Source: a virus. Taken from it: 64,000 nt of DNA. The stretch lies in the IMG/VR virus record IMGVR_UViG_3300042988_001343, positions 1-64,000 of that record, one strand, 5' to 3'. Numbering within the stretch: the stretch's first letter is position 1; each line of letters opens with the position of its first letter. The notes under the pieces were generated by a model. That model made no database searches. It worked only from the letters and a program-made list of their open reading frames with translations, and had not been told where the DNA came from. Below, piece after piece: positions 1 through 64,000 of the stretch. The position numbers and the translations under genes are program-made.

Positions 1-72
1 CTGAAGTGCAAAGGTTCAATCTCTTATGAAATCGGAGAACCTGACATTCTAGCACACGGTGGTATTTCTCGT

Positions 73-483
73 ATGACTGGACTACAGTCATCAGTAAGTG
101 TATCTTCCATCATCTGTCTAAAGGGTCACTTCAAGCGTAAAGACAAAGTTACATTGAACAATGCAAATCTATTTGCACGTGACTTGAGAACATGTGGCTA
201 CTGTGGTAAGCAATTCATGGAAGCTAAACTTTCACGTGATCACATTATTCCTCGTAGTCGTGGTGGTAAAGATATTTGGACTAATGTTGTAACTGCATGT
301 AAGGCTTGTAATTGTCATAAAGACAACATGACTCCTCAAGAAGCAGATATGCCACTTCTGTATGTTCCATATGAACCAAGTCATGCAGAATCACTTATTC
401 TGAAAAACCGTAGAGTACTTGCTGATCAAATGGAATTTTTGCTAGCATTTGTACCGTCACATTCTAGGTTGCATAAGCTGTAG
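73..483 (+). CDS. HNH endonuclease; ORF is open to window start so 5' end may be truncated
   Basis: CGYCG...DHIIPRSRGG...N..C..CN HNH/zinc motif; frame open from nt 1. Confidence 0.7.
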   Translation: MTGLQSSVSVSSIICLKGHFKRKDKVTLNNANLFARDLRTCGYCGKQFMEAKLSRDHIIPRSRGGKDIWTNVVTACKACNCHKDNMTPQEADMPLLYVPYEPSHAESLILKNRRVLADQMEFLLAFVPSHSRLHKL

Positions 484-490
484 AAACCGA

Positions 491-568
491 TTGACAATTA
501 ATTAGTACTCATTTATAATGGGATGGTAATCGAGAGATACTATCCCATTTGTTTTTGGAGTATTAAAA
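491..568 (+). promoter_or_regulatory. sigma70-type early promoter cassette (PeSL-like) with hairpin
   Basis: TTGACA 491-496, 17 nt spacer, TATAAT 514-519; inverted repeat gggatggta/tactatccc follows. Confidence 0.6.
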
Positions 569-718
569 ATGATCAAACATCTATACGATATCCTTGTTGC
601 AAGAAAAGCACTCCGTACATTAAGCCTTTTCTTGGATCGTAATCCCAGTCTTGGTACTTCTACTGCAGAATACAAAAAGATTGTAGAAACAATGGATATT
701 TTGAGGAAGTACTCATGA
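569..718 (+). CDS. small hypothetical protein (49 aa)
   Basis: ATG after promoter; ATGA overlap with next ORF. Confidence 0.4.
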   Translation: MIKHLYDILVARKALRTLSLFLDRNPSLGTSTAEYKKIVETMDILRKYS

Positions 719-1380
719 TGGAAAAGCGAGATAAATTGTTTGCTAAATTTGGTGAACCTACATCTCTGGATGAACTTGGTCATTGGGTCATCGAATGTTT
801 AGAGGACTATGAATGTACCTTTTATAGTCAAAGAAAGAATAAAAAATCAAAGCCAGTTGTTTTAGGTTTGGTATGGAAGATTGAGGAGCAAAGGTCGGTT
901 AGTAATAGTCACAATAGACCAATCAATGGTGTTACTAATTGGAGGGCAGAATTGGATAAACCTAAGGGATATCCTGGGTTTTATGGTAGAGTTTGGGTAA
1001 GATATTCTAGTACTCTAGATGGATTTGGAAGTGATCCATTTGGAAATACATTTACTCATACTGGAACTGGTGGATTTGGTGCATATGATGGAATATGGAA
1101 AGATGTTTGTTCAGCACACTGGAAACGTCATGGTCATAGGAAATTGAGTAAATTAGATTATCCAGAGACCCAATGCTATTCTTGGGATTATCGATTTTTC
1201 CTTAGCGATTTTCCAAAGCTACAAGAAACCATCGAACAAGAGAAGTTGTTGAAACAGATAGGTGAAGATCATAGTCCAATTGCACACTATTTTCTTTGGG
1301 AAGATCCAGTGACGGTAGCTGCAGATAAAGCATTTATTGAGGAAACCAATAAAATCCTTCAATCCACGAGTAAATCATGA
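715..1380 (+). CDS. hypothetical protein
   Basis: 221 aa ORF, translational coupling (ATGA) to next gene. Confidence 0.55.
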   Translation: MMEKRDKLFAKFGEPTSLDELGHWVIECLEDYECTFYSQRKNKKSKPVVLGLVWKIEEQRSVSNSHNRPINGVTNWRAELDKPKGYPGFYGRVWVRYSSTLDGFGSDPFGNTFTHTGTGGFGAYDGIWKDVCSAHWKRHGHRKLSKLDYPETQCYSWDYRFFLSDFPKLQETIEQEKLLKQIGEDHSPIAHYFLWEDPVTVAADKAFIEETNKILQSTSKS

Positions 1381-1706
1381 GTTTCAAAACTAAAATCAGA
1401 ATGGACCAAATCAACTGGGGTCCAAAAGAATGTGATCGATTAGCTGCAGTCATCTTTGCCAAAGAATTAAGAGAAATGGGTTATATCAAGACAAGTAATG
1501 CTTATTGTAGTGTATCTAGAGTAGATCGTGAAGATTGGCTTGATGTACTAGCTAGAGAGCGTCACTGTAGCAGAGCAGACTTCTATAACTATGACGGATC
1601 TGGTGTTGGACATCAGCACTATGAATATTACTGTCGTGTATACAGTAAAGATACCCTAACTGTACATCCAGAAATTATTAGATGCATGTCTACTATTGAC
1701 TTTTAA
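1377..1706 (+). CDS. hypothetical protein
   Basis: 109 aa ORF. Confidence 0.5.
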   Translation: MSFKTKIRMDQINWGPKECDRLAAVIFAKELREMGYIKTSNAYCSVSRVDREDWLDVLARERHCSRADFYNYDGSGVGHQHYEYYCRVYSKDTLTVHPEIIRCMSTIDF

Positions 1707-1754
1707 TAGTACATGAGTTATAATGTTTTTACTTGATAAACTAAAGGAAATAAA
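1696..1754 (+). promoter_or_regulatory. sigma70-type early promoter
   Basis: TTGACT 1696-1701, 17 nt, TATAAT 1719-1724. Confidence 0.55.
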
Positions 1755-2240
1755 ATGTTTGGTTATGTAAAAGAAAGTAAGATGCAAGTTGTTATCGATG
1801 GACTTCGGTCTCGTGCAGAGTGTGCTGAAGTTAAAGCAAAGAAGTTAGAAGCCGAAGTAAAGTCACTCAAACAACAATTGGCGGCTGCTCACAGTGCACT
1901 ACAGACTGCACGAGACAACAGTCTAGCTAAACCACTCCAAGTAGAACGAATTAAAGAAACTCCGGCAGTTGGATATCCAGTTTACAATTACCCAAGTACA
2001 GCACCAGCCCCAATCTTTGTACCTGATACCACAATCTACAATACACCCGTATTTGAAGCACCTATCGATCCTGTTGACTTTAATAAAGTAAGTACAGTAA
2101 AGGAAGAAGTTTCCTCATATGTTGCTCCTTCTAAGTCATACGATTTTGGTTCAGACTCTAGTTCCTCTTGGAGTAGCTCAGATTCCTCAAGTTCTTACTC
2201 ATCAAGTGATTCTGGTAGCTCAAGTTCTAGCAGTGATTAA
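1755..2240 (+). CDS. hypothetical protein with Ser-rich low-complexity C-terminus
   Basis: 161 aa ORF; C-terminal SSSWSSSDSSSSYSSSDSGSSSSSSD. Confidence 0.55.
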   Translation: MFGYVKESKMQVVIDGLRSRAECAEVKAKKLEAEVKSLKQQLAAAHSALQTARDNSLAKPLQVERIKETPAVGYPVYNYPSTAPAPIFVPDTTIYNTPVFEAPIDPVDFNKVSTVKEEVSSYVAPSKSYDFGSDSSSSWSSSDSSSSYSSSDSGSSSSSSD

Positions 2241-2254
2241 TTTTCTGTAACCTA

Positions 2255-2315
2255 TTGACATTATTTCTCCTGTGAGTTATAATTAACCCATAGATTGATT
2301 AACAGGAGAAACAAA
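2255..2315 (+). promoter_or_regulatory. PeSL-like early promoter cassette (subfamily tagattgatYaacaggagaaacaaaATG)
   Basis: TTGACA 2255-2260, TATAAT 2278-2283; inverted repeat ttctcctgt/acaggagaa brackets -10 and supplies SD. Confidence 0.65.
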
Positions 2316-2681
2316 ATGGCACGAGAAGCTAAAGAACAACGGTTGGCCCGCGAAGCTGCTGAAAATGCTGCATATGAAGCTGAACAGAAAGCCACTTATC
2401 CTCAGCGCTTGATGGCCATGCTTGAACGTGCTACCAAGGTTGATTTTGAACTCACTGTCCAAAGTGGGTGGTTTGTTGTTACAGAACGCAATAATCGTGA
2501 CAAAGAGGAATATGAATTCAGTCTCGAATATGGCGCAACAAATGAATCCAATTTAGAGGGACTGGGGTGGGATGTACGATACAAAGAGCAGGAACAAGAG
2601 GAAGCACAACGTAAGTATCAACTTCGCCAAAATGCACTAGCTAAATTGTCCAAAGAAGAACGTGAAGAGTTGGGAGTATAA
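2316..2681 (+). CDS. hypothetical protein (acidic/coiled)
   Basis: ATG 2316 with AGGAGA SD; ORF-track start 2295 is TTG inside promoter cassette. Confidence 0.55.
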   Translation: MAREAKEQRLAREAAENAAYEAEQKATYPQRLMAMLERATKVDFELTVQSGWFVVTERNNRDKEEYEFSLEYGATNESNLEGLGWDVRYKEQEQEEAQRKYQLRQNALAKLSKEEREELGV

Positions 2682-2682
2682 A

Positions 2683-2979
2683 ATGACAAGTCCACGGGAA
2701 GATGTTGCTCAAGAATTATTGGAAACCATCAAATTCGGTGGTTTGGATGAAGTTTATGGTGCATCACTCTCAAAAGAAGTTGATGCAAAGGGTAAATCAT
2801 TCTACTCAGTAACATTCTGCAAATCCCGTGTACTTGATGGTGTCATCAAGGTATATTCAGAACGATTTGTGATGGTAAAATGGCAGACTCAGTATCGGGA
2901 TCTTCCGGCAAAGGGTCAGGTTGTATGTAAGAATTCTTGGGATGCAAAATCCTTAATTCAATCTTTTATTCGGGCTTAA
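2683..2979 (+). CDS. hypothetical protein
   Basis: ATG 2683 after GGAG; ORF. Confidence 0.5.
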   Translation: MTSPREDVAQELLETIKFGGLDEVYGASLSKEVDAKGKSFYSVTFCKSRVLDGVIKVYSERFVMVKWQTQYRDLPAKGQVVCKNSWDAKSLIQSFIRA

Positions 2980-2980
2980 C

Positions 2981-3649
2981 ATGAAACTTTCTAAATTTAC
3001 ATCTAAGACTCAGATGTTGAAGTATCTGCAATCGATGATTAAAGATATTGATATGTTTGATGTTTCTGTACTTGGTGAAGTATTATCAGTTGAGAAAGTA
3101 TCCCAAAGTAAAACAGCAGATGAACTTGCCGAGTTGATTTATGTAACAGAAAAGAAATTCATCCACGGCACATTGATGCATCGATATCAGCATCTGTATA
3201 GTAACATTTCAGCTAATAATGTAGGTAATACAATCCAAGCCATTATTGATGAAGCACTAATCCATAAAGGAAATCTTGGTGAAATTGTAGCATCAGAAGT
3301 ACTTGACTGTATTCTACACGAAAGTCGAGTACAAAAAGGTAGTGACATGACTGCAAAGGATGGCACGAAAGTTGAAGTAAAATATGTCCGTATGACTTCA
3401 ATGAAGAATGGTAAAGGTAAAAATCTAAGTGCAACAATTGGTAGTACATCAAGTAGGCTGGATCGTAAAGAAGGTGACCTAGCCATTGTAATGCCATGGC
3501 ACGACGGTAAAGTATATCTATCAGTACTTCCAGAACAGATTTGGCGGCCACTTGTAAGTAAACAAGGTCAGATTCAACTCACAGCAACAAATCCCAAAAT
3601 GAAAATTGTACAATCTTATTGGAAAGAAATCCATGCAACAGCAATTTAA
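2981..3649 (+). CDS. hypothetical protein
   Basis: 222 aa ORF. Confidence 0.55.
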   Translation: MKLSKFTSKTQMLKYLQSMIKDIDMFDVSVLGEVLSVEKVSQSKTADELAELIYVTEKKFIHGTLMHRYQHLYSNISANNVGNTIQAIIDEALIHKGNLGEIVASEVLDCILHESRVQKGSDMTAKDGTKVEVKYVRMTSMKNGKGKNLSATIGSTSSRLDRKEGDLAIVMPWHDGKVYLSVLPEQIWRPLVSKQGQIQLTATNPKMKIVQSYWKEIHATAI

Positions 3650-3781
3650 TGATCCAGATGTAGTTGTAGAAAAAGTCATCGAGTTTAAAGTATATCTGGA
3701 AGGTCAACTCAGAGCACACAATATGGCTTTGATGACTCAAGATGTACTCGATTCCATCAATAAAATCCTACTGGATAAAAA

Positions 3782-4225
3782 ATGAAATTTTACGACCTCT
3801 CCGAATCCAATCAAAATCAACTGTTGAATGCTACTCAATATCTGATGTCGACAGTATTCAATGTATATGGTAAAGAGGAGGGTGAGCGGGTATGGGGTGA
3901 AATTTCGGATGTACTTGGTGAGGGAGTCCGAGCAGAGATTTTGATGCGGGCACTATCTGGGAAAGCCATTCCTAATACTAAAATGTGCCTAGTTAAAATT
4001 ATACCAGGTGGACAAGGGAAATATTCTAACCAAACCAATCGAGTAGCTTTCATCAAAAAGATGAGGGAAGTTTCAGGATGTGGTCTTAAAGAGGCAATTG
4101 ATGCTGGAAATATGCTTGACGGTGGCAATGAAGTCAGACTTGAGATGGAGACTAAAAACTTCAATGATTATGAACACTACCTTCGACAATTTGGTATGAC
4201 TATTGAGTTCACTATTGACAATTAA
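3782..4225 (+). CDS. protein with ribosomal L7/L12 C-terminal-domain-like region
   Basis: VAFIKKMREVSGCGLKEAIDAGN resembles L7/L12 CTD [23 protein letters not shown]. Confidence 0.45.
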   Translation: MKFYDLSESNQNQLLNATQYLMSTVFNVYGKEEGERVWGEISDVLGEGVRAEILMRALSGKAIPNTKMCLVKIIPGGQGKYSNQTNRVAFIKKMREVSGCGLKEAIDAGNMLDGGNEVRLEMETKNFNDYEHYLRQFGMTIEFTIDN

Positions 4226-4272
4226 TTGTTCTTTGTATACTATAGACTCATAGATAAACAAGGAGCAATAAA
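4215..4272 (+). promoter_or_regulatory. sigma70-type early promoter
   Basis: TTGACA 4215-4220, 17 nt, TACTAT 4238-4243. Confidence 0.5.
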
Positions 4273-4485
4273 ATGAAAGTCAAAGGTTATATTGTTAGTT
4301 ACTGGTACCAAATTCCCGGTTGGGATGAATTTGGTAAAGAAGAAATGGATTTTGTGACAATCAAAGCTGATTCTGTAGATGAAGCAAAATCTATTTTTAA
4401 TGAAATGGTAAAACATGAACAAGCTAAGAGAACTCGTGCTTCTCTTAGATTTTCTTTGGTTGTCGATTCTATCAAAGAGCTTTAA
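4273..4485 (+). CDS. hypothetical protein
   Basis: 70 aa ORF with SD AAGGAG. Confidence 0.5.
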   Translation: MKVKGYIVSYWYQIPGWDEFGKEEMDFVTIKADSVDEAKSIFNEMVKHEQAKRTRASLRFSLVVDSIKEL

Positions 4486-4486
4486 A

Positions 4487-5020
4487 ATGGAACTTAGGAA
4501 ACATCTACTATTAAGATACTTCGACTTAAATAAGTATCCAAATGTTTCCTTATCAGAGGATTCGGCAACGTTTCCTCTTTTTAATCTGTCTGGAAGGATG
4601 GTTGGTTATCAGCATTATGCACCAAATAATCCTAAGGTACATTTGGATGACCCTAAATTAGCTAGGTATTATACATGGGTAACGAAACCATGTGCTAGCA
4701 AGACAGCAGAACTTGCCGTTTGGGGACTTGAAACATATGATCCATATCAACCTTTGTTTTTGACAGAGGGTGTTTTTGATGCATGCCGATTACATTGGAA
4801 TGGTTTAAATGCCGTTGCATGTCTCGGTTGTAACCCTGTTCATCTACGATCTTGGTTGAGTGCTCTACCAAATCATAAGGTTGCATGTGTTCAAGGAGAC
4901 AAGGCAGGATTGATGTTAGCTGATTATGGTGATAGCTGTGTATATCTACCAGAAGGTAAAGATGTTGGTGATTTAACTGAAGAAGAATTTGGAGAATATT
5001 TTGCACGATATGTTAGGTAA
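4487..5020 (+). CDS. Toprim-domain protein
   Basis: LFLTEGVFDA...NAVACLG...VQGDKAG resembles Toprim E / DxD motifs. Confidence 0.4.
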   Translation: MELRKHLLLRYFDLNKYPNVSLSEDSATFPLFNLSGRMVGYQHYAPNNPKVHLDDPKLARYYTWVTKPCASKTAELAVWGLETYDPYQPLFLTEGVFDACRLHWNGLNAVACLGCNPVHLRSWLSALPNHKVACVQGDKAGLMLADYGDSCVYLPEGKDVGDLTEEEFGEYFARYVR

Positions 5021-5222
5021 TCCAATCATCGATGGTGCTAAAGTAGCTAGAGCAATCAACAATGGTGGAATGGCATATATAAAGGTATGCACAGCAAACA
5101 TTAGATATAACAAAGTCTATATAGACGGATCCAAACAACCTCTGGCTTATCCAGAGCGACTTCTAGTATTAAATCCAGATGTATTGTATTCGATGATTAA
5201 AAATTATGAAGGAGAAAATTAA
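5010..5222 (+). CDS. hypothetical protein
   Basis: ORF; first ATG at 5010. Confidence 0.4.
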   Translation: MLGNPIIDGAKVARAINNGGMAYIKVCTANIRYNKVYIDGSKQPLAYPERLLVLNPDVLYSMIKNYEGEN

Positions 5223-6046
5223 TGGCTATTGATATGTTGCCAACAGTTAAAAATATTGTTGCCGTATCTTCCGGCAAGGGAGGTGTTGGCAAAAGTACAG
5301 TTGCTGCTAATCTAGCACTAGCACTTAATAAACTAGGTAAAACAGTTGGTCTACTTGATGCAGATATCTATGGACCAAGTCAACCTCAGATGATGGGGAT
5401 ATCTGACCAAAAACCAACAAAGATTGAGGATAAAATCATTCCTCTAGAGTCACATGGGATTAAGGTTAACAGTATTGGATTCAGTATCGATGTAGCTACT
5501 CCAGTAGCTTGGCGTGGCCCTATGATTGTACAAGCACTTGAACAGATGCTCATGCAGACAGAGTGGGGTGATATTGACTTCTTGGTCATCGATATGCCAC
5601 CTGGTACTGGAGATATTCAGATTGCACTTGCTCAAAAGTTTAACCTAGCCGGAGCAGTAATTGTAACAACTCCACAGAACATTGCCATCATTGATGTCAT
5701 CAAGGGCTTTAAAATGTTCGAAGCTGCAAAGGTACCTATCCTAGGTGTTGTAGAAAATATGTCTACTCACACATGTAAGAATTGTGGTCATGAGGAACAC
5801 ATCTTCGGTTCTGGTGGTGCAGAACTATTGGAATCGGAGTACGGTATTAAGATTCTTGGTAGTCTACCGTTGAATTCAGATATTCGACACTATGCCGATG
5901 CTGGTGCACCTACTGTTGTTGGTGATCCTGACTCTAAAGCCGCGGCTGTGTATGTAAGTATTGCTGAACAGATCGTACCGCCTCTTGAAGAAGCATGGAA
6001 GATCAAACAAGAGAAAATAGAGGCAATGAAGCCTAAGATTCAATAA
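5222..6046 (+). CDS. Mrp/ApbC/NBP35-family Fe-S cluster carrier ATPase
   Basis: deviant Walker A SSGKGGVGKST; C-terminal CKNCGHEEHIFG CxxC motif. Confidence 0.8.
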   Translation: MAIDMLPTVKNIVAVSSGKGGVGKSTVAANLALALNKLGKTVGLLDADIYGPSQPQMMGISDQKPTKIEDKIIPLESHGIKVNSIGFSIDVATPVAWRGPMIVQALEQMLMQTEWGDIDFLVIDMPPGTGDIQIALAQKFNLAGAVIVTTPQNIAIIDVIKGFKMFEAAKVPILGVVENMSTHTCKNCGHEEHIFGSGGAELLESEYGIKILGSLPLNSDIRHYADAGAPTVVGDPDSKAAAVYVSIAEQIVPPLEEAWKIKQEKIEAMKPKIQ

Positions 6047-6078
6047 CACAAAGGACCGAAAGGTCCTTTTATTTTGTA
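6047..6078 (+). terminator. rho-independent terminator
   Basis: hairpin aaaggaccgaaaggtccttt followed by ttattttg. Confidence 0.7.
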
Positions 6079-6085
6079 CAACCTA

Positions 6086-6145
6086 TTTACAAATATTACT
6101 CTCTTTGTTATAATGAACTCAATCGATCAAACACTGGAGTAGAAA
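6086..6145 (+). promoter_or_regulatory. PeSL-like early promoter (subfamily gaactcaatcgat)
   Basis: TTTACA 6086-6091, 17 nt, TATAAT 6109-6114, GAACTCAATCGATCAAACA leader. Confidence 0.6.
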
Positions 6146-6547
6146 ATGTACAGCCTAATTGAACTTACAAATGATGCAGGTTGCCATGGTGGCTTTTATA
6201 TTTTCACAGTAATCACATCCATTTGGTTGGTTGTTGCATGGTGGTGTTGGGAAGATTCTCCAATGTTTTCTGTCGTGTCTAGTGGAATTATGATTGCACT
6301 TACTCTCTTCGGTGCTTCTGTTAGTTTTGATCCGAAAAACAACATCCCGATGGTCAATACACCAGTTACTGCTAAATTTGTAAAATATGTAGCTGAAGAA
6401 CAAACTTACAAATGTGGAACAAAGAATATGTCTACTTGTTACACTAGCAAGGTTTATGGTCAATTTGAAACTCCTGAAGGTATGGTTGCTTTAGAAGTAA
6501 ACAAGAATGTACCTATCCCGACATATGTAACTTTGTACAAGAACTAA
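6146..6547 (+). CDS. membrane protein
   Basis: two hydrophobic helices near N-terminus. Confidence 0.5.
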   Translation: MYSLIELTNDAGCHGGFYIFTVITSIWLVVAWWCWEDSPMFSVVSSGIMIALTLFGASVSFDPKNNIPMVNTPVTAKFVKYVAEEQTYKCGTKNMSTCYTSKVYGQFETPEGMVALEVNKNVPIPTYVTLYKN

Positions 6548-6549
6548 TT

Positions 6550-6798
6550 ATGGACCAATTAGAAGAGTTACTCAAGAAGTTATGGGAAAGACACTATAGA
6601 GCAAATTCAATACAATCGAAGGCTATGTACTACGGTGTACCAGAATTATCCTCAGTACACAAAAGGACATACTCTAGAAAGACATTTGAGGATATGCTCT
6701 TTGCAGAAGGAATTTACCTAAAACAAGTAAACGGTAAGATATATCCAGAAGGCCTAAGTGAAGATCAGTTATTGTTGTTCATGTTGAGAAATTTATAG
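6550..6798 (+). CDS. hypothetical protein
   Basis: 82 aa ORF. Confidence 0.45.
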   Translation: MDQLEELLKKLWERHYRANSIQSKAMYYGVPELSSVHKRTYSRKTFEDMLFAEGIYLKQVNGKIYPEGLSEDQLLLFMLRNL

Positions 6799-6805
6799 TA
6801 ACAGA

Positions 6806-6869
6806 TTGACATTTATTGTTCTACTTGATACTATTAACTCATGGGAAATACAACACAAGGTAGAACGAA
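6806..6869 (+). promoter_or_regulatory. sigma70-type early promoter with imperfect inverted repeat
   Basis: TTGACA 6806-6811, 17 nt, TACTAT 6829-6834; gttctacttg/caaggtagaac. Confidence 0.55.
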
Positions 6870-7052
6870 ATGTGGGTAGTATACAAACAAGATTCTTTAA
6901 AGATCCGTCCTAGCAAAGTGATCGAACAACTCTGCAAGACCAAGAAGGAAGCAGAAAGTGTAGCCAAGTATGAATCTAAATGGCGAGGAGTATACGGTTA
7001 TAAATTCACTGTGGAAGAACTCTTTTTCGACTATGAAGGATTGGCAAAATGA
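6870..7052 (+). CDS. hypothetical protein
   Basis: 60 aa ORF. Confidence 0.45.
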   Translation: MWVVYKQDSLKIRPSKVIEQLCKTKKEAESVAKYESKWRGVYGYKFTVEELFFDYEGLAK

Positions 7053-7240
7053 AAATCTATTCCTCAGAAAAAGTAATTAAAGTCTATGTTGATGTAATTA
7101 CAGATGTTGGTGACTTCAGAGTTTATCCAGACGGTAAAGTTCTCTATTGGGATTATGATTTTTGTGACTATCCTGAGTATGAAGATTACTTTGTCAAAAT
7201 ACAGGCAGAAGGATTCAGGAAATTAGGAGAAACAAAATGA
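7049..7240 (+). CDS. hypothetical protein
   Basis: 63 aa ORF, ATGA coupling. Confidence 0.45.
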   Translation: MKIYSSEKVIKVYVDVITDVGDFRVYPDGKVLYWDYDFCDYPEYEDYFVKIQAEGFRKLGETK

Positions 7241-7379
7241 AGTCTACTTATGAAATTAAAGGATGGTACGGTCACTGGATCATCTTCTGTGATGATGAAC
7301 GGTTACTGATTGATAACAAGAAGTCTTGGTTCACTAAGAAATCATCTGCTGAACAGTATCTAAAATCTATCAAGTAATA
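7239..7379 (+). CDS. small hypothetical protein (46 aa)
   Basis: ATGA-coupled small ORF. Confidence 0.3.
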
Positions 7380-7433
7380 CTAATCTTTTCCCTTTTCTTC
7401 TTAGTTTCTTTCTAGTTACATCTACTCTTTATC

Positions 7434-7456
7434 ATCGACCTCACAAGTCGATTTTA
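7434..7456 (+). terminator. possible weak terminator hairpin
   Basis: atcgac-ctcacaa-gtcgat then tttat. Confidence 0.25.
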
Positions 7457-7510
7457 TCAGAGTTTTTCCTAGTGTCAAAATTAGTTTTACTAAAGAGTTT
7501 TTCCAACCCA

Positions 7511-7545
7511 TTGACATTTATTGTACCAATTGATACTATGAACTC
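7511..7545 (+). promoter_or_regulatory. sigma70-type early promoter
   Basis: TTGACA 7511-7516, 17 nt, TACTAT 7534-7539, GAACTCATG. Confidence 0.55.
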
Positions 7546-7581
7546 ATGATGATTAACAAGACAACGAAAGAGGGAACCAAA

Positions 7582-8043
7582 ATGAAAAAAGGTGAAATGC
7601 TTAGTGCAGCCATTCTAATTGCAACAAATGCCCACGCCGGACAATATGACAAGGGTGGCAAACCATACATCCTGCATCCTCTGGCAGTTGCAGCTCTTTT
7701 GGATCCGGTATATCGGGACGAAGAACTCTACCAAGTAATCGCTATCCTTCATGATGTGATTGAAGATACCAAGGTTACTTACCAAGAACTACGTGATGCT
7801 GGTATTTCTGAACGTGCCATCGATGGTATTAAATCTTTGACAAAAATCCCAGGTCAAACCTTTGAGGAATACAAAGAGGGTGTATTCAGCAACATTGATG
7901 CAATGATTGTCAAGAAAGCTGACCTTACTCATAATACTGATATCCGTAGACTGAAGGGCGTTACTGAAAAAGATTTCGCTCGTATGGTCAAATATCAAAT
8001 GTTCTACTTTGAAATTACACAAAAATTGGCAGATAATGGCTAA
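7582..8043 (+). CDS. small alarmone hydrolase (SpoT/MESH1-like HD-domain (p)ppGpp pyrophosphohydrolase)
   Basis: HAGQYDKGGKPYILHPLAVA...ILHDVIEDT matches RelA/SpoT HD hydrolase motifs; start could be 7546. Confidence 0.7.
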   Translation: MKKGEMLSAAILIATNAHAGQYDKGGKPYILHPLAVAALLDPVYRDEELYQVIAILHDVIEDTKVTYQELRDAGISERAIDGIKSLTKIPGQTFEEYKEGVFSNIDAMIVKKADLTHNTDIRRLKGVTEKDFARMVKYQMFYFEITQKLADNG

Positions 8044-8305
8044 TTTCCTAAATGATGCAGAAGTAAAAGCACTATTACAGGGAGTAGGAATTGATCATCC
8101 AGAACCGGCGCCACTCAACATTTTAGATTGCTTTGATTTTGGTGACAAAAAGTTGTATCATTTGTCAGTCAATAGTACAGAAGCAAATAAACTGATTGAT
8201 GAGCAACCAGGTACTGGTATTAGCACATTTGATAGTGGTAGAGTATTGGTAAGTGAAGAAACAATGCTTTTACTTCAACTGAGGTATGATACTTATGAAG
8301 AATGA
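8036..8305 (+). CDS. hypothetical protein
   Basis: ORF. Confidence 0.45.
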   Translation: MANFLNDAEVKALLQGVGIDHPEPAPLNILDCFDFGDKKLYHLSVNSTEANKLIDEQPGTGISTFDSGRVLVSEETMLLLQLRYDTYEE

Positions 8306-8576
8306 AGAACACTCAACTCAAGAACGATTTTACCTGTTTAGACACACAGGATCTGGTGAAAACATACAGTGGCTTGTTTCTACTGATGGCATGTTTGAGT
8401 CAGATAAAACTTATTGTTATTTGACTCCATCTACAACATTCCTCCGCCGATGTGTACAGTTTGCAGAACCACAAGCCACAAACATCAAAGGAATGCCTAA
8501 GTGGATCTATGTTATAGGTTCTGTTACAGTTACAGTCAATGGTCAGGTACCTTTGGAGATTGTAGAAAATGAGTGA
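8286..8576 (+). CDS. hypothetical protein
   Basis: 96 aa ORF. Confidence 0.45.
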   Translation: MILMKNEEHSTQERFYLFRHTGSGENIQWLVSTDGMFESDKTYCYLTPSTTFLRRCVQFAEPQATNIKGMPKWIYVIGSVTVTVNGQVPLEIVENE

Positions 8577-8757
8577 ATTTAATTATTGTATTGGTAGCTA
8601 CTGGGAGGGTAATTCCGGTAGTATTGGAGTATATGCATACGGATCAGAAGTACACTATGGTACTATTGAAGATGCAACATCATTCTTAGAGTATGTTAAG
8701 AAAAAGTACCCAGGTGAAAATTATCAAATTTTCAAGGTTGTGCCGATTGACAATTAA
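8569..8757 (+). CDS. hypothetical protein
   Basis: 62 aa ORF. Confidence 0.45.
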   Translation: MSEFNYCIGSYWEGNSGSIGVYAYGSEVHYGTIEDATSFLEYVKKKYPGENYQIFKVVPIDN

Positions 8758-8807
8758 TTCTCCTTGAGTTATAATGAACTCATAGATTGATCAACAGGAG
8801 AAACAAA
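8747..8807 (+). promoter_or_regulatory. PeSL-like early promoter (tagattgatcaacaggagaaacaaaATG subfamily)
   Basis: TTGACA 8747-8752, TATAAT 8770-8775. Confidence 0.65.
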
Positions 8808-9011
8808 ATGGACGAAATGAACGAAAATCTGAAACAGGTTTTAGACCAAGCTTCCACTATTCGGTATTCTGGTATGGGTGATACTGTTACTATTGATTAT
8901 GAAAAATTTACTCAGCTGCTGATTGAAAAGTGTGCAGAGGTTGTGGCAGATTTGGATGGTGGGGAAAACATGTTTTCCCGTGGTATCCGTGAATACTTTG
9001 GAGAAAAGTGA
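8808..9011 (+). CDS. hypothetical protein
   Basis: ATG 8808 after AGGAGA. Confidence 0.5.
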   Translation: MDEMNENLKQVLDQASTIRYSGMGDTVTIDYEKFTQLLIEKCAEVVADLDGGENMFSRGIREYFGEK

Positions 9012-9211
9012 TGAATGAGAGAATTAAAGAGCTAGCACAACAAGCATCTACTGAACTGTGTCCTATTGCAAAGTGTTATGTAGGCGAGGCATGGTATAAT
9101 AAATTTGCAGAATTAGTAGCTAGTGAATGCATCAACATTATTGAAAGTACAACATTTAATGGCTATGGTCTTTCAGTAAAGGAAATTAAAACTCGGTTCG
9201 GAGTAAAATGA
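9008..9211 (+). CDS. hypothetical protein
   Basis: 67 aa ORF, ATGA coupling. Confidence 0.45.
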   Translation: MMNERIKELAQQASTELCPIAKCYVGEAWYNKFAELVASECINIIESTTFNGYGLSVKEIKTRFGVK

Positions 9212-9314
9212 TGAGTATCAAAATGAATGTGACACTAATATTTGTTACACTTGCTACTTGGTTGACTTTCAACCAATTTATCATTGCAACTTTAACATCG
9301 AGTGTTGTAAAATA

Positions 9315-9482
9315 ATGCTCTACTACAGGGACCGTGCTTACTGCAATGCTAAATGTGCCGATGAGCATTGTTTTATCAAATTTACAGACAAAGTAAAACA
9401 AGGTGCAGAGAAATCACAGTTACCGTTATTCTTGCAAGATATGTCTATTGGTTGCAAATACTTCAAAGAAATAAAGGTATAA
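9315..9482 (+). CDS. small Cys-rich hypothetical protein
   Basis: 55 aa ORF in a region of several overlapping ORFs. Confidence 0.3.
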   Translation: MLYYRDRAYCNAKCADEHCFIKFTDKVKQGAEKSQLPLFLQDMSIGCKYFKEIKV

Positions 9483-9569
9483 TAAAATGATATATGTAAT
9501 GTATGCTCTTCTTGGTATCCTTCTAGCCCATGGAGGAATAGGTCTATTAACACAGCCAGCTCTTGTGAT

Positions 9570-9809
9570 TTGTATAACAATTGTTGTATTGTTGATAGAG
9601 CTAAAACCGTGGAAATAATTAAACTGTTCGAGTATGATGCTAATCATATTTGGTTTACTAAAATGATCTTACAACTCAGAAAGGACCATGGAGGCGAACC
9701 TGCTGATTTTCCAAAATATCTCACAAACATCGGTATCATAACTGAACAGGGTGTTGCATTTGTACCAGAAGAGTTAGCATTGTTAGCAAAAATACAGTAC
9801 ACCCGTTGA
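9570..9809 (+). CDS. hypothetical protein
   Basis: 79 aa ORF. Confidence 0.3.
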   Translation: MYNNCCIVDRAKTVEIIKLFEYDANHIWFTKMILQLRKDHGGEPADFPKYLTNIGIITEQGVAFVPEELALLAKIQYTR

Positions 9810-9865
9810 CAATTAATTCTCCATTTGTTATAATGAACTCAATCGATAAACATCTGGAGATTACC
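9806..9865 (+). promoter_or_regulatory. PeSL-like early promoter
   Basis: TTGACA 9806-9811, 17 nt, TATAAT 9829-9834, GAACTCAATCGATAAACA leader. Confidence 0.65.
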
Positions 9866-10402
9866 ATGAACAAGACCCAAATCAAAAAGGCAGTCACCCT
9901 TCTGGTCGAAGAAGGTCGCAAAATCTACCCAAAATTGGCAATGCCAACTGTAGAATTTTTTGATAAGGGAGTTGTTGCAGGTCGTGCATATTACAAAGAA
10001 CATAAGGTTTCTTTTAATCTGACTCTTGCAAAAGAAAATTCAGAAGAGTTTATCAATACAATCTGCCATGAAGTAGCTCATCTTGTTACTCGTGCAGTTT
10101 ATCCAAATGCAAAACAACATCATGGCCCGGAATTCAAACGAGTATTCCTTGCCATGGGTGGTAATGGTAAACGCTGCCACAGTTATGATGTCACTAAAGC
10201 CAAACGCACGGTTGTTCGAACCTATGTTGCATATACCTGTTCCTGCCGTGAACATCTCGTTACTCCTGCAATTCATAAGAAAATTTACATCGGTGGTCAA
10301 AAATATCGCTGTAATAAATGTTCAACTGTGATTAAAGCAGTATATGAACAGACTGCACGTGGTGTATATGTAAAGACGGTCAAGAAGTCCAATAAGGCTT
10401 AA
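9866..10402 (+). CDS. SprT-like zinc metalloprotease-domain protein with C-terminal zinc ribbon
   Basis: ICHEVAHL HExxH motif; CSCREH...CNKC zinc ribbon. Confidence 0.6.
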   Translation: MNKTQIKKAVTLLVEEGRKIYPKLAMPTVEFFDKGVVAGRAYYKEHKVSFNLTLAKENSEEFINTICHEVAHLVTRAVYPNAKQHHGPEFKRVFLAMGGNGKRCHSYDVTKAKRTVVRTYVAYTCSCREHLVTPAIHKKIYIGGQKYRCNKCSTVIKAVYEQTARGVYVKTVKKSNKA

Positions 10403-10406
10403 AGTA

Positions 10407-10460
10407 TTGACATTTAATTCTAGATGAGTTATAATTAACTCATTAATTGGGAGAACTGAA
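10407..10460 (+). promoter_or_regulatory. sigma70-type early promoter
   Basis: TTGACA 10407-10412, 17 nt, TATAAT 10430-10435. Confidence 0.6.
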
Positions 10461-10619
10461 ATGAAAGTCTATTGCGTAAAACAATACTTGCAGTATGAAT
10501 TTGACTCTGTTGTTGAAATCTTCCTGTCAGAGGAAAAGGCAAAGATTCGCTCAGATGAATTACAAAAACAAGATAAGTATGTTGAATGTTATGTAGAAGA
10601 ATTCGAGGTGCAAGAATGA
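10461..10619 (+). CDS. small hypothetical protein (52 aa)
   Basis: ORF with SD; stop overlaps next start (ATGA). Confidence 0.4.
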   Translation: MKVYCVKQYLQYEFDSVVEIFLSEEKAKIRSDELQKQDKYVECYVEEFEVQE

Positions 10620-11461
10620 TTACTCTTTTTGGTGGTAACAAAGACATTCCACTGAAATGGTGGACCTTCCCAGGAGGTGAACGCAATGTAAAAATTGAGG
10701 ATCCACTGGACATTGAACGATATCGATCATTCTCAGTAAAGTGCAATTTCACTTGTTCAGATGATTTGGTTGACATGATGTTGCTGGTTAATGCTATTCG
10801 TAATGTCAATAGAACAACCAAACTCAGACTTGTTATTCCATACTTCCCATTTGCTAGACAGGATCGAGTAATGACGAACGGTGAACCTTTTGCATTACAA
10901 GTTGTGGTATCTATGATCAAGTCGTGTAACTTTGACGAGGTAGAGACTTGGGATCCGCACAGCGATGTTCTTGCTGGTATGTTTGAAGCAGGTAATCTAT
11001 CTGTACGTCCACAGTGGGAGTTGATGCACAACTTGATTCTACAACAGAATCGTCATTCTCGGTATAATCTTGCACATTCAGCTCTTGTATCACCTGATGC
11101 TGGTGCTTTGAAAAAGATTTACAATCTTGCAAAACTGATCAATCTCCCAGTCATTGAAGCTGGTAAGAAGCGTGATGTATCAACTGGCGAGATTGTTGCA
11201 ACTACAATTAATTCACCTGGGTTGGATGAATTTGCTGTCCTCTATGTTATTGATGATATCTGCGATGGCGGTCGTACTTTTATTGAGCTTGCAAAAGCAA
11301 TTAAAGCGAAGGGGTTTAGCGGGGAACTTGTTCTCTGCGTTACACACGGAATCTTTAGCAAAGGGTTGACACCCTTAGAATGTTTTGATAAAATATACAC
11401 TGTAAACAATATTAACAACGCCGATCTGGCATGGTTTAATAAAAGGAATAAAAATGTTTAA
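10616..11461 (+). CDS. ribose-phosphate pyrophosphokinase (Prs) homolog; candidate ADPR-pyrophosphokinase (Adps-like)
   Basis: VIPYFPFARQDR Prs motif and VIDDICDGGRTF PRPP-binding motif. Confidence 0.7.
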   Translation: MITLFGGNKDIPLKWWTFPGGERNVKIEDPLDIERYRSFSVKCNFTCSDDLVDMMLLVNAIRNVNRTTKLRLVIPYFPFARQDRVMTNGEPFALQVVVSMIKSCNFDEVETWDPHSDVLAGMFEAGNLSVRPQWELMHNLILQQNRHSRYNLAHSALVSPDAGALKKIYNLAKLINLPVIEAGKKRDVSTGEIVATTINSPGLDEFAVLYVIDDICDGGRTFIELAKAIKAKGFSGELVLCVTHGIFSKGLTPLECFDKIYTVNNINNADLAWFNKRNKNV

Positions 11462-11513
11462 ACAGACTGCACTGACCTCCTGTGACTTCATCTACCTATA
11501 TTCCAGCCATTAG
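11454..11513 (+). pseudogene. duplicated, diverged 5' fragment of the nadV-like gene
   Basis: MFKQTALTSCDF... vs intact MFKQTALTSIDSYK at 12434; ~28/35 nt identical. Confidence 0.6.
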
Positions 11514-12294
11514 ACTTATAGTATAATTCATAAAGTTGTGGCATTACTCTTGATCTTGTAGATCCATTATTGATCCACACGGCAGTTTTTCTATCATAAA
11601 CTATATTGTGAATCTGTTTTAATTCATTTAATAAAATATCTTCTGGAGATAGTGGTTTCTTATTTTTGGGAATTCGTCCTTTTGATTCTGCAACTAATTC
11701 TCCTGAAATGTATCTTGGATCTTCTTTAGTTATTTGAAATTTATTGCCATTACTATCTTTTGCACAAAAATACCCTTTAGTATGACCGACATATTCACCA
11801 GATAAGTATGATGGATCATCACTATTAACTTTAAATTTATTTCCTAACTTATCTATTACTACTATTTTGCCCTTTGCTTTCTCTCCTATTTTTAATCTAC
11901 CTGATATAGGACAACCCTTTCCTCTCCTCCCAGCTGCTCTTTTGGCTACATGATCCTCTGATTGTTTTAAACCTGTTGCATCATGAAAGTAATCACCGTA
12001 TCCAGTAGATACATTTAAGAATCTTTTGTTTTTGCCTATTTTCATTCTATGTAATACTTTATGTTCCCAACTTAAAGCATCCTCTTTACATGTGAATTCC
12101 CTTCTGATTGAAATTACATCGGGCTCTCCGTGCATTTTTCTAAAGTTAGTAACATGCTTAGATGATGTAAAGTATACAGTCCATAAATCTTTTGGTGTTG
12201 TATTTTTGGCAAATCTAACTCCATAGTACCAAATGTCTAATTTTGACCATCCTATTAGATATGTAAATGGAGTATAAATATTTGTGCTGGACAT
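11488..12294 (-). CDS. GIY-YIG (Seg-like) homing endonuclease
   Basis: N-terminal GIY-YIG-like YTPFTYLIGW...YYGVRFAKN; C-terminal KDSNGNKFQ..DPRYISGEL repeats shared with ORF at 51446. Confidence 0.6.
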   Translation of the reverse strand: MSSTNIYTPFTYLIGWSKLDIWYYGVRFAKNTTPKDLWTVYFTSSKHVTNFRKMHGEPDVISIRREFTCKEDALSWEHKVLHRMKIGKNKRFLNVSTGYGDYFHDATGLKQSEDHVAKRAAGRRGKGCPISGRLKIGEKAKGKIVVIDKLGNKFKVNSDDPSYLSGEYVGHTKGYFCAKDSNGNKFQITKEDPRYISGELVAESKGRIPKNKKPLSPEDILLNELKQIHNIVYDRKTAVWINNGSTRSRVMPQLYELYYKSNGWNIGR

Positions 12295-12365
12295 AATTGG
12301 ATCCTTTCTGATTGTTGAAATGTCTAGAGCCCATGAATCTGCCAGGATTGCGATGGGCATTTCTA

Positions 12366-12433
12366 TTGACAATTAATTGCTAGTTGTCTATAATGTATTT
12401 ATGATAATTTGAATTGTGAAAAGGAAATATATT
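12366..12433 (+). promoter_or_regulatory. sigma70-type early promoter
   Basis: TTGACA 12366-12371, 17 nt, TATAAT 12389-12394. Confidence 0.6.
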
Positions 12434-13930
12434 ATGTTTAAACAGACTGCGTTAACCTCTATTGACTCTTACAAGCTTTCGCACGCCGAACAATATCCAG
12501 TTGGTATTACTAAGGTTTATTCTAACTTCACTCCTCGTTCTGAGTCTCACTTCAATGTCCCATCTGAATTTAAAGATGGTAAGATTGTTTGGTTTGGTCT
12601 ACAGATGTTCTTGCAAGAACTCAATGCAGTATGGAAAGAAACCTTTTTCGACCTTGCATTTGATGAAGTGGAAAAAGAAGCTCTAGAGTTTTATGCACCA
12701 TTTTGTGGTCCTAATGGATTCAATGTAAGTCGACTCGAAGAACTCCACAATCTCGGTTACCTTCCATTGGAAATCAAGGCCCTTCCTGAGGGAGTACGTG
12801 TACCGATTGGTGTACCGGTTCTTACCATCACCAATACTCTGCCACAATTTGCATGGTTGCCAAATTTCCTTGAGACTTGGATGTCTTGTGAACTTTGGAA
12901 ATCCTGTACCTCTGCAACTACTTCTTTCGTATATCGGAAGATTCTGAATAAGTACCAGAAACTCACTGGTGGCTTTGAAGGATTCGTGCAGTGGCAGTCA
13001 CACGATTTTTCTGTACGTGGTATGTCTGGTATCTATGATGCTGCTAAATCTGGTGCTGGTCATCTGTTGAGTTCTACCGGTACTGATAACCTACCAGCAG
13101 TAAAGTTGATCAATGACTGTTACCGTGGTAAGGAAACCTTTGTTGGCGGTTCTGTACCAGCAACTGAACACAGTGTGATGTGTGCAGGTGGTAAGGAATC
13201 AGAAGTTGAAACCTTCCGGCGACTGATTAAAACATATCCTTCTGGTGTTGTATCAATCGTATCTGATACTTGGGACTTCTGGAATGTTATTACCAACACT
13301 GCTCGTGAACTCAAAGATGAAATTCTTGCACGGGTTCCTGACCAGTTTGGTTTGGCAAAGGTTGTATTCCGGCCTGACTCAGGTGATCCTGTTAAGATTA
13401 TCTGTGGTGATCCTGAAGCTGAGGTTGGTTCTCCTGCTTTCAAAGGTGCTGTTGAATGCCTTGCTGAAATCTTTGGCACCACGACCAATGATAAAGGGTT
13501 TAAGACTCTGAATCAGCGAGTTGGTTTGATCTATGGAGACTCCATTACTCCACAACGTGCAGATGAAATCCTATATCGTCTAGCTGCAAAGGGATTTGCT
13601 TCTGATAACATCGTATTCGGTGTAGGTAGTTATACTTTCCAATACCAGACTCGTGATACTCTCGGGTTTGCAATGAAGGCAACCTATGTCGAAATTGAAG
13701 GTGTCGGACAGGCAATCTTCAAGGATCCAAAGACTGATTCTGGTACTAAGAAGTCCGCAAAGGGATTGTTGAGTGTTGGTAAGGATAACAATGATCAGTT
13801 TGTATTGGTAGATCGGTGTGAACAACATGTTGAAAAACTTGGATTCTTGCAGACTGTATACAAAGACGGTAAGATTCTTGTTAATGATTCATTTGCTGAA
13901 ATTCGTGCACGTTTGGAGACTTATCTATGA
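12434..13930 (+). CDS. nicotinamide phosphoribosyltransferase family protein (NadV/Nampt; candidate Namat)
   Basis: DSYKLSHAEQYP Nampt motif; ~500 aa. Confidence 0.75.
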   Translation: MFKQTALTSIDSYKLSHAEQYPVGITKVYSNFTPRSESHFNVPSEFKDGKIVWFGLQMFLQELNAVWKETFFDLAFDEVEKEALEFYAPFCGPNGFNVSRLEELHNLGYLPLEIKALPEGVRVPIGVPVLTITNTLPQFAWLPNFLETWMSCELWKSCTSATTSFVYRKILNKYQKLTGGFEGFVQWQSHDFSVRGMSGIYDAAKSGAGHLLSSTGTDNLPAVKLINDCYRGKETFVGGSVPATEHSVMCAGGKESEVETFRRLIKTYPSGVVSIVSDTWDFWNVITNTARELKDEILARVPDQFGLAKVVFRPDSGDPVKIICGDPEAEVGSPAFKGAVECLAEIFGTTTNDKGFKTLNQRVGLIYGDSITPQRADEILYRLAAKGFASDNIVFGVGSYTFQYQTRDTLGFAMKATYVEIEGVGQAIFKDPKTDSGTKKSAKGLLSVGKDNNDQFVLVDRCEQHVEKLGFLQTVYKDGKILVNDSFAEIRARLETYL

Positions 13931-14418
13931 AAGATGTAGAAATTGAGCGCAAGTGGCTGGTAAAAGAAAGGCCAGCCACTGATGGATTAGACAATGCTTT
14001 TATTACTCAGGGTTATGCAATTACTGCAAAGAAAGCATGTTTGAGAATTCGCACAGTTGAACAAGAAGGTAATTTTATTGGTATCATTACTGCAAAAGGT
14101 CCATCTGAAGTAGAGGGTGGAGTTTTTGAAAAAGAGATGGAAATTCCTTTGGAATTGGCCATGACTCTACTTAATGAACAATCACAAGTAATTACAAAGA
14201 CTCGGTACTATGTACCTAATCATAATAGTTACGATATTGAACTTGATGTATTTCATGGTCGATTAGCAGGACTAGTAGTTGCAGAGGTTGAATTTGATAA
14301 TCCAGAGGATTCATTAAATTTTATTCCTCCTACTTGGTTCGGTCGTGAGGTTACATCTGATAAACGATATAGTAATGCTAACCTTGTTACATTGATGGAA
14401 GTGCCGGAGGAATTATGA
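13927..14418 (+). CDS. CYTH-domain (triphosphate tunnel metalloenzyme) protein
   Basis: N-terminal EIERKWLV ExExK motif; ATGA coupling to the nadV-like gene. Confidence 0.65.
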   Translation: MKDVEIERKWLVKERPATDGLDNAFITQGYAITAKKACLRIRTVEQEGNFIGIITAKGPSEVEGGVFEKEMEIPLELAMTLLNEQSQVITKTRYYVPNHNSYDIELDVFHGRLAGLVVAEVEFDNPEDSLNFIPPTWFGREVTSDKRYSNANLVTLMEVPEEL

Positions 14419-14564
14419 TTGAAACCATGTTTGCGATTGTAATTTTCCTAATTCTACTTATGATTATATTATTTTCTTTTGGGTTGATTGGTGCAATGCT
14501 CAATACAATGTTTGATATTAACATCGGACAAACTATCAAAAATATGTTTAGGAAAGGATGTTAA

Positions 14565-15077
14565 GTGCGCAACATTTATTTGGATTTGGATGGAGTTTTT
14601 GCAGACTTTGAAGCTAAGTTTGAGGAACTGGTTGGATTTCCATACCATCAGGATCCAGAAAAGGCTTGGTCGATCCTAGATAAGGTCGACCACCTTTTCT
14701 TGCAGCTAGAACCACTACCTAGTGCCAAATTACTATTTGATCGTATCAATGACTATGCTACATGCAATGTAAAGATTCTGACAGCCCTACCTAGACTCAC
14801 TGGTAAATTGAATACAGCAGAAGCAGACAAGAAAGCATGGGTTGCAAAATATCTTTCTGATACTATCGAAGTCATCTGTACTGACGGTTGGAAACATAAA
14901 GTTGACTACTGTCGTCACGGTGACATTCTGGTTGATGATATGGAGAGAAATACAGAGGCTTGGTTCTATCATGGTGGGATTGGTATCCATCATTCAAGCA
15001 AGAGGCCTGATTTGACAATCAAGCAACTCATTGAATTAGAAGTTCTGTCAGAAGAAAAGATTGTACAATTCGGTTGA
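14565..15077 (+). CDS. 5'(3')-deoxyribonucleotidase-like HAD hydrolase (NT5C family)
   Basis: IYLDLDGVFADFE motif I near N-terminus; GTG start. Confidence 0.6.
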   Translation: MRNIYLDLDGVFADFEAKFEELVGFPYHQDPEKAWSILDKVDHLFLQLEPLPSAKLLFDRINDYATCNVKILTALPRLTGKLNTAEADKKAWVAKYLSDTIEVICTDGWKHKVDYCRHGDILVDDMERNTEAWFYHGGIGIHHSSKRPDLTIKQLIELEVLSEEKIVQFG

Positions 15078-15134
15078 CAATTAATTCTCCACTTGTTATA
15101 ATGAACTCAATCGATAAACAAGTGGAGAAACATC
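15074..15134 (+). promoter_or_regulatory. PeSL-like early promoter, perfect 12-bp inverted repeat
   Basis: TTGACA 15074-15079, TATAAT 15097-15102; tctccacttgtt/aacaagtggaga. Confidence 0.7.
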
Positions 15135-15500
15135 ATGACATACCGTGAATACACCAAGCTGGAAAATCTCCAATCCGAATATTCTGACTTCTACAAAGAA
15201 GTTTACGGTTTCAGGCCACGCTTTATGAGTGAAGAACAGTGGAATTCCGAAGAGTGGTTTGAGGCTGAACTGAAGGTTCTGGCTGAACGAGCAAAGGTTG
15301 TCTTTGCTGAAGAAGAAGCTCGGGAACAAGCTTCCATCCAGCAGTTTGAAGCTCTGGTCGCAAAGACCATTGCTGATGGTGCAAAGAATCGTGAAACCGC
15401 CCTCCGTTGGATTATGGACGGTTCAGATGCACACGATGATTGGGATTTTCTGTGTTATGATTATAACCTCCCATACGGTTACTTCAAGGTGGCAGCATGA
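15135..15500 (+). CDS. hypothetical protein
   Basis: 121 aa ORF. Confidence 0.55.
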   Translation: MTYREYTKLENLQSEYSDFYKEVYGFRPRFMSEEQWNSEEWFEAELKVLAERAKVVFAEEEAREQASIQQFEALVAKTIADGAKNRETALRWIMDGSDAHDDWDFLCYDYNLPYGYFKVAA

Positions 15501-15634
15501 GCTACGAAGAAATGTACAAAAAGTTTATTAATTGTGAAATCACTGAGGAAGAGTGGAGACAATACTGTTGGGACACGTTGAAGGTTATACTCATGGAAAA
15601 CATTGATGTATTCAAGAGACTGAAGGATCGGTGA
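15497..15634 (+). CDS. small hypothetical protein
   Basis: 45 aa ATGA-coupled ORF. Confidence 0.3.
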   Translation: MSYEEMYKKFINCEITEEEWRQYCWDTLKVILMENIDVFKRLKDR

Positions 15635-15870
15635 TGCAAAATGGAACAGTATTTAAAAAATTCTTGGATACTCTTTATTTGTTATGTAGTATTGGGGGTG
15701 CTTTACTGGTCGCTAGTAATACTGGTTATCAACTAGAAGGTTACATCCTATTCTTTATTGCAAGTGTTACTGGGTGTTTTCTACTTCTGAAGTCTGATGC
15801 ATCCAAGAGTTTATTTTGGGTATCTTTAATGTATGCAGTGATTAATGTTATTGGAATTGTGAGGGCATAA
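15631..15870 (+). CDS. membrane protein
   Basis: 79 aa, two hydrophobic segments. Confidence 0.45.
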   Translation: MMQNGTVFKKFLDTLYLLCSIGGALLVASNTGYQLEGYILFFIASVTGCFLLLKSDASKSLFWVSLMYAVINVIGIVRA

Positions 15871-16172
15871 TGCAAAATATTAAATGTTTTGAAGTATATG
15901 GGCACACTGATACTACCGAGGGTCGTGGTCCAATGAAGGTGGTTGCTCGATTTACTACTAGGAGTGAAGCTGAAAAGTATGTAACATCCGATGTATACTC
16001 TCAGTATTGTGTAATGGGTTATCAATCACCAAGGGATGTTGAACATATCAGACCTACTACGATTTTAATCCTAGATTCAATGTCTGAATTTGAGGAAATC
16101 CAGATCGAAAAGATGAAGTCAAAAGCTTTGACTAAGTTGACAGATCAGGAAAAGAAAATACTTGGATTGTAA
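15870..16172 (+). CDS. hypothetical protein
   Basis: 100 aa ORF. Confidence 0.5.
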   Translation: MQNIKCFEVYGHTDTTEGRGPMKVVARFTTRSEAEKYVTSDVYSQYCVMGYQSPRDVEHIRPTTILILDSMSEFEEIQIEKMKSKALTKLTDQEKKILGL

Positions 16173-16383
16173 TGCTATAATGAAAAGTGAAGACATTACC
16201 GTATATACATTTGTCATTTTAGCCATAGCAGGTATATTTGGTAATATGGCATATGAACAGTTGAGTATGATGACTCGAGTTCATAATTGCAATGAAGTTA
16301 TTATTGCTGCATTAAAAACTCAACAAATTCCAAAAGAAGAGTTGAATAAAATGATTGGAGTGTGTAATGGAAGGCATCGATAA
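16162..16383 (+). CDS. hypothetical protein
   Basis: 73 aa ORF. Confidence 0.4.
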   Translation: MDCNAIMKSEDITVYTFVILAIAGIFGNMAYEQLSMMTRVHNCNEVIIAALKTQQIPKEELNKMIGVCNGRHR

Positions 16384-16561
16384 AACAGTATGTATCATAA
16401 TTGCACTTTGTGTTATACCATGGGCTTTAGTTGGCATGATTGATTCTGCTAACCAATCAAATCTTAAGATTGAGTGCTATAGAGCTGCAGCTGAATTGGC
16501 AAAAATTGCTCAAAGTAAAAATCTAGAAATAGAAAAATTCACAATAAAATGTGATAAGTGA
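16355..16561 (+). CDS. hypothetical membrane protein
   Basis: 68 aa ORF. Confidence 0.4.
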   Translation: MECVMEGIDKTVCIIIALCVIPWALVGMIDSANQSNLKIECYRAAAELAKIAQSKNLEIEKFTIKCDK

Positions 16562-16567
16562 GGAATT

Positions 16568-16801
16568 ATGTTAAGAGGTAATCTATACACTACCGTTCCT
16601 GATGTACCAGGAATTTATATCTGTGCACACAAAGAAACTGGTGTTTATAAAATTGTGTGTCTATCCGAATCTGGTGAGTTTAAACCAACACTAACTCCAA
16701 CTGATTACTTGTGGTCAGAAAATATTGACCTTAAAGATCAGCTTGGTTATGTTACTCTTTCTAAAGCATACAAGAATACCTTAGAAGTTTTATCTGTTTA
16801 A
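16568..16801 (+). CDS. hypothetical protein
   Basis: 77 aa ORF. Confidence 0.45.
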   Translation: MLRGNLYTTVPDVPGIYICAHKETGVYKIVCLSESGEFKPTLTPTDYLWSENIDLKDQLGYVTLSKAYKNTLEVLSV

Positions 16802-16831
16802 TATTGATTCATTACAGCAAAGGAAATAAAC

Positions 16832-18265
16832 ATGAATCCGATCGTGAAGTCTATCCGTAATTTTACTTCTACCGCTAATGGTGCACCAACACTGAAGTCT
16901 ACAGGTTCATCCTGTGTTGACTTATTCAGCAAGGTTGGTTCTGCTCGTCAAGTAAATGAAAATGACATTGTCAATATGTTCTACAATGCAGCAATGGAAG
17001 ATATTGATGTAGCTACTCGCATTATGTTGTGGGCCCGAGATTGTCGTGGTGGTGCTGGCGAGCGTCGTGCATACCGTATCATGCTCAAGGAATTTGAAAC
17101 TTGGTGTATGGCAAATACAAACGGTATGGAAGTAATGCAGACTGTCGTTAACAAGACTGTAGAACTTGGTCGTTGGGACGATCTATTTGTACTTGATTCA
17201 TTCTTTGAGTTGGTTATCCAAAAGATTGCTGCTCAAATCAACACTGGTGACATTGGTCTACTTGCTAAGTGGCTTCCTCGTGAAAAGTCAGCCAACAAGG
17301 CTGTTGCATTCCGATTGATGAAGGGTCTTGGTATGACTCCTAAGCAGTACCGCAAATTCTGCTCTGGTGTTATCACAACTGAAACTCTGATGTGTGCTAA
17401 GAAGTGGGAAGATATCAATCTGTCTCACGTACCATCAGTTGCTTCAGCTCGGTACCAAAAGGCTTTCGAGAAGCAGCACCCAGGTTACTATGATTGGAAG
17501 TCTGGTTTGGAGTCTGGTGTTACTAAGGTTAATGTCTCAGTATCTTATCCTTATGATGTATACCGCACATTCAAGTCTGATGCTAGCCGAGAAGTAATTA
17601 ATGCTCAGTGGGATGCACTACCAAATTACATCAAGGAGGGTGTTTCAATTCTTCCAGTTGTTGATGTTTCTGGTTCAATGTCATGCCAAGCTAGTGGTGG
17701 TCTATCTTGTATGGATATCTCCATCTCTCTAGGTGCATACATTGCAAGTAAGAATACTGGTCCATTCGCTAAGGGTATGATTACCTTCCACGAAAATCCA
17801 ACCTTCTACTTCATGAAGTATGGCATCTATGATGAGTTTTCAAACATCAAGAATCTTCCATGGGGTGGTTCTACTAACTTTGAAGCAACATACAAGTTGA
17901 TTCTGAAGCATGCAAAGAGTGTAAATGCTTCACAAGAAGATATGCCAAAGTACTTGATTGTCTTGAGCGACATGCAGTTCAATATGGCCGAGGGTCGATA
18001 TGGACATGGTCATACAAACTTCGAAGCTATGGAAAAGACATTTGCAGAGGCAGGTTACAAGATGCCACAGATGATCTTCTGGAATTTGAATGCTGCTTAT
18101 GGTCGTGATGCTCAAGTAGGAGCAAATCAACCTGGTGTAAGCATGGTTTCTGGTTTCTCTCCTTCTATCCTGAAGGTTGTTCTATCAGGTGAAGAGTATA
18201 CTCCTATCCGTGCAATGATGGATACTGTTATGGTAGATCGTTACAAAGTTCTAGAAACAGATTGA
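16832..18265 (+). CDS. von Willebrand factor A-domain protein (DUF2828-like)
   Basis: MIDAS motif VVDVSGSMS and LIVLSDMQF in C-terminal half. Confidence 0.55.
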   Translation: MNPIVKSIRNFTSTANGAPTLKSTGSSCVDLFSKVGSARQVNENDIVNMFYNAAMEDIDVATRIMLWARDCRGGAGERRAYRIMLKEFETWCMANTNGMEVMQTVVNKTVELGRWDDLFVLDSFFELVIQKIAAQINTGDIGLLAKWLPREKSANKAVAFRLMKGLGMTPKQYRKFCSGVITTETLMCAKKWEDINLSHVPSVASARYQKAFEKQHPGYYDWKSGLESGVTKVNVSVSYPYDVYRTFKSDASREVINAQWDALPNYIKEGVSILPVVDVSGSMSCQASGGLSCMDISISLGAYIASKNTGPFAKGMITFHENPTFYFMKYGIYDEFSNIKNLPWGGSTNFEATYKLILKHAKSVNASQEDMPKYLIVLSDMQFNMAEGRYGHGHTNFEAMEKTFAEAGYKMPQMIFWNLNAAYGRDAQVGANQPGVSMVSGFSPSILKVVLSGEEYTPIRAMMDTVMVDRYKVLETD

Positions 18266-18321
18266 CATATATTCTCCGATCAATTATAATGTACTCATAG
18301 ATGATTGATCGGAGAAACAAA
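18262..18321 (+). promoter_or_regulatory. PeSL-like early promoter, perfect 13-bp inverted repeat
   Basis: TTGACA 18262-18267, TATAAT 18285-18290; ttctccgatcaat/attgatcggagaa. Confidence 0.7.
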
Positions 18322-18495
18322 ATGTTGACTAAGCGCCAAATCGAAGATTTACAATATTCTGATGAGTATGCAGAATATATCATGGAAAATGCTGGTGGTG
18401 ATCGTATTATCTGTAACGGTAACACACTTATTGCGGCAATGGAAGATGGTTATCTCTGGAATGAATTTTTGGAATCTATTGGAGAAGAGCAATGA
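18322..18495 (+). CDS. hypothetical protein
   Basis: ATG 18322 after GGAGAAACAAA; 18301 ATG lies inside cassette. Confidence 0.5.
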   Translation: MLTKRQIEDLQYSDEYAEYIMENAGGDRIICNGNTLIAAMEDGYLWNEFLESIGEEQ

Positions 18496-18650
18496 ACTTC
18501 GAAGAAATCATGGTTATGTGTGAACATATTGTATTCTCAGTTTTGCATGAAACTTCAAAAGAGGGTCTTGCAAAGGTATACGATCTGCCTATTACTGATG
18601 ACTTATTTGATCGATGTGTTGCAATTGAAATTGGGAACTTTTACAAGTGA
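18492..18650 (+). CDS. small hypothetical protein
   Basis: 52 aa ATGA-coupled ORF. Confidence 0.3.
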   Translation: MNFEEIMVMCEHIVFSVLHETSKEGLAKVYDLPITDDLFDRCVAIEIGNFYK

Positions 18651-18904
18651 ACTATGTTGAACCAAAGAAAGTAAAACTTAAAGTACCTAAGGAGAGTCGG
18701 GATGAGTTATTTTTCCGACTCTCTGTAAAGGGATTTAAGCGAATTGCCGACAAACTTGAACTCCTATGGGGATCAGCACAAATTGATGATTATTTTGTAC
18801 AACTTATCATTGACTACCGTGGGGATCGGGAAGGTTTTCCAAAGGATGTTTTGAGTATTGTATTACAGCTGTTTATCCTACACAATGAAAGTAACCATGA
18901 ATAA
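18647..18904 (+). CDS. hypothetical protein
   Basis: 85 aa ORF. Confidence 0.5.
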   Translation: MNYVEPKKVKLKVPKESRDELFFRLSVKGFKRIADKLELLWGSAQIDDYFVQLIIDYRGDREGFPKDVLSIVLQLFILHNESNHE

Positions 18905-19103
18905 CTCTCCTGAGATTGGTGACATATTCTCTACTGATATCTGTTTCAAGTACTCTTGGAAAGGAGTTGGTGCAGAATGGATCCGACTCAAACAGGTAGA
19001 AAGTGATAAATTTACCCTTAAAGGTAAGTTAACAAAAGATCAGCTTCGTGTTATCCTTGAGGAATATGTTGAGCGTGTACTTGATATGGTTGAAGTAAAG
19101 TGA
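18897..19103 (+). CDS. hypothetical protein
   Basis: ORF, ATGA coupling. Confidence 0.4.
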   Translation: MNNSPEIGDIFSTDICFKYSWKGVGAEWIRLKQVESDKFTLKGKLTKDQLRVILEEYVERVLDMVEVK

Positions 19104-19429
19104 TATCCAATGGTGTTGATGAACTTTTGATTACAACAGCAGAAGAATGTGCTGAAGTAACTCAAGTCATCAGTAAGATACTTCGGTTTGGTATAGATGA
19201 TACTCACCCTGTACGAGAAAAGACAAACAGGGAAGAACTTGAGGTTGAGATTGGTGACCTCATGTCAATGATTGATTTGTTGGCTGAAGCAGGAATCATC
19301 GATGTTGCAAAGGTACATAATGCTAAACTCATGAAGAGGATTAAATTTAATGAGTGGCGAAAGTATCAGACTGATAGGGCTAAAGTACTTCCGTGGTTGG
19401 GTAAACCAGTAAGTCACTGGGCACAATGA
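19100..19429 (+). CDS. hypothetical protein
   Basis: 109 aa ORF. Confidence 0.5.
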   Translation: MISNGVDELLITTAEECAEVTQVISKILRFGIDDTHPVREKTNREELEVEIGDLMSMIDLLAEAGIIDVAKVHNAKLMKRIKFNEWRKYQTDRAKVLPWLGKPVSHWAQ

Positions 19430-19455
19430 GCACCTTTTGGTGCTTTTTGTTTGTC
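19428..19455 (+). terminator. rho-independent terminator
   Basis: agcaccttttggtgct hairpin + ttttgtttg. Confidence 0.6.
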
Positions 19456-19461
19456 CATGTG

Positions 19462-19525
19462 TTGACAATTATTTCTCCTTGAGTTATAATGAACTCAATC
19501 GATCAAACACTGAAGGAGAAATAAC
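19462..19525 (+). promoter_or_regulatory. PeSL-like early promoter
   Basis: TTGACA 19462-19467, TATAAT 19485-19490, GAACTCAATCGATCAAACA. Confidence 0.65.
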
Positions 19526-19927
19526 ATGGCATGGTTTAATCAAGAAATGAAAGCAGCTCGTGCACCTTCCATCAAAAGCATTGCTAAGAAGTACGGTGTA
19601 AAGGTTTCACTTGGTGTTAATAACCACTCCACTTTCGTGATCAACATCAAGTCCGGTTCTATTGACTTCATCAAAAATTACAACGAAACTGTTGCTCTTG
19701 CATATGATGACCATCGCCGCGCTGAAGGCTCACTTCGTGTTAATGAATATTGGTACCATGAACACTTTACCGGCAAAGCTAAAGCATTCCTCAAAGAATT
19801 GATGGAAGCAGCAAATGTCGGTAACCATGACAACAGTGATCCTCAGACCGACTATTTTGATGTTGGTTTCTATACTTCCATTAATGTTGGTCAGTGGGAC
19901 AAGCCTTATGTATACGAAGCTAAGTAA
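19526..19927 (+). CDS. hypothetical protein
   Basis: 133 aa ORF. Confidence 0.55.
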   Translation: MAWFNQEMKAARAPSIKSIAKKYGVKVSLGVNNHSTFVINIKSGSIDFIKNYNETVALAYDDHRRAEGSLRVNEYWYHEHFTGKAKAFLKELMEAANVGNHDNSDPQTDYFDVGFYTSINVGQWDKPYVYEAK

Positions 19928-20183
19928 GTTAGAAGACTGGAGTTCGGTAAGATACGAACTCTGGTCTAAAACCTGGGATGCTCTACCGATAAATTCAAGG
20001 TATATTAAAGACCTATCCGCAATATTTGCAAACTTTGATACCATGGTAAAAGAAGTATCCCAGACAATTCCTGAAGTAAATCGTACAAAGAATAAACGAT
20101 TGTACGAAGAGAAGTTGGAAAAGTTGAACCAATCACTGAAGGACTGGGAAGAACAATTGCTGATTCTTGCATTGGGACTATAG
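19908..20183 (+). CDS. hypothetical protein
   Basis: ORF; start uncertain. Confidence 0.35.
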   Translation: MYTKLSKLEDWSSVRYELWSKTWDALPINSRYIKDLSAIFANFDTMVKEVSQTIPEVNRTKNKRLYEEKLEKLNQSLKDWEEQLLILALGL

Positions 20184-20184
20184 T

Positions 20185-20913
20185 ATGTTACTTATTACAA
20201 ATTTCAAAGATTACTACGATCACATGGCATCCTATGGTGTGGATAAGACTATTCCATATCGTAGGTTGGCTAATACAATAAACCACTGGGAAAATCGATA
20301 CTTTAACCTGGCAGTTAAGTGCGAGGAAAAGATCAATCCAAACTGGATGACTTACAATTACTATGAAAGTAAGCGACACAATCCTGCTCATGAAGCAAGA
20401 CTTGGGGTAAAAGGAATCGATGCAGTTCATGCCGGCTGGTTTGGCTTTTGTGGAAAGATTTATCCAGTAAATGTTGTTACTTTTATTCCAACTAGCACTA
20501 ATACTGATTTGGTTATATTTGCTGGTACTAAATTGGCAGACATGTTTATTGATTCACCCGATATCCCAAAGAAGGGATATCGTAAGTGGAGATATATCAA
20601 TGCTGGACTTCAAGAGAGATATAACCACGATGGGTGTTTTGCTGAAAACAAAGTTATTCAAGACGAAGCTCCATTTGGTACTCTACAAACTCCCTACTTT
20701 TTAAGTTGCGGTGGTAATATATGGAAGAACTTCCCCCTACGCAATACTGACTTTCCAAAGGTTATGCATGCTCAAGATGTATGGCAACAGTTACAGTTTT
20801 TCCTTACAAATACTCTTCGTATCAATGATCGACCAATGCTTGAAGTAGAAGAAAAGTACAAGATTATTGGTGCTGGGTTTGATCTTAAAACTTCATTTAG
20901 GCATCCAGTATGA
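20185..20913 (+). CDS. hypothetical protein
   Basis: 242 aa ORF. Confidence 0.55.
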   Translation: MLLITNFKDYYDHMASYGVDKTIPYRRLANTINHWENRYFNLAVKCEEKINPNWMTYNYYESKRHNPAHEARLGVKGIDAVHAGWFGFCGKIYPVNVVTFIPTSTNTDLVIFAGTKLADMFIDSPDIPKKGYRKWRYINAGLQERYNHDGCFAENKVIQDEAPFGTLQTPYFLSCGGNIWKNFPLRNTDFPKVMHAQDVWQQLQFFLTNTLRINDRPMLEVEEKYKIIGAGFDLKTSFRHPV

Positions 20914-21182
20914 TAAGCAATACGTTTTATGTTGAATCAGCAAGTGAAGGTAATGTTATGAGGACTGTTAATAAACTCATAACTCTACTTGAGACTGGCG
21001 CTTATGGAAAAGGAAAGTTGTGGGAAAGTCCACCAACTAAAAGACCTAACATTTCAAAATACCAATGGTGGGTAGAATATGACTGTATAGAGGATGAGGA
21101 TGCAGATGAGTTTAGTGTCCAAGAATATACTTTCTACTTTAAGGATGAGCAGACATGGCTGTTGCTAAACCTATCACTTTGA
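20910..21182 (+). CDS. hypothetical protein
   Basis: 90 aa ORF. Confidence 0.45.
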   Translation: MISNTFYVESASEGNVMRTVNKLITLLETGAYGKGKLWESPPTKRPNISKYQWWVEYDCIEDEDADEFSVQEYTFYFKDEQTWLLLNLSL

Positions 21183-21409
21183 AACTTTACCTGCATAAAT
21201 TATCTGGTAATGACTATGACAATAGAATTGAATCATTACAACAGCTAAAGTCTATGTTTAAAGTATCAGAAAAGTACCCACCGGAGTTTTATATGAATTC
21301 TCCTTATGACATTTGGATTACTGGCTGGGTACCATTAAGGATAGCATGTAAGACTAAAGAAATTGCATTAATGGTAGGAATGATTATTCCTGGCGTAGAA
21401 ATCGATTGA
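21155..21409 (+). CDS. hypothetical protein
   Basis: 84 aa ORF. Confidence 0.45.
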   Translation: MAVAKPITLKLYLHKLSGNDYDNRIESLQQLKSMFKVSEKYPPEFYMNSPYDIWITGWVPLRIACKTKEIALMVGMIIPGVEID

Positions 21410-21463
21410 CATAAACAAGTACATCTGTTATAATTACTATAAATCAAATAAAGAGGAATAATC
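21406..21463 (+). promoter_or_regulatory. sigma70-type early promoter driving a ligase 5' fragment
   Basis: TTGACA 21406-21411, 17 nt, TATAAT 21429-21434. Confidence 0.55.
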
Positions 21464-21517
21464 ATGAGTATCCTAGACATCATCAAAGAACTTCGTGCCG
21501 ACAACAGTCGACTTTAG
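21464..21517 (+). pseudogene. duplicated, diverged 5' fragment of the DNA ligase gene (17 codons)
   Basis: MSILDIIKELRADNSRL vs ligase N-term MHILKILNELAATSSRND. Confidence 0.55.
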
Positions 21518-22224
21518 ATTTTATTTTTACACTTATTTCCATGATGTCTAGAATAATTACCTGGGCTTAACCATTTATTACAATGCTCACATGTTTTATA
21601 ATTCTTAATTTTCCATTCTTCTGAATGTTGTATTTGTGATATTTTTGTGGCCATTTCTTTCCCAGTTGTATTTTTCCAATCTTCATCATTTATTGTTTTA
21701 TTTCTCTTTTCTGTTTTCACTTTCATATTTTGTTCATATTCTTTTGAATTTAATGTCTTAGATAAAGATTCGGAAATATTATTAGCTCGAATTTTCCCAG
21801 TTGTATTTTTCCAATCTTCATCATTTATTGTTTTATTTCTCTTTTCTGTATTGTTGTATGTTGATATCCCATGTCTTAGTAATTTAGTCTCTTTTGTTTT
21901 AATTACTGACTCTATGGTTGGTTTGAATTTTTGTTTATTATAATAGCAAACTGAATTTATTAATAATTCATTATACCAATGTTCATTAATGAGCTGTTGT
22001 TCAAAATCATAAGCATCATCACCACATAAAAATTCTGCTATTATTTCCCAATAAAAGTCATCAAAGGTTGGATTTACTACTTTTGATGAAGTTTTATATC
22101 TTGGTAAATCGATATTTGATGGTTGAGTATTTGCTTCCCTATATCCAATGTAAAAATGCCCAGTCTCTTTATGTGTGCAAATATAAACATATGGAAATGC
22201 TTTATCCGATGAATAAATATTCAT
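21514..22224 (-). CDS. GIY-YIG homing endonuclease with internal 45-aa tandem duplication
   Basis: YVYICTHKETGHFYIGY GIY-YIG motif; KRNKTINDEDWKNTTGK repeated. Confidence 0.7.
   Translation of the reverse strand: MNIYSSDKAFPYVYICTHKETGHFYIGYREANTQPSNIDLPRYKTSSKVVNPTFDDFYWEIIAEFLCGDDAYDFEQQLINEHWYNELLINSVCYYNKQKFKPTIESVIKTKETKLLRHGISTYNNTEKRNKTINDEDWKNTTGKIRANNISESLSKTLNSKEYEQNMKVKTEKRNKTINDEDWKNTTGKEMATKISQIQHSEEWKIKNYKTCEHCNKWLSPGNYSRHHGNKCKNKI
21657..21852. repeat. tandem direct repeat (~58-nt near-identical core, 135-nt period) inside the GIY-YIG gene
   Basis: ttcccagttgtatttttccaatcttcatcatttattgttttatttctcttttctgt occurs at ~21657 and ~21792. Confidence 0.7.
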
Positions 22225-22313
22225 GCTGGTTTTCTCCTGTAAGTAATCGAACTAGAACCCATGGATATTGGCGTATCGCGATGGGTAAATTTAAACTCAA
22301 TGCTAAATTTCAT

Positions 22314-22367
22314 TGACATTTAATAACTATATTTATATAATTGATGATTATTGATAGGAGATTTATT
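22314..22367 (+). promoter_or_regulatory. sigma70-type early promoter
   Basis: TTGACA 22314-22319, 16 nt, TATAAT 22336-22341. Confidence 0.55.
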
Positions 22368-23648
22368 ATGCACATATTAAAAATATTGAACGAGCTGGCA
22401 GCAACAAGTTCAAGAAATGATAAAATTAATATCCTGAAACGTGAAGTTGACAATGAAGTCCTCAAACAGGTCTTTTTTACAACACTGAACCCATATTCCC
22501 AATTCTATCTGCGCCAGATTCCTGGTTATGGAATTGAGACAAAGCCAATCATGTCACTGACTGAGGCCATTGATAAACTGTCAAAAATTTCCAATCGTGA
22601 AGTTACTGGACATGCAGCCATTGATTACTTGAGCAATATTCTTTCCAGTGTCAAACGTGAAGATGCTGCAGTGATCGAACTGATCATTAAGCGGGACCTC
22701 GATGTTGGTGCTCAGACGAACACAGTCAATAAAATCTGGCCAGGGTTGATTCCAACCTTTGAAGTCATGCTCTGTAGTAAAGATATGGACTACATTGTTT
22801 ATCCTGCACTAGCTGAACTGAAGTGTGATGGTGCTCGTTGTCACCTTAACTGGGACGGTACAAAGGCTACCGCAATGAGTCGTTCTGGTAAAGAATTCCA
22901 ACTCTTGGGTGCTCTGGATCATACTGCATCACTATTCATGGAACCAGGTCAGACTTGGGATGGTGAACTCCTTGTTGTCAATGATGATCTGAGTATTGCA
23001 GACCGCAGTACTGGTAATGGTATCCTGAATAAGGCCAATAAGGGAACTATCTCTAAAGACGAAGCTGCTCGTATCATCTTCTGTCCGTGGGATATTGTTG
23101 ATCAAACTGGCACAATCGATCTAATCGACCGTCACAATAAAATTAAAGCTGCATTTGAGTTGGTTGGATCCTTCTCACCGATGCTTCGCTTCCGTCAAGT
23201 AGAATCTCGGATTGTTAATTCAGCAGAAGAAGCACAAGAATTCTTTGCTGAGATGTTGGCAAAGAAAGAAGAAGGTGCCATCATCAAAAATCTAAAGTCC
23301 AAGTGGGTTCCTAAGCGTAGCAAGGATTTGGTGAAACTCAAGGCAGAAGAAGTAGCTGATCTGGTAGTTGTAGATTGGGCTGAAGGTACTGGAAAATATA
23401 CTGGTATGATGGGAGCCTTGGTTTGCCAAACATCAGATGGTCTGCTTGAAGTCTCTGTTGGTTCTGGATTTACTGATGAACAGCGCAAGACTCTAAAGAA
23501 AGATGATGTCGTTGGTCGTGTACTAGAAGTAATGTACAATGCGGTTATTCAGAGCAAAGGTCGTGATGTAAAGAGCCTGTTCCTTCCACGTGCTCTAGAA
23601 TTCCGATTCGACAAGGATGTTGCCAACACACTGGATGAACTTAAATAA
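22368..23648 (+). CDS. 30: ATP-dependent DNA ligase (T4 gp30-like)
   Basis: AELKCDGARC KxDG adenylation motif; ~426 aa. Confidence 0.8.
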   Translation: MHILKILNELAATSSRNDKINILKREVDNEVLKQVFFTTLNPYSQFYLRQIPGYGIETKPIMSLTEAIDKLSKISNREVTGHAAIDYLSNILSSVKREDAAVIELIIKRDLDVGAQTNTVNKIWPGLIPTFEVMLCSKDMDYIVYPALAELKCDGARCHLNWDGTKATAMSRSGKEFQLLGALDHTASLFMEPGQTWDGELLVVNDDLSIADRSTGNGILNKANKGTISKDEAARIIFCPWDIVDQTGTIDLIDRHNKIKAAFELVGSFSPMLRFRQVESRIVNSAEEAQEFFAEMLAKKEEGAIIKNLKSKWVPKRSKDLVKLKAEEVADLVVVDWAEGTGKYTGMMGALVCQTSDGLLEVSVGSGFTDEQRKTLKKDDVVGRVLEVMYNAVIQSKGRDVKSLFLPRALEFRFDKDVANTLDELK

Positions 23649-23674
23649 GTATTTGCATCCAACTAGGAAATTGT

Positions 23675-24454
23675 ATGAAACTGCGTATTATGTCGGACCT
23701 CCACTTGGAACATTATCGTGGAGTCCTTCCATTTCAATTTGAGGAAGAAAAAGATACCATTCTAGTATTGGCTGGTGATATATGTCCTTTCAGACTCGAT
23801 AGTATGTTATTCGATTTCCTAGAAATGGTTTCTCCTCTTTACTTCAAAGTATTAATTGTAGCAGGTAACCATGAGTACTACGGTTCATTCATGTCTGAGT
23901 TGGAGTCCATTAAAAAGACAGTAAAAGAAAATAAGCTGGATAATGTATACTACTTAGAAAACGAATGTCTACAAGTTGGTGACATTACTTTCTGTGGTGC
24001 TACTCTGTGGACTGACTTTGATAAAGGATCCCCTACTGCAATGATTGATGTTGAGTATGGACTCAACGATTTTAGACTTATTCGTATGTCAAGGGATAAT
24101 CCACGATTGTTAAAAGCAGAAGATACTTATGAGTTTCATAAAAAGTCCATTGCTTTTATGCATCATGTAACAGCACATCGGAAACCTACTGGTAAGGTTG
24201 TGTGGATTGTCCACCATGGAGTTAGTTACCAATCTGTTGCTCCGATGTTTGTTGGGAGTAATATAAATTGTGGATTTGTTTCAGAGCTTGGTTGGGACCT
24301 TACTGAAATGTCCGCAACACCAGATTTAATTATTCATGGACATGTCCATAATCATAATGACTACATGATTGGTGAAACTCGAGTTATCTCTAACCCACTA
24401 GGTTATCCACGAGAGAATGCATGCTTTGTGGTTGACAAATATGTGGAACTCTGA
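23675..24454 (+). CDS. calcineurin-like metallophosphoesterase
   Basis: IMSDLHLE...LVLAGDI...AGNHEY motifs. Confidence 0.65.
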   Translation: MKLRIMSDLHLEHYRGVLPFQFEEEKDTILVLAGDICPFRLDSMLFDFLEMVSPLYFKVLIVAGNHEYYGSFMSELESIKKTVKENKLDNVYYLENECLQVGDITFCGATLWTDFDKGSPTAMIDVEYGLNDFRLIRMSRDNPRLLKAEDTYEFHKKSIAFMHHVTAHRKPTGKVVWIVHHGVSYQSVAPMFVGSNINCGFVSELGWDLTEMSATPDLIIHGHVHNHNDYMIGETRVISNPLGYPRENACFVVDKYVEL

Positions 24455-24487
24455 TATTATGTAAGAAATAAACAAAAGGATTTAAAC

Positions 24488-24535
24488 ATGCTTTACTTTA
24501 CAAGTGATCTCCATTTCAGCCATATCATTAGATAA
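24488..24535 (+). pseudogene. duplicated 5' fragment (15 codons) of the downstream metallophosphoesterase gene
   Basis: MLYFTSDLHFSHIIR* vs MIYFTSDLHF... at 25489. Confidence 0.55.
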
Positions 24536-24583
24536 ACAACAAAAGTATTAAATATCTGGTAACATGATATAAATGGAGGTCAC

Positions 24584-25492
24584 ATGCCAGATAGATTAGA
24601 AAGACATACATTGCAATGTAAATGTTGCAATAAAGATATAATATGTAGAATTACTGAATTTAAAAAGTTTTGTTCTAGGAAATGCAAAAATGACTTTTCT
24701 AGAGGAAAAACTTTTGAAGAATTATATGGCGAGGAAGAAGCAATAAGAAGAAAATTATTGATGTCCGAAAATGCAAAAGGAGAAAATAATCCAAATTACA
24801 ATAATCCTTGGTCAGATGAACAGAGAAAAAATCAATCTGATATTATGCATAAAAGATATGAGGATCCTGAAGCAAGATATAGAGCAGGCACCTCAAATAG
24901 AGGCAAGAAATTCAGCAAAGAGAGAATAGAAAAGATGCATGGTCATAGGACTTTTGAGTCTTATAGTAGACCCATGCCTAATTATGCAAAAATAATAATC
25001 GGGGAAAAATCAAGTGCTAAATGGACTCCAGAATTCACCGCCGATTTTAGAAAAACTATGGAATCTAAAGGACATTGGATTCCTCTAGAAAATAAAACTG
25101 AGTATGACATATATGGTGCTGCCGGCAATTGGGTAGATAGGATGTGGGATCAACCAATCAAAGGTACTGGACTTATAGAAGAATATGGAATTTTTAATTC
25201 TATTTCAAACTCAAAAGGAGTTGTTAGGGATCACATCTTTAATCGCAGAGATGGATTAGCCATGGGAGTTTTCCCAGAGATCCTCAGACACCCAGCAAAC
25301 TGTCAAATAATTACTCACGCCGACAATGTAAAAAAGAGAAGTAACAGTGAAAAAACTCTTGACAGATTATTGCAAGATATATTAGAATGGAAATATGAAT
25401 GGTTCGAACAATCTCTAGCAGTAGAGAAAGTTAATATGTACCTAAACGGCTTTAGATGGATTAACGAATTTAGAAAGGAGGAATCTGAATGA
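24584..25492 (+). CDS. HNH homing endonuclease
   Basis: C-terminal RDHIFNRRDG...HPANCQIITHADNVKK HNH-like; N-terminal Cys cluster; possible late-type TATAAATG at ~24563. Confidence 0.55.
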   Translation: MPDRLERHTLQCKCCNKDIICRITEFKKFCSRKCKNDFSRGKTFEELYGEEEAIRRKLLMSENAKGENNPNYNNPWSDEQRKNQSDIMHKRYEDPEARYRAGTSNRGKKFSKERIEKMHGHRTFESYSRPMPNYAKIIIGEKSSAKWTPEFTADFRKTMESKGHWIPLENKTEYDIYGAAGNWVDRMWDQPIKGTGLIEEYGIFNSISNSKGVVRDHIFNRRDGLAMGVFPEILRHPANCQIITHADNVKKRSNSEKTLDRLLQDILEWKYEWFEQSLAVEKVNMYLNGFRWINEFRKEESE

Positions 25493-26086
25493 TTTATTTT
25501 ACTTCAGATTTGCATTTTCTCGCACACTAATATCATCAAGTACTCTCCTGGAACCCGCGGTGGTTTCACTGATGTAGCTGAGATGAATGAAACCATCATC
25601 CAGAATTGGAATGCTACGGTTGGTGTAGAAGATGAAGTTTGGATCCTTGGTGATGTGTCCTTCGATAAGCGTGGAGAACAAGTTCGGGATCATATTTCTA
25701 GACTTAAGGGTAAGAAATTTCTTGTCCTTGGTAACCATGATCATGTAATTAAGAAGCATGCTCTTGATCTCTTCGAGGAAGTATATGACTATCGAAAGCT
25801 CTATTATCAAGACAAGAACCACCCAAAAGGTCGATGGGAATTTATCCTCTGTCACTATCCTATCATTTCTTGGGACATGCGGCACCACGGATCAATTCAC
25901 TGTCATGGTCATTGCCATGGTACTTTGAAACTTCCAGCTGGTATGCAGACAAATATGTTCGATGTTGGAGTTGATAATGTAGAGTGGAATTTTGCACCTG
26001 TATCAGCAGAAGAACTTATCTCTCGTTGGGTTAACATCAAGTATATGAAATCACAAGACCATCATGATGTACGGGATCCAAGATGA
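25489..26086 (+). CDS. metallophosphoesterase, apparent +1 frameshift after codon 10 in a T-run (possible pseudogene or sequencing error)
   Basis: MIYFTSDLHF (frame 1) continues as SHTNIIKYSPGTRGGFTDVAEMNETIIQ...GDVSFD...GNHDH in frame 2 (ORF 25583-26086). Confidence 0.55.
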
Positions 26087-26640
26087 ACATTTTATTTCTA
26101 GATTTAGATGGACCAATGTTTTCAGAGCGAGGAAATGTGCTTCTTGGAAATAGAGGATGGATCCATCCTTCACTGGATGGATTTATTTCTCACTACTGGG
26201 AAATGGATCCTATTGCAGTTTCTATGTTAAATCGGCTTTATGAAATTCATCCATTTACTACTGTGCTGAGTTCTACTTGGAAAGAAAAACATACAAAAGA
26301 ACAGATTGTTGCTTTATTCTCAGTTAACAATCTAAATCTGCACCTACATGAAGAGTGGAAGACACCAAACATTGACGATAGGTATAGGAATACTCGAGGA
26401 TCGGAAATCGAAATGTGGTTGACTCATCATGTTGAAAAGTACAAGGTTGAGGATTACTTGATCTTGGATGATGCTTCATCCGGCGAAGAATTAGCTGACG
26501 AGTACAAATTGTCTAAGTTGAAGCTGGATCCAAAGAGTGTACATATAATCAACCTCTATGAAGGTATTGACTATTATACTTACCAAAATATGAAAGCCCG
26601 TGTTAATAAATGGGGCAAAGTATGTAGACCGTTGTGGTGA
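26083..26640 (+). CDS. HAD-superfamily hydrolase
   Basis: FLDLDGPMF motif I, VLSST motif II, LILDDAS motif IV. Confidence 0.5.
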   Translation: MNILFLDLDGPMFSERGNVLLGNRGWIHPSLDGFISHYWEMDPIAVSMLNRLYEIHPFTTVLSSTWKEKHTKEQIVALFSVNNLNLHLHEEWKTPNIDDRYRNTRGSEIEMWLTHHVEKYKVEDYLILDDASSGEELADEYKLSKLKLDPKSVHIINLYEGIDYYTYQNMKARVNKWGKVCRPLW

Positions 26641-26644
26641 CATT

Positions 26645-27196
26645 ATGAAATATTCATACACTTTTAATACTCCTGAATGGTTAGACACTGCATATGCTAC
26701 AACCAAGTATGCTTGGCGATCACTCAAATGGTTGATTAATCCTTGTAGATGTAGTAGCTGTGGAGTAAAAGTACCAAACAATTCTGTAAAGTATGAAATC
26801 AACGATCCTTTTATGCTAGCAGTTGAACACTTGGGAAATAATGTATTGTGTCCTAAGTGTATAATTGCTGGTATGCAGAAACCATATAAACCAAGGTACA
26901 AAGATCGTTACAATGTAAAAAACAAATGTGATTGTTGTGGTAAGAGGAAAATTTCTTACAAGATTTTTGAAAATGAAGTTTGCAAGATTCATTACTGTAA
27001 GAACTCTTGGAACAGTAACCACATCTGTAATGATTGTGCAATCACTGTTATAACACTAGGATCAATCAAGACTTCACACTATGGATCAGATGGTTTTGGT
27101 ATGCACAGACCTATGAATAATAAAGGACTGTACCTACGAAGTGATGGTTCTGTTATGCTCTTCCAAAAAGTAAAATATTGTTTTGGAAGATGGTGA
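26645..27196 (+). CDS. Cys-rich zinc-finger-like hypothetical protein
   Basis: multiple CxxC pairs. Confidence 0.45.
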   Translation: MKYSYTFNTPEWLDTAYATTKYAWRSLKWLINPCRCSSCGVKVPNNSVKYEINDPFMLAVEHLGNNVLCPKCIIAGMQKPYKPRYKDRYNVKNKCDCCGKRKISYKIFENEVCKIHYCKNSWNSNHICNDCAITVITLGSIKTSHYGSDGFGMHRPMNNKGLYLRSDGSVMLFQKVKYCFGRW

Positions 27197-27200
27197 TCTG

Positions 27201-27262
27201 TTGACATTAAATCTCCACTTGTTTATAATGAACTCAATCGATAAAACAAGTGGAGATTTATC
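27201..27262 (+). promoter_or_regulatory. PeSL-like early promoter, perfect 13-bp inverted repeat
   Basis: TTGACA 27201-27206, TATAAT 27224-27229; atctccacttgtt/aacaagtggagat. Confidence 0.7.
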
Positions 27263-27958
27263 ATGGGATTCAGCTTCAACACGATGTATGATCAAGACAA
27301 TGCATTTTGTTTCAATGGCTTGATCAAAAACAATGGCTTCTTTAAGTCTGCCAAGCAACGTGATTTCTTGCTGGGTCGTGTATCTCAAGACCAAGATGAC
27401 TCTGCTCATGTAATTATGGGTACGTATCGTGGTATCACTGTAGAATCCGGTCAACGAGTATTTGATGTTTGCGGTACGATGACCTGGGCTGACTATGGTC
27501 GTAAATCCCATCGCCGTTGTGAACAATCTTATGTGTTCGACCAGCACGGCGTGGTTGCAAAGTATAAATTGCACTTTGTATATGAGGATGGCAAATCCTC
27601 AATCAATCCCTCAAAAACTGAATTAGTATGGAAACGTGATTTTTCCAAAGAAGCACCGGTGCTTGTTGCAGAAGTAAAGAGCAATGAGTGGATCGGCAAT
27701 GTTGGCGACAAAAAGGTTGTTTTCTCTGGTAAAGTAAAGAATATCAATTGGTATGCTGGTCAGGTTGGTTGGACAAAAACTATGACCATGTTTATCAATG
27801 TTGAAGACTTCGATGGTAACATTATTGTTTGGAAATCTTCCAAGTCTGTAGATATTCAAGAAGGTGAAGCCGTGATGTTTGAAGGAACAATCGTAAAGCA
27901 CTCTGAGTACCGCGGTAAGAAACAAACGATTGTTAATCGTTGTAAGAGGTTGCTGTAA
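27263..27958 (+). CDS. hypothetical protein
   Basis: 231 aa ORF. Confidence 0.55.
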   Translation: MGFSFNTMYDQDNAFCFNGLIKNNGFFKSAKQRDFLLGRVSQDQDDSAHVIMGTYRGITVESGQRVFDVCGTMTWADYGRKSHRRCEQSYVFDQHGVVAKYKLHFVYEDGKSSINPSKTELVWKRDFSKEAPVLVAEVKSNEWIGNVGDKKVVFSGKVKNINWYAGQVGWTKTMTMFINVEDFDGNIIVWKSSKSVDIQEGEAVMFEGTIVKHSEYRGKKQTIVNRCKRLL

Positions 27959-28281
27959 TGGGATATGCATACAGTAGAGTACTTGACAACCAGTTAAAGG
28001 ACTCTGTTAAAAAGAGTAAAGTTGCACAAATCCCATGGAAACAGGGTGAGTTAGTACAGGTTGTACTAGAGTATAGAGAAATTCGTAATATGCGACAACT
28101 TGGTGATACTAAGGTATTGTTATTCCGAGATCAGGATGGTTGGTTAGTTTATGTCCGTGCTCATGAATTTGATACAAGCCTATTGACTTTAAAGTTCCGT
28201 GATGTTATAATGATTGAAGGTCGAATCGGGAAGATTCGGTATGACGGATACACATTAGTACAAGCTAAGAGGTTTCTATGA
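27958..28281 (+). CDS. hypothetical protein
   Basis: 107 aa ORF, ATGG overlap. Confidence 0.5.
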   Translation: MGYAYSRVLDNQLKDSVKKSKVAQIPWKQGELVQVVLEYREIRNMRQLGDTKVLLFRDQDGWLVYVRAHEFDTSLLTLKFRDVIMIEGRIGKIRYDGYTLVQAKRFL

Positions 28282-28808
28282 ATCATACGAAAATTATTGC
28301 AGCAACACTTGCACTTACTTTGGTTGGTTGTGCTGAAAAGAAAGAACCACCATTGAAGCGAGAAGTTTCTGGTAAAATCACACAAGCTGCTCAAGCAAAG
28401 ATTATCAAGACATCAAAGAAATTATCACTCAGTAAACAAGACTTTCATTGTCTAGCAAAGAATGTATACCATGAAGCCGGAGTAGAACCATTTGCCGGCA
28501 AGGTTGCAGTAGCACAGATTACTCTAAATCGACTCAAAACTGGTCGCTGGGGTAAATCGGTTTGTGATGTAGTCTACTCAAAGGCTCAATTTTCTTGGAC
28601 ACTTAATCGTAAGTTGAAATATTCAGAACCAAAAGGAAAACTATGGGAAGATAGTATTGCTGCAGTTAATGAGGTAGCAAAAGGTATTCGAGTAAAGAGT
28701 TTAGATACCAGTCTTTGGTATCATGCAAATTATATTTCCCAACCGAAATGGGCAAATATGGATAAAGTCGTACAAGTGATCAATAAACATATTTTTTATG
28801 GAGTTTAA
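28278..28808 (+). CDS. SleB-like cell-wall hydrolase, predicted lipoprotein
   Basis: LALTLVGC lipobox; NVYHEAGVEPFAGKVAVAQITLNRL SleB motif. Confidence 0.65.
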   Translation: MNHTKIIAATLALTLVGCAEKKEPPLKREVSGKITQAAQAKIIKTSKKLSLSKQDFHCLAKNVYHEAGVEPFAGKVAVAQITLNRLKTGRWGKSVCDVVYSKAQFSWTLNRKLKYSEPKGKLWEDSIAAVNEVAKGIRVKSLDTSLWYHANYISQPKWANMDKVVQVINKHIFYGV

Positions 28809-28809
28809 A

Positions 28810-29679
28810 ATGACGAATGAAATTCAAATGCAGCACATCAACCGCGGTATCAAGGTAGTAAAATATGCAGGAATTGGTCTACTTGCAGTAATCTTGGCTT
28901 CTGGTGCATTCTCCATTGTTCCTGAGGGTACCCGTGGTGTCAAACTCCGAATGTCTGAAGCAGTAGGAGTTACAGGGACTGGTCTACAGTTTAAACTTCC
29001 TTTCTTTGAAAATGTTGTTCCTATTTCTGTTATGGCAGATTCAGTTGAAATCAAAAATGCTGAAGGTGGAACTAAAGATACACAACCAGTCCATACGAGT
29101 TTGGTTGTTCGCTATCGAATTGCAGAAAAAGATGTTCTAGAAGTATATAAAGAATATAGCAAAACTGGTGACCTCGATCAATATGTTGCTACTGCCACGG
29201 TAGAAGCATTTAAGGCTGTAACATCTCGTTATGATGCAACAGAACTAATCTCTAAACGTTCAGATGTATCTTTTGCCGTTCAGAAGGCAATTCAGGACAA
29301 GATTTCGAAGTACGGTGCTGAAGTTATTAATATTGATATGACTCAGTTTGCATTTGCTGCTGACTACATGAAGGCAATTGGCCAGAAGGTTACTGAAGAG
29401 CAACAGAAGCTGGCTGAAATCAATAAACTGGAACGCATCAAGGTTGAACAACAGCAGAAGGTTGTGACTGCACAAGCAGAAGCCGAGGCAAAGATTGCCG
29501 AAGCTAAAGGTAAGGCAGAGGCTGTTCGACTAGAAGCTCAGGCACTACAGTCTAATATGTCAATCCTTGAACTTCGTCGCATTGAAGTTCAGAAGATTCA
29601 AGCAGAACGTTGGGATGGTAAAATGCCAACTACTATGATGGGTAATGCTGTACCTATGATTAATCTTGGAGGCAAATAA
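28810..29679 (+). CDS. SPFH/band-7 (prohibitin/HflC-like) membrane protein
   Basis: N-terminal TM helix then SPFH-like region and coiled-coil C-terminus. Confidence 0.6.
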   Translation: MTNEIQMQHINRGIKVVKYAGIGLLAVILASGAFSIVPEGTRGVKLRMSEAVGVTGTGLQFKLPFFENVVPISVMADSVEIKNAEGGTKDTQPVHTSLVVRYRIAEKDVLEVYKEYSKTGDLDQYVATATVEAFKAVTSRYDATELISKRSDVSFAVQKAIQDKISKYGAEVINIDMTQFAFAADYMKAIGQKVTEEQQKLAEINKLERIKVEQQQKVVTAQAEAEAKIAEAKGKAEAVRLEAQALQSNMSILELRRIEVQKIQAERWDGKMPTTMMGNAVPMINLGGK

Positions 29680-29900
29680 TGACTGAAAATGAAGCAGTAG
29701 CAATCACTGATGATTCAGCTGAGTTGATCTTTATTGTTAAACATAAGTCAGGTCGAGCAGTAGTAATGAATATGGATAACAATATGGAATTTAGACCAGA
29801 TGTTTTTGATTCATATGAAAATGCTCGTAGTTGGGTTTATCATACACTAGGACTAAAGAAGTTACATGAGTTCTATGAGGAACAAAATGTCCCTGTTTAA
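29679..29900 (+). CDS. hypothetical protein
   Basis: 73 aa ORF. Confidence 0.45.
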   Translation: MTENEAVAITDDSAELIFIVKHKSGRAVVMNMDNNMEFRPDVFDSYENARSWVYHTLGLKKLHEFYEEQNVPV

Positions 29901-30147
29901 ATTTGCAGAAATGAGGAAAACTGGATATTGCGGAGTACTCGAGTATGGAGAAAAAACTATATCCTTTTCCGATTGGTGGAGTGGTGAGGGACTAGACATT
30001 CGACTAGACGAAAATGGAGACAATAGTATTTCACTTCATTTGGATGACCTTCATGCTATGATGGTAATTGCTGTTGCCACCGGGTCCATCGACTTAGAAG
30101 AAGTGTTGCTAGATTCTAAAAAGTTAAAAGAATCTATGGACAAATAA
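29887..30147 (+). CDS. hypothetical protein
   Basis: ORF, ATG 29887 after GAGG. Confidence 0.4.
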   Translation: MSLFKFAEMRKTGYCGVLEYGEKTISFSDWWSGEGLDIRLDENGDNSISLHLDDLHAMMVIAVATGSIDLEEVLLDSKKLKESMDK

Positions 30148-30188
30148 ATCCTCCAGTGTTATAATGAACTCATAGACACGGAGGATTT
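30137..30188 (+). promoter_or_regulatory. sigma70-type early promoter with 8-bp inverted repeat
   Basis: TGGACA 30137-30142, 17 nt, TATAAT 30160-30165; aatcctcc/ggaggatt. Confidence 0.5.
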
Positions 30189-30401
30189 ATGGTTACTATT
30201 AGCGACAAGGCAAGATTAATCGGCGAGTTACAACGTGAGTATGATGCTGTACTTGCAGACTCTGAGAAAGTCACTGAAGAAATCAAAGCACTAACTGCAG
30301 CTTTTCAAGTAGAACTTAGAAAGTTGTCAAATAAGCAAGTTGCTAATTCTGAAAAACTGGCTGCTCTGCAAGATACTATTGTGAAAGGTATGTATGTTTA
30401 A
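30189..30401 (+). CDS. hypothetical coiled-coil protein
   Basis: 70 aa ORF. Confidence 0.45.
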   Translation: MVTISDKARLIGELQREYDAVLADSEKVTEEIKALTAAFQVELRKLSNKQVANSEKLAALQDTIVKGMYV

Positions 30402-30660
30402 AAAGTTTATTCGGTGGTTATACTTCAGATCGACTTCTGATGGTCTAGTAAAAGCCACGTGTGAAGTCCGGCGGAGTGGTGCATTTGAATTCCAACTTCT
30501 TCCGGCTGAGAATGGTTATATTCTGACACGAAGCTGGTATGACAACATCAAAGACAAATCTGGTAGTCGCACTGTGCTGATCACTGATGATTGTGACATT
30601 TCAGTAGAGGTTGCACAATTTGTACAAATAGAAATGTTGAGAGGCATTAATGTTTCCTAG
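30394..30660 (+). CDS. hypothetical protein
   Basis: 88 aa ORF. Confidence 0.45.
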   Translation: MFKKFIRWLYFRSTSDGLVKATCEVRRSGAFEFQLLPAENGYILTRSWYDNIKDKSGSRTVLITDDCDISVEVAQFVQIEMLRGINVS

Positions 30661-30675
30661 GAATACAACACTATC

Positions 30676-31260
30676 GTGAATAAATTAAAGCAAACATTTA
30701 AAAGAGTAATCTCTAATACTATACAGCCAGGTTTTGATGATGGTGTATGGGTTTGTGGTGGTGCTGCCCTATCTTTGTATACTGACGATTTTAGACCGTG
30801 TCAAGATATAGATGTCTATTGTAGATCAGTATCACATTCAAATGTTGTACAAAATATGTTGCTTGCTGATGGGTATGCCAAGTCTTATACAACAGATAAT
30901 GCCATAACTTTTTCAAATCTGAATCTTACTAATTATCCTAAGGTGCAATTAATCATCAGGAATTTTGACTGTGTTGATGATGTACTAAACTCTTTTGATA
31001 TCACAATCTGTAAAATCGCTGTAGACTCAAAATTTAATTTTAGGCTAAATGGAAGTACTAAAAATGACATCAAAAACAAAGTCATCAGGTTTAATTCATC
31101 ACCCGGTAATAGCAACGGTAAGTACTTGGTCAAAAGACTTACTAAGTATTATGTTAGAGGATACAATCCCTCAAAGGAACTTATCGAATATATGTGCAGG
31201 AACAAAGATCATATACAATGGAACTATAGAGGATTGGAAATTGGAGCAGGCGACTCATGA
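30676..31260 (+). CDS. possible Pol-beta-superfamily nucleotidyltransferase
   Basis: VCGGAALSLYTDDFRPCQDIDVYC resembles GS..DxD NTase motif. Confidence 0.35.
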   Translation: MNKLKQTFKRVISNTIQPGFDDGVWVCGGAALSLYTDDFRPCQDIDVYCRSVSHSNVVQNMLLADGYAKSYTTDNAITFSNLNLTNYPKVQLIIRNFDCVDDVLNSFDITICKIAVDSKFNFRLNGSTKNDIKNKVIRFNSSPGNSNGKYLVKRLTKYYVRGYNPSKELIEYMCRNKDHIQWNYRGLEIGAGDS

Positions 31261-31264
31261 GTCA

Positions 31265-31540
31265 ATGACACTTTCTATGATGACAGATGAGCCAATCATA
31301 GAGGGTGAAACTGTCTACTGGAAAGGAGTCGAGTTACCAAAGCGAGTGGCTTGGATGATCGTGTCTAGTATCATCCTTACGTGCCATGTAGCTAACGACA
31401 ACCTACCAGATGAGTACCGAGAATTAAGGTACTATATTCAAGAACACAACTCTTGGATAGATTCATTAGTCCGACAAGCAGAAGATGAACAACAGGAAGT
31501 ATGCCAAAAATTATTTGAAAATTTTTTCCTAACCGATTGA
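31265..31540 (+). CDS. hypothetical protein
   Basis: ORF-track 31049 start overlaps upstream gene; ATG 31265 with GGAGCAGG SD more likely. Confidence 0.35.
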   Translation: MTLSMMTDEPIIEGETVYWKGVELPKRVAWMIVSSIILTCHVANDNLPDEYRELRYYIQEHNSWIDSLVRQAEDEQQEVCQKLFENFFLTD

Positions 31541-31607
31541 CAAATAATCGTCACTATTATACAATGATTATGTAGATTGATTGAACATACTTTTTCTGGA
31601 GATTACT
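31537..31607 (+). promoter_or_regulatory. sigma70-type promoter
   Basis: TTGACA 31537-31542, 17 nt, TACAAT 31560-31565. Confidence 0.5.
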
Positions 31608-32717
31608 ATGACTACTACGAACAAGACCCTGACTTCCAAAGAAATCAAGACCGCCCTCCGTTATGCTGTTAAGGCAAAGCGCCCAGTTATGATCAAGTCA
31701 GGTCCTGGTGTAGGTAAATCTGATACGGTTGCTGCACTGTGTCGTGAAATGGGTGGCATTCTGTATGATGTACGTCTGTCACAGATGGAACAGACTGACC
31801 TTCGTGGTATGCCGTACTTCAATAAAGACACCGGCAAGATGGAATGGGCTGCACCGGTTGATCTTCCAGATGCTGAGACTGCATCTCAATATCCAATCGT
31901 ATTCCTCTTCTTGGATGAAATGAATTCTGCACAACCATCTGTTCTGGCTGCAGCTTATCAGTTGATGTTGAACCGCAAGGTCGGTACATATTCTCTCCCA
32001 GAAAATTGTGTTATCCTCGCAGCAGGTAACCGTGAGGGTGACCGTGGTGTTGTATACCGTATCCCGAAACCACTGGCTAACCGCATGATCCACTTGGAAA
32101 TGCGAGTTGATTTTGAATCTTGGAACGAGTGGGCAATCGAAAACCGTATCCACCGTGACGTGGTTGGTTTTATTAACTTCTCCAAGGACAGCCTGTGTGA
32201 CTTCGACCCGAAAGACACTTCTGATGCATTCCCTACTCCTCGTACCTGGGAATACACCAGCGATATCCTTACCGAGGGTGTTGGTATGGATCTTGCAACA
32301 GAAACTGCTCTGATTGCTGGTACCATCGGTGAAGGCATGGCACTGAAATTCTTGGCACATCGTCGAATTGCTGCTGATATGCCTAACCCTTCTGATATCC
32401 TGTCTGGTAAGGTTAAGGAACTCAAGAATAAGGAAATTTCAGCACAGTATTCTTTGGTTACTTCCCTTATGTATGAATTGGCTGACTTGAATGACAAGGT
32501 TAAAGCCAAGACTGCAAAGGAGGATGAATTCCACGAAGCAGCTGATAACATGCTTGGTTTCATTCTTGATAATCTGACCATGGAACTACAGGTTATGGGC
32601 ATGCGAGCTGGGTTGCAACAACTCCAACTTCCATTCCGCCCGAACAAGTTGCAGAACTTCAAGCGCTTCCACGAAGGTGCTGGTAAGATTGTGATGAAAT
32701 CACTCAAGAATGACTAA
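31608..32717 (+). CDS. MoxR-like AAA+ ATPase (CobS-like)
   Basis: Walker A GPGVGKS, Walker B FLFLDEMN, AAA_5-like. Confidence 0.75.
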   Translation: MTTTNKTLTSKEIKTALRYAVKAKRPVMIKSGPGVGKSDTVAALCREMGGILYDVRLSQMEQTDLRGMPYFNKDTGKMEWAAPVDLPDAETASQYPIVFLFLDEMNSAQPSVLAAAYQLMLNRKVGTYSLPENCVILAAGNREGDRGVVYRIPKPLANRMIHLEMRVDFESWNEWAIENRIHRDVVGFINFSKDSLCDFDPKDTSDAFPTPRTWEYTSDILTEGVGMDLATETALIAGTIGEGMALKFLAHRRIAADMPNPSDILSGKVKELKNKEISAQYSLVTSLMYELADLNDKVKAKTAKEDEFHEAADNMLGFILDNLTMELQVMGMRAGLQQLQLPFRPNKLQNFKRFHEGAGKIVMKSLKND

Positions 32718-32857
32718 TGGTATATCCATTGAGGCAGATAAACTAAAGGATGCCACCAGAGATACTCAACTCTGGTGGATCATTCGATATACTGCCAAAA
32801 CTGATCCAGTACTCCAAGAGTTATTGGATCAAGTCATTTTATATTATAGGTTAAAGT

Positions 32858-33193
32858 ATGAATCCAAAAAATCCAAATAGTACACTCGTTCCTGATGCTT
32901 CCCAAATGTATACCACAATTACTGGTGGATTTAGTCAGGGATATGTCCCACCACAAGTAAACCAAGTACACATGGGATCAGGTGGCTCTGGTGGATACAT
33001 TAGTGGAAGTCTAGAGCTCAATAACATCAAAGAGATTCTACACGAAGTATCTAAAAGGATGTGCACGATAGAAGATAGACTTGCAATCCTCAAGCCAGAC
33101 AAAGTTCTACTCAATAAACATCCTCAGCTACAGGATGCATACAACCACTACAAATTAATGGAACAATTATTGTCTGAATCTGTAGACAAATAA
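32858..33193 (+). CDS. hypothetical protein
   Basis: 111 aa ORF. Confidence 0.5.
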   Translation: MNPKNPNSTLVPDASQMYTTITGGFSQGYVPPQVNQVHMGSGGSGGYISGSLELNNIKEILHEVSKRMCTIEDRLAILKPDKVLLNKHPQLQDAYNHYKLMEQLLSESVDK

Positions 33194-33243
33194 GTAGTGT
33201 TATGTTATAATGGTTCTATGGTAACTAATCGGGATTGAATGAA
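33183..33243 (+). promoter_or_regulatory. sigma70-type promoter
   Basis: TAGACA 33183-33188, 17 nt, TATAAT 33206-33211. Confidence 0.45.
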
Positions 33244-34464
33244 ATGGACAAGAAACTGCAAGCCGAAGCCCTAGAAAAACTTACAGTGGCACGAGTAAAG
33301 ATGCTCTTCCAAACTCCGTTCTGGGGTAATATTGCTACTCGTTTTGCACTAGAGGCCAATGATGACTGGTGTACAACTGCGGCTACTGACGGCAAGAAGA
33401 TTTATTACAATCCAGAATTCATTATGAAGTTGACTGATAAGGAATGTATTTTCCTTATTGGCCACGAAGTTCTGCACGTAATCTATGACCACCTTGGTCG
33501 ATTCGGTGACCGTGATAAGCAACTCTCTAATATTGCTGCTGATTACTGTGTAAATGCTACTCTTGTTACTGAACGACTCGGTGAACTTATCCATACCGTG
33601 CCAGTTCTGTATGACAAGAAGTACCATGAGTGGTCTTTCGAGCAGGTCTATGACGATCTGTTGCAGAATGCAGATCAACTTCAAATGTCTGGTGCTGGTG
33701 GTCTTGGAGATAAAGTCCTAGATGACCACTTGGATGGTGATGGTGACGGTGAGTCAGATGGTGAAGGTGAAGGAGGTAATGGTGGTAAACCCAAGCTTTC
33801 CAAAGATCAACTCCAAGAAATCCAAAACGATATTCGTTCTGCTATCCTCAGTGCAGCACAAGCAGTAGGTGTTGGTAATGTACCTGGTAACCTGAAGCGG
33901 TTCATCAAAGACCTTACCGAACCGAAGATGGATTGGCGCACTGTCCTGCATCAGCAGATTGAATCCCAACTTCGTAATGACTTCACTTGGATGAAACAAT
34001 CCCGTCGTAGTCAATCTTGTGATGCATTCCTTCCGGGTCGCCGTAAGGATCCAGCTGTAGAAGTTGATCTTGCTCTTGACATGTCAGGTTCCATTGGTGA
34101 AGCTGAAATTCGGTCATTCTTCTCTGAAGTACAAGGCATTATTTCCCAATTCGGTGCATATAAGATTTCCGTGCTGTGCTGGGATACTAAGGTATATAAC
34201 TACAAAGAGTATACAGAGGATGATTCAGAAGGTCTGATGGAATATGAACCAATGGGTGGTGGCGGTACTGATGCATCGTGCATCTTTGAATTCTACAAAG
34301 ATATGGACAAGGTACCAAAACAGTTGGTTGTCTTTACTGACGGTGAAATTTACAACTGGGGTGATCCAGATTTTTGTTCTACTTCGTGGATTATCAAAAA
34401 TCGCTATAGAAAAAACATCGTAGCACCATTCGGTGATACTTTCTATGTAGATGAGGACAAATGA
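33244..34464 (+). CDS. vWA-domain protein with N-terminal HExxH metallopeptidase-like domain (CoxE/CobT-like partner of MoxR)
   Basis: HEVLHVIYDH; vWA MIDAS DLALDMSGSIG. Confidence 0.65.
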   Translation: MDKKLQAEALEKLTVARVKMLFQTPFWGNIATRFALEANDDWCTTAATDGKKIYYNPEFIMKLTDKECIFLIGHEVLHVIYDHLGRFGDRDKQLSNIAADYCVNATLVTERLGELIHTVPVLYDKKYHEWSFEQVYDDLLQNADQLQMSGAGGLGDKVLDDHLDGDGDGESDGEGEGGNGGKPKLSKDQLQEIQNDIRSAILSAAQAVGVGNVPGNLKRFIKDLTEPKMDWRTVLHQQIESQLRNDFTWMKQSRRSQSCDAFLPGRRKDPAVEVDLALDMSGSIGEAEIRSFFSEVQGIISQFGAYKISVLCWDTKVYNYKEYTEDDSEGLMEYEPMGGGGTDASCIFEFYKDMDKVPKQLVVFTDGEIYNWGDPDFCSTSWIIKNRYRKNIVAPFGDTFYVDEDK

Positions 34465-34892
34465 AAATTTTGATCATGGGACTACCGGGGTCAGGCAAGA
34501 CTTCTATTGCCTCTTCCATCTGGCAACTGCTTAATATTCCATGGTATAATGCAGATGAAATCCGCAAACTCAACAATGATTGGGATTTTACTACTGCTGG
34601 TAGACTTAGACAGGCTAAGAGGTTGTCAGACCTGTGTAATTTGCACCCTATAGCCATGGCAGATTTTGTTTGTCCGACACCAGAAACGAGGGTAATTTTT
34701 TCTGCTGATTATGTTATATGGATGAATACGATTAAGAGCGGTAGGTTTGATGATACCAATAAAGTATTTGTCCCACCTGATGATGCTGACTTAGTAATTA
34801 ATTCCTTTGAAGATGTTCCTAAAGCAATAGGTGTAATTTATAAATTATATCAGCAAGTCACAAATGAAGCGATTAGTTGTAAGTCAAACTGA
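34461..34892 (+). CDS. P-loop NTPase/kinase
   Basis: Walker A GLPGSGKTS at N-terminus. Confidence 0.5.
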   Translation: MKILIMGLPGSGKTSIASSIWQLLNIPWYNADEIRKLNNDWDFTTAGRLRQAKRLSDLCNLHPIAMADFVCPTPETRVIFSADYVIWMNTIKSGRFDDTNKVFVPPDDADLVINSFEDVPKAIGVIYKLYQQVTNEAISCKSN

Positions 34893-35100
34893 TTTTTGGG
34901 ATAAGAATAGAACATCTATCCAATCTATGTTCGGCAGAGCCATATTTGTAAGCAGTGTGGACAATATACCTCCTTACTTAATAAAAAGAGGACATAGGTT
35001 ATTCTACAGCTACAATGAATATTCAGACAAAAGGACTCTGCTATTTTTATATGACGAGGACTTACTGATGTTTATGATGAAATATGAAAGTATGTTATGA
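34864..35100 (+). CDS. hypothetical protein
   Basis: 78 aa ORF. Confidence 0.4.
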   Translation: MKRLVVSQTDFWDKNRTSIQSMFGRAIFVSSVDNIPPYLIKRGHRLFYSYNEYSDKRTLLFLYDEDLLMFMMKYESML

Positions 35101-35324
35101 GGTATGTTAATAAGAATTTTGTGAAGCATTGGCACCCGGTACACATCAAAGTTGACAGACTATTTGAAATGCATGTTTGGTGCCAACAAAACGGTTCACA
35201 ACGTGGTAGGTTTGGTAAAGAAACAAAATTCAAGGGTAAGAGTATTGTTGTCCTTGAGGATGCATCAACATATTATTTTGAACTAGCAGAGGATGCTGTC
35301 CTCTTTGCTTTAAACTTTGGGTGA
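35097..35324 (+). CDS. hypothetical protein
   Basis: 75 aa ORF. Confidence 0.45.
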   Translation: MRYVNKNFVKHWHPVHIKVDRLFEMHVWCQQNGSQRGRFGKETKFKGKSIVVLEDASTYYFELAEDAVLFALNFG

Positions 35325-35330
35325 AATATA

Positions 35331-35540
35331 ATGGGATTGACATTTAAAGATGCTGTAGTATTTGGTGGAAAAGAATATAAAATTCAGTGTGTAGAAATAT
35401 CAGGTGACAAATTTTGGGAAGTTTCTGATTATCTCAACCAAAACCAAATGCAATATCAGCGAGGAATTGACAAACTATTTGTCACAGAAGAAGTTGCTAC
35501 AATTGTTCAACTTAAATTTGGAAACTCTGTACAAGAATAA
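35331..35540 (+). CDS. hypothetical protein
   Basis: 69 aa ORF. Confidence 0.45.
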   Translation: MGLTFKDAVVFGGKEYKIQCVEISGDKFWEVSDYLNQNQMQYQRGIDKLFVTEEVATIVQLKFGNSVQE

Positions 35541-35585
35541 ATTTCTGTGTTATAATATCCTCATTAATCAAACAACGAGGTTAAC
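35529..35585 (+). promoter_or_regulatory. sigma70-type promoter
   Basis: TGTACA 35529-35534, 16 nt, TATAAT 35551-35556. Confidence 0.4.
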
Positions 35586-35879
35586 ATGTGTACAAATTTC
35601 ATTTTCATCGGTTGGAACAATGAAGAAGGCCACGATAAAGTTTGGGCGGCTGTAGAGGTAGAAGGTTGTTACTATGCAGCATGGGGCCGCCGTGGCAAGA
35701 AATTGCAATTTAAACGACACTCTTGGTCTAGCACACTAAACAGTCTTGCATTTGAAAAACAGACAAAGAAGGGTTATAAGGAAGTAGAAGCATTCCTGCT
35801 CTTTACAATCTTCCCTGACTTTGAAGAACGACTGGAAGAGGAATTACTAATGGCATCGATGGCAGGAAAGGTGAAGTAA
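35586..35879 (+). CDS. WGR-domain protein
   Basis: VWAAVEVEGCYYAAWGRRGKKLQF...AFEKQTKKGYKE matches WGR signature. Confidence 0.5.
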   Translation: MCTNFIFIGWNNEEGHDKVWAAVEVEGCYYAAWGRRGKKLQFKRHSWSSTLNSLAFEKQTKKGYKEVEAFLLFTIFPDFEERLEEELLMASMAGKVK

Positions 35880-36235
35880 TGGCTATAGGACCACAAAATA
35901 AATTCACTACATATTTGGCACCATCCACAAAATGGATAGAAAAGAATGGTGCTGATAGTGTACATGATGCTATATTTAAATTACAGAGTTACAATGTACG
36001 AGATATACATTTCAAAGAAGTAGCTATTGAGCAACCAATTTCTTGGAAGGACCCATTTCAAGAAAAATATTATACCAGAAAAATCGCAGTACAGCTACAG
36101 ATTGATTCTGAAATGTTGTGTCAATTGGTAAGGGATGCCGAACGAGGTAAACCAGGGAACAACCCAGCAGTCATAGCAGCATTTGAAGAATACATGGTGC
36201 TTAGAACAATGTCCTATGATCAATCAGAGCTCTAA
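35879..36235 (+). CDS. hypothetical protein
   Basis: 118 aa ORF. Confidence 0.5.
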   Translation: MAIGPQNKFTTYLAPSTKWIEKNGADSVHDAIFKLQSYNVRDIHFKEVAIEQPISWKDPFQEKYYTRKIAVQLQIDSEMLCQLVRDAERGKPGNNPAVIAAFEEYMVLRTMSYDQSEL

Positions 36236-36275
36236 ATCAATACGCACAAAACACAGACTGCTACTTAAAACTAAA

Positions 36276-36626
36276 ATGGAATTTTTACCTTCAGTATATG
36301 ATGATCCAACAAAGTGCTTTGGTGATAACTCAGTTGCATGTATTGTTGTTGCTTCTTATGGATCCTCTTCCCTAATCGATATTCAAAACATCATAAAGTC
36401 TTTACCTAAAGAAGCAACAAAGATTGCTTTCTTACAAGAAGCACAAGCAGTAAGGTCTTTTACTCTAGGTAACATAAACACAGAAGCAGAAATAAATCAA
36501 CAAGCTAAAGACATTTATTGTTTCCAAAAAAGGTTCAATTATGTTATAATGGAATCTAAAGAAATTGCAGAACAATTTTTGGAGAATTACGAGCAATGGC
36601 TAACATTATGGACAATATCGAAGTAG
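36276..36626 (+). CDS. hypothetical protein
   Basis: ORF; start inferred. Confidence 0.4.
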   Translation: MEFLPSVYDDPTKCFGDNSVACIVVASYGSSSLIDIQNIIKSLPKEATKIAFLQEAQAVRSFTLGNINTEAEINQQAKDIYCFQKRFNYVIMESKEIAEQFLENYEQWLTLWTISK

Positions 36627-36973
36627 AAGAATATAACAATTGGTATCTGGTAAGGACAGAAAACGATCTGTCACCATTTGCAAAACATGTAACAACTATG
36701 ATAGTAAGACATATCCCAGAAAAGTGTAATGTATTTGCCATACTAGAGATTGACTGTAAAGTTAAAGTATTTTCATATAGTAAATTATTGCAACAAGAAT
36801 TAAAGTCTAGAAAGCATTCCATGGACAGAGTCGTTGATACTGTACATAATGCATGCAATGGAATAAAAGGAATTCTATTTCAGAAGCAAGAATTTGCTGA
36901 GCAATTTGCTGCAAATAGAAACTATGAAAAACTCATCAAAGTTATAAAAAATGGAAGCTTTAATAATGACTAA
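36596..36973 (+). CDS. hypothetical protein
   Basis: 125 aa ORF. Confidence 0.45.
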   Translation: MANIMDNIEVEEYNNWYLVRTENDLSPFAKHVTTMIVRHIPEKCNVFAILEIDCKVKVFSYSKLLQQELKSRKHSMDRVVDTVHNACNGIKGILFQKQEFAEQFAANRNYEKLIKVIKNGSFNND

Positions 36974-37202
36974 TCTACTCAATCCTCGCATCGGTACTTT
37001 CCAATCTTTCTACTTGAATGAAAAAGAATTACAACAACTATTGAAGAAATCCAAACAGAAGAAATATGGAATGCTCAAACGAGAGTTTGAAGTAGAAGAA
37101 GTAATTGTTGAAGTAGGATTTCATAGGACATGTGGTGCTCAGAATTATATTGCACCAGGTAACTATTTCCATGTAAAAATGGAGTATCTAGTCTGTGACT
37201 GA
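36966..37202 (+). CDS. hypothetical protein
   Basis: ORF. Confidence 0.4.
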   Translation: MTNLLNPRIGTFQSFYLNEKELQQLLKKSKQKKYGMLKREFEVEEVIVEVGFHRTCGAQNYIAPGNYFHVKMEYLVCD

Positions 37203-37479
37203 GGAACCTTTACAGTTAAGTAATCGTATAAGGATCCGAGAACTTAAACTTGGTGAGTGGTATACGAATTCCAAAGGTCAAAAATCCCACCCTATCGTTG
37301 ACTGGTTAATAGAGCACGTAGGTGCTGATGCTCGAGTACAAGGGCAATTTCTATCTGGAGATGGATGGAGGTTCGATTCTTATTTGCGACAAGAAACTTA
37401 TGAGTGGGAAAATACAGTACTTTTTACTAAAGAAATACCAGAAGATGTATTATTGATGTTTAAGTTGAAATTCTGCTAA
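37195..37479 (+). CDS. hypothetical protein
   Basis: 94 aa ORF. Confidence 0.45.
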   Translation: MTEEPLQLSNRIRIRELKLGEWYTNSKGQKSHPIVDWLIEHVGADARVQGQFLSGDGWRFDSYLRQETYEWENTVLFTKEIPEDVLLMFKLKFC

Positions 37480-37754
37480 TGGAAGTAAAATTCAAAATTG
37501 ACTACGATTCTGACTACATCTTAGCAAAAGATGGTACTGTAATGTATCCTCCAATCCAATGGTTACACAACAATGTTGCAAGATTACAACCAAGACATAA
37601 GAGAGTAGGAAGTAAGAATTTGTTTGGTAAGGGTCATACATGGACAATAATTAGGAAGAAGTTAGACATATATCCATACAGCACAGTTAGATTTGATGAA
37701 TCTAAAGTAGATGCTGAGAAGATTTTTATGTTCACTTTACTATTTGGTGGTTGA
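37479..37754 (+). CDS. hypothetical protein
   Basis: 91 aa ORF. Confidence 0.45.
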   Translation: MEVKFKIDYDSDYILAKDGTVMYPPIQWLHNNVARLQPRHKRVGSKNLFGKGHTWTIIRKKLDIYPYSTVRFDESKVDAEKIFMFTLLFGG

Positions 37755-37810
37755 CAATAAATCCTAGACTCTTTATAATGAACTATATCTTAAAACGAAG
37801 GAAGAACAAA
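37751..37810 (+). promoter_or_regulatory. sigma70-type early promoter
   Basis: TTGACA 37751-37756, 17 nt, TATAAT 37774-37779. Confidence 0.6.
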
Positions 37811-37993
37811 ATGATTCAACTCACCGGTCTGGCCCTGATTATTGCAATCGCCGTATTGTACCCATTCCTGCTAATCTGTGGTCTTAATTTTCTGCTGGAA
37901 GCTGCTGGGTTTGCTCTACTTCCATATACAATCGGTACTTGGTTTGGTGCTCTATTGGTAATCGGTACTCTTCGTGGATCTAACTCAAAATGA
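37811..37993 (+). CDS. small membrane protein
   Basis: 60 aa, two hydrophobic helices. Confidence 0.45.
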   Translation: MIQLTGLALIIAIAVLYPFLLICGLNFLLEAAGFALLPYTIGTWFGALLVIGTLRGSNSK

Positions 37994-38163
37994 AAGACCC
38001 AGTATTGATTCTAATGTCAGTATTTCTATCTTTTGTATTGGGTGGTGCTACTGGAGACTATTCCACGACACATCGAATCTATGAACGATGTATTGATAGA
38101 AATTCCACAATGCCTCACTATGAGCTTGTTAAGAAATGTGATCTGGAGGTAAAAGGAAAATGA
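37990..38163 (+). CDS. small secreted/membrane protein
   Basis: 57 aa with N-terminal hydrophobic segment. Confidence 0.3.
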   Translation: MKDPVLILMSVFLSFVLGGATGDYSTTHRIYERCIDRNSTMPHYELVKKCDLEVKGK

Positions 38164-39203
38164 GAAAACTAGCTACAATTCGTAAGATTGATGCAATCGA
38201 GCCCATTGAGGGTGCTGATGCCATTGAAGTTGCAACAGTCGGTGGTTGGAAAGTTGTTGTTAAGAAAAATGAGTACTCTATTGGAAGTAAAGTAATTTAC
38301 TGTGAAATCGACTCATGGATTCCAACAACCATTGCACCATTCTTGACAAAGGCCGGACACTTTCCTAAGACATATGGTGGAGTAGAAGGAGAAAAGCTAC
38401 GTACTATTAAACTTCGTGGGCAAATTTCCCAAGGGTTGATTCTATCTACAAAGACCATTCGTTACTCTGATGGACAAGAAATTGATCTTTGTGATAGTGA
38501 TGAAGAAGCAGATGTTACTGAAATTCTAGGTATTCAGAAGTGGGAGCCACCTGTTTCAGCACAACTTGCTGGTCTTGCTAAAGGTAACTTCCCATCTCTT
38601 GTTCCTAAGACTGACCAAGAGCGGGTTCAGAATTGTGCAAAACAGTTGGCAAAATGGGCTCGTGAAGGACTGACTTGGGAAGAGACTGAAAAACTAGAAG
38701 GTTCTTCCATGACCTGCTATCTACCAGAAGAAGGCGACTTCGAAGTTTGCTCGCGCAATCTTTCTCTAAAGCAAGATGAAAATAACTCATTCTGGAAAGT
38801 TGCTCTTGCAAATGCTATTGAAATTAACATGCGAAACCTTGACCTTCATGGACTTGCAATTCAGGGAGAATTGATTGGCGAAGGAATCCAGGGTAACATT
38901 TATGGACTAAAAGGACAAGAGTTCTACGTATATGACATCTACGATACTCGTGCTGGTTCTTACATTTGTGGAGAAGCTCGTACCGATATCATTAATGCAC
39001 TTGGTTTGAAGCACGTGCCGATTCTAGCCAGCCATACAATCATTGAAGAAATGAGTATGCAAGAACTTATCAACTGGGCAGATGGAAAGTCTAAGTTGAA
39101 TCCTAATGTTAATCGTGAAGGTATTGTATTCAAGTGCAACGAGGATCCTACTCAGAGTTTCAAAGCAATCAGTAACTTGTATTTGGCTAAACAGAAAGAT
39201 TGA
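38160..39203 (+). CDS. RNA ligase, Rnl5/DraRnl-like (N-terminal OB domain + nucleotidyltransferase)
   Basis: N-term KLATIRKIDAIEPIEGADAIEVATVGGWKVVVKK...KLRGQISQG; candidate motif I EKLEGS. Confidence 0.6.
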   Translation: MRKLATIRKIDAIEPIEGADAIEVATVGGWKVVVKKNEYSIGSKVIYCEIDSWIPTTIAPFLTKAGHFPKTYGGVEGEKLRTIKLRGQISQGLILSTKTIRYSDGQEIDLCDSDEEADVTEILGIQKWEPPVSAQLAGLAKGNFPSLVPKTDQERVQNCAKQLAKWAREGLTWEETEKLEGSSMTCYLPEEGDFEVCSRNLSLKQDENNSFWKVALANAIEINMRNLDLHGLAIQGELIGEGIQGNIYGLKGQEFYVYDIYDTRAGSYICGEARTDIINALGLKHVPILASHTIIEEMSMQELINWADGKSKLNPNVNREGIVFKCNEDPTQSFKAISNLYLAKQKD

Positions 39204-39204
39204 A

Positions 39205-39507
39205 ATGTCTGGCTATTTTGATCAAAATCCATGCTCAGAAATTGTATTACAAAAGTCAGAAGCATGGTGTAAATTGGGTAACTATATGGATAACTATATT
39301 ATCGGTGATTATAAAGTAGAAGCTGTTGGTAATAACAAGGTAAAAGTACATCTGTGGAATCACAAGGCTATAGACTTTGTTTTAGGACATACAGGCCAAC
39401 ATTATACTACAATCATCCTTAACAAAGATGATGAATTATGGACATTGATCCAATTGGGGTTAGATGAGTTTAATACTCAACAGTATGTAGCACATTGGGG
39501 TGGTTAA
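39205..39507 (+). CDS. hypothetical protein
   Basis: 100 aa ORF. Confidence 0.45.
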   Translation: MSGYFDQNPCSEIVLQKSEAWCKLGNYMDNYIIGDYKVEAVGNNKVKVHLWNHKAIDFVLGHTGQHYTTIILNKDDELWTLIQLGLDEFNTQQYVAHWGG

Positions 39508-39591
39508 TGTTATATTTTATATTTTATGTACTAGTGCTATTTCTAATATTTTGCTTTGTTAGAGGTGCTTCTATTATGAGTAAGGACGAAG

Positions 39592-40248
39592 ATGAAGAAT
39601 AAGCACATTGAAAAATTCCTAGAGGAATCTCGCAAGTACGTTAAGTCTACTGCTCATGACTCTAGGTGGCATCCTCTATATCAGATGAAGGTCTACCATT
39701 GTTATGATGGTACGAGAACTAAAGGGTATTGGGATGACGTTGCTATTAAGGTTGGTGGTCAACAAGTAACGATCTGGTGGACACATCCTCGATATCTTTA
39801 TGAGGAACATATCGACACTATCGCTTATGAAGAAGCAACAGCAAAGTATGAACAAAATACTGATCGTTGGATGGATGGTACTCCTCAATACAAGAAGGTC
39901 GGCAAGTCTCGCAAGAAGATTGTATCCTATTTGAGTAACATGGATACTCCGGATGGATTCTATGGATATTGGAGAGATCGTAAAAAGGAACTCCTAGAAA
40001 CATCTGACTTTGAGCAGACTTGTCACTTTTCAGTAAGACAATATGATTATTGTCGTGGCGTATCTATCTGTATTCCTATTGAGGTTGTGGATGAATCATC
40101 ACTCCATGAGTTGACTATGATTGTACGATCTTTACTTGCAAATCCAGAGAAGTTCAAGGAACTATACGGTAATTATAAATATGGAAAGACCGAATGGAAC
40201 CTAGAAAATGGACAACCAGAACTCCACGTACATAGTATTGGGCAATAA
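39592..40248 (+). CDS. hypothetical protein
   Basis: 218 aa ORF. Confidence 0.55.
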   Translation: MKNKHIEKFLEESRKYVKSTAHDSRWHPLYQMKVYHCYDGTRTKGYWDDVAIKVGGQQVTIWWTHPRYLYEEHIDTIAYEEATAKYEQNTDRWMDGTPQYKKVGKSRKKIVSYLSNMDTPDGFYGYWRDRKKELLETSDFEQTCHFSVRQYDYCRGVSICIPIEVVDESSLHELTMIVRSLLANPEKFKELYGNYKYGKTEWNLENGQPELHVHSIGQ

Positions 40249-40376
40249 TAGATACCGGTTACCCATTAGGGTTTCCGGTTTCTTCGTTGCCGATGCTGAC
40301 AACAGACTCATCTGCGAATGTGCTTCTTATGAAGTAGCAAAAGATTTGGTAGATGTACTAAATCACGTCTAGACGG

Positions 40377-40437
40377 TTGACAATTAATTCTCCACTTGTT
40401 ATAATGAACTCAATCGATAAACAACTGGAGAAACATC
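40377..40437 (+). promoter_or_regulatory. PeSL-like early promoter
   Basis: TTGACA 40377-40382, 17 nt, TATAAT 40400-40405; tctccacttgtt/aacaactggaga. Confidence 0.7.
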
Positions 40438-40641
40438 ATGGCAAAACTTATCAAACTCGAATGCAATAAATCATATGCAACCGAAGCTAATGCCATCAAA
40501 GCCGCCGAAAAGAAATATGGTGACTCCGATGATCTTCGTTACTTTATCATGCAAACCGAAGATGGTCGCTTCTTCCCTGTATTCGTAGGACAAAGTGCTC
40601 TGACCAATATGGTCCACTTTAACTTTAATGTGTTGATGTAA
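40438..40641 (+). CDS. hypothetical protein
   Basis: 67 aa ORF. Confidence 0.5.
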   Translation: MAKLIKLECNKSYATEANAIKAAEKKYGDSDDLRYFIMQTEDGRFFPVFVGQSALTNMVHFNFNVLM

Positions 40642-40644
40642 ATT

Positions 40645-41559
40645 ATGAACTCAAATTTCAAAGACGAGCTGAAGAACTTCGTAGAAAATAATCCGAAGTT
40701 AGTTACCAAGAAAGCTACTTCCATCCCAGGAGTATATGTACTCAAATATACCAAGACTGTCTTTTTCAAAGGTCTATGGAATGAGTACTTGGAGGAATGT
40801 CGTGGTACTTTGATCGATGAAAACTACAATGTAGTTGCTCGCCCATTTACGAAAATCTACAATCGTGGTGAACGTAATACTGATATCCCTCGTGATACCA
40901 AGGTAATTGTTGCTCGAAAGATCAACGGTTACATGGGTTCTATTACCATGTACAATGATCAGATCATCTGTTCCACTACTGGTTCTGTAGATTCTGATTA
41001 TGCTAAGTTACTGTGGCAACATGTGGAACTTGTGGGCATCGACAAATTTATCAAGTTCTTCCAACGATATCGTAATACTACTCTTTGTTTTGAAGTGGTA
41101 GATCCTTCCGATCCTCACATCATTCGGGAAGGTTACGGTCTTTGGCTGCTTGGTATGCGAGATAACAAGTGGGAAGCTGGTGAATATTCTCGGCATGCTT
41201 ACTTCTCTGAAATGTCACTTGACTTGTTTGCAGAAGAACTTGGTGTAAAGCGGCCGCATCACTTTGTGTGTCAATTTGGTGACCTTGTAAAAGACCTACC
41301 AAATGTACAACATGAAGGATGGGTTGTTCACTCAGGTGAAACTACTTTGAAGATGAAGTCGCCATATTATAACATCAAGAAATTCTTTGCTCGTAAGTCG
41401 AATGTCGACGATGTTGTTGCTGATAATGCTAAGGAAAAATTCCCAGAAGAATACTATCCTTTGATTGATTATATTAAATCCAATCTTGTTACTTTTAATG
41501 AATTTAATGAACAAGAGCGGTTGGCTTATATTGAGAACTTTTTGCGAGGTAATGTATGA
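40645..41559 (+). CDS. RNA ligase 1 (T4 RnlA-like)
   Basis: LEECRGTLIDENYNVVARPFTKIYN resembles T4 Rnl1 ALECRGIMF...RPMEKFFNL; KINGYMGS lysine motif. Confidence 0.6.
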   Translation: MNSNFKDELKNFVENNPKLVTKKATSIPGVYVLKYTKTVFFKGLWNEYLEECRGTLIDENYNVVARPFTKIYNRGERNTDIPRDTKVIVARKINGYMGSITMYNDQIICSTTGSVDSDYAKLLWQHVELVGIDKFIKFFQRYRNTTLCFEVVDPSDPHIIREGYGLWLLGMRDNKWEAGEYSRHAYFSEMSLDLFAEELGVKRPHHFVCQFGDLVKDLPNVQHEGWVVHSGETTLKMKSPYYNIKKFFARKSNVDDVVADNAKEKFPEEYYPLIDYIKSNLVTFNEFNEQERLAYIENFLRGNV

Positions 41560-41759
41560 CTGATATTTTTGGATTTATGTTAGCTGTATTTGTTGCATGG
41601 TTTATTGGTGCCTTTGGTTATGCATACGGTCATGATACTGCAAGGAAAGAAATCATTGATGCTTGTGTTGCTAACAATCCTGACATGGCAAATTCTAAAA
41701 TCCGTGAGTATTGTATTAAACAATATGATGAGTTGTTAGTAGTCAAGCCTAAAAATTAA
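41556..41759 (+). CDS. small membrane protein
   Basis: 67 aa, N-terminal TM helix. Confidence 0.45.
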   Translation: MTDIFGFMLAVFVAWFIGAFGYAYGHDTARKEIIDACVANNPDMANSKIREYCIKQYDELLVVKPKN

Positions 41760-42064
41760 TGTTGGCATATCCATCTGTACCACCTCCAATGGGCGACCAA
41801 TCAGTAAAGCAGATCATCTATCATGTAAAGTCTTGGTATGGTGATATTGTACTTAGAAATCCAGGTATTACTAAGTCTTTTATAACATGGATCCCTCGCC
41901 GATGTACTCTTACTGGTGAGTGGATCTGGTTTGATTTTGTTACTAAAGTTGTAGCTAGAACAAACCATTACGATTCTATGGTGCTTGATAAACTTTGGGC
42001 TAAACATGATTCATATTACTTCAAACCAGAAAATTGGTTAATTGTAGTAATGAGTAGACAATAA
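41759..42064 (+). CDS. hypothetical protein
   Basis: 101 aa ORF. Confidence 0.45.
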   Translation: MLAYPSVPPPMGDQSVKQIIYHVKSWYGDIVLRNPGITKSFITWIPRRCTLTGEWIWFDFVTKVVARTNHYDSMVLDKLWAKHDSYYFKPENWLIVVMSRQ

Positions 42065-42103
42065 ATCAAGCATTGTTTATAATGAATTATTGATTAGGAG
42101 ATT
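42054..42103 (+). promoter_or_regulatory. possible sigma70-type promoter (weak -35)
   Basis: TATAAT 42078-42083. Confidence 0.35.
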
Positions 42104-42541
42104 GTGATGGCTGAAATGGTTTTGATTCGAGGATTACCTGGTTCTGGTAAAACAACCAAGGGTTGGACACTCAAAAATACTGGAATTGTTGATTTTGTAA
42201 TTGCGGCAGATGATTGGTTTGAGGATGCAAATCGTAAATATAACTTCAATCCAAAATTCCTTCCAGAGGCTCATGCTTGGTGTCGATCAAGCACTGCAAA
42301 GTGTATCCTTGAAGGTTATAGAGTAGCTGTATGTAATACCTTTACCAAGATTGACGAGATGGTTCCTTACTTTAACCTAGCAGTTAAACTGGGTTGCAAG
42401 GTTCGTGTTATCGAAATGAAGACTCAGTATGGTTCTGTACATAATGTCCCAGAAGATAAAATGAAGCAAATGGCTGCTCGCTGGGAAGAGTTTGCAGGTT
42501 GTTGTGGTGAATTTGAACTTCCAGTGGAGATTATTAAGTGA
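42104..42541 (+). CDS. P-loop kinase resembling the 5'-kinase domain of polynucleotide kinase
   Basis: Walker A GLPGSGKTT; ~145 aa; adjacent to the RNA ligases. Confidence 0.45.
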   Translation: MMAEMVLIRGLPGSGKTTKGWTLKNTGIVDFVIAADDWFEDANRKYNFNPKFLPEAHAWCRSSTAKCILEGYRVAVCNTFTKIDEMVPYFNLAVKLGCKVRVIEMKTQYGSVHNVPEDKMKQMAARWEEFAGCCGEFELPVEIIK

Positions 42542-42657
42542 ATCCAATTGAACTTTATCAAACTGTAGTACAATTACTCGAAAAACATACGAAAGGAGAC
42601 ACAATGATCATTGATCCAATTCTTGAACAAGTTTTTGTTTTTAACCATTACTCAAAA

Positions 42658-42825
42658 TGAAAAGTTTATACATCCTAAAAGGACTAAGTCGTAAGACTGG
42701 ACTAAAAGAATCTGTTGCTATTCATGCAACAAATGAGGAAGAAGCTCGCATCAACATGAGCACTACTCATACAGAAGTTGTCCTTGAAAAAGGACCATTT
42801 AAGCTGTCAAGGTTTTGGCAGTAAT
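42658..42825 (+). CDS. small hypothetical protein
   Basis: 55 aa ORF. Confidence 0.3.
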
Positions 42826-42845
42826 TTTATAATTAAGGAGATTTT

Positions 42846-43301
42846 ATGACAAAAAGCCTAACAGCACTAGCGGTACTAGCAGTAGTTGCAACATCAGCAT
42901 TTGCAGACGAAGTTTATGTCGGAGCAGGCAAGAATGATGCAGTGGATAATAGTAATATTGTCCGTCTAGGTTACACTAAAAATTACGAAGGACTAAAATT
43001 GGGACTAGCAGCTGATCTAAGCCAAAATAACACAGGTAATTATCAAACAGTTCAAGCAACAGTTGGTAAGACTGTTTATGCAAGTGGTCCAGTTTCCGTC
43101 GACGTTAAAGCTGGTCCTACCTACTTTACCAGTCGTGCATTTGATGTCAATGGATTTGGTGCACTAGCAGGAGTTGCTGTATCTTATGATCTAAACAAGA
43201 ATGTTGCATTCTATGCTGATACTGAGTACCGTGATTATTTCAACCAGGTTGCTGGTTTAAACGGTTGGAACTATACTGGTGGACTCAAGTACAAGTTCTG
43301 A
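42846..43301 (+). CDS. outer-membrane 8-strand beta-barrel protein (OmpX/Ail/Lom-like)
   Basis: signal peptide AVVATSAFA; alternating amphipathic strands; C-terminal GGLKYKF. Confidence 0.55.
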   Translation: MTKSLTALAVLAVVATSAFADEVYVGAGKNDAVDNSNIVRLGYTKNYEGLKLGLAADLSQNNTGNYQTVQATVGKTVYASGPVSVDVKAGPTYFTSRAFDVNGFGALAGVAVSYDLNKNVAFYADTEYRDYFNQVAGLNGWNYTGGLKYKF

Positions 43302-43464
43302 TTCTCTAGGTCAACAAATTTGCGGTCAGATTGCCTTTATCTGTGACAAGATTAATACTCTTCAGGAACCACAGCGTTCCCAGATAAAGGAACTGATTGC
43401 AAGAACTATGAACCAGAGATTTCAACAGTGGGACCAAGTTCCTCTTGCTGAGGTTGTAGAATAA
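43279..43464 (+). CDS. hypothetical protein
   Basis: 61 aa ORF; start uncertain (GTG). Confidence 0.3.
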   Translation: MDSSTSSDSLGQQICGQIAFICDKINTLQEPQRSQIKELIARTMNQRFQQWDQVPLAEVVE

Positions 43465-43492
43465 GGACTTAGGTCCTTTTTCTTTATCTTTG
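43463..43492 (+). terminator. rho-independent terminator
   Basis: aaggacttaggtcctt + tttctttatctttg. Confidence 0.65.
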
Positions 43493-43494
43493 TA

Positions 43495-43555
43495 TTGACA
43501 ATTAATCTTAGATTGGTTATAATGTACCCATAGATTAGATTAATGGAGAAACATC
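43495..43555 (+). promoter_or_regulatory. PeSL-like early promoter
   Basis: TTGACA 43495-43500, 17 nt, TATAAT 43518-43523. Confidence 0.65.
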
Positions 43556-43771
43556 ATGGCAAAACTTTCTAAGAAACAGATTAAGTTGATTGACTCGAAC
43601 ATCAATTCTCTGTTGGTATACCAAAATATGATTACTGCTCATGTGGATCGGCCAGAAAGTGTGAGTTTATCAGTGAAATTTAGTTGGTTTAATGATGCTG
43701 CTAAAGAAATCAATAAGGAATTGGGTACATCTATTTCTCTGTACAAAACTTCCACGGGTGAGGTATACTAA
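43556..43771 (+). CDS. hypothetical protein
   Basis: 71 aa ORF. Confidence 0.5.
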   Translation: MAKLSKKQIKLIDSNINSLLVYQNMITAHVDRPESVSLSVKFSWFNDAAKEINKELGTSISLYKTSTGEVY

Positions 43772-43772
43772 A

Positions 43773-43988
43773 ATGATTAGCAAAAAACGGTTTGAGCATT
43801 TAGTCGTACAGGCTTTGTCTGTAAACGGTAAGGGTAAGTGGGAGTCAATTGCTGACATGGTTTCTGATGCCCACGCACTCATAAAAGCGGTTGAGGCTGA
43901 GAGTGAGGTGGTGACTGTAACTAAGATGGATTTGGACAAGCCTGCGGTGAAGCTAATCGCGCTCCCACTGGTGGAGGAATCGAAATGA
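43773..43988 (+). CDS. hypothetical protein
   Basis: ATG 43773; higher-GC segment begins. Confidence 0.45.
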   Translation: MISKKRFEHLVVQALSVNGKGKWESIADMVSDAHALIKAVEAESEVVTVTKMDLDKPAVKLIALPLVEESK

Positions 43989-44320
43989 ACTTAGTTGAAC
44001 GGTTGCGTGGTCTAGGCAACAGAACTGTCGGTATTTTAAGAGAGCCGTTAATCGAAGCCGCTGACCAAATCGAGCAGTTGGAAGCTGAGAATAGATTGCT
44101 CATGCTCAATCTTGCGCAAGCTGGGGAACAACTCACAGAAGCAAAGAAAGATGCTGAACGGATCAATTGGCTACAGTCAAAATTAACATGCTTTCAGCGT
44201 AGAGATTTCGGGAGAGTACTGATGTTTAAAATAGAAACAGATCAGTTTTTAAGCTCTACCTTTCAACACGATGTACGAGTAGAAATCGATGCAGCTCTCA
44301 CCAAGAAGGATAAGACATGA
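43985..44320 (+). CDS. coiled-coil protein (paralog A, LVERLRG motif)
   Basis: 111 aa; shares VERLR...IEQLEAE with next gene. Confidence 0.5.
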   Translation: MNLVERLRGLGNRTVGILREPLIEAADQIEQLEAENRLLMLNLAQAGEQLTEAKKDAERINWLQSKLTCFQRRDFGRVLMFKIETDQFLSSTFQHDVRVEIDAALTKKDKT

Positions 44321-44898
44321 ACTATTTAGAAGCTAGATTTGGAAAGGGTGAAAAGACATTAGTTGAACGATTGCGAAGTGATTGGACACAAGATATCGTT
44401 CTTGTTGCTAGCCAAGCCGCTGATTACATCGAATCACTTGAAGCTCAATGTATGACTTGGGAGTGTCAGTACAACAAAAACGCAGATTTTCATGCTGACC
44501 GCATCGAGCAGTTGGAAGCTGAGTTGGAACGCGAAAGACTGCGCCTAGCTGCTGTAGGAACCGCTGCACTTGGTTACTTTGATGGATGCTGTGATGAATA
44601 CAAGTCTGCAAGTCTTGATGACGTGCTGAGACTACGACAGCAACTCGCAGCACACGAAGCCACCATCGCAAAACTGCGGGAGGCTTTGGATTCGTTTGAG
44701 CCATACGATTCATTTGAAAGCCTGTGGTCAGGGCCAGAACCGGAAGTAGTTGATTCAGCCCTATCCCTCCCCGCGCCAACCGAGCATCTGATTGCGTACC
44801 GCGACTCTGTGCTGGAGGAAGCTGCGAAGGTGTGTGAAGAATGGTCTGGTGGATATTCGTTTGCTAAATCTATCCTCGGCATGAAGGAGAAGAAATGA
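44317..44898 (+). CDS. coiled-coil protein (paralog B)
   Basis: 193 aa; LVERLRSDW...RIEQLEAELERERLRL; GC-rich. Confidence 0.5.
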   Translation: MNYLEARFGKGEKTLVERLRSDWTQDIVLVASQAADYIESLEAQCMTWECQYNKNADFHADRIEQLEAELERERLRLAAVGTAALGYFDGCCDEYKSASLDDVLRLRQQLAAHEATIAKLREALDSFEPYDSFESLWSGPEPEVVDSALSLPAPTEHLIAYRDSVLEEAAKVCEEWSGGYSFAKSILGMKEKK

Positions 44899-45035
44899 CA
44901 GAAGAACTGTATAATGGTGTTCCTTTCTGTGACTTGTCTGAATTTGACAAAGAAAAGGTCAATCAGGGAATTTTGGAGGCCGATGAAGTGGAACATGAGG
45001 AGAATGAGAATGATCACCGAAACTCAGATTCTTGA
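44895..45035 (+). CDS. small acidic hypothetical protein
   Basis: 46 aa ORF. Confidence 0.3.
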   Translation: MTEELYNGVPFCDLSEFDKEKVNQGILEADEVEHEENENDHRNSDS

Positions 45036-45279
45036 AGCGGCGAAAGAGTGTGGTGGTTTTGAAGGTGAACTAGGGAATCACTTCCCATGCTTTACACCTC
45101 AGGAACTAATCAAACTCGCCCAACACTTCTACCGCCAAGGCTTGCTGGATGCTGCTGGGAAGTGTCACCAATACTCAGAGAAAACTCGAGTTGAATATCC
45201 AGAAGACCCGTCAAGCTGGGTAACCGCCGACGATCTAGCCGAAGCACTCAGCCATATGGCTTATGAGGTGGGAAAATGA
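45010..45279 (+). CDS. hypothetical protein
   Basis: 89 aa ORF in GC-rich island. Confidence 0.4.
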   Translation: MITETQILEAAKECGGFEGELGNHFPCFTPQELIKLAQHFYRQGLLDAAGKCHQYSEKTRVEYPEDPSSWVTADDLAEALSHMAYEVGK

Positions 45280-45539
45280 AATACTTACTAATAATTGCTA
45301 TGGTATTTCTATCTGCATGCTCTCCTGACTCACACAACCAACCAAGACAAGTTGGATATGTTATGCCAAAAGAACTTGAGGGGTGTAAGGTCTTTAAAGT
45401 AGATGGCGATGGACCTTATCTATACATTACTCGCTGTGAAAAATCAACAACTACTCAATGGCAACAGTCTAATGGAAAGACCAAAACAACTATTTCTACG
45501 GTTGTCATTGATGGTGTTACTTATGAGGTTAAGAAATGA
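45276..45539 (+). CDS. small lipoprotein
   Basis: MKYLLIIAMVFLSAC lipobox. Confidence 0.5.
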   Translation: MKYLLIIAMVFLSACSPDSHNQPRQVGYVMPKELEGCKVFKVDGDGPYLYITRCEKSTTTQWQQSNGKTKTTISTVVIDGVTYEVKK

Positions 45540-45886
45540 CAATACGAGCATGTTCTGTATGTTGGGGATCTGGTTACACGATGGATAAGAAACCGTGTCC
45601 ATGTGGTTGCATACCAATCCCAAGTTGGAGAAACCAAAACACTGTCGCTAGTAAACCTATTAAGAAGGAAATAAACATGGATCGCTTTGACTTAGAGCAA
45701 GATATCCTACAAACGTGGAATGTAATTACAGATATCCAAGCCGTTACTGATAGGTTCGAACAGGGTAAAATGAGTGCTGAAGATTTAGTAAAGTACATCA
45801 AAGCAACAACTAGTATGTACGATCTAAAATTCAACATCCTATGGGAACGCTTTGAGCAAGGCATCAAAGAAAGTAAGATTAAATAG
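45536..45886 (+). CDS. hypothetical protein
   Basis: 116 aa ORF; N-terminal CxxC...CPCGC. Confidence 0.45.
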   Translation: MTIRACSVCWGSGYTMDKKPCPCGCIPIPSWRNQNTVASKPIKKEINMDRFDLEQDILQTWNVITDIQAVTDRFEQGKMSAEDLVKYIKATTSMYDLKFNILWERFEQGIKESKIK

Positions 45887-46011
45887 TTTATTTGGAGAAT
45901 AATATGCAAGACCACAAGTCTATGACATATCATTGGCGCATCACAAAGGCGTGGAATGAAATTATGAGAATCTTTCTTGTAGGTGACCGTAGAAAAACTG
46001 CAAGAAAGTAG

Positions 46012-46065
46012 TTGACAATATTATCAACTTATTTTATAATGTATTTTTAGGTGAAGGAATAAAAC
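46012..46065 (+). promoter_or_regulatory. sigma70-type early promoter
   Basis: TTGACA 46012-46017, 17 nt, TATAAT 46035-46040. Confidence 0.6.
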
Positions 46066-46314
46066 ATGATTAATACAGCAGACATGAAAGCACTTTTGAA
46101 GTCAAATACAGTTGAAGTAACTTTTACAAAGGTAAATGGTGAACAGCGTGTGATGACTTGTACTCTAAAGGAAGATGTAATTCCAAAGTACGAAAAGAAA
46201 ACTGAATCTGTACGAGTAAAGTCCGATTCTTCGGTCTCATGTTTTGATGTAAATGCCAACGGTTGGCGATCTTTTAAACCAGAAAACGTAATTTCATTTA
46301 AGGTGATCGGATGA
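46066..46314 (+). CDS. hypothetical protein
   Basis: 82 aa ORF. Confidence 0.5.
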   Translation: MINTADMKALLKSNTVEVTFTKVNGEQRVMTCTLKEDVIPKYEKKTESVRVKSDSSVSCFDVNANGWRSFKPENVISFKVIG

Positions 46315-46448
46315 ATACACAAAAATTGGAAGAACTCATCAAGAAGCTTTCTAATCTTCCAGAAACTGTTGCCAAAGAGGCAGTAGCAATTCTAGAGGAT
46401 GTAAAGAAAGAAGTACAAGACCTACAAGAACTAATGCGGAGTAAGTAA
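46311..46448 (+). CDS. small hypothetical protein
   Basis: 45 aa ATGA-coupled ORF. Confidence 0.3.
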   Translation: MNTQKLEELIKKLSNLPETVAKEAVAILEDVKKEVQDLQELMRSK

Positions 46449-46597
46449 TGAAACCTCGGAATGAGAAATTACACTTCGATTTGCTAAATTGCAAGTGTGG
46501 TCCTCATTCCATCAAAGAGGGTCATAAGAAGCAAAAGCGGTCGAAGCAAAAGAAAGACTTTTATAACCAAGTGAAAAAGGAATTACATTATGGCTGA
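46448..46597 (+). CDS. small basic hypothetical protein
   Basis: 49 aa ORF. Confidence 0.3.
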   Translation: MKPRNEKLHFDLLNCKCGPHSIKEGHKKQKRSKQKKDFYNQVKKELHYG

Positions 46598-46751
46598 AAC
46601 TCAATATAAGTACCACCCAAAGAACCCAGCAAACCAAGCATTCAATGGACCTGGTCGCAAGAATCTGACCAAGCAGCGGTCGTGGTGGAATCGCAATTCG
46701 CCGACGTATTTTGCTAACCGCAAGTCGGACAAGAAGTCTAAACCAGAGTAA
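46590..46751 (+). CDS. small basic hypothetical protein
   Basis: 53 aa ORF followed by terminator. Confidence 0.3.
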   Translation: MAETQYKYHPKNPANQAFNGPGRKNLTKQRSWWNRNSPTYFANRKSDKKSKPE

Positions 46752-46752
46752 C

Positions 46753-46780
46753 AAAAGGTCCTTCGGGACCTTGTCTTTGA
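46753..46780 (+). terminator. rho-independent terminator
   Basis: aaggtccttcgggacctt + gtctttg. Confidence 0.6.
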
Positions 46781-46787
46781 GTATACT

Positions 46788-47165
46788 ATGAATCCTGTTA
46801 ACCTTGCAATTAAGCAAGCCAAGAAGGCAAATTTTAAACAGCGAGTAGGTGCTGTTATCTCCAAGGGAAATAATATTCTAGGACTTGGGTATAACCAAAC
46901 CAATCGCTATCAATCTAAAGTTAAATCTACCCATTACCCAGGATCAATGCATGCTGAAATAGCTGCAATTGTGGATGTAATGAGGAGAAATAGTCCTTCT
47001 GTACTCAAAGGATCTACGATCACTATCGTTCGACTCTTTAAGGATGATACTCCGGGTCTTGCATATCCATGTGAGGATTGCTACCCAGTAATCAAAAACT
47101 CCGGCATCAAAAAGATCAGATTTTCAAATAACGATGGTACATTTTCAACAATTAGTCTTTACTAA
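46788..47165 (+). CDS. cytidine/deoxycytidylate deaminase-fold zinc enzyme
   Basis: SMHAEIAAI (HAE) and YPCEDCYP (PCxxC) zinc-binding motifs. Confidence 0.55.
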   Translation: MNPVNLAIKQAKKANFKQRVGAVISKGNNILGLGYNQTNRYQSKVKSTHYPGSMHAEIAAIVDVMRRNSPSVLKGSTITIVRLFKDDTPGLAYPCEDCYPVIKNSGIKKIRFSNNDGTFSTISLY

Positions 47166-47350
47166 TCATATACTTATTACAAAATAGTGTAAGTTAAGCA
47201 TTTAAAGTAATGGGTAGATATCATTTGTGTCAAAAACTGACATTTGTCTGTCCCAAATATCTGATTATAAAGATGAATTTTTAGACATTTTCGATAGTAT
47301 TCCTTTTAAAAGGATAAATACTAATTCATTCTTAAAACTAAGGGAGACAC

Positions 47351-47701
47351 ATGATGCTGGAAACAGCTATACTGTGCCTAGCCCTGACCGTACTTCATGA
47401 ATCTAGAGGAGAACCAATTGAAGGTCAGGTAGCGGTTGCCCAAGTTATTCTAAATCGTGCAGGCGGCGATGTGAATAATGTTTGTGCTGTAGTAAATGCA
47501 CCGGGGCAATTTAAAGGCTTGAACTTAAAGAAAAAGTTCACATACGACATATCATCCACAAAACAGCTAGTCTCAGATGTGATAGAGGGAAACTATCCAG
47601 ACTATGCAAAGGGTGCTGTATTCTTTAAACACATCCATGCTAAACCATGGAAATACAAGTTTGTCACTAGGATCGGCAAACATAATTTCTACAAAAAGTA
47701 G
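47351..47701 (+). CDS. SleB-like cell-wall hydrolase domain protein
   Basis: LHESRGEPIEGQVAVAQVILNRAGG...GQFKG. Confidence 0.65.
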   Translation: MMLETAILCLALTVLHESRGEPIEGQVAVAQVILNRAGGDVNNVCAVVNAPGQFKGLNLKKKFTYDISSTKQLVSDVIEGNYPDYAKGAVFFKHIHAKPWKYKFVTRIGKHNFYKK

Positions 47702-47711
47702 AACAAATCGA

Positions 47712-47746
47712 TTGACATTAAATCATTACTCTAATATAATGTACTC
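47712..47746 (+). promoter_or_regulatory. sigma70-type early promoter
   Basis: TTGACA 47712-47717, 17 nt, TATAAT 47735-47740. Confidence 0.6.
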
Positions 47747-47971
47747 ATGGTAAGAGATACCATAATTTCTGAAATGGAGAAAATTGTGATTGAATTGATC
47801 AAACAGGTTTTTAAATCCAAACCACAACAAATCAATTTTGTAGGTAATGTGGATGAAGAAGCACTTCGTGCAGGGCTTAAGGCTAAACGAGACAAGGCAG
47901 TAGCCTATCTCGGCACGAAGTGGATTCTACATCCTGATAATCATGTTCGTAACAAATCAAAGGTGAAATAA
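47747..47971 (+). CDS. hypothetical protein
   Basis: 74 aa ORF. Confidence 0.45.
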   Translation: MVRDTIISEMEKIVIELIKQVFKSKPQQINFVGNVDEEALRAGLKAKRDKAVAYLGTKWILHPDNHVRNKSKVK

Positions 47972-48225
47972 TGACTGTAAAACTTTTCAAGCTGTCTAAT
48001 GGTGAAGAACTCATCGCCGAAGAACTAGAGGGTGGGGTTGTTAAGCGACCGCGCACATTGCGTTTGCTAGATGATGGTCGCCCAGGTCTGATGCCATTCA
48101 TTATGTTGGCACCAGAATCCGAAGTTAAACTTAACCAAGACCACGTTGTTGCATCTGTAGAAGCAACTCAAGAGGTAAGTAAGATGTACCTACAACAGGT
48201 CAGCGGCATTCAACTAATGAGTTAA
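47971..48225 (+). CDS. hypothetical protein
   Basis: 84 aa ORF. Confidence 0.45.
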   Translation: MTVKLFKLSNGEELIAEELEGGVVKRPRTLRLLDDGRPGLMPFIMLAPESEVKLNQDHVVASVEATQEVSKMYLQQVSGIQLMS

Positions 48226-48236
48226 TCGGAACTAAA

Positions 48237-48404
48237 ATGTTCAAAACGTTTGCAACAATTTGCTTGATTTGTATTTTGATACCTTTCATCATTCCACTAA
48301 TCATTGGAATGGCAGTAATCGGTGCTTCTGTATTTACATTCTTGCTTTTTGTTGCATACTATTCTATGGGTAAGTTAATCTTAATTATTGCGACATTGCT
48401 ATGA
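48237..48404 (+). CDS. small membrane protein
   Basis: 55 aa, strongly hydrophobic. Confidence 0.3.
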   Translation: MFKTFATICLICILIPFIIPLIIGMAVIGASVFTFLLFVAYYSMGKLILIIATLL

Positions 48405-48931
48405 TCCCAAAATTCAGTAGTAAAAATGATTTGTGTAGCTTCATCAAAGCCATCCCAGCAAATGTTAATTATGCTCTGATGCTCAAAAATGACTTTGGTA
48501 TTGTTGATTCTGAACCCACTCCACTGTCCTCAGAGTACATGTGGAAATACATGCTATACAAGACTGTAATTACAGAAGTAACTGGTAAGACTTTCAATGC
48601 ACCAACTCAAGCTGACATCGATTCGTTCATTGCAGAGCATCCGGATTTTGCTAGCAAAGAAATCAAGATGCCAAAAATCATCCGAGAAGTCAAACCAGAA
48701 GAAAATGTAATTCCAAAGATCAAACCAGCCATTATCAAACGAGAAGCTAAACGAGTATCTCCTATCAATGCACCAGATGGAGTCTATACAGTTTGGCAGA
48801 ATCCAGCATCCGGACGTTGGAATGGTTATATTGGTAGCAAAGAAGTTACCAGTATGAGTGAGAAAGAAAAGACAATTCGTAAACTAGTCAATTCTTTCGG
48901 TGCAGTACGTGAACATATCGTAGGTGTATAA
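48401..48931 (+). CDS. hypothetical protein
   Basis: 176 aa ORF. Confidence 0.55.
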   Translation: MIPKFSSKNDLCSFIKAIPANVNYALMLKNDFGIVDSEPTPLSSEYMWKYMLYKTVITEVTGKTFNAPTQADIDSFIAEHPDFASKEIKMPKIIREVKPEENVIPKIKPAIIKREAKRVSPINAPDGVYTVWQNPASGRWNGYIGSKEVTSMSEKEKTIRKLVNSFGAVREHIVGV

Positions 48932-48932
48932 A

Positions 48933-49193
48933 ATGACTCCAAGTATTAATCTCCAAACTAAGACCGGTCTTGAGCTCTACAACTCTACAAATACTCAATA
49001 TCGTTATAGTAAAGAACATAATTTCTTGACAGAATTTAAGTATAGTCTTACAATGAGATATACCAATCTAGAAAAGAAACTTATTGATTGGATTGATACT
49101 CACGAGATGGAGACAGAGGAAGAAATGTCCTATTGGCGAAACCAAGCAGAAACAATTACAGTATTAAAATACTTTGCGGAGCGTTTAGTATGA
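48933..49193 (+). CDS. hypothetical protein
   Basis: ORF. Confidence 0.45.
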   Translation: MTPSINLQTKTGLELYNSTNTQYRYSKEHNFLTEFKYSLTMRYTNLEKKLIDWIDTHEMETEEEMSYWRNQAETITVLKYFAERLV

Positions 49194-49378
49194 AAGTTAA
49201 ATTTAATCGTTACAAGAACATTATGACGGATGCTATTTTCTATGCACTGGTCGATGACCCTGTAATCCGTAGCATTGATAGTGAAACTTACATTGAAGTA
49301 ACTCAAGACTTCAAGCGTGCACATCTAGTACTTCTATCATCTCTACATAAAGATCAAGTAGTGGAGATTAATCTGTGA
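49190..49378 (+). CDS. hypothetical protein
   Basis: ATGA-coupled ORF. Confidence 0.4.
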   Translation: MKVKFNRYKNIMTDAIFYALVDDPVIRSIDSETYIEVTQDFKRAHLVLLSSLHKDQVVEINL

Positions 49379-49596
49379 CATCTTTTCTAGATTCAAAGAC
49401 TCTCCAAGAGGACATCGAATTCATTGTTAAGGTCCATAAGATGACTTACTTTGAAGCAATGTTACTCTATCTACACGATAACAGTATTGACCCGGAGGAG
49501 ATTGTTCCTATTATTAGTCCAAACCTAAAAGCTAAGATTTATGCTGATGCTATGTGTGATGGGCTGCTAAAGAAGGAAGAATCGTTAGATTGTTAA
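49375..49596 (+). CDS. hypothetical protein
   Basis: 73 aa ORF. Confidence 0.45.
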   Translation: MTSFLDSKTLQEDIEFIVKVHKMTYFEAMLLYLHDNSIDPEEIVPIISPNLKAKIYADAMCDGLLKKEESLDC

Positions 49597-50201
49597 TGGA
49601 TGGATTCAAGTTTTATAAGATTTACCAACCCATTTTTATTCATTTCACTTCTAAATTTGACCTTTTTGCATATAATGGTAAAGCACCAAAGACTGTAAAT
49701 TGGGATAATTACGAAAAATCAAAATACAAAATTCACTTAGATAAAGTTGGAGCAAGACTAAAAAATGACAAACAAGCTTTCACCACATGTGTTGCTAACT
49801 TCGTGTATGGTTCACAGCATTGGTTATATGAATCTGATTTCCACGATGCTACAAACATATGGAACAGTATCAATCTTGATTTTGTCCCGGTGTTCACTTC
49901 TGACCTAGAAGTCTTAAAATCATACATAGTAGATGGGAAAGTAAAAAATTTCAAGTCTATTATTACAAAGACTCCCAGTGGCAAAGCAGCACCGATTATT
50001 CAACTGTGTCTAACAAAGAGGATAACCTATGAAACAGTGATTGTTATTGACAAATGGTTTACTATGCTGGATCAATACACAGAAAGTCTAGATCCACTAG
50101 TACAAAGAGAAGTAACACTTATGAAGAAGTATAGTCCTTTTGTTACACATCGTTTTAACATGAAGGATTTAGCTAATAGTTTCAAGGAGATTTTTCAGTA
50201 A
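49590..50201 (+). CDS. 59: possible gp59-like helicase-loading protein
   Basis: position immediately upstream of gene 32 and loose N-terminal similarity (FYKIYQPIF vs T4 VYKLYLMIK). Confidence 0.35.
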   Translation: MLMDGFKFYKIYQPIFIHFTSKFDLFAYNGKAPKTVNWDNYEKSKYKIHLDKVGARLKNDKQAFTTCVANFVYGSQHWLYESDFHDATNIWNSINLDFVPVFTSDLEVLKSYIVDGKVKNFKSIITKTPSGKAAPIIQLCLTKRITYETVIVIDKWFTMLDQYTESLDPLVQREVTLMKKYSPFVTHRFNMKDLANSFKEIFQ

Positions 50202-50422
50202 TGGATTTTTTATCCAAGCAAGAAGTACGTGGTAATCGTAACAAGAACGGTAAATCTGGTCACAAATTTCAGTCATCTTACTTCGATGACGAAAAACAAA
50301 ACACCCGTAAGGCGGCAGGGCATCGTGGCCATTCTCGACACATTGAAGGAGACGTACATACAATCGACTTTGATGATGATTTTGAGTATGCAGACCTGAT
50401 CGATCCTCGGTTAATCAAGTAA
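50201..50422 (+). CDS. hypothetical basic/acidic protein
   Basis: 73 aa ORF between 59-like and 32. Confidence 0.45.
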   Translation: MDFLSKQEVRGNRNKNGKSGHKFQSSYFDDEKQNTRKAAGHRGHSRHIEGDVHTIDFDDDFEYADLIDPRLIK

Positions 50423-50598
50423 ACTAAATTGGATTAACATGAGAGTTTTGTTTATCATATGCTTGTTGGGTGCTGTTTATGGCACCCATCAGACATCAAC
50501 CGCCGCTGAGGCGACACTAAATAGCAATGATAATTATGAAGTACAAAGTGAAGCTATAATCAATGAATCACAAAATATACATTTAAAGGAAAATAAAC

Positions 50599-51474
50599 AT
50601 GAATCGTAAAAGCGCATTTAGTAATCTATTGGCTGCAGTGGAAAAGACAACTGCAGGTGGTTTCCAGAAGGATGACAAGGAAGGTTATTGGTATCCTGAA
50701 CGTGATAAGGCTGGTAATGCATTTGCAACCATCCGATTCCTACCATCTGGTAACCAAGACGGTGCACCATTCATTAAGATGCACAACCACGGCTTCCAAG
50801 GTCCTGGTGGTAAGTGGATGATTGAGAATTGCCCAACAACCATTGGTGATCAATGTCCAGTCTGTGAGGCAAACGGTACTCTCTGGTCTTCAGGTATCGA
50901 TTCTGACAAGGAAATTGCCCGTAAACGTAAGCGCAAGACTTCTTATGTTGCTAACATCGTAGTTCTACAAGACCAAAAGCATCCAGAGAATGAAGGTAAG
51001 GTTTTCCTATTCAAGTTCGGTCAAAAGATTTTTGACAAGATCGTTGATAAGATCAAGCCACAGTTTGAAGATGAGCAACCACTAAACCCATTTGATCCAT
51101 GGGAAGGTGCAGACTTCAAGTTGAAGATTCGCCAGGTAGATCAGTTTGCAAACTATGACAAATCTGAATTTGCATCCCAGTCTGAACTTGATTTGGACAT
51201 TGATGAACTTTTGACTAAGTGTGTTGATTTGGATACATTTACCGCACCAAGTAAATTTAAATCCTACGATGAACTCAAGAAAAAGTTCGATTCAGTAAAT
51301 GGTACATCTTCCTCTAAACCAAAGGTACAAGAATCAGAGGAAGATGATGACAGTGCTTTTATTGCTGCTCAGGTATCTAAGCAAAAATCCTCTAAACCTT
51401 CTCCAAAAGTAGAAGATGAGGAAGATGACGACGCATTGTCGTACTTTAAGAAATTAGCAGCTGAAGATGATTAA
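50599..51474 (+). CDS. 32: single-stranded DNA-binding protein gp32
   Basis: AFATIRFLPSGNQDGAPFIKMHNHGF...KTSYVANIVVLQDQKHPENEGKVFLFKFG closely matches T4 gp32; acidic C-tail. Confidence 0.85.
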   Translation: MNRKSAFSNLLAAVEKTTAGGFQKDDKEGYWYPERDKAGNAFATIRFLPSGNQDGAPFIKMHNHGFQGPGGKWMIENCPTTIGDQCPVCEANGTLWSSGIDSDKEIARKRKRKTSYVANIVVLQDQKHPENEGKVFLFKFGQKIFDKIVDKIKPQFEDEQPLNPFDPWEGADFKLKIRQVDQFANYDKSEFASQSELDLDIDELLTKCVDLDTFTAPSKFKSYDELKKKFDSVNGTSSSKPKVQESEEDDDSAFIAAQVSKQKSSKPSPKVEDEEDDDALSYFKKLAAEDD

Positions 51475-52321
51475 TACTTCGATTGTGTCTTGTTAGGGAA
51501 TTAGGATGTACTAACTTCTGACAAGTTTCACACCAAACTTTAGGGATATTTGTAATAGTATCCCTAATTTTTTGTCTGCATGCTTCTGACTTTTGTTTTC
51601 CGCTTTGTATATGTTTTAATTCACCAGAAACGTATCTAGGATCCTCTACTGATACATTGAATATATTACCGTTTGAATCTTTTACTGTTACTTGCCCGGT
51701 ACTAGGAGTTCCTTTATATTTGTGTCGATTTTCTTTATATTCTTGAGGAGTAATTTGTACTTGATTTCCATCTAAGTCGATTGCAGTCAATATGTTAGAA
51801 TTAACATGAGTATACTCTGAGGAACAATATTCATCTTGAGTTACTTTTATTTTATTTCCATGCTTATCATACACTAACACTAAACCTGCATTTATTGACT
51901 TCAAAGTACCATCTGAATCATAAACTTCTTTATCGACGTGATACCTATTACCATTTTTATCTATTACAGTTACTTTTCCTCTATTATCGACATAGCTATT
52001 GAGTCCATCATAATAACGTCTGTTTAATAGGTTTTCATTTCCCCAACACTCTTTAATCAACTCTTGTTCTACTCTATATGCAGCAATCGATCTTTCTTTC
52101 CAATTTCCTATAGGAAACTCTGCAACAATCATATAGTCAAAATTTTCAAAGCCTATTGACTTTACTATTTCTGAAGAAGTCTGATAAATTGGTAAATCTA
52201 AGTCTGGGGATTTATCCATGTGTGAAGTATATCTGGATCCAAAATAAAATTGGCCAGTTACTTTGTGTACTAACTTATAAACATATGGATTAATATTTGA
52301 ATAAATATTTGTGCTGGACAT
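51446..52321 (-). CDS. GIY-YIG (Seg-like) homing endonuclease
   Basis: YVYKLVHKVTGQFYFGS GIY-YIG; C-terminal D..GN..V repeats; 3' end overlaps gene 32 by ~29 nt. Confidence 0.7.
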   Translation of the reverse strand: MSSTNIYSNINPYVYKLVHKVTGQFYFGSRYTSHMDKSPDLDLPIYQTSSEIVKSIGFENFDYMIVAEFPIGNWKERSIAAYRVEQELIKECWGNENLLNRRYYDGLNSYVDNRGKVTVIDKNGNRYHVDKEVYDSDGTLKSINAGLVLVYDKHGNKIKVTQDEYCSSEYTHVNSNILTAIDLDGNQVQITPQEYKENRHKYKGTPSTGQVTVKDSNGNIFNVSVEDPRYVSGELKHIQSGKQKSEACRQKIRDTITNIPKVWCETCQKLVHPNSLTRHNRSINHLQLLIS

Positions 52322-52418
52322 AATTGTCTCCTTGATGATTGTTGAAATGTCTAGAGCCAATAGGTGGTGGTACACCGTGATTGGCATAATTATTTATCTT
52401 TTTATGGTTTTAGGAATA

Positions 52419-52450
52419 ACAAAAGGACCGAAAGGTCCTTTTTATTTGTG
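52419..52450. terminator. rho-independent terminator, same hairpin as at 6047
   Basis: aaaaggaccgaaaggtcctttt + tatttg. Confidence 0.6.
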
Positions 52451-52471
52451 CAACTTTCTGTTATTAGCAGA

Positions 52472-54286
52472 TCATGCAATAACAGTTCTTGCACCGAAAT
52501 ATCTTTGAACACTAGAGTCAGTATTTCTAGGATGTATACGAAGAGTATTTGTAGTATTATTTGTTACAGAGGTAGTAGATTTATTGTTATTATTGACACT
52601 CTGTGTATTATTTTCAGAGTTCTTTAATGTAGATTTATCTGCTTCTTCCTTAGCATGTTCTAGAGCATTAGCCTGACCACCTAATTGATTTACAGTATCA
52701 AGTTTATTTGCTGTGTCATTTGGTTTACTATCAAACATACCAGCATCTTTAGCTGCTAGAGCAGCATCAATACCTATACTTGCTGCTGTTCCTACACCCG
52801 GGATTGTACTGGCAGCCCCTGATGCTAATTCCATACCTGCGCCGGACCAGTCTCCTGACATTGCTCTAGATGCAGCAAATGCACCACCTGCAAGTAATCC
52901 AATAACAGGGATCTTTTTAAGTAGAGATTTACCAACTGCCTTTCCTGCAACATTGGCTGCACTCTTTGCCGCAACTCCCTTAGCTGCAGTACCTGCCACC
53001 TTTGTGCCTGTCTTTTCAGCAGAACCCTTAAACATTGATCCTAACTTAACTGCAAACTCCCTAGTCTTTGCAGCAGTTTTTCCTAGAAGAGTAGGTTTTA
53101 CAAACTGTCCCTTTGCATTTCTAAGTTTACCTGATTTGTCGTATCTAGCAGATAATCCTTGCTTTGTATAGGATCCTATGTTTGTTGCTAATTTTCCAAT
53201 GCCAGAAGCAGCAGGAGCAACTCCTTTAGCTGTCACTGAACCTGTTCCCTTTACAACAGAACCAGCACCACGTGCAACAGTTGATAATCCTCTACCAGCC
53301 ATACGAGCAGCGCCAGTTTGTGCCAACAATCTACCACCATTAAAAATTGCTTTAAACCCACCTGGCAGAGCAGAAGATATTAAATTCATCCAATCTGTCT
53401 TTTTATCATCGGCTTTGTCTTCTACTTCTGGTTTACCTTTTTTACCAGCTTCACCAGATTTGCGAGTATTTTCCTCAATCTTTTTAAGTAGATTAATCAT
53501 GTCGTCACCCTTACGACGACCTTCTACTTTATCCTCATTAGTACCAGGTGAATCTGCACCTGTAGGATTAGATTGTTGAGGTTGAGGCTGTTCTGGTTTA
53601 ACTTGTGGCTTTTCAGCACGATCAACGAGTGCCATCAAAGATTTTGTTAACTCAGAATGTACTTCTGGTTTACTTTCTACTTTCTTTTTACCCTTAAGCC
53701 ATGCATAGATTTTATCTAACCTATCAACAACCTTAGACCAATCTTGCTTCGTATCCTTCTTTTCTACTACATCACGTAGACCCTTCTTTTCGATTGCATC
53801 AGCAACTTTAGGATCAGACTTTACAATTTCTTCTACATTCTTAGCATACGTACTTAATTTACTAATTGTGGCTTTTTGATTGTAGTTTGGCTTCTTTAAA
53901 GCAGCAATGTGTTTATCTGTCTCTGCTTTAATCTTAGCAATAGTTTCCTCTGATAACTTTTTAAACTCTAGCACAGATATTTCTGCAGCCATTAATTCTG
54001 CAGAAATATCACCAGATTCATGTTTAACATTTTGGTTTTCAATAGGTCTATAATTTAGACTATTGTTTTTATCGACCTGTTTATACTTATTTGCAGGTGG
54101 AGTAATTTCCACTGCTGTTGGTTTATCCGGTTGAATCTTGTTAACAGGTTGTACAATCGAATCAAACCCAACTGGTTTCTGTGGAGCATCCAAAGCTAAT
54201 TTAGGACCAGGTTCTATCCTAGGAGTAGAATTGTCATTGTCCTTAGATGAATTAGGATTCGAAGTTGTTGGCTTGTTGTTCTGCAT
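52472..54286 (-). CDS. A/G/K-rich baseplate hub/tape-measure-like protein (gp29-like?)
   Basis: 604 aa, low-complexity AG-rich C-terminal half; size and position by analogy with T4 gp29. Confidence 0.35.
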   Translation of the reverse strand: MQNNKPTTSNPNSSKDNDNSTPRIEPGPKLALDAPQKPVGFDSIVQPVNKIQPDKPTAVEITPPANKYKQVDKNNSLNYRPIENQNVKHESGDISAELMAAEISVLEFKKLSEETIAKIKAETDKHIAALKKPNYNQKATISKLSTYAKNVEEIVKSDPKVADAIEKKGLRDVVEKKDTKQDWSKVVDRLDKIYAWLKGKKKVESKPEVHSELTKSLMALVDRAEKPQVKPEQPQPQQSNPTGADSPGTNEDKVEGRRKGDDMINLLKKIEENTRKSGEAGKKGKPEVEDKADDKKTDWMNLISSALPGGFKAIFNGGRLLAQTGAARMAGRGLSTVARGAGSVVKGTGSVTAKGVAPAASGIGKLATNIGSYTKQGLSARYDKSGKLRNAKGQFVKPTLLGKTAAKTREFAVKLGSMFKGSAEKTGTKVAGTAAKGVAAKSAANVAGKAVGKSLLKKIPVIGLLAGGAFAASRAMSGDWSGAGMELASGAASTIPGVGTAASIGIDAALAAKDAGMFDSKPNDTANKLDTVNQLGGQANALEHAKEEADKSTLKNSENNTQSVNNNNKSTTSVTNNTTNTLRIHPRNTDSSVQRYFGARTVIA

Positions 54287-54433
54287 CTTTTTGTAGTTTC
54301 TTAATTAACATTCCGACATATACTTCCCTCTCCCATGGAATCATTCCCTCTAGTTCTGCTAAAGAATACTTATGGTCTTGCATAAGAATAAAGTTAATCT
54401 TATAGTAATCGTAGAGGGTTTCTTGGGAAAGGG

Positions 54434-55126
54434 TTATACGAAAAAATTTTCTAAGCCCTCTAGTTTTACTTCGTTAGAAGCACCACATGCAGGACATGAA
54501 GAAGTTACTTTATATACTAATTTTGGTAGACAGGTGAAGAATACGTCAATCTTGTCAATCTGGATCTGTGTTAGATTTTCTAGGAAATACTTTACATCTT
54601 CTTTGCTTTGTTCGGCAACATCAAATACATCCTCACCAGAAATAATCTGTTCCATACATGCAGAAATAACATCAAATACTAAGTCCTCAGATTCTACATT
54701 CAGAGAGTTACTTAGAGTAATCTTTGGTTGTTTCATCTTAACCCAAAGCTGAGAATCTAACTGGATTAATGGATCGATTGCTGTACCATGATCTACTACA
54801 ACATTCTCTAGGTTAAGCATCAGATTATTGACCTTGCCGCAACCACATTCATGAGTTACTTCTAGACCTTCGCCCATTGACTTGTTACGAATCTTTAAGA
54901 ATAACCATTCAACATCAACCTGGCATAATTTATCAGGATTAACTGTACCATCTGTGCATGCTGAGATAAGTTCAAATATAACATTCAAAATTGAAGCTGT
55001 CTGACCTTCTTCTAGAGCAAGCAATAGTACTTTTTCCTCTTTTACAACAAACGGTCTGAATTTAACTTTAGTTCCTGATATTGGTAAAACTGTTTCATAG
55101 GAAGGAACATTCATTACAATTTTCAT
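54434..55126 (-). CDS. baseplate/tail module protein with C-terminal zinc ribbon
   Basis: 230 aa; HECGCG...CPACG. Confidence 0.35.
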   Translation of the reverse strand: MKIVMNVPSYETVLPISGTKVKFRPFVVKEEKVLLLALEEGQTASILNVIFELISACTDGTVNPDKLCQVDVEWLFLKIRNKSMGEGLEVTHECGCGKVNNLMLNLENVVVDHGTAIDPLIQLDSQLWVKMKQPKITLSNSLNVESEDLVFDVISACMEQIISGEDVFDVAEQSKEDVKYFLENLTQIQIDKIDVFFTCLPKLVYKVTSSCPACGASNEVKLEGLENFFV

Positions 55127-55135
55127 AATATACCT

Positions 55136-55891
55136 TTAGAATAATGATTTAAGTGAACTAAGCTGCCCTTGTAGTGGTAACTTAGGAATAACATTTTTAA
55201 TAGAAGAAACCATACCAGTCAATTTATCTTTGGCTAGAGTAAACTTAGATGCTGCTGCTGGATCCACTTGTTGAACGGTATCCCAGTTTAATGGTGCAAC
55301 ACAAGTATTATCTAATCCAGAATAAGCATTCATTAACTTACTTGGATCTGGTAAAGGAGGTGTAACAGTATTGTCTGTATGTTCTACTGTGTAATACTCA
55401 TAAGTAAAAGACAATCTAAGAGCTTGTACTTGATTCTTTGCGGACCAATCAAGGTTCATTGAGTATTGCCCCTTGAGTACACAATTTTTGAATCGATATG
55501 TTGCAACTATTGACTGATTGTCAATATCAAACATTACGATGGAAATGTCCTCAATAATATAGTTATCATAAAATACAGGACTAAAATTTGTCTTGTTAAA
55601 CTGTAATAGACTAGAGATTGATTTCTGCAATCTAAAGTTCTTGTCCATGTAACAAGTAAGATCCATTGGTTCGTATGCTAATTCGTATGGTACCTCGAAT
55701 GATGTACCATAAATCTTACTAGGTGCAGATAATACTGAAATCCCCGGTATGTTAACATTGTGACATAACAAAGAAAACATAGGTTCATTTAGCTTGGTGA
55801 TGATTACCTCAAAAAGGAAAGGCTTAGCTAATTGAAACTTATGTCTCGGACTTTGTAATTCATTTAAAAATTTTCCCAAACTCATTTTCAA
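55136..55891 (-). CDS. baseplate/tail module protein
   Basis: 251 aa ORF within structural operon. Confidence 0.35.
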   Translation of the reverse strand: MKMSLGKFLNELQSPRHKFQLAKPFLFEVIITKLNEPMFSLLCHNVNIPGISVLSAPSKIYGTSFEVPYELAYEPMDLTCYMDKNFRLQKSISSLLQFNKTNFSPVFYDNYIIEDISIVMFDIDNQSIVATYRFKNCVLKGQYSMNLDWSAKNQVQALRLSFTYEYYTVEHTDNTVTPPLPDPSKLMNAYSGLDNTCVAPLNWDTVQQVDPAAASKFTLAKDKLTGMVSSIKNVIPKLPLQGQLSSLKSLF

Positions 55892-56481
55892 CCCCTACCT
55901 ATTTTCCAAATTTCTGAAGTACTTGCACCCTTGAATTTTTCACAAGGTAACATTACAGCCATTACCCAATTATTAGGATCAACACACATAAATCTACTCT
56001 TTACATGACCTATGTGGTATTTCTTTACACAATGCATAATCCCTGGGAACTTAGCTGCATTATTCAATAACTTCCAATTTAACTTTAATTTTGTCTTACT
56101 ATCTGTTGCTGGACTACCTGAAATTTCCATCAACTTATTTAATAACTCGAACCGCATCTTAGGCTCTAAGTAGTGTAGATTGATTCCTGTAAAGTACTTA
56201 CCAGAACTTGAAATTGGGAATATTAGTGGGAAGTTATCATAATAAGGCAGTGTATCTTTTCCTATAGGATCATATGTAAAGAAGTACATAGAACCTATAT
56301 CTACTGAATTTGATTGTCTTTTTAAATCTTGGCCCAACACATCGTACATGCTAGCTGAGGATTGATTAAAGAGTGATTTAACTTGGTCATCAAACCATTT
56401 CCAAGAATTTTTCGGATTGTACTTTGGATCATTCGATATCTTGGAATATAAATCACTAATTTTTCTTGGTTGCTCACTCAT
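55888..56481 (-). CDS. structural-module protein
   Basis: 197 aa ORF, overlapping stop/start. Confidence 0.35.
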   Translation of the reverse strand: MSEQPRKISDLYSKISNDPKYNPKNSWKWFDDQVKSLFNQSSASMYDVLGQDLKRQSNSVDIGSMYFFTYDPIGKDTLPYYDNFPLIFPISSSGKYFTGINLHYLEPKMRFELLNKLMEISGSPATDSKTKLKLNWKLLNNAAKFPGIMHCVKKYHIGHVKSRFMCVDPNNWVMAVMLPCEKFKGASTSEIWKIGRG

Positions 56482-56924
56482 TTTTTAATACCTAAATGTT
56501 TCTCTGTCAATATAAGAAAATCAAACCCATTTTTATCACACCATGCTTTTGCTGCATTCCATTTTGCAGAATTTACCAAGTACGTACTAACCTCTGTAAG
56601 ATACCTTTTCTTGTTTTGATTTTTCTGTACTGGTTGTTGTGTCTGTGCTTCTGGTTTTACCTCAACTATTGCTTTTTTGATAGCACCGGATTTAGTCCTA
56701 TACTGCACAACAAAGTCAGTAAAATACCTATGTGGTTTATCATCCAAAGGACTAATGTAAGGAATAACTACTTCTTCTGAACCATAATAAAGTATGGATG
56801 GTGTGTTGTCTAGGAACTCTAACAACTTGCGTTCCCAGCTAGATCTGTATACTATATTTTTTACATCGCCAACATACTTCTGTGGATTCTTTGGTGTAAA
56901 TTTTCCTTGAATGTACTTTGGCAT
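56478..56924 (-). CDS. structural-module protein (size and position match a gp4-like head completion protein)
   Basis: 148 aa; T4 gp4 is ~150 aa and lies next to gene 53/5. Confidence 0.3.
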   Translation of the reverse strand: MPKYIQGKFTPKNPQKYVGDVKNIVYRSSWERKLLEFLDNTPSILYYGSEEVVIPYISPLDDKPHRYFTDFVVQYRTKSGAIKKAIVEVKPEAQTQQPVQKNQNKKRYLTEVSTYLVNSAKWNAAKAWCDKNGFDFLILTEKHLGIKK

Positions 56925-56971
56925 CAGTGATTAAATATAGATTATTGTAATTACATATTTAATCAAAGACC

Positions 56972-58291
56972 ATGATATCACTAGCAGATTTAAACAAATT
57001 TGACCCTGCAGAACTAAAGAATATTGTTTCTCCTGCAAGTTACGAGAATATGTTGAACTCTATTCCAAAGAATACTGTTTCCTCATTCTCCAGTGTCATT
57101 TCCTCAGATAAATTAGGAATGTTGAAAACATCAGCAGGGGATGTTATTGGTAACGTAGTACCTCAGGGAGTCAATCTACAAAGTTCAGTTTCTACTATTA
57201 GAAACAGTACAGATAATCAAAAATCTACTCTAATAAGTAACACTGAAGTAAAAGAAGAAAAAGATGCTTCTGCTCTATTTTCAGAGTATAATACATCTAC
57301 ACTAAGTTATCCAGCTACTTTATTAGGAACAGATAGATATCCACACTTCGTAATATTTTATTTCAATGTCAATAGTAAGTCAAAACTAGCACAAGATAGT
57401 AATAATGTAAAAGAGATCGATACAAGAAGATCAGCTCAACAAGGAGTATCTGGTAATAACATGGCTAGACCTGAATCTAGTTATGAGCCAAAAGTAATTA
57501 ATGCAAATGACAGTGTAGTAGATAAGATAACAAAGGGTGTGCAGAATACTACAGGTGAAACTCTAGATGCAGTTAAGAAAACTTTTTCATCTAGCAGAAA
57601 AAGACTAAAGAAGGCAATTGCACTATACATGCCAAAGGATTTGAATTTTTCACACAATGCTGCATACAATGATTATAATCTACCACCTCTAGTTGGTGCT
57701 GTTATGGATGATCTTTTTGCAGGCCAATATAAAGAAGCAGGAGTGACAGCAGGTAAAGCTATGGTCCAGAATTCCATGGGGGCTGCTGTAACAACAGTTG
57801 GTGGTATTGCATCTGCTATAACAAGGGATTCCTCAATTTCTAATGCATCACAGGATATGAGTAGAGTTCTACGTAACATGTCAGGTCTAGCTTTCAATAA
57901 TAGACGTGAACAAATGTTTGAGGAAATTGGATTTAGGGAATATCAATTTACTTATGTTATGATTCCTAGAAATCAACCTGAAGCAGATAACATTGCAAAT
58001 ATCGTAAAAGAATTTAAGTATCATATGCACCCAAGTCTACCTACAGATGGTAATAAATCCTTCTTGGTATTGCCTGCTGAAGTAGATATTGAGTTTAGAT
58101 ACAAAGACAAAGAAAATGAAAACATTTCTAAAATTGCTACTTGTGTAATTACTAATTTTAGTGTTAACTATACTCCACTTGGACAATTCATTGCGTATGA
58201 TGGTACAGGTATTCCACAAGCAACAGTAATTACTTTGACTCTTAAAGAAACAGAACCAATGGTTGCTGATATGGTAGAAAGAGGTTTCTAA
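56972..58291 (+). CDS. baseplate tail-tube-associated protein (gp48/gp54-like?)
   Basis: 439 aa; position upstream of gp53/gp5. Confidence 0.35.
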   Translation: MISLADLNKFDPAELKNIVSPASYENMLNSIPKNTVSSFSSVISSDKLGMLKTSAGDVIGNVVPQGVNLQSSVSTIRNSTDNQKSTLISNTEVKEEKDASALFSEYNTSTLSYPATLLGTDRYPHFVIFYFNVNSKSKLAQDSNNVKEIDTRRSAQQGVSGNNMARPESSYEPKVINANDSVVDKITKGVQNTTGETLDAVKKTFSSSRKRLKKAIALYMPKDLNFSHNAAYNDYNLPPLVGAVMDDLFAGQYKEAGVTAGKAMVQNSMGAAVTTVGGIASAITRDSSISNASQDMSRVLRNMSGLAFNNRREQMFEEIGFREYQFTYVMIPRNQPEADNIANIVKEFKYHMHPSLPTDGNKSFLVLPAEVDIEFRYKDKENENISKIATCVITNFSVNYTPLGQFIAYDGTGIPQATVITLTLKETEPMVADMVERGF

Positions 58292-58902
58292 TGTACTTTG
58301 GTCATTTTAACAATTTAAAATACGACTTCTCTTTTGATAACTCAAGTCTTGTAGATAAAGTACAAGATTTAATGACTCGTGTTAACATGAAGATTACAGA
58401 ATCCGAAAAGAGGATTATGTGTAATGACTATCATGTTAAGAGTGGAGAAAGACCAGAAACTATAGCTTTTAATATGTATAAAAATCCAGAATTACATTGG
58501 ACTATTTTATACATTAATGGAATAGTTAATCCTTACTCAGAATGGTATATGGATGAATTGTCCTTTGAACAATATGTTAGAAGTAAATATGCAGAGGAAG
58601 ATTTATATAAAGTACATCACTGGGAAACTAATCCTCATGGATTTATAGTTGATGCTCCAAAGTCATTAACAATAAGTGAGTTGGGTGTTAATGTTGCTAG
58701 TATGATTAATGTTAATACTGCATTATACAATAAATTAAAGTTGGAATATGGTGTTACTTCATCTAATCAATTAACTGTTATTCCAGTAAGTAACTATGAG
58801 CATGAAACAGATTTAAATGAAAATAAGCGCTTTATTAAGTTAATTAAACCAGAATATATTGGTGATTTTGTTGCTAGATTTAAATCGGAGCTAATTAAGT
58901 GA
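58291..58902 (+). CDS. 53: baseplate wedge protein gp53
   Basis: AFNMYKNPELHWTILYINGIVNPYSEWY resembles T4 gp53 NPQLYWVLLMCNDNYDPYYGW; ~200 aa. Confidence 0.55.
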   Translation: MYFGHFNNLKYDFSFDNSSLVDKVQDLMTRVNMKITESEKRIMCNDYHVKSGERPETIAFNMYKNPELHWTILYINGIVNPYSEWYMDELSFEQYVRSKYAEEDLYKVHHWETNPHGFIVDAPKSLTISELGVNVASMINVNTALYNKLKLEYGVTSSNQLTVIPVSNYEHETDLNENKRFIKLIKPEYIGDFVARFKSELIK

Positions 58903-60182
58903 GTGAACCGGGTGTTAGCAGAGCAGGTGAGATACGAATCCATGCTCTAGAGTTAATGACTGCTGATTTAAAAAGTAAAACTAATATTTTAGCATTAATG
59001 TTGGAAATAGACTTATATGAGGATATTTTCTCCCATATTATGTCTGGATCCATTTACTTATCGGATGGTTTTAGTTTAAAATCTAAATTACCTATGATGG
59101 GAGAGGAACTATTATATCTAGAATATTCCTCACCATTTAATCCTGATAAAATTATAAAACAGTTATTTTATGTTTGTAAAATATCAGATGTAGTATCTGC
59201 AGATAAGTTTGAGAGTTACCATTTACATTTTATGTCCATAGAAGCTTCAAGAGATATTGGATATAAAATAAGTCAAGCATATTCTGGTAAAGCAGATAGA
59301 ATCATTAGGGATATATTCAGAGATAACTTCACTGGACATGATAAACCTTTAGTAGTTTATGAGCCAAGTAATAGTATTTCGTTTGTAAGTAATTTCTGGA
59401 GTCCATTTAAAGCCATTAATTATGCAACAAGTATGTCTTTGGATAATCAAAAGAATCCAATGCCATCCTATCTCTTTTATGAAGATACAGAACAATTTAA
59501 TTTTGTTTCTTTGAATACTCTTTATAGTCAAGCACCTGTTGCAGAATTTAATTATAATAGGGCAGACCCTAAACGAGAAGAATCTGAATTAGGTAGTACA
59601 AGAGATTTAAATGCTGAATATTCAGCCATTAAAAAGATGTATGTTGATGTACATGCTGATTTTATTCAGAGAGTAATGGACGGCATATATAAATCTAAAG
59701 TTTATGAATACGATCTATTACGTAGAAACTTAAAGAAAAATACATATAGTTATTTTGATAACTTTGATAAGGTAAGTCACTTAGAAACTTATCCTATGCA
59801 GTATGAAAATACAAGAAATCATACCGGAGTTATTGATTATAAAATAACATATCCATATAGACATGCTTCAAGTAAAGAAGATAAGGCTGCATTTATTTTA
59901 GCTAATAGACCAGGTATTTTAGGTGCTAGTACAATGTTTAGATTGGATATTGTTGTTAATGGTAGATCAGACATTAAAGTAGGACAAGTAGTTAATGTTA
60001 ACATGATTAAGTATGAAACTAAAGACGATACTGATCTAAAGTCATTAGATCCATACTTAAGTGGAAAATACTTAATATCTGCCATACAACATCGTATTAC
60101 ATCTAGTTCCCATGAAATGGTTATGCAATTATATAAAGAATCATATGGAAGTAAGATTGAGTTGAATAAGGACAAACAATGA
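58899..60182 (+). CDS. baseplate hub protein (gp27-like?)
   Basis: 427 aa directly upstream of and overlapping gp5 start. Confidence 0.4.
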   Translation: MSEPGVSRAGEIRIHALELMTADLKSKTNILALMLEIDLYEDIFSHIMSGSIYLSDGFSLKSKLPMMGEELLYLEYSSPFNPDKIIKQLFYVCKISDVVSADKFESYHLHFMSIEASRDIGYKISQAYSGKADRIIRDIFRDNFTGHDKPLVVYEPSNSISFVSNFWSPFKAINYATSMSLDNQKNPMPSYLFYEDTEQFNFVSLNTLYSQAPVAEFNYNRADPKREESELGSTRDLNAEYSAIKKMYVDVHADFIQRVMDGIYKSKVYEYDLLRRNLKKNTYSYFDNFDKVSHLETYPMQYENTRNHTGVIDYKITYPYRHASSKEDKAAFILANRPGILGASTMFRLDIVVNGRSDIKVGQVVNVNMIKYETKDDTDLKSLDPYLSGKYLISAIQHRITSSSHEMVMQLYKESYGSKIELNKDKQ

Positions 60183-62623
60183 GTGCATTGAATACTAGAT
60201 ATTATGTTGGTGTTGTAGAGGACCGGCGAGATCCTCTAATGTTAGGTAGATGTAAGGTTAGAGTTGTTGGTATCCATACTGATAATAAAACTGCTCTACC
60301 ATCAGCATCACTCCCATGGGCTGTGCCAATGCAACCAATCACTAGTGCTGCTAATAGTGGTATTGGTCATGCACCTGTAGGTCCAATCGAAGGAACAACT
60401 GTAATCATTCAGTTCCTAGATGAACATGGTCAGATTCCTATGATGTTAGGAACTATTGCTGGGGTTCCAGGGATTTCAAATGTTGATGATGTAGATTCAT
60501 TCTCCCCAGCAGAAGATCAATTAGCAATCAGTGATCAGGCTGCAGCTGATACAAGCACAGAAAGTACTAGCACCCCTACTGAACAACCTACCACTGCTAC
60601 TGAAACCACGGGTGAGAAATATCTTGGTTCATTGACAAAAGAACAATACGACAAGATGAAGGAAGCCATAGGTAAGAAAGAATCTGGTGGTAACTATGGT
60701 GCAGTTGGTGGTTCTGGTGGTGCATATTGTGGAAAATATCAATTTGGCATAGCACCACTTGAGGATTTAGGATACATCAAAAGAGGTACTTATAAAACAT
60801 ATACTGGTAAAGCAACCACATGGGACTTACCAGATATATGGACAGGCAAGGATGGTATTTCCAGTAAGAGTTCATTCTTGAGTAATACTACTGCTCAAGA
60901 AATTATAATGGACAAATACATCAAGAGAAATTACATTGCTTGTCAATTCAACGGTAAAGAGATTCCAGAGAAGTTAGCAGGACTATTGGCAGTTGCTCAC
61001 AATCAGGGATCTGGATCTATTAAGAAGTTCTTAGCAGGTCAGACTACTGCAGACGGTTTTGGCACAACAAACATGGCATATTACTCTCTAGTATATGCAG
61101 CAGTTTGTGGTCATAAAACCAACGAACCACCAACAAAAGAAAATATCTACGAGACTGCAATCGATAAAGGTTCACCTACTGCTAATGCAAAAGATAATAC
61201 AAAATATGATGTATCTAAAGCACCGGTAGCACAAAAGAAAGCTGTTGCTCAGGCAGAAGCTGCAGCAAAGGGATTCGCTGATCCAAATGGTAAGTATCCA
61301 CTAAAGGATTTCTTAGGTGAACAAGATACACCTAGACTCTCTAGGTCACAAAGACTAAGCAGAACCATTATTGGTGAAAAAGAAGCAGATATGACAACCG
61401 GTATACCTATTGCCGGCAATAATGTTATGTGGGATCAGCCGCCATCTGCTTACGGTGCTAAGTATCCATTCAACCATGTATATTCTTCTGAATCAGGTCA
61501 TGTATTAGAATTTGATGATACACCAGAAGCAGAAAGAATTAACTTACATCATACTACCGGTACTTTCTTTGAAATGTATCCTGACGGCTCATTGGTTGCT
61601 AAGACTGTCGGTACACACATTCAGATTATTGAGCAAGATGGATTATTCTACATTGGCGGATCGGGTCACTTAACTGTATATGGTGATTTATCTATCAATG
61701 TTGTAGGACAGTGTAATATTGATGTTTCTGGTGATGCATCAGTTAAGGTAAGTGGTAATGGATATGTTGATGTTGCAGGTAACCTAAATCAAAAGGTTGG
61801 TGGTGCTTATAACATTGAATGTGCTTCCATGAGTGTTAAATCTGGTGGTAATATTGCGCTGGATGGTTCAGAAATCCACATGAATGATGGATCCTCTGTA
61901 GCTACAACTCCTGCACCAACTTATGCTCCTACTATTACATTACCAGAAATAGTATCCAGAGATGATCGTGAAGCAATGATTTTGGAAAATACACCACAAG
62001 GCGAGGCAACAGCTAAACATACGGAGACTCCACCAATGACACAAACTCCAGCACCTTCTAATGAAACTCCACCAGCAGATACACCAACAGTTTCTACTAC
62101 ATGTGACTTCGTTTCAGTAGATGAAAATACACAGCTATCTGGTAGCTATAAGATCAAAGACCTATGTAAAGATGGTCCATTCCCAGTCGGTAAAGGTCAG
62201 CATGGTATTTCAGACAAAGAATTAGCATGTAATCTAAAGCAATTATGTTTGAATATTCTAGAGCCATTAAAAGCTAAGTATGGTGCACTAGGATTTAAAG
62301 TCAATAGTGGATTTAGACCTGCTGGTGGTAATATATCACATGCTAGTTCTGGTAAGATTTCACAGCATGAAAAGGGCATGGCAGCAGATATCTCCTTCTC
62401 TGCAGTTAGAGGTAAACCAGGTGACCGTAAGAAGTTCTATGAATTAGCTCAAGAGATTAAGGACTTGGTTCCATTCGATCAGATGTTACTTGAATATACT
62501 GACAAGGGTTCAGTATGGATCCACCTATCATATAATCCAGCCGGTAGAAGAACTGACTCTACAAGACTAATGACATTCAATAATCACAAGAGTATCGGTA
62601 ACGGTCTAATTTTGAGAGAATAA
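60179..62623 (+). CDS. 5: baseplate central hub/cell-puncturing protein gp5: OB domain, transglycosylase-like domain, gp5 C-domain beta-helix, C-terminal M15-like peptidase domain
   Basis: N-term YYVGVVEDRRDPLMLGRCKVRVVG...LPWAVPMQPITSAANSGIG matches T4 gp5; ESGGNYGAVGGSGGAYCGKYQFG; SESGHVLEFDDTPEAERINLHH; SGFRPAGGNISHASSGKISQHEKGMAADI. Confidence 0.75.
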   Translation: MSALNTRYYVGVVEDRRDPLMLGRCKVRVVGIHTDNKTALPSASLPWAVPMQPITSAANSGIGHAPVGPIEGTTVIIQFLDEHGQIPMMLGTIAGVPGISNVDDVDSFSPAEDQLAISDQAAADTSTESTSTPTEQPTTATETTGEKYLGSLTKEQYDKMKEAIGKKESGGNYGAVGGSGGAYCGKYQFGIAPLEDLGYIKRGTYKTYTGKATTWDLPDIWTGKDGISSKSSFLSNTTAQEIIMDKYIKRNYIACQFNGKEIPEKLAGLLAVAHNQGSGSIKKFLAGQTTADGFGTTNMAYYSLVYAAVCGHKTNEPPTKENIYETAIDKGSPTANAKDNTKYDVSKAPVAQKKAVAQAEAAAKGFADPNGKYPLKDFLGEQDTPRLSRSQRLSRTIIGEKEADMTTGIPIAGNNVMWDQPPSAYGAKYPFNHVYSSESGHVLEFDDTPEAERINLHHTTGTFFEMYPDGSLVAKTVGTHIQIIEQDGLFYIGGSGHLTVYGDLSINVVGQCNIDVSGDASVKVSGNGYVDVAGNLNQKVGGAYNIECASMSVKSGGNIALDGSEIHMNDGSSVATTPAPTYAPTITLPEIVSRDDREAMILENTPQGEATAKHTETPPMTQTPAPSNETPPADTPTVSTTCDFVSVDENTQLSGSYKIKDLCKDGPFPVGKGQHGISDKELACNLKQLCLNILEPLKAKYGALGFKVNSGFRPAGGNISHASSGKISQHEKGMAADISFSAVRGKPGDRKKFYELAQEIKDLVPFDQMLLEYTDKGSVWIHLSYNPAGRRTDSTRLMTFNNHKSIGNGLILRE

Positions 62624-62624
62624 T

Positions 62625-63152
62625 ATGTTTGCTACTTTGACACCAACAATAATCAATAAAGTTGAAGGAGAATTACTCTCCGAGACTGTTACTGTTACTA
62701 TAGAATCAGAATTGACTGATGAAGAAGGTGCTGTTTATCCAACACCTACTGTCACTTCAGTTGTTCCTACAGGGGATGCACCACCAATCGATTTTACTAT
62801 TTCTGGTGCTTCATTTACTCTTGCAGGGATACTTGAGGGAGTCTTTGATGTATCTTTTCATTACTTAGATAGTAACCACGAGAAGCAGATGGTTAGAAAT
62901 TCCTCTAAGATTCCTGATGATGCATACACACTCTATAAGTATTCACCACCACCAGTAAATGTAAAAGATGTGTACTATCAAGTAAATTACACATTAGAGT
63001 ATCCAAGTGGTAATCCTACTATTGGCACATCTGGTTCAGTACTATTGCAGATACATGCTACTTATAATTGGCAACTTGGGTCATTGGCATTTACTAATGC
63101 ATTGGCTAAGACAACCTTAACCAAACAAGCTATTGCTTCTGGGAGAGTATAA
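62625..63152 (+). CDS. hypothetical baseplate-associated protein (gp5.1 position)
   Basis: 175 aa ORF. Confidence 0.45.
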   Translation: MFATLTPTIINKVEGELLSETVTVTIESELTDEEGAVYPTPTVTSVVPTGDAPPIDFTISGASFTLAGILEGVFDVSFHYLDSNHEKQMVRNSSKIPDDAYTLYKYSPPPVNVKDVYYQVNYTLEYPSGNPTIGTSGSVLLQIHATYNWQLGSLAFTNALAKTTLTKQAIASGRV

Positions 63153-63433
63153 TGCCTGCTGTGTGTAGATTAGATGATGTCAGTCAGGGACATTGTTTTG
63201 AATCTAGGAAAAACATAGAAGCATCGTCAAACGTCTTTATCAATGGTAAGGGTGTGCACTTAGTTGGTCACGCATGGCCCACTCATACTTGTGGAAATAG
63301 TAGTCATGCTTCTAAGACTGCTGAAGGTTCACCTAATGTTTTTGCTAACGGTAAAGCCGTAGCACGGATCGGTGACGCCCTTGACTGTGGAGACAAGATT
63401 GCAGAAGGATCCCCAAATGTTTTTGCAAATTGA
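63152..63433 (+). CDS. 5.4: PAAR-repeat spike tip protein (gp5.4-like)
   Basis: VFINGKGVHLVGH...C...VFANGKAVARIGDALDCGD...SPNVFAN PAAR-like repeats; 93 aa. Confidence 0.6.
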   Translation: MPAVCRLDDVSQGHCFESRKNIEASSNVFINGKGVHLVGHAWPTHTCGNSSHASKTAEGSPNVFANGKAVARIGDALDCGDKIAEGSPNVFAN

Positions 63434-63444
63434 TTAAATAACTA

Positions 63445-63819
63445 ATGCCTACATACACCGACATTGATCTTAGTTTTGGTATCCATCCAATCACTAAAGA
63501 TGTATTAAAGAAAAATGACTTAGAGTCTGCTAGACAGGCTATTCGTCGTATTTTCTTTACAGAACAATTTGAAAAGCCATTTGATCCTTACTTCGGACTT
63601 GGTATCAGAAAACTGTTATTTGAACAGAATGATGCCACAATGAAGCCTATTGTCATGAGGAAAATAACTGAGCAATTTATTAATTATGATCCTAGGTTAG
63701 TATTAGATGATTTAGATTTTTTACAAACAGATAATGGCTTGGACATTACTGTATATTTTCATGTAATAGGAATAGCAGAAAGTCAAAAGGTAAACTTTAC
63801 CTTGGAGAGAGTTAGATGA
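63445..63819 (+). CDS. 25: baseplate wedge protein gp25 (gpW/lysozyme-like)
   Basis: DIDLSF...KPFDPYFG...LLFEQND resembles T4 gp25 SDIDPEM...RPFDPEFGCDLSDQLFE. Confidence 0.6.
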   Translation: MPTYTDIDLSFGIHPITKDVLKKNDLESARQAIRRIFFTEQFEKPFDPYFGLGIRKLLFEQNDATMKPIVMRKITEQFINYDPRLVLDDLDFLQTDNGLDITVYFHVIGIAESQKVNFTLERVR

Positions 63820-64000
63820 TAACAAATAAATTAAATGTTACTGATTTAGATTACGACAGTATTAAAACAAGTCTAGTCAAATACCTTAAAAGCCAAGATA
63901 CATTCAAGGATTATAACTTTGAATCTTCTGGTTTAAATGTTATCATTGAAATGCTAGCATATAATAGTCATTATCAAGCATTAATGGCTAACTTTGTTGC
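63816..64000 (+). CDS. 6: baseplate wedge protein gp6 (5' part; continues beyond window)
   Basis: DYNFESSGLNVIIEMLAYNSHYQALMANF resembles T4 gp6 DYDFEGSRLNVLCDLLAYNTLYIQQF. Confidence 0.6.
   Translation, partial: MITNKLNVTDLDYDSIKTSLVKYLKSQDTFKDYNFESSGLNVIIEMLAYNSHYQALMANFV

Follow-up and report, generated by a model that had tools for sequence, protein, structure and literature searches.

In a 64,000-nucleotide stretch of viral DNA (positions 1 to 64,000 of IMG/VR record IMGVR_UViG_3300042988_001343; hereafter the window), the spacer separating the -35 box from the -10 box of a subset of strong early promoters is complementary to the Shine-Dalgarno (SD) region of the gene that follows, and we consider it fairly probable (roughly 0.58) that this pairing operates at the level of RNA rather than DNA, hiding the SD in read-through transcripts and leaving it free in the promoter's own transcript. 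The arrangement is new and joins two known phage devices, namely PeSL-type early cassettes and the SD-hiding hairpin. The phage is related to T4 by gp32, a T4 baseplate protein, and a gp5-like hub.

The early promoters, approximately 30 in number, are real, very strong, and co-oriented. The exact motif TTGACA-N17-TATAAT occurs 17 times, on the + strand only, against a chance expectation of 0.12, and allowing up to one mismatch yields 28 sites on the + strand and 2 on the - strand. Of these 28, all except one fall in 491-47746, and three further promoters (4215, 6806, and 7511; sites are named by their first position, Table 1) have a TACTAT -10 box. A sequence-only reading of the window had described about 27 mobile cassettes in this range; the 27 promoters are indeed there, but homology over the full length, -35 box through ATG, was detected in just 13 units (nhmmer, E<1e-9), plus two partial ones, and at the remaining sites (approximately 14) the nhmmer match is confined to the promoter part. 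The units are composite early-expression cassettes spanning approximately 60-75 bp, from the upstream gene's stop codon to the ATG. Each contains a promoter close to the sigma70 consensus, a start region (ACTCA) and a short leader that are both conserved, and a GGAG(A) SD. The GAACTCAATCGAT and ACTCATAGATTGAT segments pointed out by the same reading are conserved among cassettes.

Table 1. Promoters, cassettes, and terminator-like hairpins in the window (all on the + strand). The last column gives the predicted probability that the SD is unpaired in read-through RNA and in the promoter's own RNA.
Positions	Feature	Paired segments (5' / 3')	ATG	Fold z	SD unpaired
491..571	Promoter (-35 491-496, -10 514-519)	Outer arms TTAGTACTC 502-510 / GAGTATTAA 558-566, GGAG included; plus inner transcribed hairpin	569	-5.8 (dG -26.3)	
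1696..1724	Strong promoter alone, no bracket hairpin			+1.1	
2255..2318	Full cassette	TTATTTCTCCTGT 2261-2273 / ACAGGAGAAACAA 2302-2314	2316	-4.4	0.00 / 0.94
4215..4275	Full cassette, TACTAT -10 box	4225-4240 / 4253-4269; AGGAG faces two U.G pairs	4273	-4.4	0.002 / 0.96
6050..6069	Intrinsic-terminator-like hairpin + T run, 16 nt 5' of promoter 6086				
6086..6148	Full cassette, TTTACA -35 box	Weak: 6097-6109 / 6130-6141, core TACTC / GAGTA	6146	-0.7, marginal	0.011 / 0.49
6806..6872	Cassette, TACTAT -10 box	GTTCTACTT 6817-6825 / AAGGTAGAAC 6857-6866	6870	-3.2	
7511..7584	Promoter with partial cassette homology, TTGACA-N17-TACTAT, no bracket hairpin				
8747..8810	Full cassette	Outer TTCTCCT 8758-8764 / AGGAGAA 8796-8802; inner stem TGAGTT / AACTCA round -10 box	8808	-1.9	
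9806..9868	Full cassette, 5' of SprT-like protein	9818-9831 / 9848-9860, 2x2 internal loop	9866	-2.2	0.00 / 0.52
10407..10463	Full cassette	Main helix an 8-bp palindrome hugging -10 box, ATGAGTTA 10424-10431 / TAACTCAT 10436-10443; SD just partly paired	10461	-3.0	
11366..11394	Strong promoter alone				
12366..12394	Strong promoter alone, 5' of NAMPT gene				
15074..15137	Full cassette, predicted start site ~15109	TTCTCCACTTGTT 15085-15099 / AACAAGTGGAGAA 15116-15129	15135	-5.2	
18262..18324	Full cassette	TTCTCCGATCAAT 18272-18287 / ATTGATCGGAGAA 18301-18316	18322	-6.3 (dG -23.8)	
19428..19445	Intrinsic-terminator-like hairpin + T run, 5' of promoter 19462				
19462..19528	Full cassette	TTATTTCTCCTT 19469-19484 / AAGGAGAAATAA 19509-19524	19526	-5.0	
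21406..21434	Strong promoter alone			+1.7	
22313..22341	Strong promoter alone, 5' of DNA ligase gene				
24432..24460	Strong promoter alone, 5' of split metallophosphoesterase gene				
27201..27265	Full cassette, longest arms (17 bp)	TAAATCTCCACTTGTTT 27208-27224 / AAACAAGTGGAGATTTA 27244-27260; repeat extent 27208-27226 / 27243-27261	27263	-6.9	
28183..28211	Strong promoter alone				
30137..30191	Full cassette, TGGACA -35 box	AAATCCTCC 30144-30160 / GGAGGATTT 30175-30190; 3' arm extends into ATG	30189	-5.6	
31537..31565	Strong promoter alone, 5' of ATPase gene				
33183..33211	Strong promoter alone				
37751..37779	Strong promoter alone			+1.1	
40377..40440	Full cassette	40388-40402 / 40419-40432, one C.C mismatch	40438	-3.4	
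42055..42083	Strong promoter alone				
43463..43478	Intrinsic-terminator-like hairpin + T run, 5' of promoter 43495				
43495..43558	Full homologous cassette	8-bp repeat ATTAATCT / AGATTAAT, SD uncovered	43556	-0.5, marginal	
46012..46040	Strong promoter alone			+0.9	
47712..47740	Strong promoter, transcribed 5'-UTR hairpin (ATGGTA..TACCAT), no bracket hairpin				
49026..49054	Promoter-like site TTGACA-N17-TACAAT, beyond the range of the sequence-only reading				

In approximately 12 cassettes, the 17-nt spacer holds an anti-SD (TTCTCC plus 3-8 more bases) whose complement, the SD region, lies 30-45 nt further downstream. The repeat had been thought to accompany nearly every promoter, but it was found at only about 10-12 sites, or between roughly one third and two fifths of all promoters, so it is no general requirement of the array. 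Hairpins with z <= -3 that bracket the -10 box and involve the SD are present at 491, 2255, 4215, 6806, 15074, 18262, 19462, 27201, 30137, and 40377; weaker ones occur at 8747 and 9806, and those at 6086 and 43495 are marginal. Fold z ranges from -3.0 to -6.9 in 11 cassettes, with 0-2 of 200 shuffled sequences as stable, and is above +0.8 in promoters without a hairpin, four of which (1696, 21406, 37751, and 46012) fold less stably than shuffles. The repeats quoted in the sequence-only reading were recovered within a few bases at 15074, 18262, and 27201; that at 40377 exists as well, but its C.C mismatch makes it differ from the copy at 15074. The distal arm does contain GGAG(A), and in the stronger hairpins it ends 0-5 nt before the ATG.

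Several lines of evidence indicate that this complementarity is not random. On the + strand of 1-51500, 7 of 16 TTCTCC occurrences lie inside 17-nt promoter spacers (expected 0.11, p 4e-11). An alignment-free permutation analysis of co-variation scored every spacer as a duplex with its own leader and with those of other cassettes; the mean energy was -9.3 kcal/mol for own and -5.9 kcal/mol for other leaders (p<5e-5), and the corresponding values in a 14-cassette hairpin subset were -14.8 and -8.6 (p<5e-5). The cognate partner ranked first both ways in eight cassettes, and at 6806, where the cognate rank is 1, a variant SD pairs with a correspondingly variant arm. Arm cores vary from copy to copy (CACTTGTT, GATCAAT, TGT, CTACTT, and AAATCC), each with a matching partner, and the arms co-vary with the SD variants AAGGTAG, GGAGGA, and AGGAGC. 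Such variation with complementarity preserved, together with a loop length varying from 13 to 31 nt, fits a folding nucleic acid and not a fixed protein site. Within the helices, unbiased scoring gives 4 G.U against 1 A.C, an asymmetry too weak to count as evidence for strand-specific RNA pairing.

Standard sigma70 geometry places the predicted start site between the two arms, in agreement with the sequence-only reading. Convincing intergenic terminators on the + strand precede just three promoters (6086, 19462, and 43495), and terminator-like matches in 20-40 kb were at chance level (10 found, 10.5 expected). At 19462, a terminator lies upstream of a cassette whose hairpin is strong as well, a seemingly redundant combination. 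Since the promoters are co-oriented and almost without intrinsic terminators, read-through RNA should contain both arms. For 11 of 26 promoter-preceded genes, the predicted probability that the SD is unpaired is 0.00-0.01 in read-through RNA, compared to 0.49-0.96 in the promoter's own transcript; such a contrast between a buried and an open SD was found for 2 of 67 control genes (Fisher p 7e-6). Of these two, one is a homing-endonuclease-like ORF, and homing endonuclease genes are a class known to use SD-hiding hairpins.

Based on these features, transcripts from any upstream promoter of the array would cross the cassette, and read-through RNA containing both arms would form a hairpin of 7-19 bp that buries the SD and prevents independent ribosome loading on the first gene of the unit. 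Transcripts from the cassette's own promoter would start within the loop, lack the 5' arm, and keep the SD free. The gene would then be translated solely, or mainly, from its own immediate-early promoter, insulated from the read-through that accumulates along the array, and turned off once early promoters are switched off. The untranslated stretch may in addition leave read-through RNA open to Rho-dependent polarity or decay, in which case the cassette would be an insulator without a U-tract terminator.

A role of the inverted repeat in DNA, with none in RNA, appears unlikely; under this reading a mobile PeSL cassette would carry it as a site for recombination or shuffling, or as a cruciform. 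Several features do suit this reading. The cassettes are internal repeats of 60-84 bp with 78-97% identity, and the genes that they precede are unrelated (just two weak paralogue pairs among 141 ORFs). Their similarity ends abruptly, with the -35 box on one side and the ATG on the other; 19462 is a mosaic in which an 8747-type 5' half is joined to a 6086-type 3' half; and a cassette copy occupies different places in the related genomes L064 and L068. However, homologous recombination needs a repeat between copies, not an inverted repeat inside one; the distal arm corresponds exactly to the SD, with whose variants the arms co-vary; loops of the observed lengths are unfavourable to cruciform extrusion; and no L064/L068 indel was found to be cleanly flanked by two cassettes. 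The sequence-only reading had called the palindrome a DNA-level feature on the premise that the distal arm alone is transcribed, which neglects read-through from approximately 30 co-oriented promoters; the prediction for such RNA is a paired SD.

We give equally little credence to translational coupling, in which a ribosome ending the upstream gene melts the stem base, making downstream output proportional to that of the upstream neighbour. Of 12 hairpin cassettes, six have an upstream stop codon that overlaps the 5' arm or lies within 9 nt of it, so a terminating ribosome could open the stem base, which would amount to coupling rather than silencing. Stop codons lie within or adjoin the -35 box (the TGA of TTGACA at 9806, 15074, and 18262), the upstream TAA overlaps the 5' arm at 4215, 8747, and 30137, and the anti-SD is outermost in the 5' arm, so it would be reached first. 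The other six hairpin cassettes, however, have 12-40 nt separating the stop codon and the arm, more than a terminating ribosome can reach across, and coupling would give no reason for a 5' arm positioned so that the own-promoter transcript excludes it.

It is quite improbable that the hairpins serve in RNA processing or stability (as RNase III sites at which read-through RNA is cut into units, or as 3' stabilisers of the upstream message) or attenuators as proposed for PeSL stem-loops. They are intergenic and lie right after the upstream stop codon, in a relative (L057) a T run follows a hairpin that brackets the -10 box, and the phi1 PeSL stem-loop lowered downstream lacZ as much as a strong terminator (PMC2839356). 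Nevertheless, a search for U tracts 3' of the window hairpins revealed none, which implies that they are not intrinsic terminators, and the need for the 3' arm to be an SD is left unexplained. Most stems (7-17 bp) are also shorter than typical RNase III substrates.

Very little weight is given to the possibility that the complementarity has no function but was frozen by chance in a single ancestral cassette and then copied many times. Many copies are paralogous, including the near-identical CACTTGT copies at 15074, 27201, and 40377 (97% identity between 40377 and 15074), so the observations are not independent and complementarity could partly be inherited rather than selected in each copy. Against a frozen accident, each distinct arm core is matched by a partner of its own, promoters without a hairpin are less stable than shuffles, and relatives and RB49 share the design with unrelated arms. 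Least credible is an operator at which a protein of the phage or the host would turn early promoters off or on: the repeat is centred near -10 / +1 and TTCTCC/GGAGAA is common to many copies, but the arms outside this core vary by copy with complementarity kept, the distance between the arms differs by 18 nt across copies and their centre of symmetry moves, which is unsuited to a dimeric protein site, and the repeat is absent from over half of the promoters.

The proposed hiding of the SD in read-through RNA may be compared with several known systems. Published PeSLs contain a sigma70-like promoter, a stem-loop that often lies over the -10 box, and an SD and start codon at the 3' end, and the repeated window cassettes match this layout in a T4-related phage, as the sequence-only reading had recognized (PMC2839356). 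No match to the RegB family was found among 40 window ORFs scanned against Pfam, the window being part of the genome. In relatives (L057, L058, L064, and L068), which share a marker protein at 55-63% identity, bracket hairpins with unrelated arms occur at L068 1632 (a 16-bp spacer-SD hairpin), L068 775, L064 1125, L058 3516, L057 13561, and L057 14697, and 3 of 15 promoters in RB49 have the same design, again with unrelated arm sequences. The logic of an SD hidden in a longer RNA is like that of T4 genes e, soc, 49, and I-TevI, here set within PeSL-type early cassettes.

The window has a G+C content of 37-38%, and its first 51.5 kb are densely filled with small + strand ORFs. It encodes a gp32-like ssDNA-binding protein, a T4 baseplate protein, a gp5-like hub/lysozyme, an RNA ligase, a DNA ligase and NAMPT, and the phage is therefore a T4-related myovirus, although only distantly related. 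No near-identical DNA was detected by megablast among 50,697 phage records, the nearest named phage found by tblastn with the tail/baseplate protein showed 33% identity at most, and exact-protein look-ups returned nothing beyond fragments identical to the window, which come from one JGI metagenome (3300047552) and one SRA run (SRR35181315). Rfam yielded zero family matches anywhere in the window. Genes for NAD salvage and nucleotide metabolism (PRPP-synthetase-like, NAMPT, CYTH and NT5C) are clustered in regions 10616-18265, 26083-26640 and 38160-39203, together with genes of RNA-repair type (a DUF2828/DUF7788 protein, the HAD domain of 'Swiss Army Knife' RNA repair proteins and RNA ligase). 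Two minus-strand ORFs, both lacking a Pfam match, lie inside the otherwise + strand early array, and a promoter-like site is also present on the minus strand (see the table).

Exact copies of TTGACA-N17-TATAAT occur 17 times, in every case on the + strand, versus 0.12 expected; with at most one mismatch, 28 sites are found on the + strand and 2 on the minus strand. The sequence-only reading had proposed about 27 copies of a mobile PeSL-like cassette with an inverted repeat around the -10 box. As 27 of the 28 one-mismatch promoters lie within the stretch it had delimited, this figure counts promoters, not cassettes. What stands of the observation is a set of approximately 30 promoters and 13-15 homologous cassettes, but the repeat is not universal: hairpins placed around the -10 box and engaging the Shine-Dalgarno (SD) sequence number 10-12. 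In these bracket hairpins, the 5′ arm lies in the promoter spacer and the 3′ arm at the SD; promoters and cassettes are named here by the start of the -35 box. Additional promoters have a TACTAT -10 box, are grouped within 3.3 kb, and may represent a subclass of other strength or timing. At seven promoters, the upstream ORF ends at the TGA within the -35 box, and this overlap of gene ends with promoters is by design. A separate hairpin built on ATGGTA...TACCAT is common to the 5′-UTRs at 491-571 and 47712-47788; unlike the bracket hairpins, it would occur in the own transcripts of its promoters.

Positions of genes, promoter elements, terminators and hairpin arms in the window
Feature	Position	Strand	Remark
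gp32-like ssDNA-binding protein	50599-51474		
ORF in early array	11488-12372	-	294 aa
ORF in early array	21514-22224	-	236 aa
Promoter-like site	7478	-	
Promoter, TACTAT -10 box	4215		
Promoter, TACTAT -10 box	6806		
Promoter, TACTAT -10 box	7511		
Stop TGA inside -35 box	9807-9809		
Stop TGA inside -35 box	15075-15077		
Stop TGA inside -35 box	18263-18265		
Stop TGA inside -35 box	21407-21409		
Stop TGA inside -35 box	22314-22316		
Stop TGA inside -35 box	31538-31540		
Stop TGA inside -35 box	37752-37754		
Intergenic terminator	6050-6069	+	
Intergenic terminator	19428-19445	+	
Intergenic terminator	43463-43478	+	
Metallophosphoesterase, N-terminal fragment	24488-24535		15 codons, MLYFTSDLHFSHIIR*
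Hairpin over SD of NUMOD3 ORF	24504-24516 / 24571-24583		13 bp
NUMOD3 (homing-endonuclease-like) ORF	24584-25492		302 aa
Metallophos C-terminal part	25583-26086		

Using nhmmer with a profile built from the best copies, homology over the full distance from the -35 box to the ATG was detected in 13 units (E-values from 1e-9 to 4e-21); two further units are partial, and the other promoters match in the promoter part alone. The cassettes are internal repeats of 60-84 bp with 78-97% identity, and column-wise identity is at background (~0.3) up to the -35 box, rises precisely there and falls back right after the ATG. Beyond the two hexamers, ACTCA at +3 to +7 after the -10 box is nearly invariant across 15 cassettes (15105-15109, for example), and A/T-TTAAT directly follows the -35 box in most copies; TTGACA(A/T)TTAAT is also found in contigs L064 and L068 from relatives. 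The conservation of both motifs exceeds the known needs of promoter function. In 12 of 15 cassettes the upstream ORF ends at -15 to +10 relative to the beginning of the -35 box, and the genes behind the cassettes are mutually unrelated. Among 12 tested first genes behind family cassettes (43495 and 11 others whose bracket hairpin pairs with the SD), one has a Pfam match, and several hairpin-less promoters precede recognisable enzymes, such as NAMPT, ligase, ATPase and phosphoesterase. In this small sample, gene content fits a tight, promoter-autonomous expression of takeover-type genes.

The repeats quoted as examples in the sequence-only reading do exist, a few bases at most from where it placed them. 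When the units were folded from -35 box to ATG and compared with dinucleotide shuffles, z-scores of -3.0 to -6.9 were obtained for 491, 2255, 4215, 6806, 10407, 15074, 18262, 19462, 27201, 30137 and 40377, although at 10407 an 8-bp palindrome surrounding the -10 box forms the main helix, and the SD there is paired only in part. Cassettes 8747 and 9806 fold moderately better than shuffles, 6086 and 43495 no better, and 1696, 21406, 37751 and 46012 worse. Of the 16 + strand copies of TTCTCC in the 51.5 kb, seven fall within the 17-nt spacers, a 1% share of the sequence (p = 4e-11).

A MAFFT alignment was unsuitable for counting pairs, because the anti-SD occupies two spacer registers and the loops are unequal in length, which would put the alignment out of register. 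Duplex energies were therefore computed for all spacers against all leaders, an alignment-free comparison of cognate with non-cognate arms. Cognate pairs had a mean of -9.3 kcal/mol versus -5.9 for non-cognate ones (permutation p < 5e-5), the corresponding values in the hairpin subset were -14.8 and -8.6, and in eight cassettes the cognate partner ranked first both ways. The arm cores vary among copies (CACTTGTT/AACAAGTG, GATCAAT/ATTGATC, CTACTT/AAGGTAG, AAATCCTCC/GGAGGATTT and GTTCTTTGT/ACAAGGAGC, the last with two U.G pairs), and every core has its own matching partner; the arms therefore co-vary, the pairing having been kept as their sequences diverged. For about a dozen cassettes, the feature is real and has firm statistical backing. 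An asymmetry of G.U over A.C was considered as proof of strand-specific pairing at the RNA level and rejected, since unbiased scoring gave 4 versus 1, which is too weak, and the apparent 11 versus 1 arose artificially from scoring that favours G.U.

The distal arm is the SD itself. As the sequence-only reading had it, every bracket hairpin has the predicted transcription start (7 nt past the -10 box, the standard sigma70 distance) between its two arms, as a matter of geometry. Its further step, that the hairpin exists in DNA only, is the weakest part of that finding, because it overlooks read-through from approximately 30 co-oriented strong promoters. A terminator scan identified convincing intergenic + strand terminators before three promoters only; an upstream terminator is present at both 6086 and 19462. 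Terminator-like matches in 20-40 kb were at the level of shuffled sequence, and the scan found no GC-rich hairpin with a U run at the bracket hairpins. With so few terminators and so many promoters in one direction, RNA started upstream should cross the cassettes and carry both arms. In partition-function folds, 11 of 26 promoter-preceded genes had an SD core predicted to be unpaired with a probability of at most 0.011 in such long RNA, against 0.49-0.96 for the same genes in RNA from the predicted own start. Under an equivalent truncation, 2 of 67 control genes without a promoter behave likewise (Fisher p = 7e-6), and one of these two exceptions is a homing-endonuclease-like ORF with NUMOD3; ORFs of this class were already known to conceal their ribosome-binding sites (PMC3014915).

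That ORF belongs to a locus at 24488-26086 where a metallophosphoesterase gene is seemingly split. The SD of the endonuclease is buried in a hairpin of its own, and Rfam detected no group I intron around the split gene. A T4-type late promoter within this hairpin (TATAAATG at 24568) was considered and rejected, because its start would be too near the ATG to include the SD.

The most likely mechanism is that the cassette acts as a sensor of transcript origin: RNA from its own promoter would be translatable, and RNA entering from upstream would be closed by folding at the unit's first ribosome-binding site. As a further step, a first cistron left untranslated on read-through RNA might be open to Rho polarity, the principle of which has been reviewed (PMC2988021), and this would insulate the units without U-tract terminators. 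The most fitting description of the elements is that of PeSL-type early cassettes with, as their stem-loop, an anti-SD/SD hairpin predicted to form solely in read-through RNA.

Several other explanations can be weighed against the sensing of transcript origin. A role of the cassettes in recombination is compatible with it, as both functions can reside in one conserved stretch of 65 bp. L064 and L068 carry a cassette copy at different loci, and cassette 19462 (19462-19528) is a mosaic, its 5′ half being of the 8747 type (8747-8810; 1 nt different) and its 3′ half of the 6086 type (6086-6148), with a leader (ATCGATCAAACACTG) identical to that of 6086 and a junction within the conserved -10/ACTCA core. 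Such a mosaic is what recombination between cassettes would be expected to produce; nevertheless, the indels between L064 and L068 are not cleanly bounded by cassettes in the one comparison that was possible. The hairpin could also serve translational coupling, in which a terminating ribosome opens the stem, instead of silencing. One half of the hairpin cassettes have an upstream stop codon that overlaps the 5′ arm or is at most 9 nt from it, and several of these stops are the TGA of TTGACA; in the other half, stop codon and arm are 12-40 nt apart. An operator for a dimeric protein is less likely, since the loop length varies between 13 and 31 nt and the centre of symmetry thus shifts from one copy to another. 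RNase III processing of the paired arms, or their persistence as a frozen accident, is likewise a less likely account of the hairpins than the closing of the SD in read-through RNA.

The relatives examined are contigs that share a 477-aa DUF2828 marker protein at 55-63% identity, and no relative above 63% was found in any collection searched. Their G+C contents are 39-49%, and they show the same architecture with arm sequences unrelated to those in the window. A 16-bp hairpin forms between spacer and AAGGAG at 1632-1690 in L068, and the SD is also involved at L068 775, L064 1125 and L058 3516. At 11461-11530 in L057, a hairpin brackets the -10 box and is followed by a T run, which places the promoter inside a terminator. 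IMG/VR relatives at 39% marker identity lack such promoters. Pattern scans with TATAATGAACTCAATCGAT (viral and metagenome contigs), TTGACA-N17-TATAATGAACTCA (viral contigs) and TTGACAATTAATTCTCC (viral and genome contigs) returned single chance or coding coincidences only, for example in glutaredoxin C-termini, and none of the scanned viral, metagenome and genome contigs came from a relative with the cassette sequence. RB49 (NC_005066) is the archetypal PeSL phage; its stems mostly sit tightly around the -10 box, and the SD remains free. Within its first 50 kb, however, 3 of 15 promoter-gene pairs are predicted to hide the SD in long RNA and to expose it in the own transcript. At two of these, PeSLs on the minus strand near 46488 and 45322, the 5′ arm is situated ahead of the -35 box and pairs with an AGGAGAA SD, so that the entire promoter lies within the hairpin loop. 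As the relatives and RB49 share it, the design is older and wider than the window phage.

What has to be explained is an array of 50 kb with approximately 30 very strong promoters in the same direction, almost without terminators. If the RNA reading is right, promoter, ribosome-binding site and a switch for transcript origin would be combined in ~65 bp and used about a dozen times, each small takeover gene would have its own dose and timing without pile-up along the array, and a compact natural part for gene insulation in synthetic operons would be at hand. It also offers a testable reinterpretation of PeSL stem-loops, which have hitherto been discussed just as terminators and recombination sites. 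A bolder version, to which we would give about one chance in five, is that PeSL-type stem-loops in general are translational insulators instead of classical terminators, hiding the SD in read-through RNA alone and splitting a co-oriented array into autonomous immediate-early units without U-tract terminators. The first cistron of a unit would then be untranslatable on foreign transcripts and exposed to Rho polarity or decay, and the 'terminator' activity of PeSLs in lacZ fusions, as well as part of the distinction between immediate-early and delayed-early genes in T4-like phages, would have a translational basis.

PeSL cassettes have been described in RB49/phi1, T4/PST and KVP40/nt-1 (Arbiol et al. 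2010, PMC2839356; Comeau et al. 2014, PMC4122927), and the likeness drawn in the sequence-only reading is sound as anatomy, with every anatomical feature of a PeSL being present in the window. Both are repeated intergenic units of a T4-related phage, concentrated among small genes of unknown function, with one cassette type attached to unrelated genes, and both run from an upstream stop through a near-consensus TTGACA-N17-TATAAT with a stem-loop, often over the -10 box, to SD and ATG. A stable stem-loop in or next to the promoter, which in PeSLs may lie between the two boxes, over either of them or beside them, is present in 11 cassettes (z ≤ -3) and, in weaker form, in 2 more, and absent from approximately 15 other promoters. 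In function, PeSLs are defined by recombination: indels and replacements that separate close relatives have their ends in the cassettes, and mini-circles are formed. The published stems are G-run/C-run or A3-4G3/C3T3-4 hairpins taken as terminators or attenuators, and those of RB49 mostly have the 3′ arm right after the -10 box and distinct from the SD. In contrast, the 3′ arm in the window is the SD, the loop is long (13-31 nt), and a U run is absent after every bracket hairpin; these hairpins are thus not intrinsic terminators, and the sequence signature expected of a terminator or attenuator was not found. Translation and ribosomes are nowhere mentioned in the 2010 paper (PMC2839356), so a role in hiding the SD falls outside the known description. 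The suggested link to RegB may hold, but the motif by itself is uninformative, since the GGAG cut by T4 RegB in early SDs, although supplied as GGAG(A) by the window cassettes, is a mere SD core; none of 40 window ORFs scanned against Pfam matched the RegB family.

For the mechanism, parallels are known from other systems. In T4 e, soc, 49 and I-TevI and in Aeh1 mobE, a hairpin occludes the ribosome-binding site and a promoter lies inside the structure (PMC3014915). By analogy, the cassettes would follow the documented logic of the T4 genes, the SD being sequestered in upstream-started transcripts, as is predicted for the window. The internal promoter of T4 is late (gp55; TATAAATA) and delays single genes, whereas that of the window has an early sigma70-type consensus; in the window the 5′ arm is supplied by the promoter's own spacer, and the device is a repeated module used about a dozen times. 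Among transposons, IS10 is said to protect its transposase gene from outside transcription by 'fold-back inhibition' (Davis, Simons and Kleckner, in 1985), and, as in the window, an extra 5′ segment of the incoming RNA pairs with the ribosome-binding site and is missing from RNA of the own promoter. IS200 guards its transposase gene from outside transcription with a terminator and an SD stem-loop (PMC5435999), the latter being present, unlike the bracket hairpins, in the element's own transcript too. Both are transposons with a single copy of the device per element, in contrast to a phage early array. PeSL cassettes and SD-occluding hairpins with an internal promoter are thus both known, and it is their arrangement, not the kind of element, that is new.

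Follow-up and report, generated by a model that had tools for sequence, protein, structure and literature searches.

Known systems and layout of the locus

NARP1 has been described from Bacillus phage SPbetaL1, E. coli phage Bas63 and Vibrio phage ICP1 (NrsAB). The window, by which we mean the whole 64,000-nucleotide (64-kb) stretch of viral DNA that was analysed, holds the same two genes, adps and namat, in the same order. It shares with these systems the truncations, PP loop and catalytic lysine of Adps and the clamp helix and catalytic core of Namat. Unlike in the known NARP1 loci, the two genes are split by an endonuclease cassette on the opposite strand, and each is served by a perfect promoter of its own.

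NARP1-AP of Vibrio phage Gary (Adps-Adpp-Namat) resembles the window in having phosphohydrolase genes within the NARP1 transcription unit (bioRxiv 10.64898/2026.01.28.702374). It differs in that no ORF of the window's unit has a Macro domain; the unit carries a HAD phosphatase (NT5C) and a CYTH protein, neither homologous to Adpp. The Macro-like protein of a relative (L026) has no homologue anywhere in the 64 kb. NARP2 of Vibrio phage KVP40 (Nampt plus NMNAT/Nudix) has in common with the window Nampt homology and the goal of restoring NAD+.

Judged from its sequence, the locus is an ordinary case of the known Adps and Namat pair. We give a probability of about 65% to the reading that it is a NARP1 operon among the early genes of a myovirus, uncultured and distantly T4-like/Ackermann-like, altered by two insertions, with the CYTH and NT5C genes as neighbours.

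Table 1. Features of the locus, with positions in the window
Feature	Position	Strand	Basis or remark
Perfect sigma-70 consensus promoter (TTGACA-N17-TATAAT), predicted	10407..10435	+	Heads the DUF7336-adps unit
DUF7336 ORF, 52 aa	10461..10619	+	PF24024 23.8 bits, just under cut-off; also called on identical Logan contig
adps, Prs-like, 281 aa	10616..11461	+	ORF list; motifs PYFPFARQDR and DDICDGGRT
Vestigial namat 5' end	11454..11487	+	Left copy of 34-nt direct repeat; overlaps adps stop
Homing endonuclease gene, 268 aa	11488..12294	-	Predicted Seg-like GIY-YIG-type, free-standing; NUMOD3-like C-terminal motifs
Perfect sigma-70 consensus promoter, predicted	12366..12394	+	Heads namat-CYTH-49aa-NT5C
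namat, Nampt-like, 498 aa	12434..13930	+	ORF list; carries DSYKLSHAEQYP
CYTH/triphosphate-tunnel metalloenzyme, NeuTTM-like, 163 aa	13927..14418	+	Structure match, phrog_6660
Hydrophobic 49-codon ORF between CYTH and NT5C	14415..14564	+	Logan-contig gene call; weak YqiJ_N match
NT5C-type HAD phosphatase (5'(3')-deoxyribonucleotidase family), 170 aa, GTG start	14565..15077	+	PF06941, phrog_2643
Next perfect sigma-70 consensus promoter, predicted	15074..15102	+	End of namat-CYTH-49aa-NT5C transcription unit

The five genes of the original prediction (adps, the endonuclease gene, namat, CYTH and NT5C) are all present in the ORF list, at the coordinates predicted. The 49-codon ORF, the DUF7336 ORF and the vestigial namat start had gone unmentioned. 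Start codons agree with those of relatives (MIxLFGGN.., MFKQTALTS..) and with those called independently on a Logan contig of identical sequence. Pfam matches of the window proteins are Pribosyltran_N/Pribosyltran, NAPRTase plus NAMPT_N, CYTH and NT5C.

The perfect sigma-70 consensus occurs 17 times in the window, always on the + strand, against a chance expectation of 0.07. A consensus scan of the window found no perfect promoter between those at 12366 and 15074, and relatives L026, L028, L037 and L303 have a promoter at the place equivalent to 12366. The DUF7336 stop overlaps the adps start. The predicted translational coupling of the CYTH and Nampt-like genes is seen as an ATGA overlap of stop and start; the CYTH stop in turn overlaps the start of the 49-codon membrane ORF, whose own stop abuts the GTG of NT5C. 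With this spacing of perfect promoters and with each stop overlapping or touching the next start, the four genes from namat to NT5C, the small ORF included, probably form one early transcript with coupled translation.

The adps and namat genes

Hallmarks of Adps are loss of the C-terminal a11-a12, a PP loop, a beta-hairpin lysine (K185 in ICP1) and the acceptor residues R87, H121, D161, D212 and D213 (PMC13586617). When the window protein is aligned to ICP1 Adps, F18, R87, H121, D161, K185, D212 and D213 are conserved. It has no Prs N-terminal segment and ends, at 281 aa, before the a11-a12 region. Its PP loop reads DDICDGGRTF, compared with DDICDGAASF in ICP1 Adps and DDMIDTGGTL in E. coli Prs. 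Adps F92 is Met in the window and Ser in the verified SPbetaL1 Adps.

Identity is 29% to SPbetaL1 Adps and 32% to ICP1 Adps, and the phrog_619 score (247 bits) equals that of SPbetaL1 Adps. All Prs equivalog models failed on the protein, with 61-101 bits against cut-offs of 296-536; verified ICP1 Adps fails them too, while E. coli Prs reaches 533 bits with its own subfamily model (PRK01259). Operationally, Adps has been defined by a Namat homologue within ten genes (Osterman et al. 2024). In the window, namat begins 973 bp 3' of adps with one gene between.

The selectivity-clamp helix (SCH) motif of Namat is GS-X-phi-X-phi-X-phi-TRD, where X is aromatic (PMC12774641). The window protein has GSYTFQYQTRD at this adenine clamp, which is of Namat type: F392 is replaced by Tyr, and Y396, T398, R399 and D400 are conserved. 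The Nampt-like catalytic core (SPbetaL1 D13, Y15, F189, R192, D215, R306 and D308) is identical throughout. The selectivity-clamp loop (SCL), which in Namat supplies a stacking Arg, Lys or Tyr, is variable across the family and longer here than in known NARP1 (TPRSESHFNVPSEFKDGK). SPbetaL1 R40 aligns with a Ser of the window protein, a tentative pairing in so variable a loop.

Identity is 49% to SPbetaL1 Namat and 46% to ICP1 Namat. Bit scores are 441 and 386 against verified Namats compared with about 225 against NARP2 Nampts, and the best PDB matches are SPbetaL1 Namat (9W5X/9W5W, 469 bits), about twice the score of human NAMPT (235).

We compared the locus with 160 related NARP1 loci (the 80 closest metagenomic loci and 80 from IMG/VR), samples that are small and made up of phylogenetically related loci. 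Adps adjoins Namat in 148 of them. The identification as NARP1 rests on this pairing together with the Adps features, the SCH motif, the scores and the absence from the window of NMNAT (neither homologue nor motif in 64 kb) and Macro. The comparisons of the Prs-like protein with Prs and Adps and of the Nampt-like protein with Nampt and Namat thus bear out the NARP1-type pair of the original prediction.

By analogy with characterised homologues, and with specificity read from motifs, Adps would pyrophosphorylate ADP-ribose to ADPR-PP at the expense of ATP, and Namat would convert ADPR-PP and nicotinamide to NAD+ and PPi. NAD+ cleavage by SIR2-, TIR- or SEFIR-type defences would thereby be reversed.

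Ordinary nicotinamide salvage is the competing account of the pair. Here the Prs-like enzyme would make PRPP and the Nampt-like enzyme NMN. The last step to NAD+ would fall to an NMNAT of the host or from another part of the phage genome, as in NARP2 or bacterial prs-nadV. The best match in our 'phage' collection is in fact a chromosomal prs-nadV-nrtR operon of Acinetobacter (56% identity), the Prs-like protein just reaches the cut-off of the broad model TIGR01251 (113.4 vs 113), and in vitro, Namat enzymes still show PRPP activity (PMC12774641). However, the Acinetobacter NadV also has the Namat motif (GSFTYNYLTRD), whereas true NARP2 Nampts do not (GGGLLQQVNRD and GGALLQQVDRD at the clamp position in L158 and L104). 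The Adps-specific truncations and PP loop and the missing NMNAT in the 64-kb window also argue against PRPP salvage. Further, published surveys place a Namat homologue in the immediate vicinity of 97% of Adps-clade genes and found no phage encoding both NARP1 and NARP2 (bioRxiv 10.1101/2024.02.11.579819). We regard salvage as very improbable. Membership in NARP2, which pairs a Nampt-clade enzyme with an NMNAT in one genome and has no Adps, was rejected: Adps is present, the clamp is of Namat type and the 64 kb of the genome covered by the window have no NMNAT.

The probable homing endonuclease cassette

The gene between the core genes had been called a Seg endonuclease on the opposite strand, an assignment that agrees with the GIY-YIG/SEG-like annotation of its homologues. 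Pfam and NCBIfam profile searches gave no GIY-YIG match. For an AF2 model of residues 1-150 (pLDDT 74), the top three PDB matches were I-TevI and UvrC GIY-YIG domains, at a level that is not significant (E = 0.36, TM 0.62 on target length). The GIY-YIG catalytic fold is marked by Tyr...Tyr-Gly...Arg...Glu...Asn; in the protein, Y12, Y24-G25, E77 and N94 are all invariant.

The gene is flanked by a 34-nt imperfect direct repeat (11454-11487 and 12434-12467; 82% identical, spacing 980 bp). The vestigial copy encodes MFKQTALTSCD.., the namat start of relatives. The adps-namat gap in relatives is 0-80 bp, and the same junction in one relative (L303) holds a 52%-identical endonuclease gene; searches of the remaining 158 related loci yielded no homologue. 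Because of the repeat around 980 bp, the short gap in relatives, the L303 homologue and the top-ranked fold match, we infer that the 980 bp are a GIY-YIG-like homing endonuclease cassette inserted in the first 34 nt of namat.

Like T4 Seg and I-TevI-type enzymes, the gene product has a predicted GIY-YIG-like N-terminal domain and NUMOD3-type C-terminal DNA-binding motifs. The signs of homing-gene mobility are also those of these enzymes: a fixed intergenic site, sporadic presence, and a repeat left by insertion or co-conversion of the flank. Unlike them, the protein is missed by Pfam GIY-YIG, and its fold match is top-ranked without being statistically significant.

The following history would fit. 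In the ancestral order of the clade, adps was followed by namat, whose ATG overlapped the adps stop, and often then by an NT5C-type gene. A first invasion would have brought in the 980-bp cassette, in which the opposite-strand endonuclease gene is joined by a promoter and a new 5' end for namat, and left the vestigial start behind. A second would have placed the NeuTTM-like CYTH gene and the 49-codon membrane ORF between namat and NT5C.

The CYTH and NT5C neighbours

The CYTH protein scores 21 bits in Pfam, just below the cut-off of 23.2. The family call holds nevertheless, because the protein matches the structures of NeuTTM (Nitrosomonas europaea NE1496; 2FBL/3TYP) over its full length (E 7e-18). 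We used ExExK, Y28, R39, R41, K52, K85, R87, E114 and E116 as the NeuTTM tunnel set, and all tunnel Arg, Lys and Glu are common to both proteins. Among phage homologues, E5, E7 and K9 (ExExK), Y30, R40, R42, K57, K91 and R93 are invariant, as are the acidic residues E105, D107, E120 and E122. Unlike NeuTTM, the window protein is phage-borne, and identity is modest. These residues make up a full catalytic set and mark the protein as a putative NeuTTM-type triphosphatase. NeuTTM, its nearest solved and characterised relative, is an inorganic triphosphatase.

The original prediction suggested CYTH as an unreported extra component of the pathway. In such an extended NARP1, CYTH, alone or with NT5C, would act on ADPR-PP, remove PPi/PPPi as a pull, or destroy a nucleotide immune signal. 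Inorganic triphosphate, the NeuTTM substrate, lies outside NARP1 chemistry. The complete catalytic set speaks for a dedicated role, as do the coupling of CYTH to namat in one promoter-bounded unit and two unrelated phages, one with a tight CYTH-adps-namat cluster (L179) and one in which CYTH lies 0.7 kb 5' of an NMNAT-Nudix/Nampt pair (L158, NARP2). Accessory enzymes of NARP1 also have precedent in the Macro protein Adpp (bioRxiv 10.64898/2026.01.28.702374) and in RyDEP (PMC13232231).

The survey of CYTH co-occurrence did not sustain this suggestion. CYTH is present in none of the 80 closest metagenomic NARP1 loci and in one of 80 IMG/VR loci, 4 kb off on the other side (1/160 overall within 8 kb). 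Nine CYTH loci of reference phages were free of NARP genes over 6-10 kb, and INPHARED has no record with Namat and CYTH together. Sampling centred on CYTH found a Namat/Nampt gene nearby in 3/80 cases. The control, another neighbour gene, reached 7/68, a difference opposite to that expected of a linked gene (Fisher p = 0.19), and CYTH is thus no more NARP-linked than the control. The closest phage CYTH homologue (48% identity) adjoins an NT5C gene and has no Prs or Nampt gene, and thus no NARP1, within 10 kb. The extended pathway is weakly supported by these comparisons, and we consider it unlikely. CYTH and NT5C are best read as independent nucleotide-phosphohydrolase neighbours, not dedicated NARP1 components. 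A looser functional theme may nevertheless link them to NAD+ repair, given CYTH beside NARP genes in L179 and L158 and NT5C near a NARP2 pair in L104.

The NT5C protein matches PF06941 (28.1 bits vs a cut-off of 24.8) and phrog_2643 (95 bits), and weakly the mdN/cdN structures. Its motif I, DLDGVFADF, follows the HAD pattern DxDGVxxDF, and D7, D9, F15 and F45 are invariant in the three phage NT5C proteins aligned. We take F15 and F45 to be the base-stacking Phe pair of the human mdN structure.

NT5C follows namat directly in the three closest relatives, whose Namats are 81, 81 and 78% identical, and in seven of 23 with at least 60% Namat identity. It is, on this comparison, the ancestral downstream neighbour in the window's clade and more conserved there than CYTH. 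In the same neighbourhood of these 23 relatives, three have a Macro-like and one a DSP-like phosphatase, some phosphohydrolase often filling the place after namat; neither occurs with NT5C in the same locus among the related loci examined. The adps-namat-NT5C trio is kept together amid shuffled flanks.

These patterns would suit a non-Macro 'associated phosphatase' like Adpp of NARP1-AP, which would convert ADPR-1''P or 2'-phospho-ADPR to ADPR for Adps. Against such a role, phages L367 and L368 (about 91% identical in aligning flanks) differ in one clean indel of 2.36 kb, which holds adps-namat and lies between thyX and NT5C, and NT5C keeps its site in L368, where adps-namat is absent. Because of this indel, NT5C appears to be dispensable for and independent of NARP1. 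Four of five close NT5C homologues on long contigs have no intact NARP1 within 5 kb, and the 8/36 of NT5C-centred sampling is no significant excess over the control (7/68; p = 0.14). NT5C also occurs 1.6 kb from a NARP2 pair (L104), and the starting substrate of NARP2 is not ADPR. Finally, motif I (DxDGVxADF) and the two invariant Phe, presumably base-stacking, fit a nucleoside 5'-monophosphatase. We consider the associated-phosphatase role unlikely.

The role of NT5C is instead most likely dNMP dephosphorylation, by analogy with the T5 deoxynucleoside-5'-monophosphatase Dmp, an anti-Kongming factor (bioRxiv 10.1101/2024.12.20.629578). Both are phosphatases of phage early genes, NT5C being predicted to act on dNMPs, and removal of dNMP-derived triggers is a plausible link to NAD+-depleting immunity. 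Such activity could incidentally blunt systems triggered by these signals. Unlike this functional parallel, sequence similarity is not significant: the proteins belong to phrog_2643 and phrog_415 and match faintly at the superfamily level.

A broader proposal takes the promoter-bounded namat-CYTH-(49 aa)-NT5C unit as a combined counter-measure against NAD+-depleting immunity, or has one of the two enzymes, CYTH or NT5C, feed or edit ADPR derivatives for Adps. NARP1 would repair NAD+ after canonical cleavage, and CYTH and NT5C would remove nucleotide triggers, for example dITP and the dAMP from which it is made (Kongming), or m6dAMP (Metis). The Metis system splits NAD+ into NMN and AMP, from which NARP1 cannot rebuild it. 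The CYTH and NT5C genes scattered beside NARP1 and NARP2 in unrelated phages (L179, L158, L104) would then be a real functional guild. We hold this proposal to be rather unlikely.

NARP1 has already been reported in 859 phage genomes, and the locus adds one more, fairly divergent, from an uncultured myovirus. Should either CYTH or NT5C prove to work on ADPR derivatives or on signals related to NADases, it would widen the known NAD+-centred counter-defences, which the comparative evidence disfavours. In the locus, nature offers a clear case of a homing endonuclease cassette that seems to target the junction of adps and namat and restores the 5' end of namat. The clean indel between 91%-identical phages indicates that adps-namat is a discrete two-gene cassette. 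Its recurrent neighbours in one clade (NT5C-type HAD, Macro-like, DSP-like and, rarely, CYTH proteins) are candidate accessory or parallel anti-defence enzymes.

The adps–namat pair

The ORF list confirmed the five genes of the original prediction, in position and in motif, and the identical locus occurs on an independent Logan contig, where the genes were called alike. Pfam finds Pribosyltran_N/Pribosyltran in the 281-aa protein, NAPRTase and NAMPT_N in the 498-aa protein, CYTH slightly below its cut-off in the 163-aa protein and NT5C above its cut-off in the 170-aa protein. PHROGs are in accord (phrog_619, phrog_448, phrog_6660 and phrog_2643). Coordinates are collected in the table.

Features of the window and of comparison loci
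Sequence	Positions	Strand	Feature
Window	9806	+	promoter
Window	10407	+	promoter of unit 1
Window	10616-11461	+	adps, 281 aa
Window	11454-11487		upstream repeat
Window	11488-12294	-	endonuclease gene, 268 aa
Window	12366	+	promoter of unit 2
Window	12434-12467		downstream repeat, live namat start
Window	12434-13930	+	namat, 498 aa
Window	13927-14418	+	CYTH gene, 163 aa
Window	14415-14564		49-codon ORF
Window	14565-15077	+	NT5C gene, 170 aa
Window	15074	+	next promoter after unit 2
Window	24584-25492	+	NUMOD3-containing, endonuclease-like ORF
Window	51446-52387	-	endonuclease paralogue
Window	7546-8043, 16832-18265, 23675-24454, 26083-26640, 38160-39203, 40645-41559, 42104-42541		early-region enzyme ORFs
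L034, L037	7977-9740, 7944-9737		long namat
L025, L107	5970-7604, 6342-7991		long namat
L110, L118, L179	1935-3647, 10371-12077, 9293-11002		long namat
L303 (SESG01031042.1)	6102-6950		endonuclease homologue
L366	5001-6457		NT5C, GIY-YIG-like gene, namat fragment
L026	9989-10447		Macro-like gene after namat
L020	3623-4102		DSP/PTP-like gene after namat
L158	7995-12460		NARP2 locus (NMNAT-Nudix, Nampt)
L104	2504-7011		NARP2 locus (NMNAT-Nudix, Nampt)
L022, L107	7276-8226, 8659-9612		LigA-type ligase
L367, L368	5808-6758, 7849-8799		LigA-type ligase

By definition, NARP1 pairs a Prs homologue of the Adps clade with a nearby Namat homologue (bioRxiv 10.1101/2024.02.11.579819). We aligned the 281-aa protein with ICP1 Adps (structure paper PMC13586617), SPbetaL1 Adps and E. 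coli Prs; phmmer detected no Adps structure in the PDB, and the ICP1 sequence for residue mapping was taken from the ICP1 genome. The window protein has neither the N-terminal segment of Prs nor the C-terminal a11-a12 module, and it keeps F18, R87, H121, D161, K185, D212 and D213. Its PP loop (DDICDGGRTF) is near that of ICP1 (DDICDGAASF) and unlike that of E. coli (DDMIDTGGTL). Prs equivalog models give it 61–101 bits against cut-offs of 296–536. The verified ICP1 Adps fails these canonical models in the same way, and E. coli Prs, as a control, scores 533 bits on its own subfamily model. On phrog_619 the score of the 281-aa protein resembles that of SPbetaL1 Adps and exceeds that of E. coli Prs. 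Between Prs and Adps, the truncations, retained residues, PP loop and Prs-model failure point to Adps.

The 498-aa protein scores 469 bits against the solved SPbetaL1 Namat (9W5X/9W5W) and 235 against human NAMPT, and the alignment shows all Nampt-like catalytic residues kept. The Namat selectivity-clamp helix has the signature GS-X-phi-X-phi-X-phi-TRD, where X is aromatic (PMC12774641); the window protein carries it as GSYTFQYQTRD. At the same position the genuine NARP2 Nampts of L158 and L104, each adjoining an NMNAT-Nudix gene, have GGGLLQQVNRD and GGALLQQVDRD. The clamp loop, which varies across the family, is longer in the window protein, with Ser aligned to SPbetaL1 R40. Bit scores and clamp motif thus place the protein, at the level of sequence, with Namat rather than Nampt. 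No NMNAT homologue and no Macro homologue was found within the 64-kb window.

Among 160 related loci drawn from IMG/VR and metagenomes, 148 have an Adps homologue next to the Namat homologue. The proposal of a NARP1 pair is borne out by the Adps features, the Namat motif and this adjacency, and on these grounds we assign the core pair to NARP1, a pathway already documented for 859 phage genomes. Its described accessory enzymes include the Macro protein Adpp (bioRxiv 10.64898/2026.01.28.702374) and RyDEP (PMC13232231).

The best 'phage' database match (56%) is an Acinetobacter chromosomal prs-nadV-nrtR operon, whose NadV also has the Namat motif (GSFTYNYLTRD). Its source, CAKLQF020000015.1 ('Acinetobacter phage MD-2021a'), is a bacterial chromosome, with an iron ABC transporter and AraC besides the operon; the motif in its NadV fits reports of bacterial NARP1 homologues. 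Seven Namat homologues are longer than that of the window (544–597 aa), with extra in-frame sequence. The insertion in L034 and L037 is about 80 aa, near residue 335–340, and shorter than a typical intein.

An endonuclease cassette at the start of namat

In relatives, adps and namat are 0–80 bp apart, the namat ATG often overlapping the adps stop. In the window, the sequence ATGTTTAAACAGACTGCACTGACCTCCTGTGACT overlaps the stop of adps and codes for MFKQTALTSCD, with which namat begins in relatives; the live namat start repeats it directly (82% identity) at a spacing of 980 bp. The segment between the repeats contains the 268-aa gene, on the opposite strand, together with a perfect promoter that serves namat. 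L303 has a homologue of the endonuclease gene (52% identity) at the same junction; the in-frame stop codon in it suggests decay of the homing gene or an error in sequencing. The remaining 158 related loci yielded no homologue.

Pfam recognises no family in the 268-aa protein. Over its N-terminal half it has homologues among phage proteins annotated as GIY-YIG/SEG-like, and the three best PDB matches of its AF2 model (pLDDT 74) are I-TevI and UvrC GIY-YIG domains, with an E-value that is not significant. Y12, Y24-G25, E77 and N94 do not vary across the family. The 980-bp segment is a free-standing homing endonuclease cassette that entered namat within its first 34 nt and rebuilt the 5' end. The insertion is genuine and amply documented: the repeat, the L303 copy and the short spacing in relatives all uphold the claim that an opposite-strand endonuclease gene splits the core pair.

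The window also holds a paralogue of this gene (26% identity, E 4e-9) and a further endonuclease-like ORF. L366 has an NT5C gene and, after it, a GIY-YIG-like gene on the opposite strand and then a C-terminal piece of namat (aa 416–498), an arrangement that looks like a NARP1 remnant; the neighbouring DUF2828/DUF7788 gene is apparently split.

CYTH and NT5C as neighbours

The window contains 17 perfect TTGACA-N17-TATAAT sites between 491 and 47740, all on the + strand, where 0.07 would be expected. They share the extended motif TTGACAATTAATTCTCC..TTGTTATAAT and form a phage early-promoter family delimiting small transcription cassettes; similar promoters are seen in L026, L028, L037 and L303. 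Unit 1 is DUF7336-adps and unit 2 is namat-CYTH-49aa-NT5C. CYTH and NT5C are likely co-transcribed with namat, because promoters bracket the unit and its stops and starts overlap or abut.

Homology of the 163-aa protein to NeuTTM (2FBL/3TYP, E 7e-18) extends over the full length. ExExK and all tunnel Arg/Lys/Glu residues are present and invariant among phage homologues. The protein should be an active triphosphate-tunnel hydrolase. CYTH and the 49-codon ORF occupy a namat-NT5C gap that measures about 10–25 bp in the three closest relatives; a search for flanking repeats gave none that convinced.

CYTH had been proposed as an extra NARP1 component, and the survey of its co-occurrence with Adps/Namat argues otherwise. 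CYTH lies near NARP1 in one of 80 IMG/VR loci (L034, 4 kb upstream) and in none of 80 metagenomic loci. A single-sequence pattern found nothing in the IMG/VR CYTH search, and an alignment-based search was used instead. Sampling centred on CYTH gave a Namat/Nampt gene nearby in 3 of 80 loci, including a tight CYTH-adps-namat cluster (L179) and the NARP2 locus L158. A SprT-like control neighbour gave 7 of 68, a difference opposite in direction to enrichment (Fisher p 0.19). The closest phage CYTH (48%) adjoins an NT5C gene, with Prs/Nampt absent within 10 kb, and the next three homologues on long contigs have bacterial housekeeping surroundings. Nine reference-phage CYTH loci have no NARP genes within 6–10 kb. 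An artificial Namat+CYTH+NT5C concatenate, searched against INPHARED, reached 80% query coverage at none of 2,214 matching places (2,124 records) and at most 63% in each of the 60 best-ranked records; this search found no deposited phage record joining Namat with CYTH. We found no paper linking CYTH to NARP1, and the NARP1-AP preprint supplements mention neither CYTH, NT5C nor HAD. The CYTH link to NARP1 is weak. In L158 the CYTH gene lies 0.7 kb upstream of the NARP2 genes.

The 170-aa protein has HAD motif I (DLDGVFADF) and two invariant Phe residues, which we take to be the base-stacking pair of the mdN structure. The gene directly 3' of namat is NT5C in the three closest relatives (Namat identity 81, 81 and 78%) and in 7 of the 23 distinct loci with ≥60% identity; other clade members have a Macro-like (three) or DSP-like (one) phosphatase nearby. 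The Macro-like protein of L026 matches phrog_335 'phosphatase' (132 bits), and the DSP/PTP-like match in L020 is weak. Genes around the adps-namat-NT5C trio are shuffled among relatives. NT5C-centred sampling gave 8 of 36 loci against 7 of 68 for the control (p = 0.14), above the control but not significantly, and intact NARP1 is missing within 5 kb of four of five close NT5C homologues on long contigs. Two Logan contigs, L367 (SRR11673989_1383257) and L368 (SRR21146042_1131), have flanking DNA about 91% identical and differ by a clean 2.36-kb indel, exactly adps plus namat, between thyX and NT5C. An obligate three-gene module is rejected by the look-ups and the indel. From the indel, adps-namat behaves as a discrete two-gene cassette; on all three lines NT5C is a backbone gene, a recurrent neighbour independent of NARP1. 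We found no paper linking a nucleotidase to NARP1. In L104, an NT5C gene 1.6 kb upstream of the NARP2 genes is the best IMG/VR match to that of the window (57% identity).

T5 Dmp, a phage dNMP phosphatase, is known to counteract Kongming (bioRxiv 10.1101/2024.12.20.629578), and m6dAMP is sensed by the Metis system (bioRxiv 10.1101/2025.11.05.686725). Dmp and the NT5C protein show no significant similarity; homology was rejected, and the two are likened by analogy only. That these neighbours form a guild of NAD+-related counter-defence phosphohydrolases is unlikely.

The phage and a possible NAD+ demand

The window belongs to an uncultured myovirus. It contains genes for gp32, for a gp5-like baseplate hub and for DNA and RNA ligases, as well as numerous early genes, but no tRNA genes. 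Searched by megablast against 50,697 phage records, the locus gave no match and no near relative; in its tail protein the phage reaches no more than 33% identity to any cultured one, and by these comparisons it has no close cultured relative. Many nucleic-acid-repair or alarmone-type enzymes lie in the early region (HD_4, a SpoT-like hydrolase; Ro/TROVE-like DUF2828-DUF7788; metallophosphatase; HAD_SAK_2; two RNA ligases; AAA_33 kinase), a set that suggests a wide repertoire of counter-defence and repair.

A LigA-type NAD+-dependent DNA ligase lies about 0.2–0.8 kb 3' of adps-namat-NT5C in L022, L107 and L367, and about 2.4 kb 3' of NT5C in L368, which has no adps-namat; it was identified by Pfam domains in L367 and L368 and is judged to be such from the N-terminal sequence in L022 and L107. 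There is a hint here that phage demand for NAD+ in ligation may be one reason for NARP1.

Follow-up and report, generated by a model that had tools for sequence, protein, structure and literature searches.

The phage whose DNA makes up the 64-kb stretch analysed here (the window) has T4-like core genes and is a distant T4-like phage. At its DNA ligase locus, a gene for a predicted Seg-like GIY-YIG homing endonuclease lies between a short 5′ fragment of a ligase gene (the stub), which is still preceded by a promoter, and a complete ligase gene of another lineage (the resident ligase). We think it probable that the native ligase allele was replaced in an endonuclease-driven event that left this stub behind, rather than that a duplicated gene start drifted away from its original.

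The ligase stub and the resident ligase

The initial annotation had placed a promoter, a short ORF, an endonuclease gene and a ligase gene in this region, and all of them were found where it located them. The features of the locus are as follows:

21155–21409, plus strand: upstream 84-aa gene (ORF list, sequence)
21406–21434, plus strand: stub promoter, a 12/12 match to TTGACA-N17-TATAAT with TG before the −10
21464–21517, plus strand: ligase 5′ stub, MSILDIIKELRADNSRL, 17 codons followed by TAG (profile score, alignments)
21514–22224, minus strand: predicted free-standing Seg-like GIY-YIG homing endonuclease gene, 236 aa (phrog_314, motifs, predicted fold)
21658–21717 and 21793–21852 (span 21658–21852), minus strand: two 60-nt direct repeats, 98% identical (repeat search, BLAST self-match)
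22257–22286, minus strand: conserved 5′-UTR hairpin of the endonuclease mRNA, ACCCAT ... ATGGGT (alignment of five UTRs)
22313–22341, plus strand: ligase early promoter, a 12/12 consensus match
22330–22337, minus strand: T4-late-promoter-like TATAAATA, 106–113 nt upstream of the endonuclease ATG
22368–23648, plus strand: intact ATP-dependent DNA ligase gene of the T4-gp30 type, 426 aa, 'ATSSRN' subtype (PF01068, PF14743, phrog_114)

That the 17-codon ORF is a ligase 5′ fragment equipped with its own promoter, as had been proposed, is borne out by both its coding sequence and its signals. We scored it with a position matrix derived from residues 1–17 of 119 ligase homologues, the window's own ligase being left out: the stub obtained 45.2 bits, the resident ligase 45.3 bits and the runner-up among the 127,894 six-frame 17-mers of the window −3.7 bits. 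The runner-up thus trails by about 49 bits; the resemblance is far beyond chance, and the stub is a genuine ligase N-terminus. It is contiguous with the upstream gene and with a promoter that matches the consensus at all 12 positions; the window contains 17 such perfect TTGACA-N17-TATAAT matches, every one of them on the plus strand, where 0.07 would be expected by chance. Under the replacement reading, it would be the native promoter, of the early sigma-70 consensus type, of the ligase allele that was displaced. The TGA stop codon of the 84-aa gene, which has no match in Pfam or PHROG, falls within its −35 hexamer. A Shine–Dalgarno sequence (AAGAGGA, 21451–21457) is found upstream of the stub ORF, whose stop codon overlaps that of the minus-strand endonuclease ORF, the two sharing TTAG.

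The lineage of the stub is directly apparent from alignments: 14 of its 17 residues are identical in the N-termini of three ligase homologues (P0041, P0069 and P0114), against 9 of 17 in the resident ligase. At the nucleotide level, the stub and the resident 5′ end agree at only 23 of 51 coding positions (45%; 24/54 when the stop codon is included), which is roughly the level of unrelated AT-rich DNA, whereas the stub and the 5′ end of the ligase gene in a different phage, L002, agree at 40 of 51 positions (78%), with one run of 26/27 that takes in synonymous positions. This comparison contradicts the target duplication that the initial annotation had read into the locus. On sequence grounds, we assign the stub to an 'ADNSRL' sub-lineage and the resident ligase to an 'ATSSRN' type. 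L002 is not a close relative overall, its neighbouring proteins being about 53% identical, so that its 78% match to the stub may reflect endonuclease-linked exchange and not native ancestry. The nearest homologue of an upstream 242-aa gene is found in L045 (48% identity), with no ligase nearby. The stub itself is undecayed: its promoter is perfect, its Shine–Dalgarno sequence and ATG are kept, and its profile score equals that of the working gene. Its divergence from the resident ligase is therefore older than the juxtaposition of the two.

The possibility that the short ORF is conserved as an independent gene was also considered: in the ligase loci of related phages that include the 5′ end of the gene, the profile gives exactly one ligase N-terminus and zero stubs. 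An exact-pattern scan for the stub in two sequence collections returned no match. The stub–endonuclease junction is real and was independently assembled twice, since it is also present in a second metagenome, where contig L044 is 100% identical over 15514–22351.

The resident ligase is complete. It matches PF01068 (1.7e-15), PF14743 (5.3e-12) and phrog_114 (1.3e-117), aligns end to end, its own N-terminus included, with 100% coverage against 120 homologues, and has every invariant residue, K152, D154 and G155 of its K152-x-D-G motif being invariant in the alignment. It is preceded by a Shine–Dalgarno sequence (TAGGAG, 22355–22360) and by the early promoter at 22313–22341, which was probably imported along with the endonuclease gene. 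Its top full-length homologues have its own N-terminal subtype, and a segment-wise comparison revealed no segment unusually close to the lineage of the stub, hence no sign of a chimera at codon 17; judged in this way, the resident ligase looks entirely foreign to that lineage. Its GC content (42–46%) is higher, but not decisive for its origin. A gene-in-pieces arrangement was rejected because the downstream ligase is whole, N-terminus included, so that the fragments are not complementary.

The endonuclease gene and its relatives at other sites

The gap between the stub and the resident ligase is occupied by a gene of the GIY-YIG homing endonuclease type, in agreement with the initial annotation. 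Its product matches phrog_314 'homing endonuclease' (2.9e-10) and contains the catalytic motif VY14 ... Y25-I-G27-Y-R29, with Y14, Y25, G27, R29, E75 and N90 invariant across 47 homologues. The 236-aa protein itself has no Pfam match even at E up to 5 (PF01541 and PF19835 included); among 33 aligned family members, 13 match PF01541 (best 1.2e-5), four match SegE_GIY-YIG and 21 match NUMOD3. In an AlphaFold2 model, residues 1–100 have pLDDT values of 85–98, and the top three PDB matches of the model correspond to the I-TevI catalytic domain (probability 0.97–0.99, target-normalised TM-score 0.56–0.62, weak E-values of 0.04–0.06), followed by UvrC GIY-YIG and Slx1. Together, the invariant residues, the I-TevI-like predicted fold and the Pfam matches of the family identify the ORF as a predicted Seg-like GIY-YIG endonuclease. 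The catalytic domain (residues 1–100) is followed by a repeated helical linker and by a C-terminal zinc-finger-like CxxC...HxxxC module, whose C-x2-C ... H-x3-C motif aligns with homologues; the 60-nt repeats double the peptide TEKRNKTINDEDWKNTTGK in this linker, which is putatively DNA-binding. With a GC content of 26–29% against 36–40% in the flanks, the gene is a compositional outlier. Carriage by a group I intron or an intein was rejected, as the endonuclease gene lies on the opposite strand and the ligase ORF is uninterrupted; an Rfam scan of 21000–22600 detected no intron and a single chance match (E-value 0.54).

The endonuclease gene seems to be equipped with a late-type promoter of its own and with a 5′-UTR hairpin. 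In T4-type late promoters, TATAAATA lies about 6–7 nt upstream of the transcript start (gp55 holoenzyme). The element at 22330–22337 overlaps the opposite-strand −10 of the ligase early promoter, the two making up a bidirectional module. The minus strand of the window contains ATAAATA at only three places, each 76–112 nt upstream of a minus-strand GIY-YIG gene, and the same late-promoter-like element is carried by L024 and L042; there is no overall enrichment of TATAAATA across the window, which is a mostly early region. The 6-bp stem of the hairpin, after which comes a CTCTA-like motif, is 100% paired in five 5′ UTRs of the family, with compensatory changes in 5 of the 6 pairs.

A donor-type arrangement exists: in L024, a promoter and a ligase gene are directly preceded by a minus-strand gene for a GIY-YIG homologue (43% identity in the catalytic domain), the stub being absent. 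Ligase flanks are an endonuclease hot spot, with an HNH endonuclease at the equivalent position in L002–L004 and endonucleases just downstream of the ligase in L019 and L020.

The initial annotation had described three sites of one architecture. The layout was indeed found at the ligase, nadV and phosphoesterase genes; the third enzyme, however, is a co-oriented NUMOD3 protein and not a GIY-YIG endonuclease. The other two stubs are:

11454–11513, plus strand: nadV 5′ stub (MFKQTALTS...), homology covering 11454–11487
24488–24535, plus strand: phosphoesterase 5′ stub, MLYFTSDLHFSHIIR followed by a stop codon, 24/36 nt and 11/12 aa identical in comparison with the gene start at 25489

The nadV stub is 82% identical over 34 nt (11454–11487 versus 12434–12467) to the start of the intact nadV gene (12434–13930, promoter at 12366–12394). 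It lacks a separate promoter, shares bases with the prs stop codon and directly adjoins a minus-strand GIY-YIG gene (11488–12297) at the stop codon of the latter. At the ligase and nadV sites alike, the stub junction lies exactly at the endonuclease stop codon. The phosphoesterase stub has a promoter (TTGACA-N17-TATTAT, 24432–24460) and is followed by the NUMOD3 protein gene (24584–25492) and by the full phosphoesterase gene, which starts at 25489 with an ATGA overlap and contains a +1 frameshift in a T-run at 25513–25516. A fourth GIY-YIG gene in the window adjoins gene 32 and has no stub.

Members of the endonuclease family in other phages also lie beside terminal fragments, namely a 5′ stub of a DnaB-like helicase gene (L050), a ClpP 3′ remnant (L062 and L040) and a vWA 3′ remnant (L098). 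Terminal-fragment matches were found at 8 of 77 loci versus 2 of 227 mismatched-flank controls, and the remnants, 5′ and 3′, are only 10–30 codons long. At the ligase, nadV and phosphoesterase sites and in L050, L062 and L098, two diverged copies of a terminus, one working and one redundant, flank the endonuclease ORF. Altogether, the layout of stub, endonuclease gene and intact gene recurs across sites and phages.

Origin of the arrangement

We infer the position of the cut, the direction of transfer and the repair pathway as follows. In the ancestor phage, an 'ADNSRL'-type ligase gene would have come directly after the promoter at 21406. During co-infection with an endonuclease-bearing phage, this gene would have been cut about 50 nt into its coding sequence and the break repaired from the donor. 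Because the two ligases are homologous on the gene-body side, synthesis would have copied the donor 'ATSSRN' ligase, its early promoter and the endonuclease gene; on the other side, beyond the endonuclease gene, homology would have been lacking and the copied strand would therefore have been joined illegitimately to the broken end. With repair homologous on the gene-body side only, the native promoter, Shine–Dalgarno sequence and first 17 codons would have been stranded as a stub, terminated by a chance TAG overlapping the stop codon of the endonuclease gene. Afterwards, the whole unit from stub to ligase could spread into naive alleles by ordinary two-sided homing, with the stub and upstream DNA as left homology arm, and the imported ligase 5′ end, different at 28 of 51 positions, would resist cutting. 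A search for an endonuclease-free close relative in which the promoter and stub run into a full 'ADNSRL' ligase found none. Random illegitimate joining does not predict a junction at the endonuclease stop codon in two sites, which suggests later trimming or a cassette with defined ends.

Such a terminus-swap cassette would bring the endonuclease gene, the bidirectional promoter and about 17 codons that replace the 5′ end of the target, and would enter coding sequence at a fixed position by two-sided homing; the working ligase would then be foreign in its first codons only, on a native gene body. We regard this reading as possible, at less than even probability. It fits the tight junctions at the ligase and nadV sites, the presence at both of a late-promoter-like element that overlaps or abuts the early −10 of the target gene, suggesting a compact co-travelling unit, and the fact that one family gives 5′ stubs as well as 3′ remnants of such short length; it is also the exact mirror of fungal mitochondrial mobile ORFs with a foreign C-terminus (PMC3630166). 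However, the N-terminal subtype of the resident ligase is that of its best full-length homologues, its body is nowhere near the lineage of the stub (a weak test without a close relative of the native gene), and an initial illegitimate event would still be required. It is conceivable, albeit doubtful, that Seg-like GIY-YIG endonucleases of T4-like phages routinely move as cassettes of this kind, made of a bidirectional early/late promoter, a conserved 5′-UTR hairpin and a cleavage-resistant terminus of 10–30 codons. If so, they would insert inside conserved coding sequences without intron or intein, a third general answer to how homing elements sit harmlessly in essential genes, and stubs would record cleavage or insertion sites, making target sites readable from sequence only.

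The persistence of the stub might alternatively reflect a function, its promoter acting as a second early ligase promoter and producing an antisense RNA that silences the endonuclease until late infection. No terminator is predicted from 21434 to the ligase gene, the endonuclease gene lies on the opposite strand behind the late-type TATAAATA element, the stub is undecayed, and a 15-bp inverted repeat pairs stub codons 2–7 with the 3′ end of the endonuclease coding sequence (minus-strand RNA fold of −28.6 kcal/mol, z = −3.0). We nevertheless consider retention for function unlikely: a promoter of its own is lacking for the nadV stub, no such inverted repeat is seen at the other sites, and a recent event accounts equally well for the missing decay. 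It would explain why the stub persists and not how it arose, and is therefore compatible with allele replacement. Very unlikely is a true target-site duplication, in which the first 17 codons of the resident ligase would have been duplicated on insertion and the copies would then have drifted. The insert is indeed flanked by direct repeats, the stub on one side and the gene start on the other, and at nadV the identity of the copies is still 82%; yet the ligase copies match at 23/51 nt while the signals and profile score of the stub are intact, although a nonfunctional drifted copy would have decayed, and the ligase of phage L002 matches the stub at 78% identity. Moreover, homing through double-strand-break repair is not known to produce duplications of its target. 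As for an accidental similarity, a separate small gene, a leader peptide or a two-strain assembly chimera, which an ORF of only 17 codons in a metagenome assembly could bring to mind, these are refuted for practical purposes by the bit-score gap, by the lack of such an ORF at related ligase loci that include the 5′ end of the gene, and by the identical junction in an independent contig from a different sample.

Relation to known mobile elements

Free-standing homing endonucleases are drivers of much of the mosaicism of T4-like phages; for only a few of these enzymes is it known which sites they target and by what route they enter. Under allele replacement, a stranded stub would be the molecular fossil of an event in which a foreign allele took the place of an entire essential gene (ligase, nadV, phosphoesterase), and it would reveal both the side of the break that was without homology and the rough position of the cut. 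If stubs are as common as 8/77 loci, they could allow computational prediction of cleavage sites for many uncharacterised endonucleases and detection of endonuclease-driven gene replacement in metagenomic phage genomes. Annotators should be aware that stubs will be called tiny 'hypothetical proteins', that the promoters ahead of them appear to be real, and that trees of neighbouring 'core' genes may depart from the phage tree.

One close parallel is with SegA–G of T4 and intronless homing (SegF, SegG), which share with the window endonuclease a GIY-YIG domain with a modular tail (putatively DNA-binding in the window protein), an intergenic position in a T4-like genome, a low GC content and an apparent late-type promoter. 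T4 segG adjoins gene 32, like the fourth GIY-YIG copy of the window. By analogy, endonuclease-free phages would be expected to be cut in the neighbouring gene, and the flanking DNA to be co-converted. In the descriptions provided by the available parts of PMC2988022 and PMC2993671, T4 seg genes occupy clean positions between genes that are intact, and a 5′ fragment of a target left stranded is not reported. The window differs in that invasion appears to have left a promoter-bearing stub of another allele, and in having three such sites in 64 kb. Genes can also be left in pieces by endonuclease insertion, as with nrdA of Aeromonas phage Aeh1, split by mobE, and T4 gene 39/60 with mobA. There too, a conserved phage gene has a homing endonuclease gene within its territory and keeps its function; both complementary pieces are needed, however, whereas the window ligase is complete and its stub redundant.

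For the T4 td intron, experiments have demonstrated one-sided homing with illegitimate junctions (Parker, Belisle and Belfort 1999, summarised in PMC2988022). Homology is used on one side of the break and the other junction is non-homologous or microhomologous, which predicts that recipient sequence is kept up to the break; that work, as covered there, concerned an intron and engineered substrates in the laboratory, whereas the window would represent a natural outcome for a free-standing endonuclease. Mobile ORFs that bring a foreign terminus are known in fungal mitochondria, in Allomyces atp6 and in Glomus atp6, atp9, cox2 and nad3 (PMC3630166). An endonuclease ORF and a foreign terminus replace the native terminus, which persists beside the insert, diverged and redundant, the copies differing mostly in nucleotides. 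These cases differ in that they concern 3′ ends, frequently within the reading frame of the host gene, in organelle genomes, and mostly involve LAGLIDADG enzymes; at the 5′ ends seen in the window, a new promoter and ribosome-binding site are needed. L062 and L098 are the phage counterpart of the fungal 3′-end version.

Finally, HEG islands mark boundaries of genetic exchange and bracket conserved cargo genes (Barth et al. 2023, PMC10448857); a term search of that article gave no description of terminal fragments of a replaced allele left stranded. The window resembles such islands in that its ligase and metallophosphoesterase genes lie between two endonuclease genes, and in the repeat found in the putative DNA-binding region of the endonuclease gene.

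The ligase locus and its GIY-YIG gene

At the ligase locus, the initial annotation had placed a promoter and a short ORF, a minus-strand gene in the gap, and a ligase gene starting at 22368 behind a promoter of its own. This layout was borne out, the elements being the following:

21406–21434 (+), promoter of the short ORF, a perfect sigma-70 consensus (TTGACA-N17-TATAAT) with TG before the −10
21451–21457 (+), Shine-Dalgarno sequence of the short ORF, AAGAGGA
21464–21517 (+), short ORF of 17 codons (the stub), MSILDIIKELRADNSRL and a stop codon, downstream of the first promoter
22224 to 21514 (−), endonuclease ORF, 236 aa
22313–22341 (+), promoter of the intact ligase, a second perfect TTGACA-N17-TATAAT
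22368 (+), start of the intact ATP-dependent DNA ligase, 426 aa (PF01068, PF14743, and phrog_114 at 1e-117)

The stop codons of the endonuclease ORF and the short ORF overlap. Both promoters are ordinary early promoters of the phage: the window contains 17 perfect TTGACA-N17-TATAAT sequences, all on the + strand and spanning positions 491 to 47740, versus 0.07 expected by chance. Many of the 17 share a spacer motif, ATTAATTCTCC...GT, which the stub and ligase promoters lack. The TGA stop codon of the upstream gene sits within the −35 hexamer of the stub promoter, and from this merging we infer that the stub side is the resident side. The stub–endonuclease junction is not an assembly accident, since L044, an 8-kb contig from another JGI sample (3300047552), is 100% identical to window positions 15514–22351 and thus across the junction. 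This contig, which belongs to the same phage, stops at 22351, past the ligase promoter but short of the ligase ATG, and the intact ligase protein is recorded on one contig only; together these may point to strain variation at the ligase gene.

The 236-aa protein itself has no Pfam match, and PHROG 314 ('homing endonuclease') matches it at 2.9e-10. It has 161 homologues at E values up to 1e-5, which are often about 60% identical to it over the first 100 residues. Residues Y14, Y25, G27, R29, E75 and N90, invariant over 47 homologues, constitute the GIY-YIG signature, and among 33 aligned family members PF01541 is found in 13 and NUMOD3 in 21. The AlphaFold2 model, built from the family alignment minus one row that came from a locus, has a pLDDT above 90 across most of the N-terminal domain; in a fold search of the PDB its best three matches are to the I-TevI catalytic domain (probability 0.97–0.99), followed by the UvrC and Slx1 GIY-YIG domains. 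A profile search of the PDB with the family returned only a low-complexity match to huntingtin. Altogether, the invariant residues, the Pfam matches of the family and the predicted I-TevI-like fold uphold the earlier assignment of a GIY-YIG gene between the fragment and the intact ligase. With a GC content of 26–29%, versus 36–40% in its flanks, the gene is a compositional outlier. The window also encodes several T4-type proteins (gp32, gp48, gp53, gp5-like proteins and RNA ligases 1 and 2); the phage is a distant relative of T4, so that 'Seg-like' best describes the enzyme. Note that the endonuclease gene contains a 60-nt direct repeat, 98% identical (21658–21717 and 21793–21852), which doubles a 19-residue module of the DNA-binding linker; it looks like a recent internal duplication and may alter target specificity.

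The short ORF as the N-terminus of another ligase allele

A position matrix was derived from the first 17 residues of 119 of 120 ligase homologues, the window's own gene being left out, and used to scan all 127,894 six-frame 17-mers of the window. The start of the intact ligase scored 45.3 bits, the short ORF 45.2 bits and the next best 17-mer −3.7 bits, in full agreement with the reported resemblance of the short ORF to a ligase N-terminus. The ligase that it resembles most closely belongs to another subtype: the short ORF is identical at 14 of 17 positions to the N-termini of three homologues (P0041, P0069 and P0114) of the 'ELAADNSRL' type, whereas the intact ligase and several of its top full-length homologues (e.g. 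P0005, P0006 and P0013) are of the 'ELAATSS(T/R)N' type.

The initial annotation had further read the stub as a duplication of the 5' end of the intact ligase, and this part of its interpretation does not hold. In an ATG-anchored alignment, the stub matches the intact gene at 23 of 51 coding nucleotides (24/54 with the stop codon), versus 40 of 51 for the ligase 5' end of contig L002, including a 26/27 run that covers synonymous positions. A copy that drifted after duplication was also considered and rejected: at 45% identity, the stub has kept a 12/12 promoter, a Shine-Dalgarno sequence, an ATG and the profile score of a working gene. Since expression signals and profile score are intact at this level of identity, the two alleles were already different when they were juxtaposed. 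The identity of the parts stands, and the observation itself is confirmed. Three further readings were rejected, a split gene and an intron or intein for the locus, and a conserved leader peptide for the short ORF.

A sliding-window chimera test, of low power, found no segment of the intact ligase close to the lineage of the stub, and GC content leaves the origin of the intact ligase undecided. A close relative lacking the endonuclease, with the stub running on into a complete ligase gene, was sought with the exact pattern ATCATCNAAGAACTTCGTGCCGACAAC, but neither viral_contigs nor metagenome_contigs contained it. Tracing the upstream 242-aa gene through its homologues pointed to three contigs (L045–L047), with no ligase nearby. 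Megablast of positions 20900–23700 against 50,697 phage records gave no match, and the best ligase in these records is less than 40% identical to the intact ligase.

Across related ligase loci in which the 5' end of the gene is present, the N-terminal profile matches exactly once per locus, at the gene's own start; the short ORF therefore does not qualify as a conserved gene in its own right. In one relative (L024), the minus strand just ahead of a promoter and ligase bears a GIY-YIG homologue, 43% identical in its catalytic domain, which overlaps the 3' end of a further, unrelated gene and comes with no stub; this arrangement illustrates a possible donor form. Elsewhere, an HNH/NUMOD3 endonuclease occupies the exact place of the window's GIY-YIG gene (L002–L004; in L002, 838–1470, −), or an endonuclease immediately follows the ligase (L019, 6261–7076, −; L020, 6239–6973, +). 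The ligase-flanking endonucleases of L002, L019 and L020 are unrelated, and their presence at both flanks in several phages indicates that the ligase flanks are a hot spot, targeted recurrently. Other members of the family of the window's endonuclease adjoin dnaB, clpP or DUF2201 genes; the family as a whole is therefore not ligase-specific.

Recurrence of terminal stubs and a proposed mechanism for their formation

The earlier proposal that the architecture recurs at the nadV and phosphoesterase genes was also correct, each site displaying a terminal stub, an endonuclease-type gene and then the full gene. The features of these sites, and of a fourth GIY-YIG gene, are:

11454 (+), ATG of the nadV stub, which opens MFKQTALTS and overlaps the end of prs (11461)
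11488–12297 (−), nadV-site GIY-YIG gene, ending one base past the end of the stub homology
24432–24460 (+), promoter of the phosphoesterase stub, TTGACA-N17-TATTAT
24488–24535 (+), phosphoesterase stub behind this promoter, MLYFTSDLHFSHIIR and a stop codon
24584–25492 (+), gene for a 302-aa NUMOD3 protein, downstream of the stub and co-oriented with it
25489–26086 (+), phosphoesterase gene, opening MIYFTSDLHF at 25489, downstream of the NUMOD3 gene
51446–52321 (−), fourth GIY-YIG gene, convergent with gene 32 (50599–51474) and overlapping its 3' end by 29 nt

The nadV stub is 82% identical to the true nadV start (12434) over 34 nt. The phosphoesterase frame is shifted by one extra T in the T-run 25513–25516 (codon 10–11), close to where its stub ends, and deleting one T restores a 198-aa phosphoesterase with a DxH motif; the frameshift might reflect an error in sequencing, a scar left by repair, or a pseudogene. 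The fourth GIY-YIG gene has no stub. Its location recalls that of segG in T4, and in its 5' UTR and first residues (MSSTNIY) it is nearly identical to the endonuclease gene at the nadV site. A 409-aa protein encoded at 33235–34464 (+), matched by phrog_1314 ('HNH endonuclease') at 2e-106, may be a further mobile nuclease.

Beyond the window, we fetched 79 IMG/VR loci of the endonuclease family. Protein-level comparison of the two sides of each endonuclease gene revealed diverged direct repeats spanning it in 8 of 77 loci (including two window sites), versus 2 of 227 mismatched-flank controls, by a crude test for which the ligase site is too diverged. In three loci (L050, L053 and L054), a 31-codon 5' stub and the complete gene for a DnaB-like helicase enclose an endonuclease gene of the same orientation. 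In L062 and L063 (and L040), a complete ClpP gene is followed by an endonuclease gene convergent with it and then by a remnant of the ClpP C-terminus (YLVDEIVTKRP and a stop codon). In L098, the endonuclease gene lies between a vWA-TerF-like gene and a remnant of the C-terminus. The target genes were confirmed by Pfam, and short terminal remnants of neighbouring genes thus recur in the family, at either gene end. A generic stub finder (threshold, 9/12 identical residues) recovered the nadV site and paralogue families only; to detect stubs as diverged as that of the ligase, a family profile is required.

The mechanism with the best support is an allele replacement driven by the endonuclease, in which homology was confined to one side. 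The enzyme would cut a ligase allele that lacks the endonuclease gene, some 50 nt from the start of the coding sequence; free-standing homing enzymes cut close to their own insertion point (PMC2988022). The gene-body end would then invade the donor ligase, and synthesis would copy back through the donor 5' end, promoter and endonuclease gene. Because there is no homology beyond the endonuclease gene, the copied strand would be joined illegitimately to the other broken end, so that the first 17 codons of the native gene would be stranded along with its promoter and Shine-Dalgarno sequence. A rival, or complementary, view is that the unit now behaves as a discrete cassette of a terminus-swap kind, homing by ordinary recombination on both sides, where the stub provides the left arm. 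In its favor, the ligase and nadV junctions fall exactly at the endonuclease stop codon and the promoter region between endonuclease gene and target forms a compact bidirectional module, neither of which is explained by a random illegitimate join. As to precedents, one-sided homing with illegitimate junctions has been shown experimentally for the T4 td intron, according to the summary in PMC2988022 of Parker, Belisle and Belfort (1999). The closest natural analogue is the fungal mitochondrial mobile ORF, which brings in a foreign C-terminus while the native one persists as a remnant (PMC3630166). The parts are of known kinds (a Seg-like endonuclease, intronless homing, illegitimate one-sided repair); in the literature searched, we found no description in phages of a promoter-bearing 5' stub of a displaced allele, or of the repetition of stubs seen here at three sites and in relatives at both gene ends.

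Candidate late signals upstream of the endonuclease genes

On the minus strand, ATAAATA occurs just three times in the 64-kb window, each time 76–112 nt ahead of the start codon (ATG) of a GIY-YIG gene on that strand. The corresponding elements, with those of two relatives, are:

22330–22337 (−), ligase-site element, TATAAATA, overlapping the −10 of the ligase promoter
12395–12402 (−), ATAAATA-containing element
52390–52397 (−), ATAAATA-containing element
~4965–4972 (−) of L024, like element
~3932–3939 (+) of L042, like element
22257–22286 (−), hairpin in the endonuclease mRNA 5' UTR, with equivalents upstream of 12297 and 52321 and in L024 and L042

At the ligase and nadV sites, the element coincides in part with, or lies right beside, the −10 of the early promoter that serves the target gene on the opposite strand. 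There is no overall enrichment of TATAAATA in the window, the informative pattern being specific to strand and position. The element resembles the T4 late promoter. Downstream of it, the 6-bp stem of the hairpin is 100% paired in five sequences and is followed by CTCTA, five of the six pairs having undergone compensatory changes; it has no Rfam match and may be a leader for stability or translational control. Judging from the element and the hairpin together, the endonuclease genes appear to be late genes whose mRNA has a structured leader and which run antisense to the surrounding early transcription unit.

At the other end of the ligase-site gene, a 15-nt inverted repeat (14/15; 21469–21483 and 21541–21555), not seen at the nadV site, pairs stub codons 2–7 with the part of the endonuclease gene that encodes YSRHH. 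Over the endonuclease stop codon, the minus-strand RNA has a predicted fold of −28.6 kcal/mol (z = −3.0), the plus strand being unremarkable.
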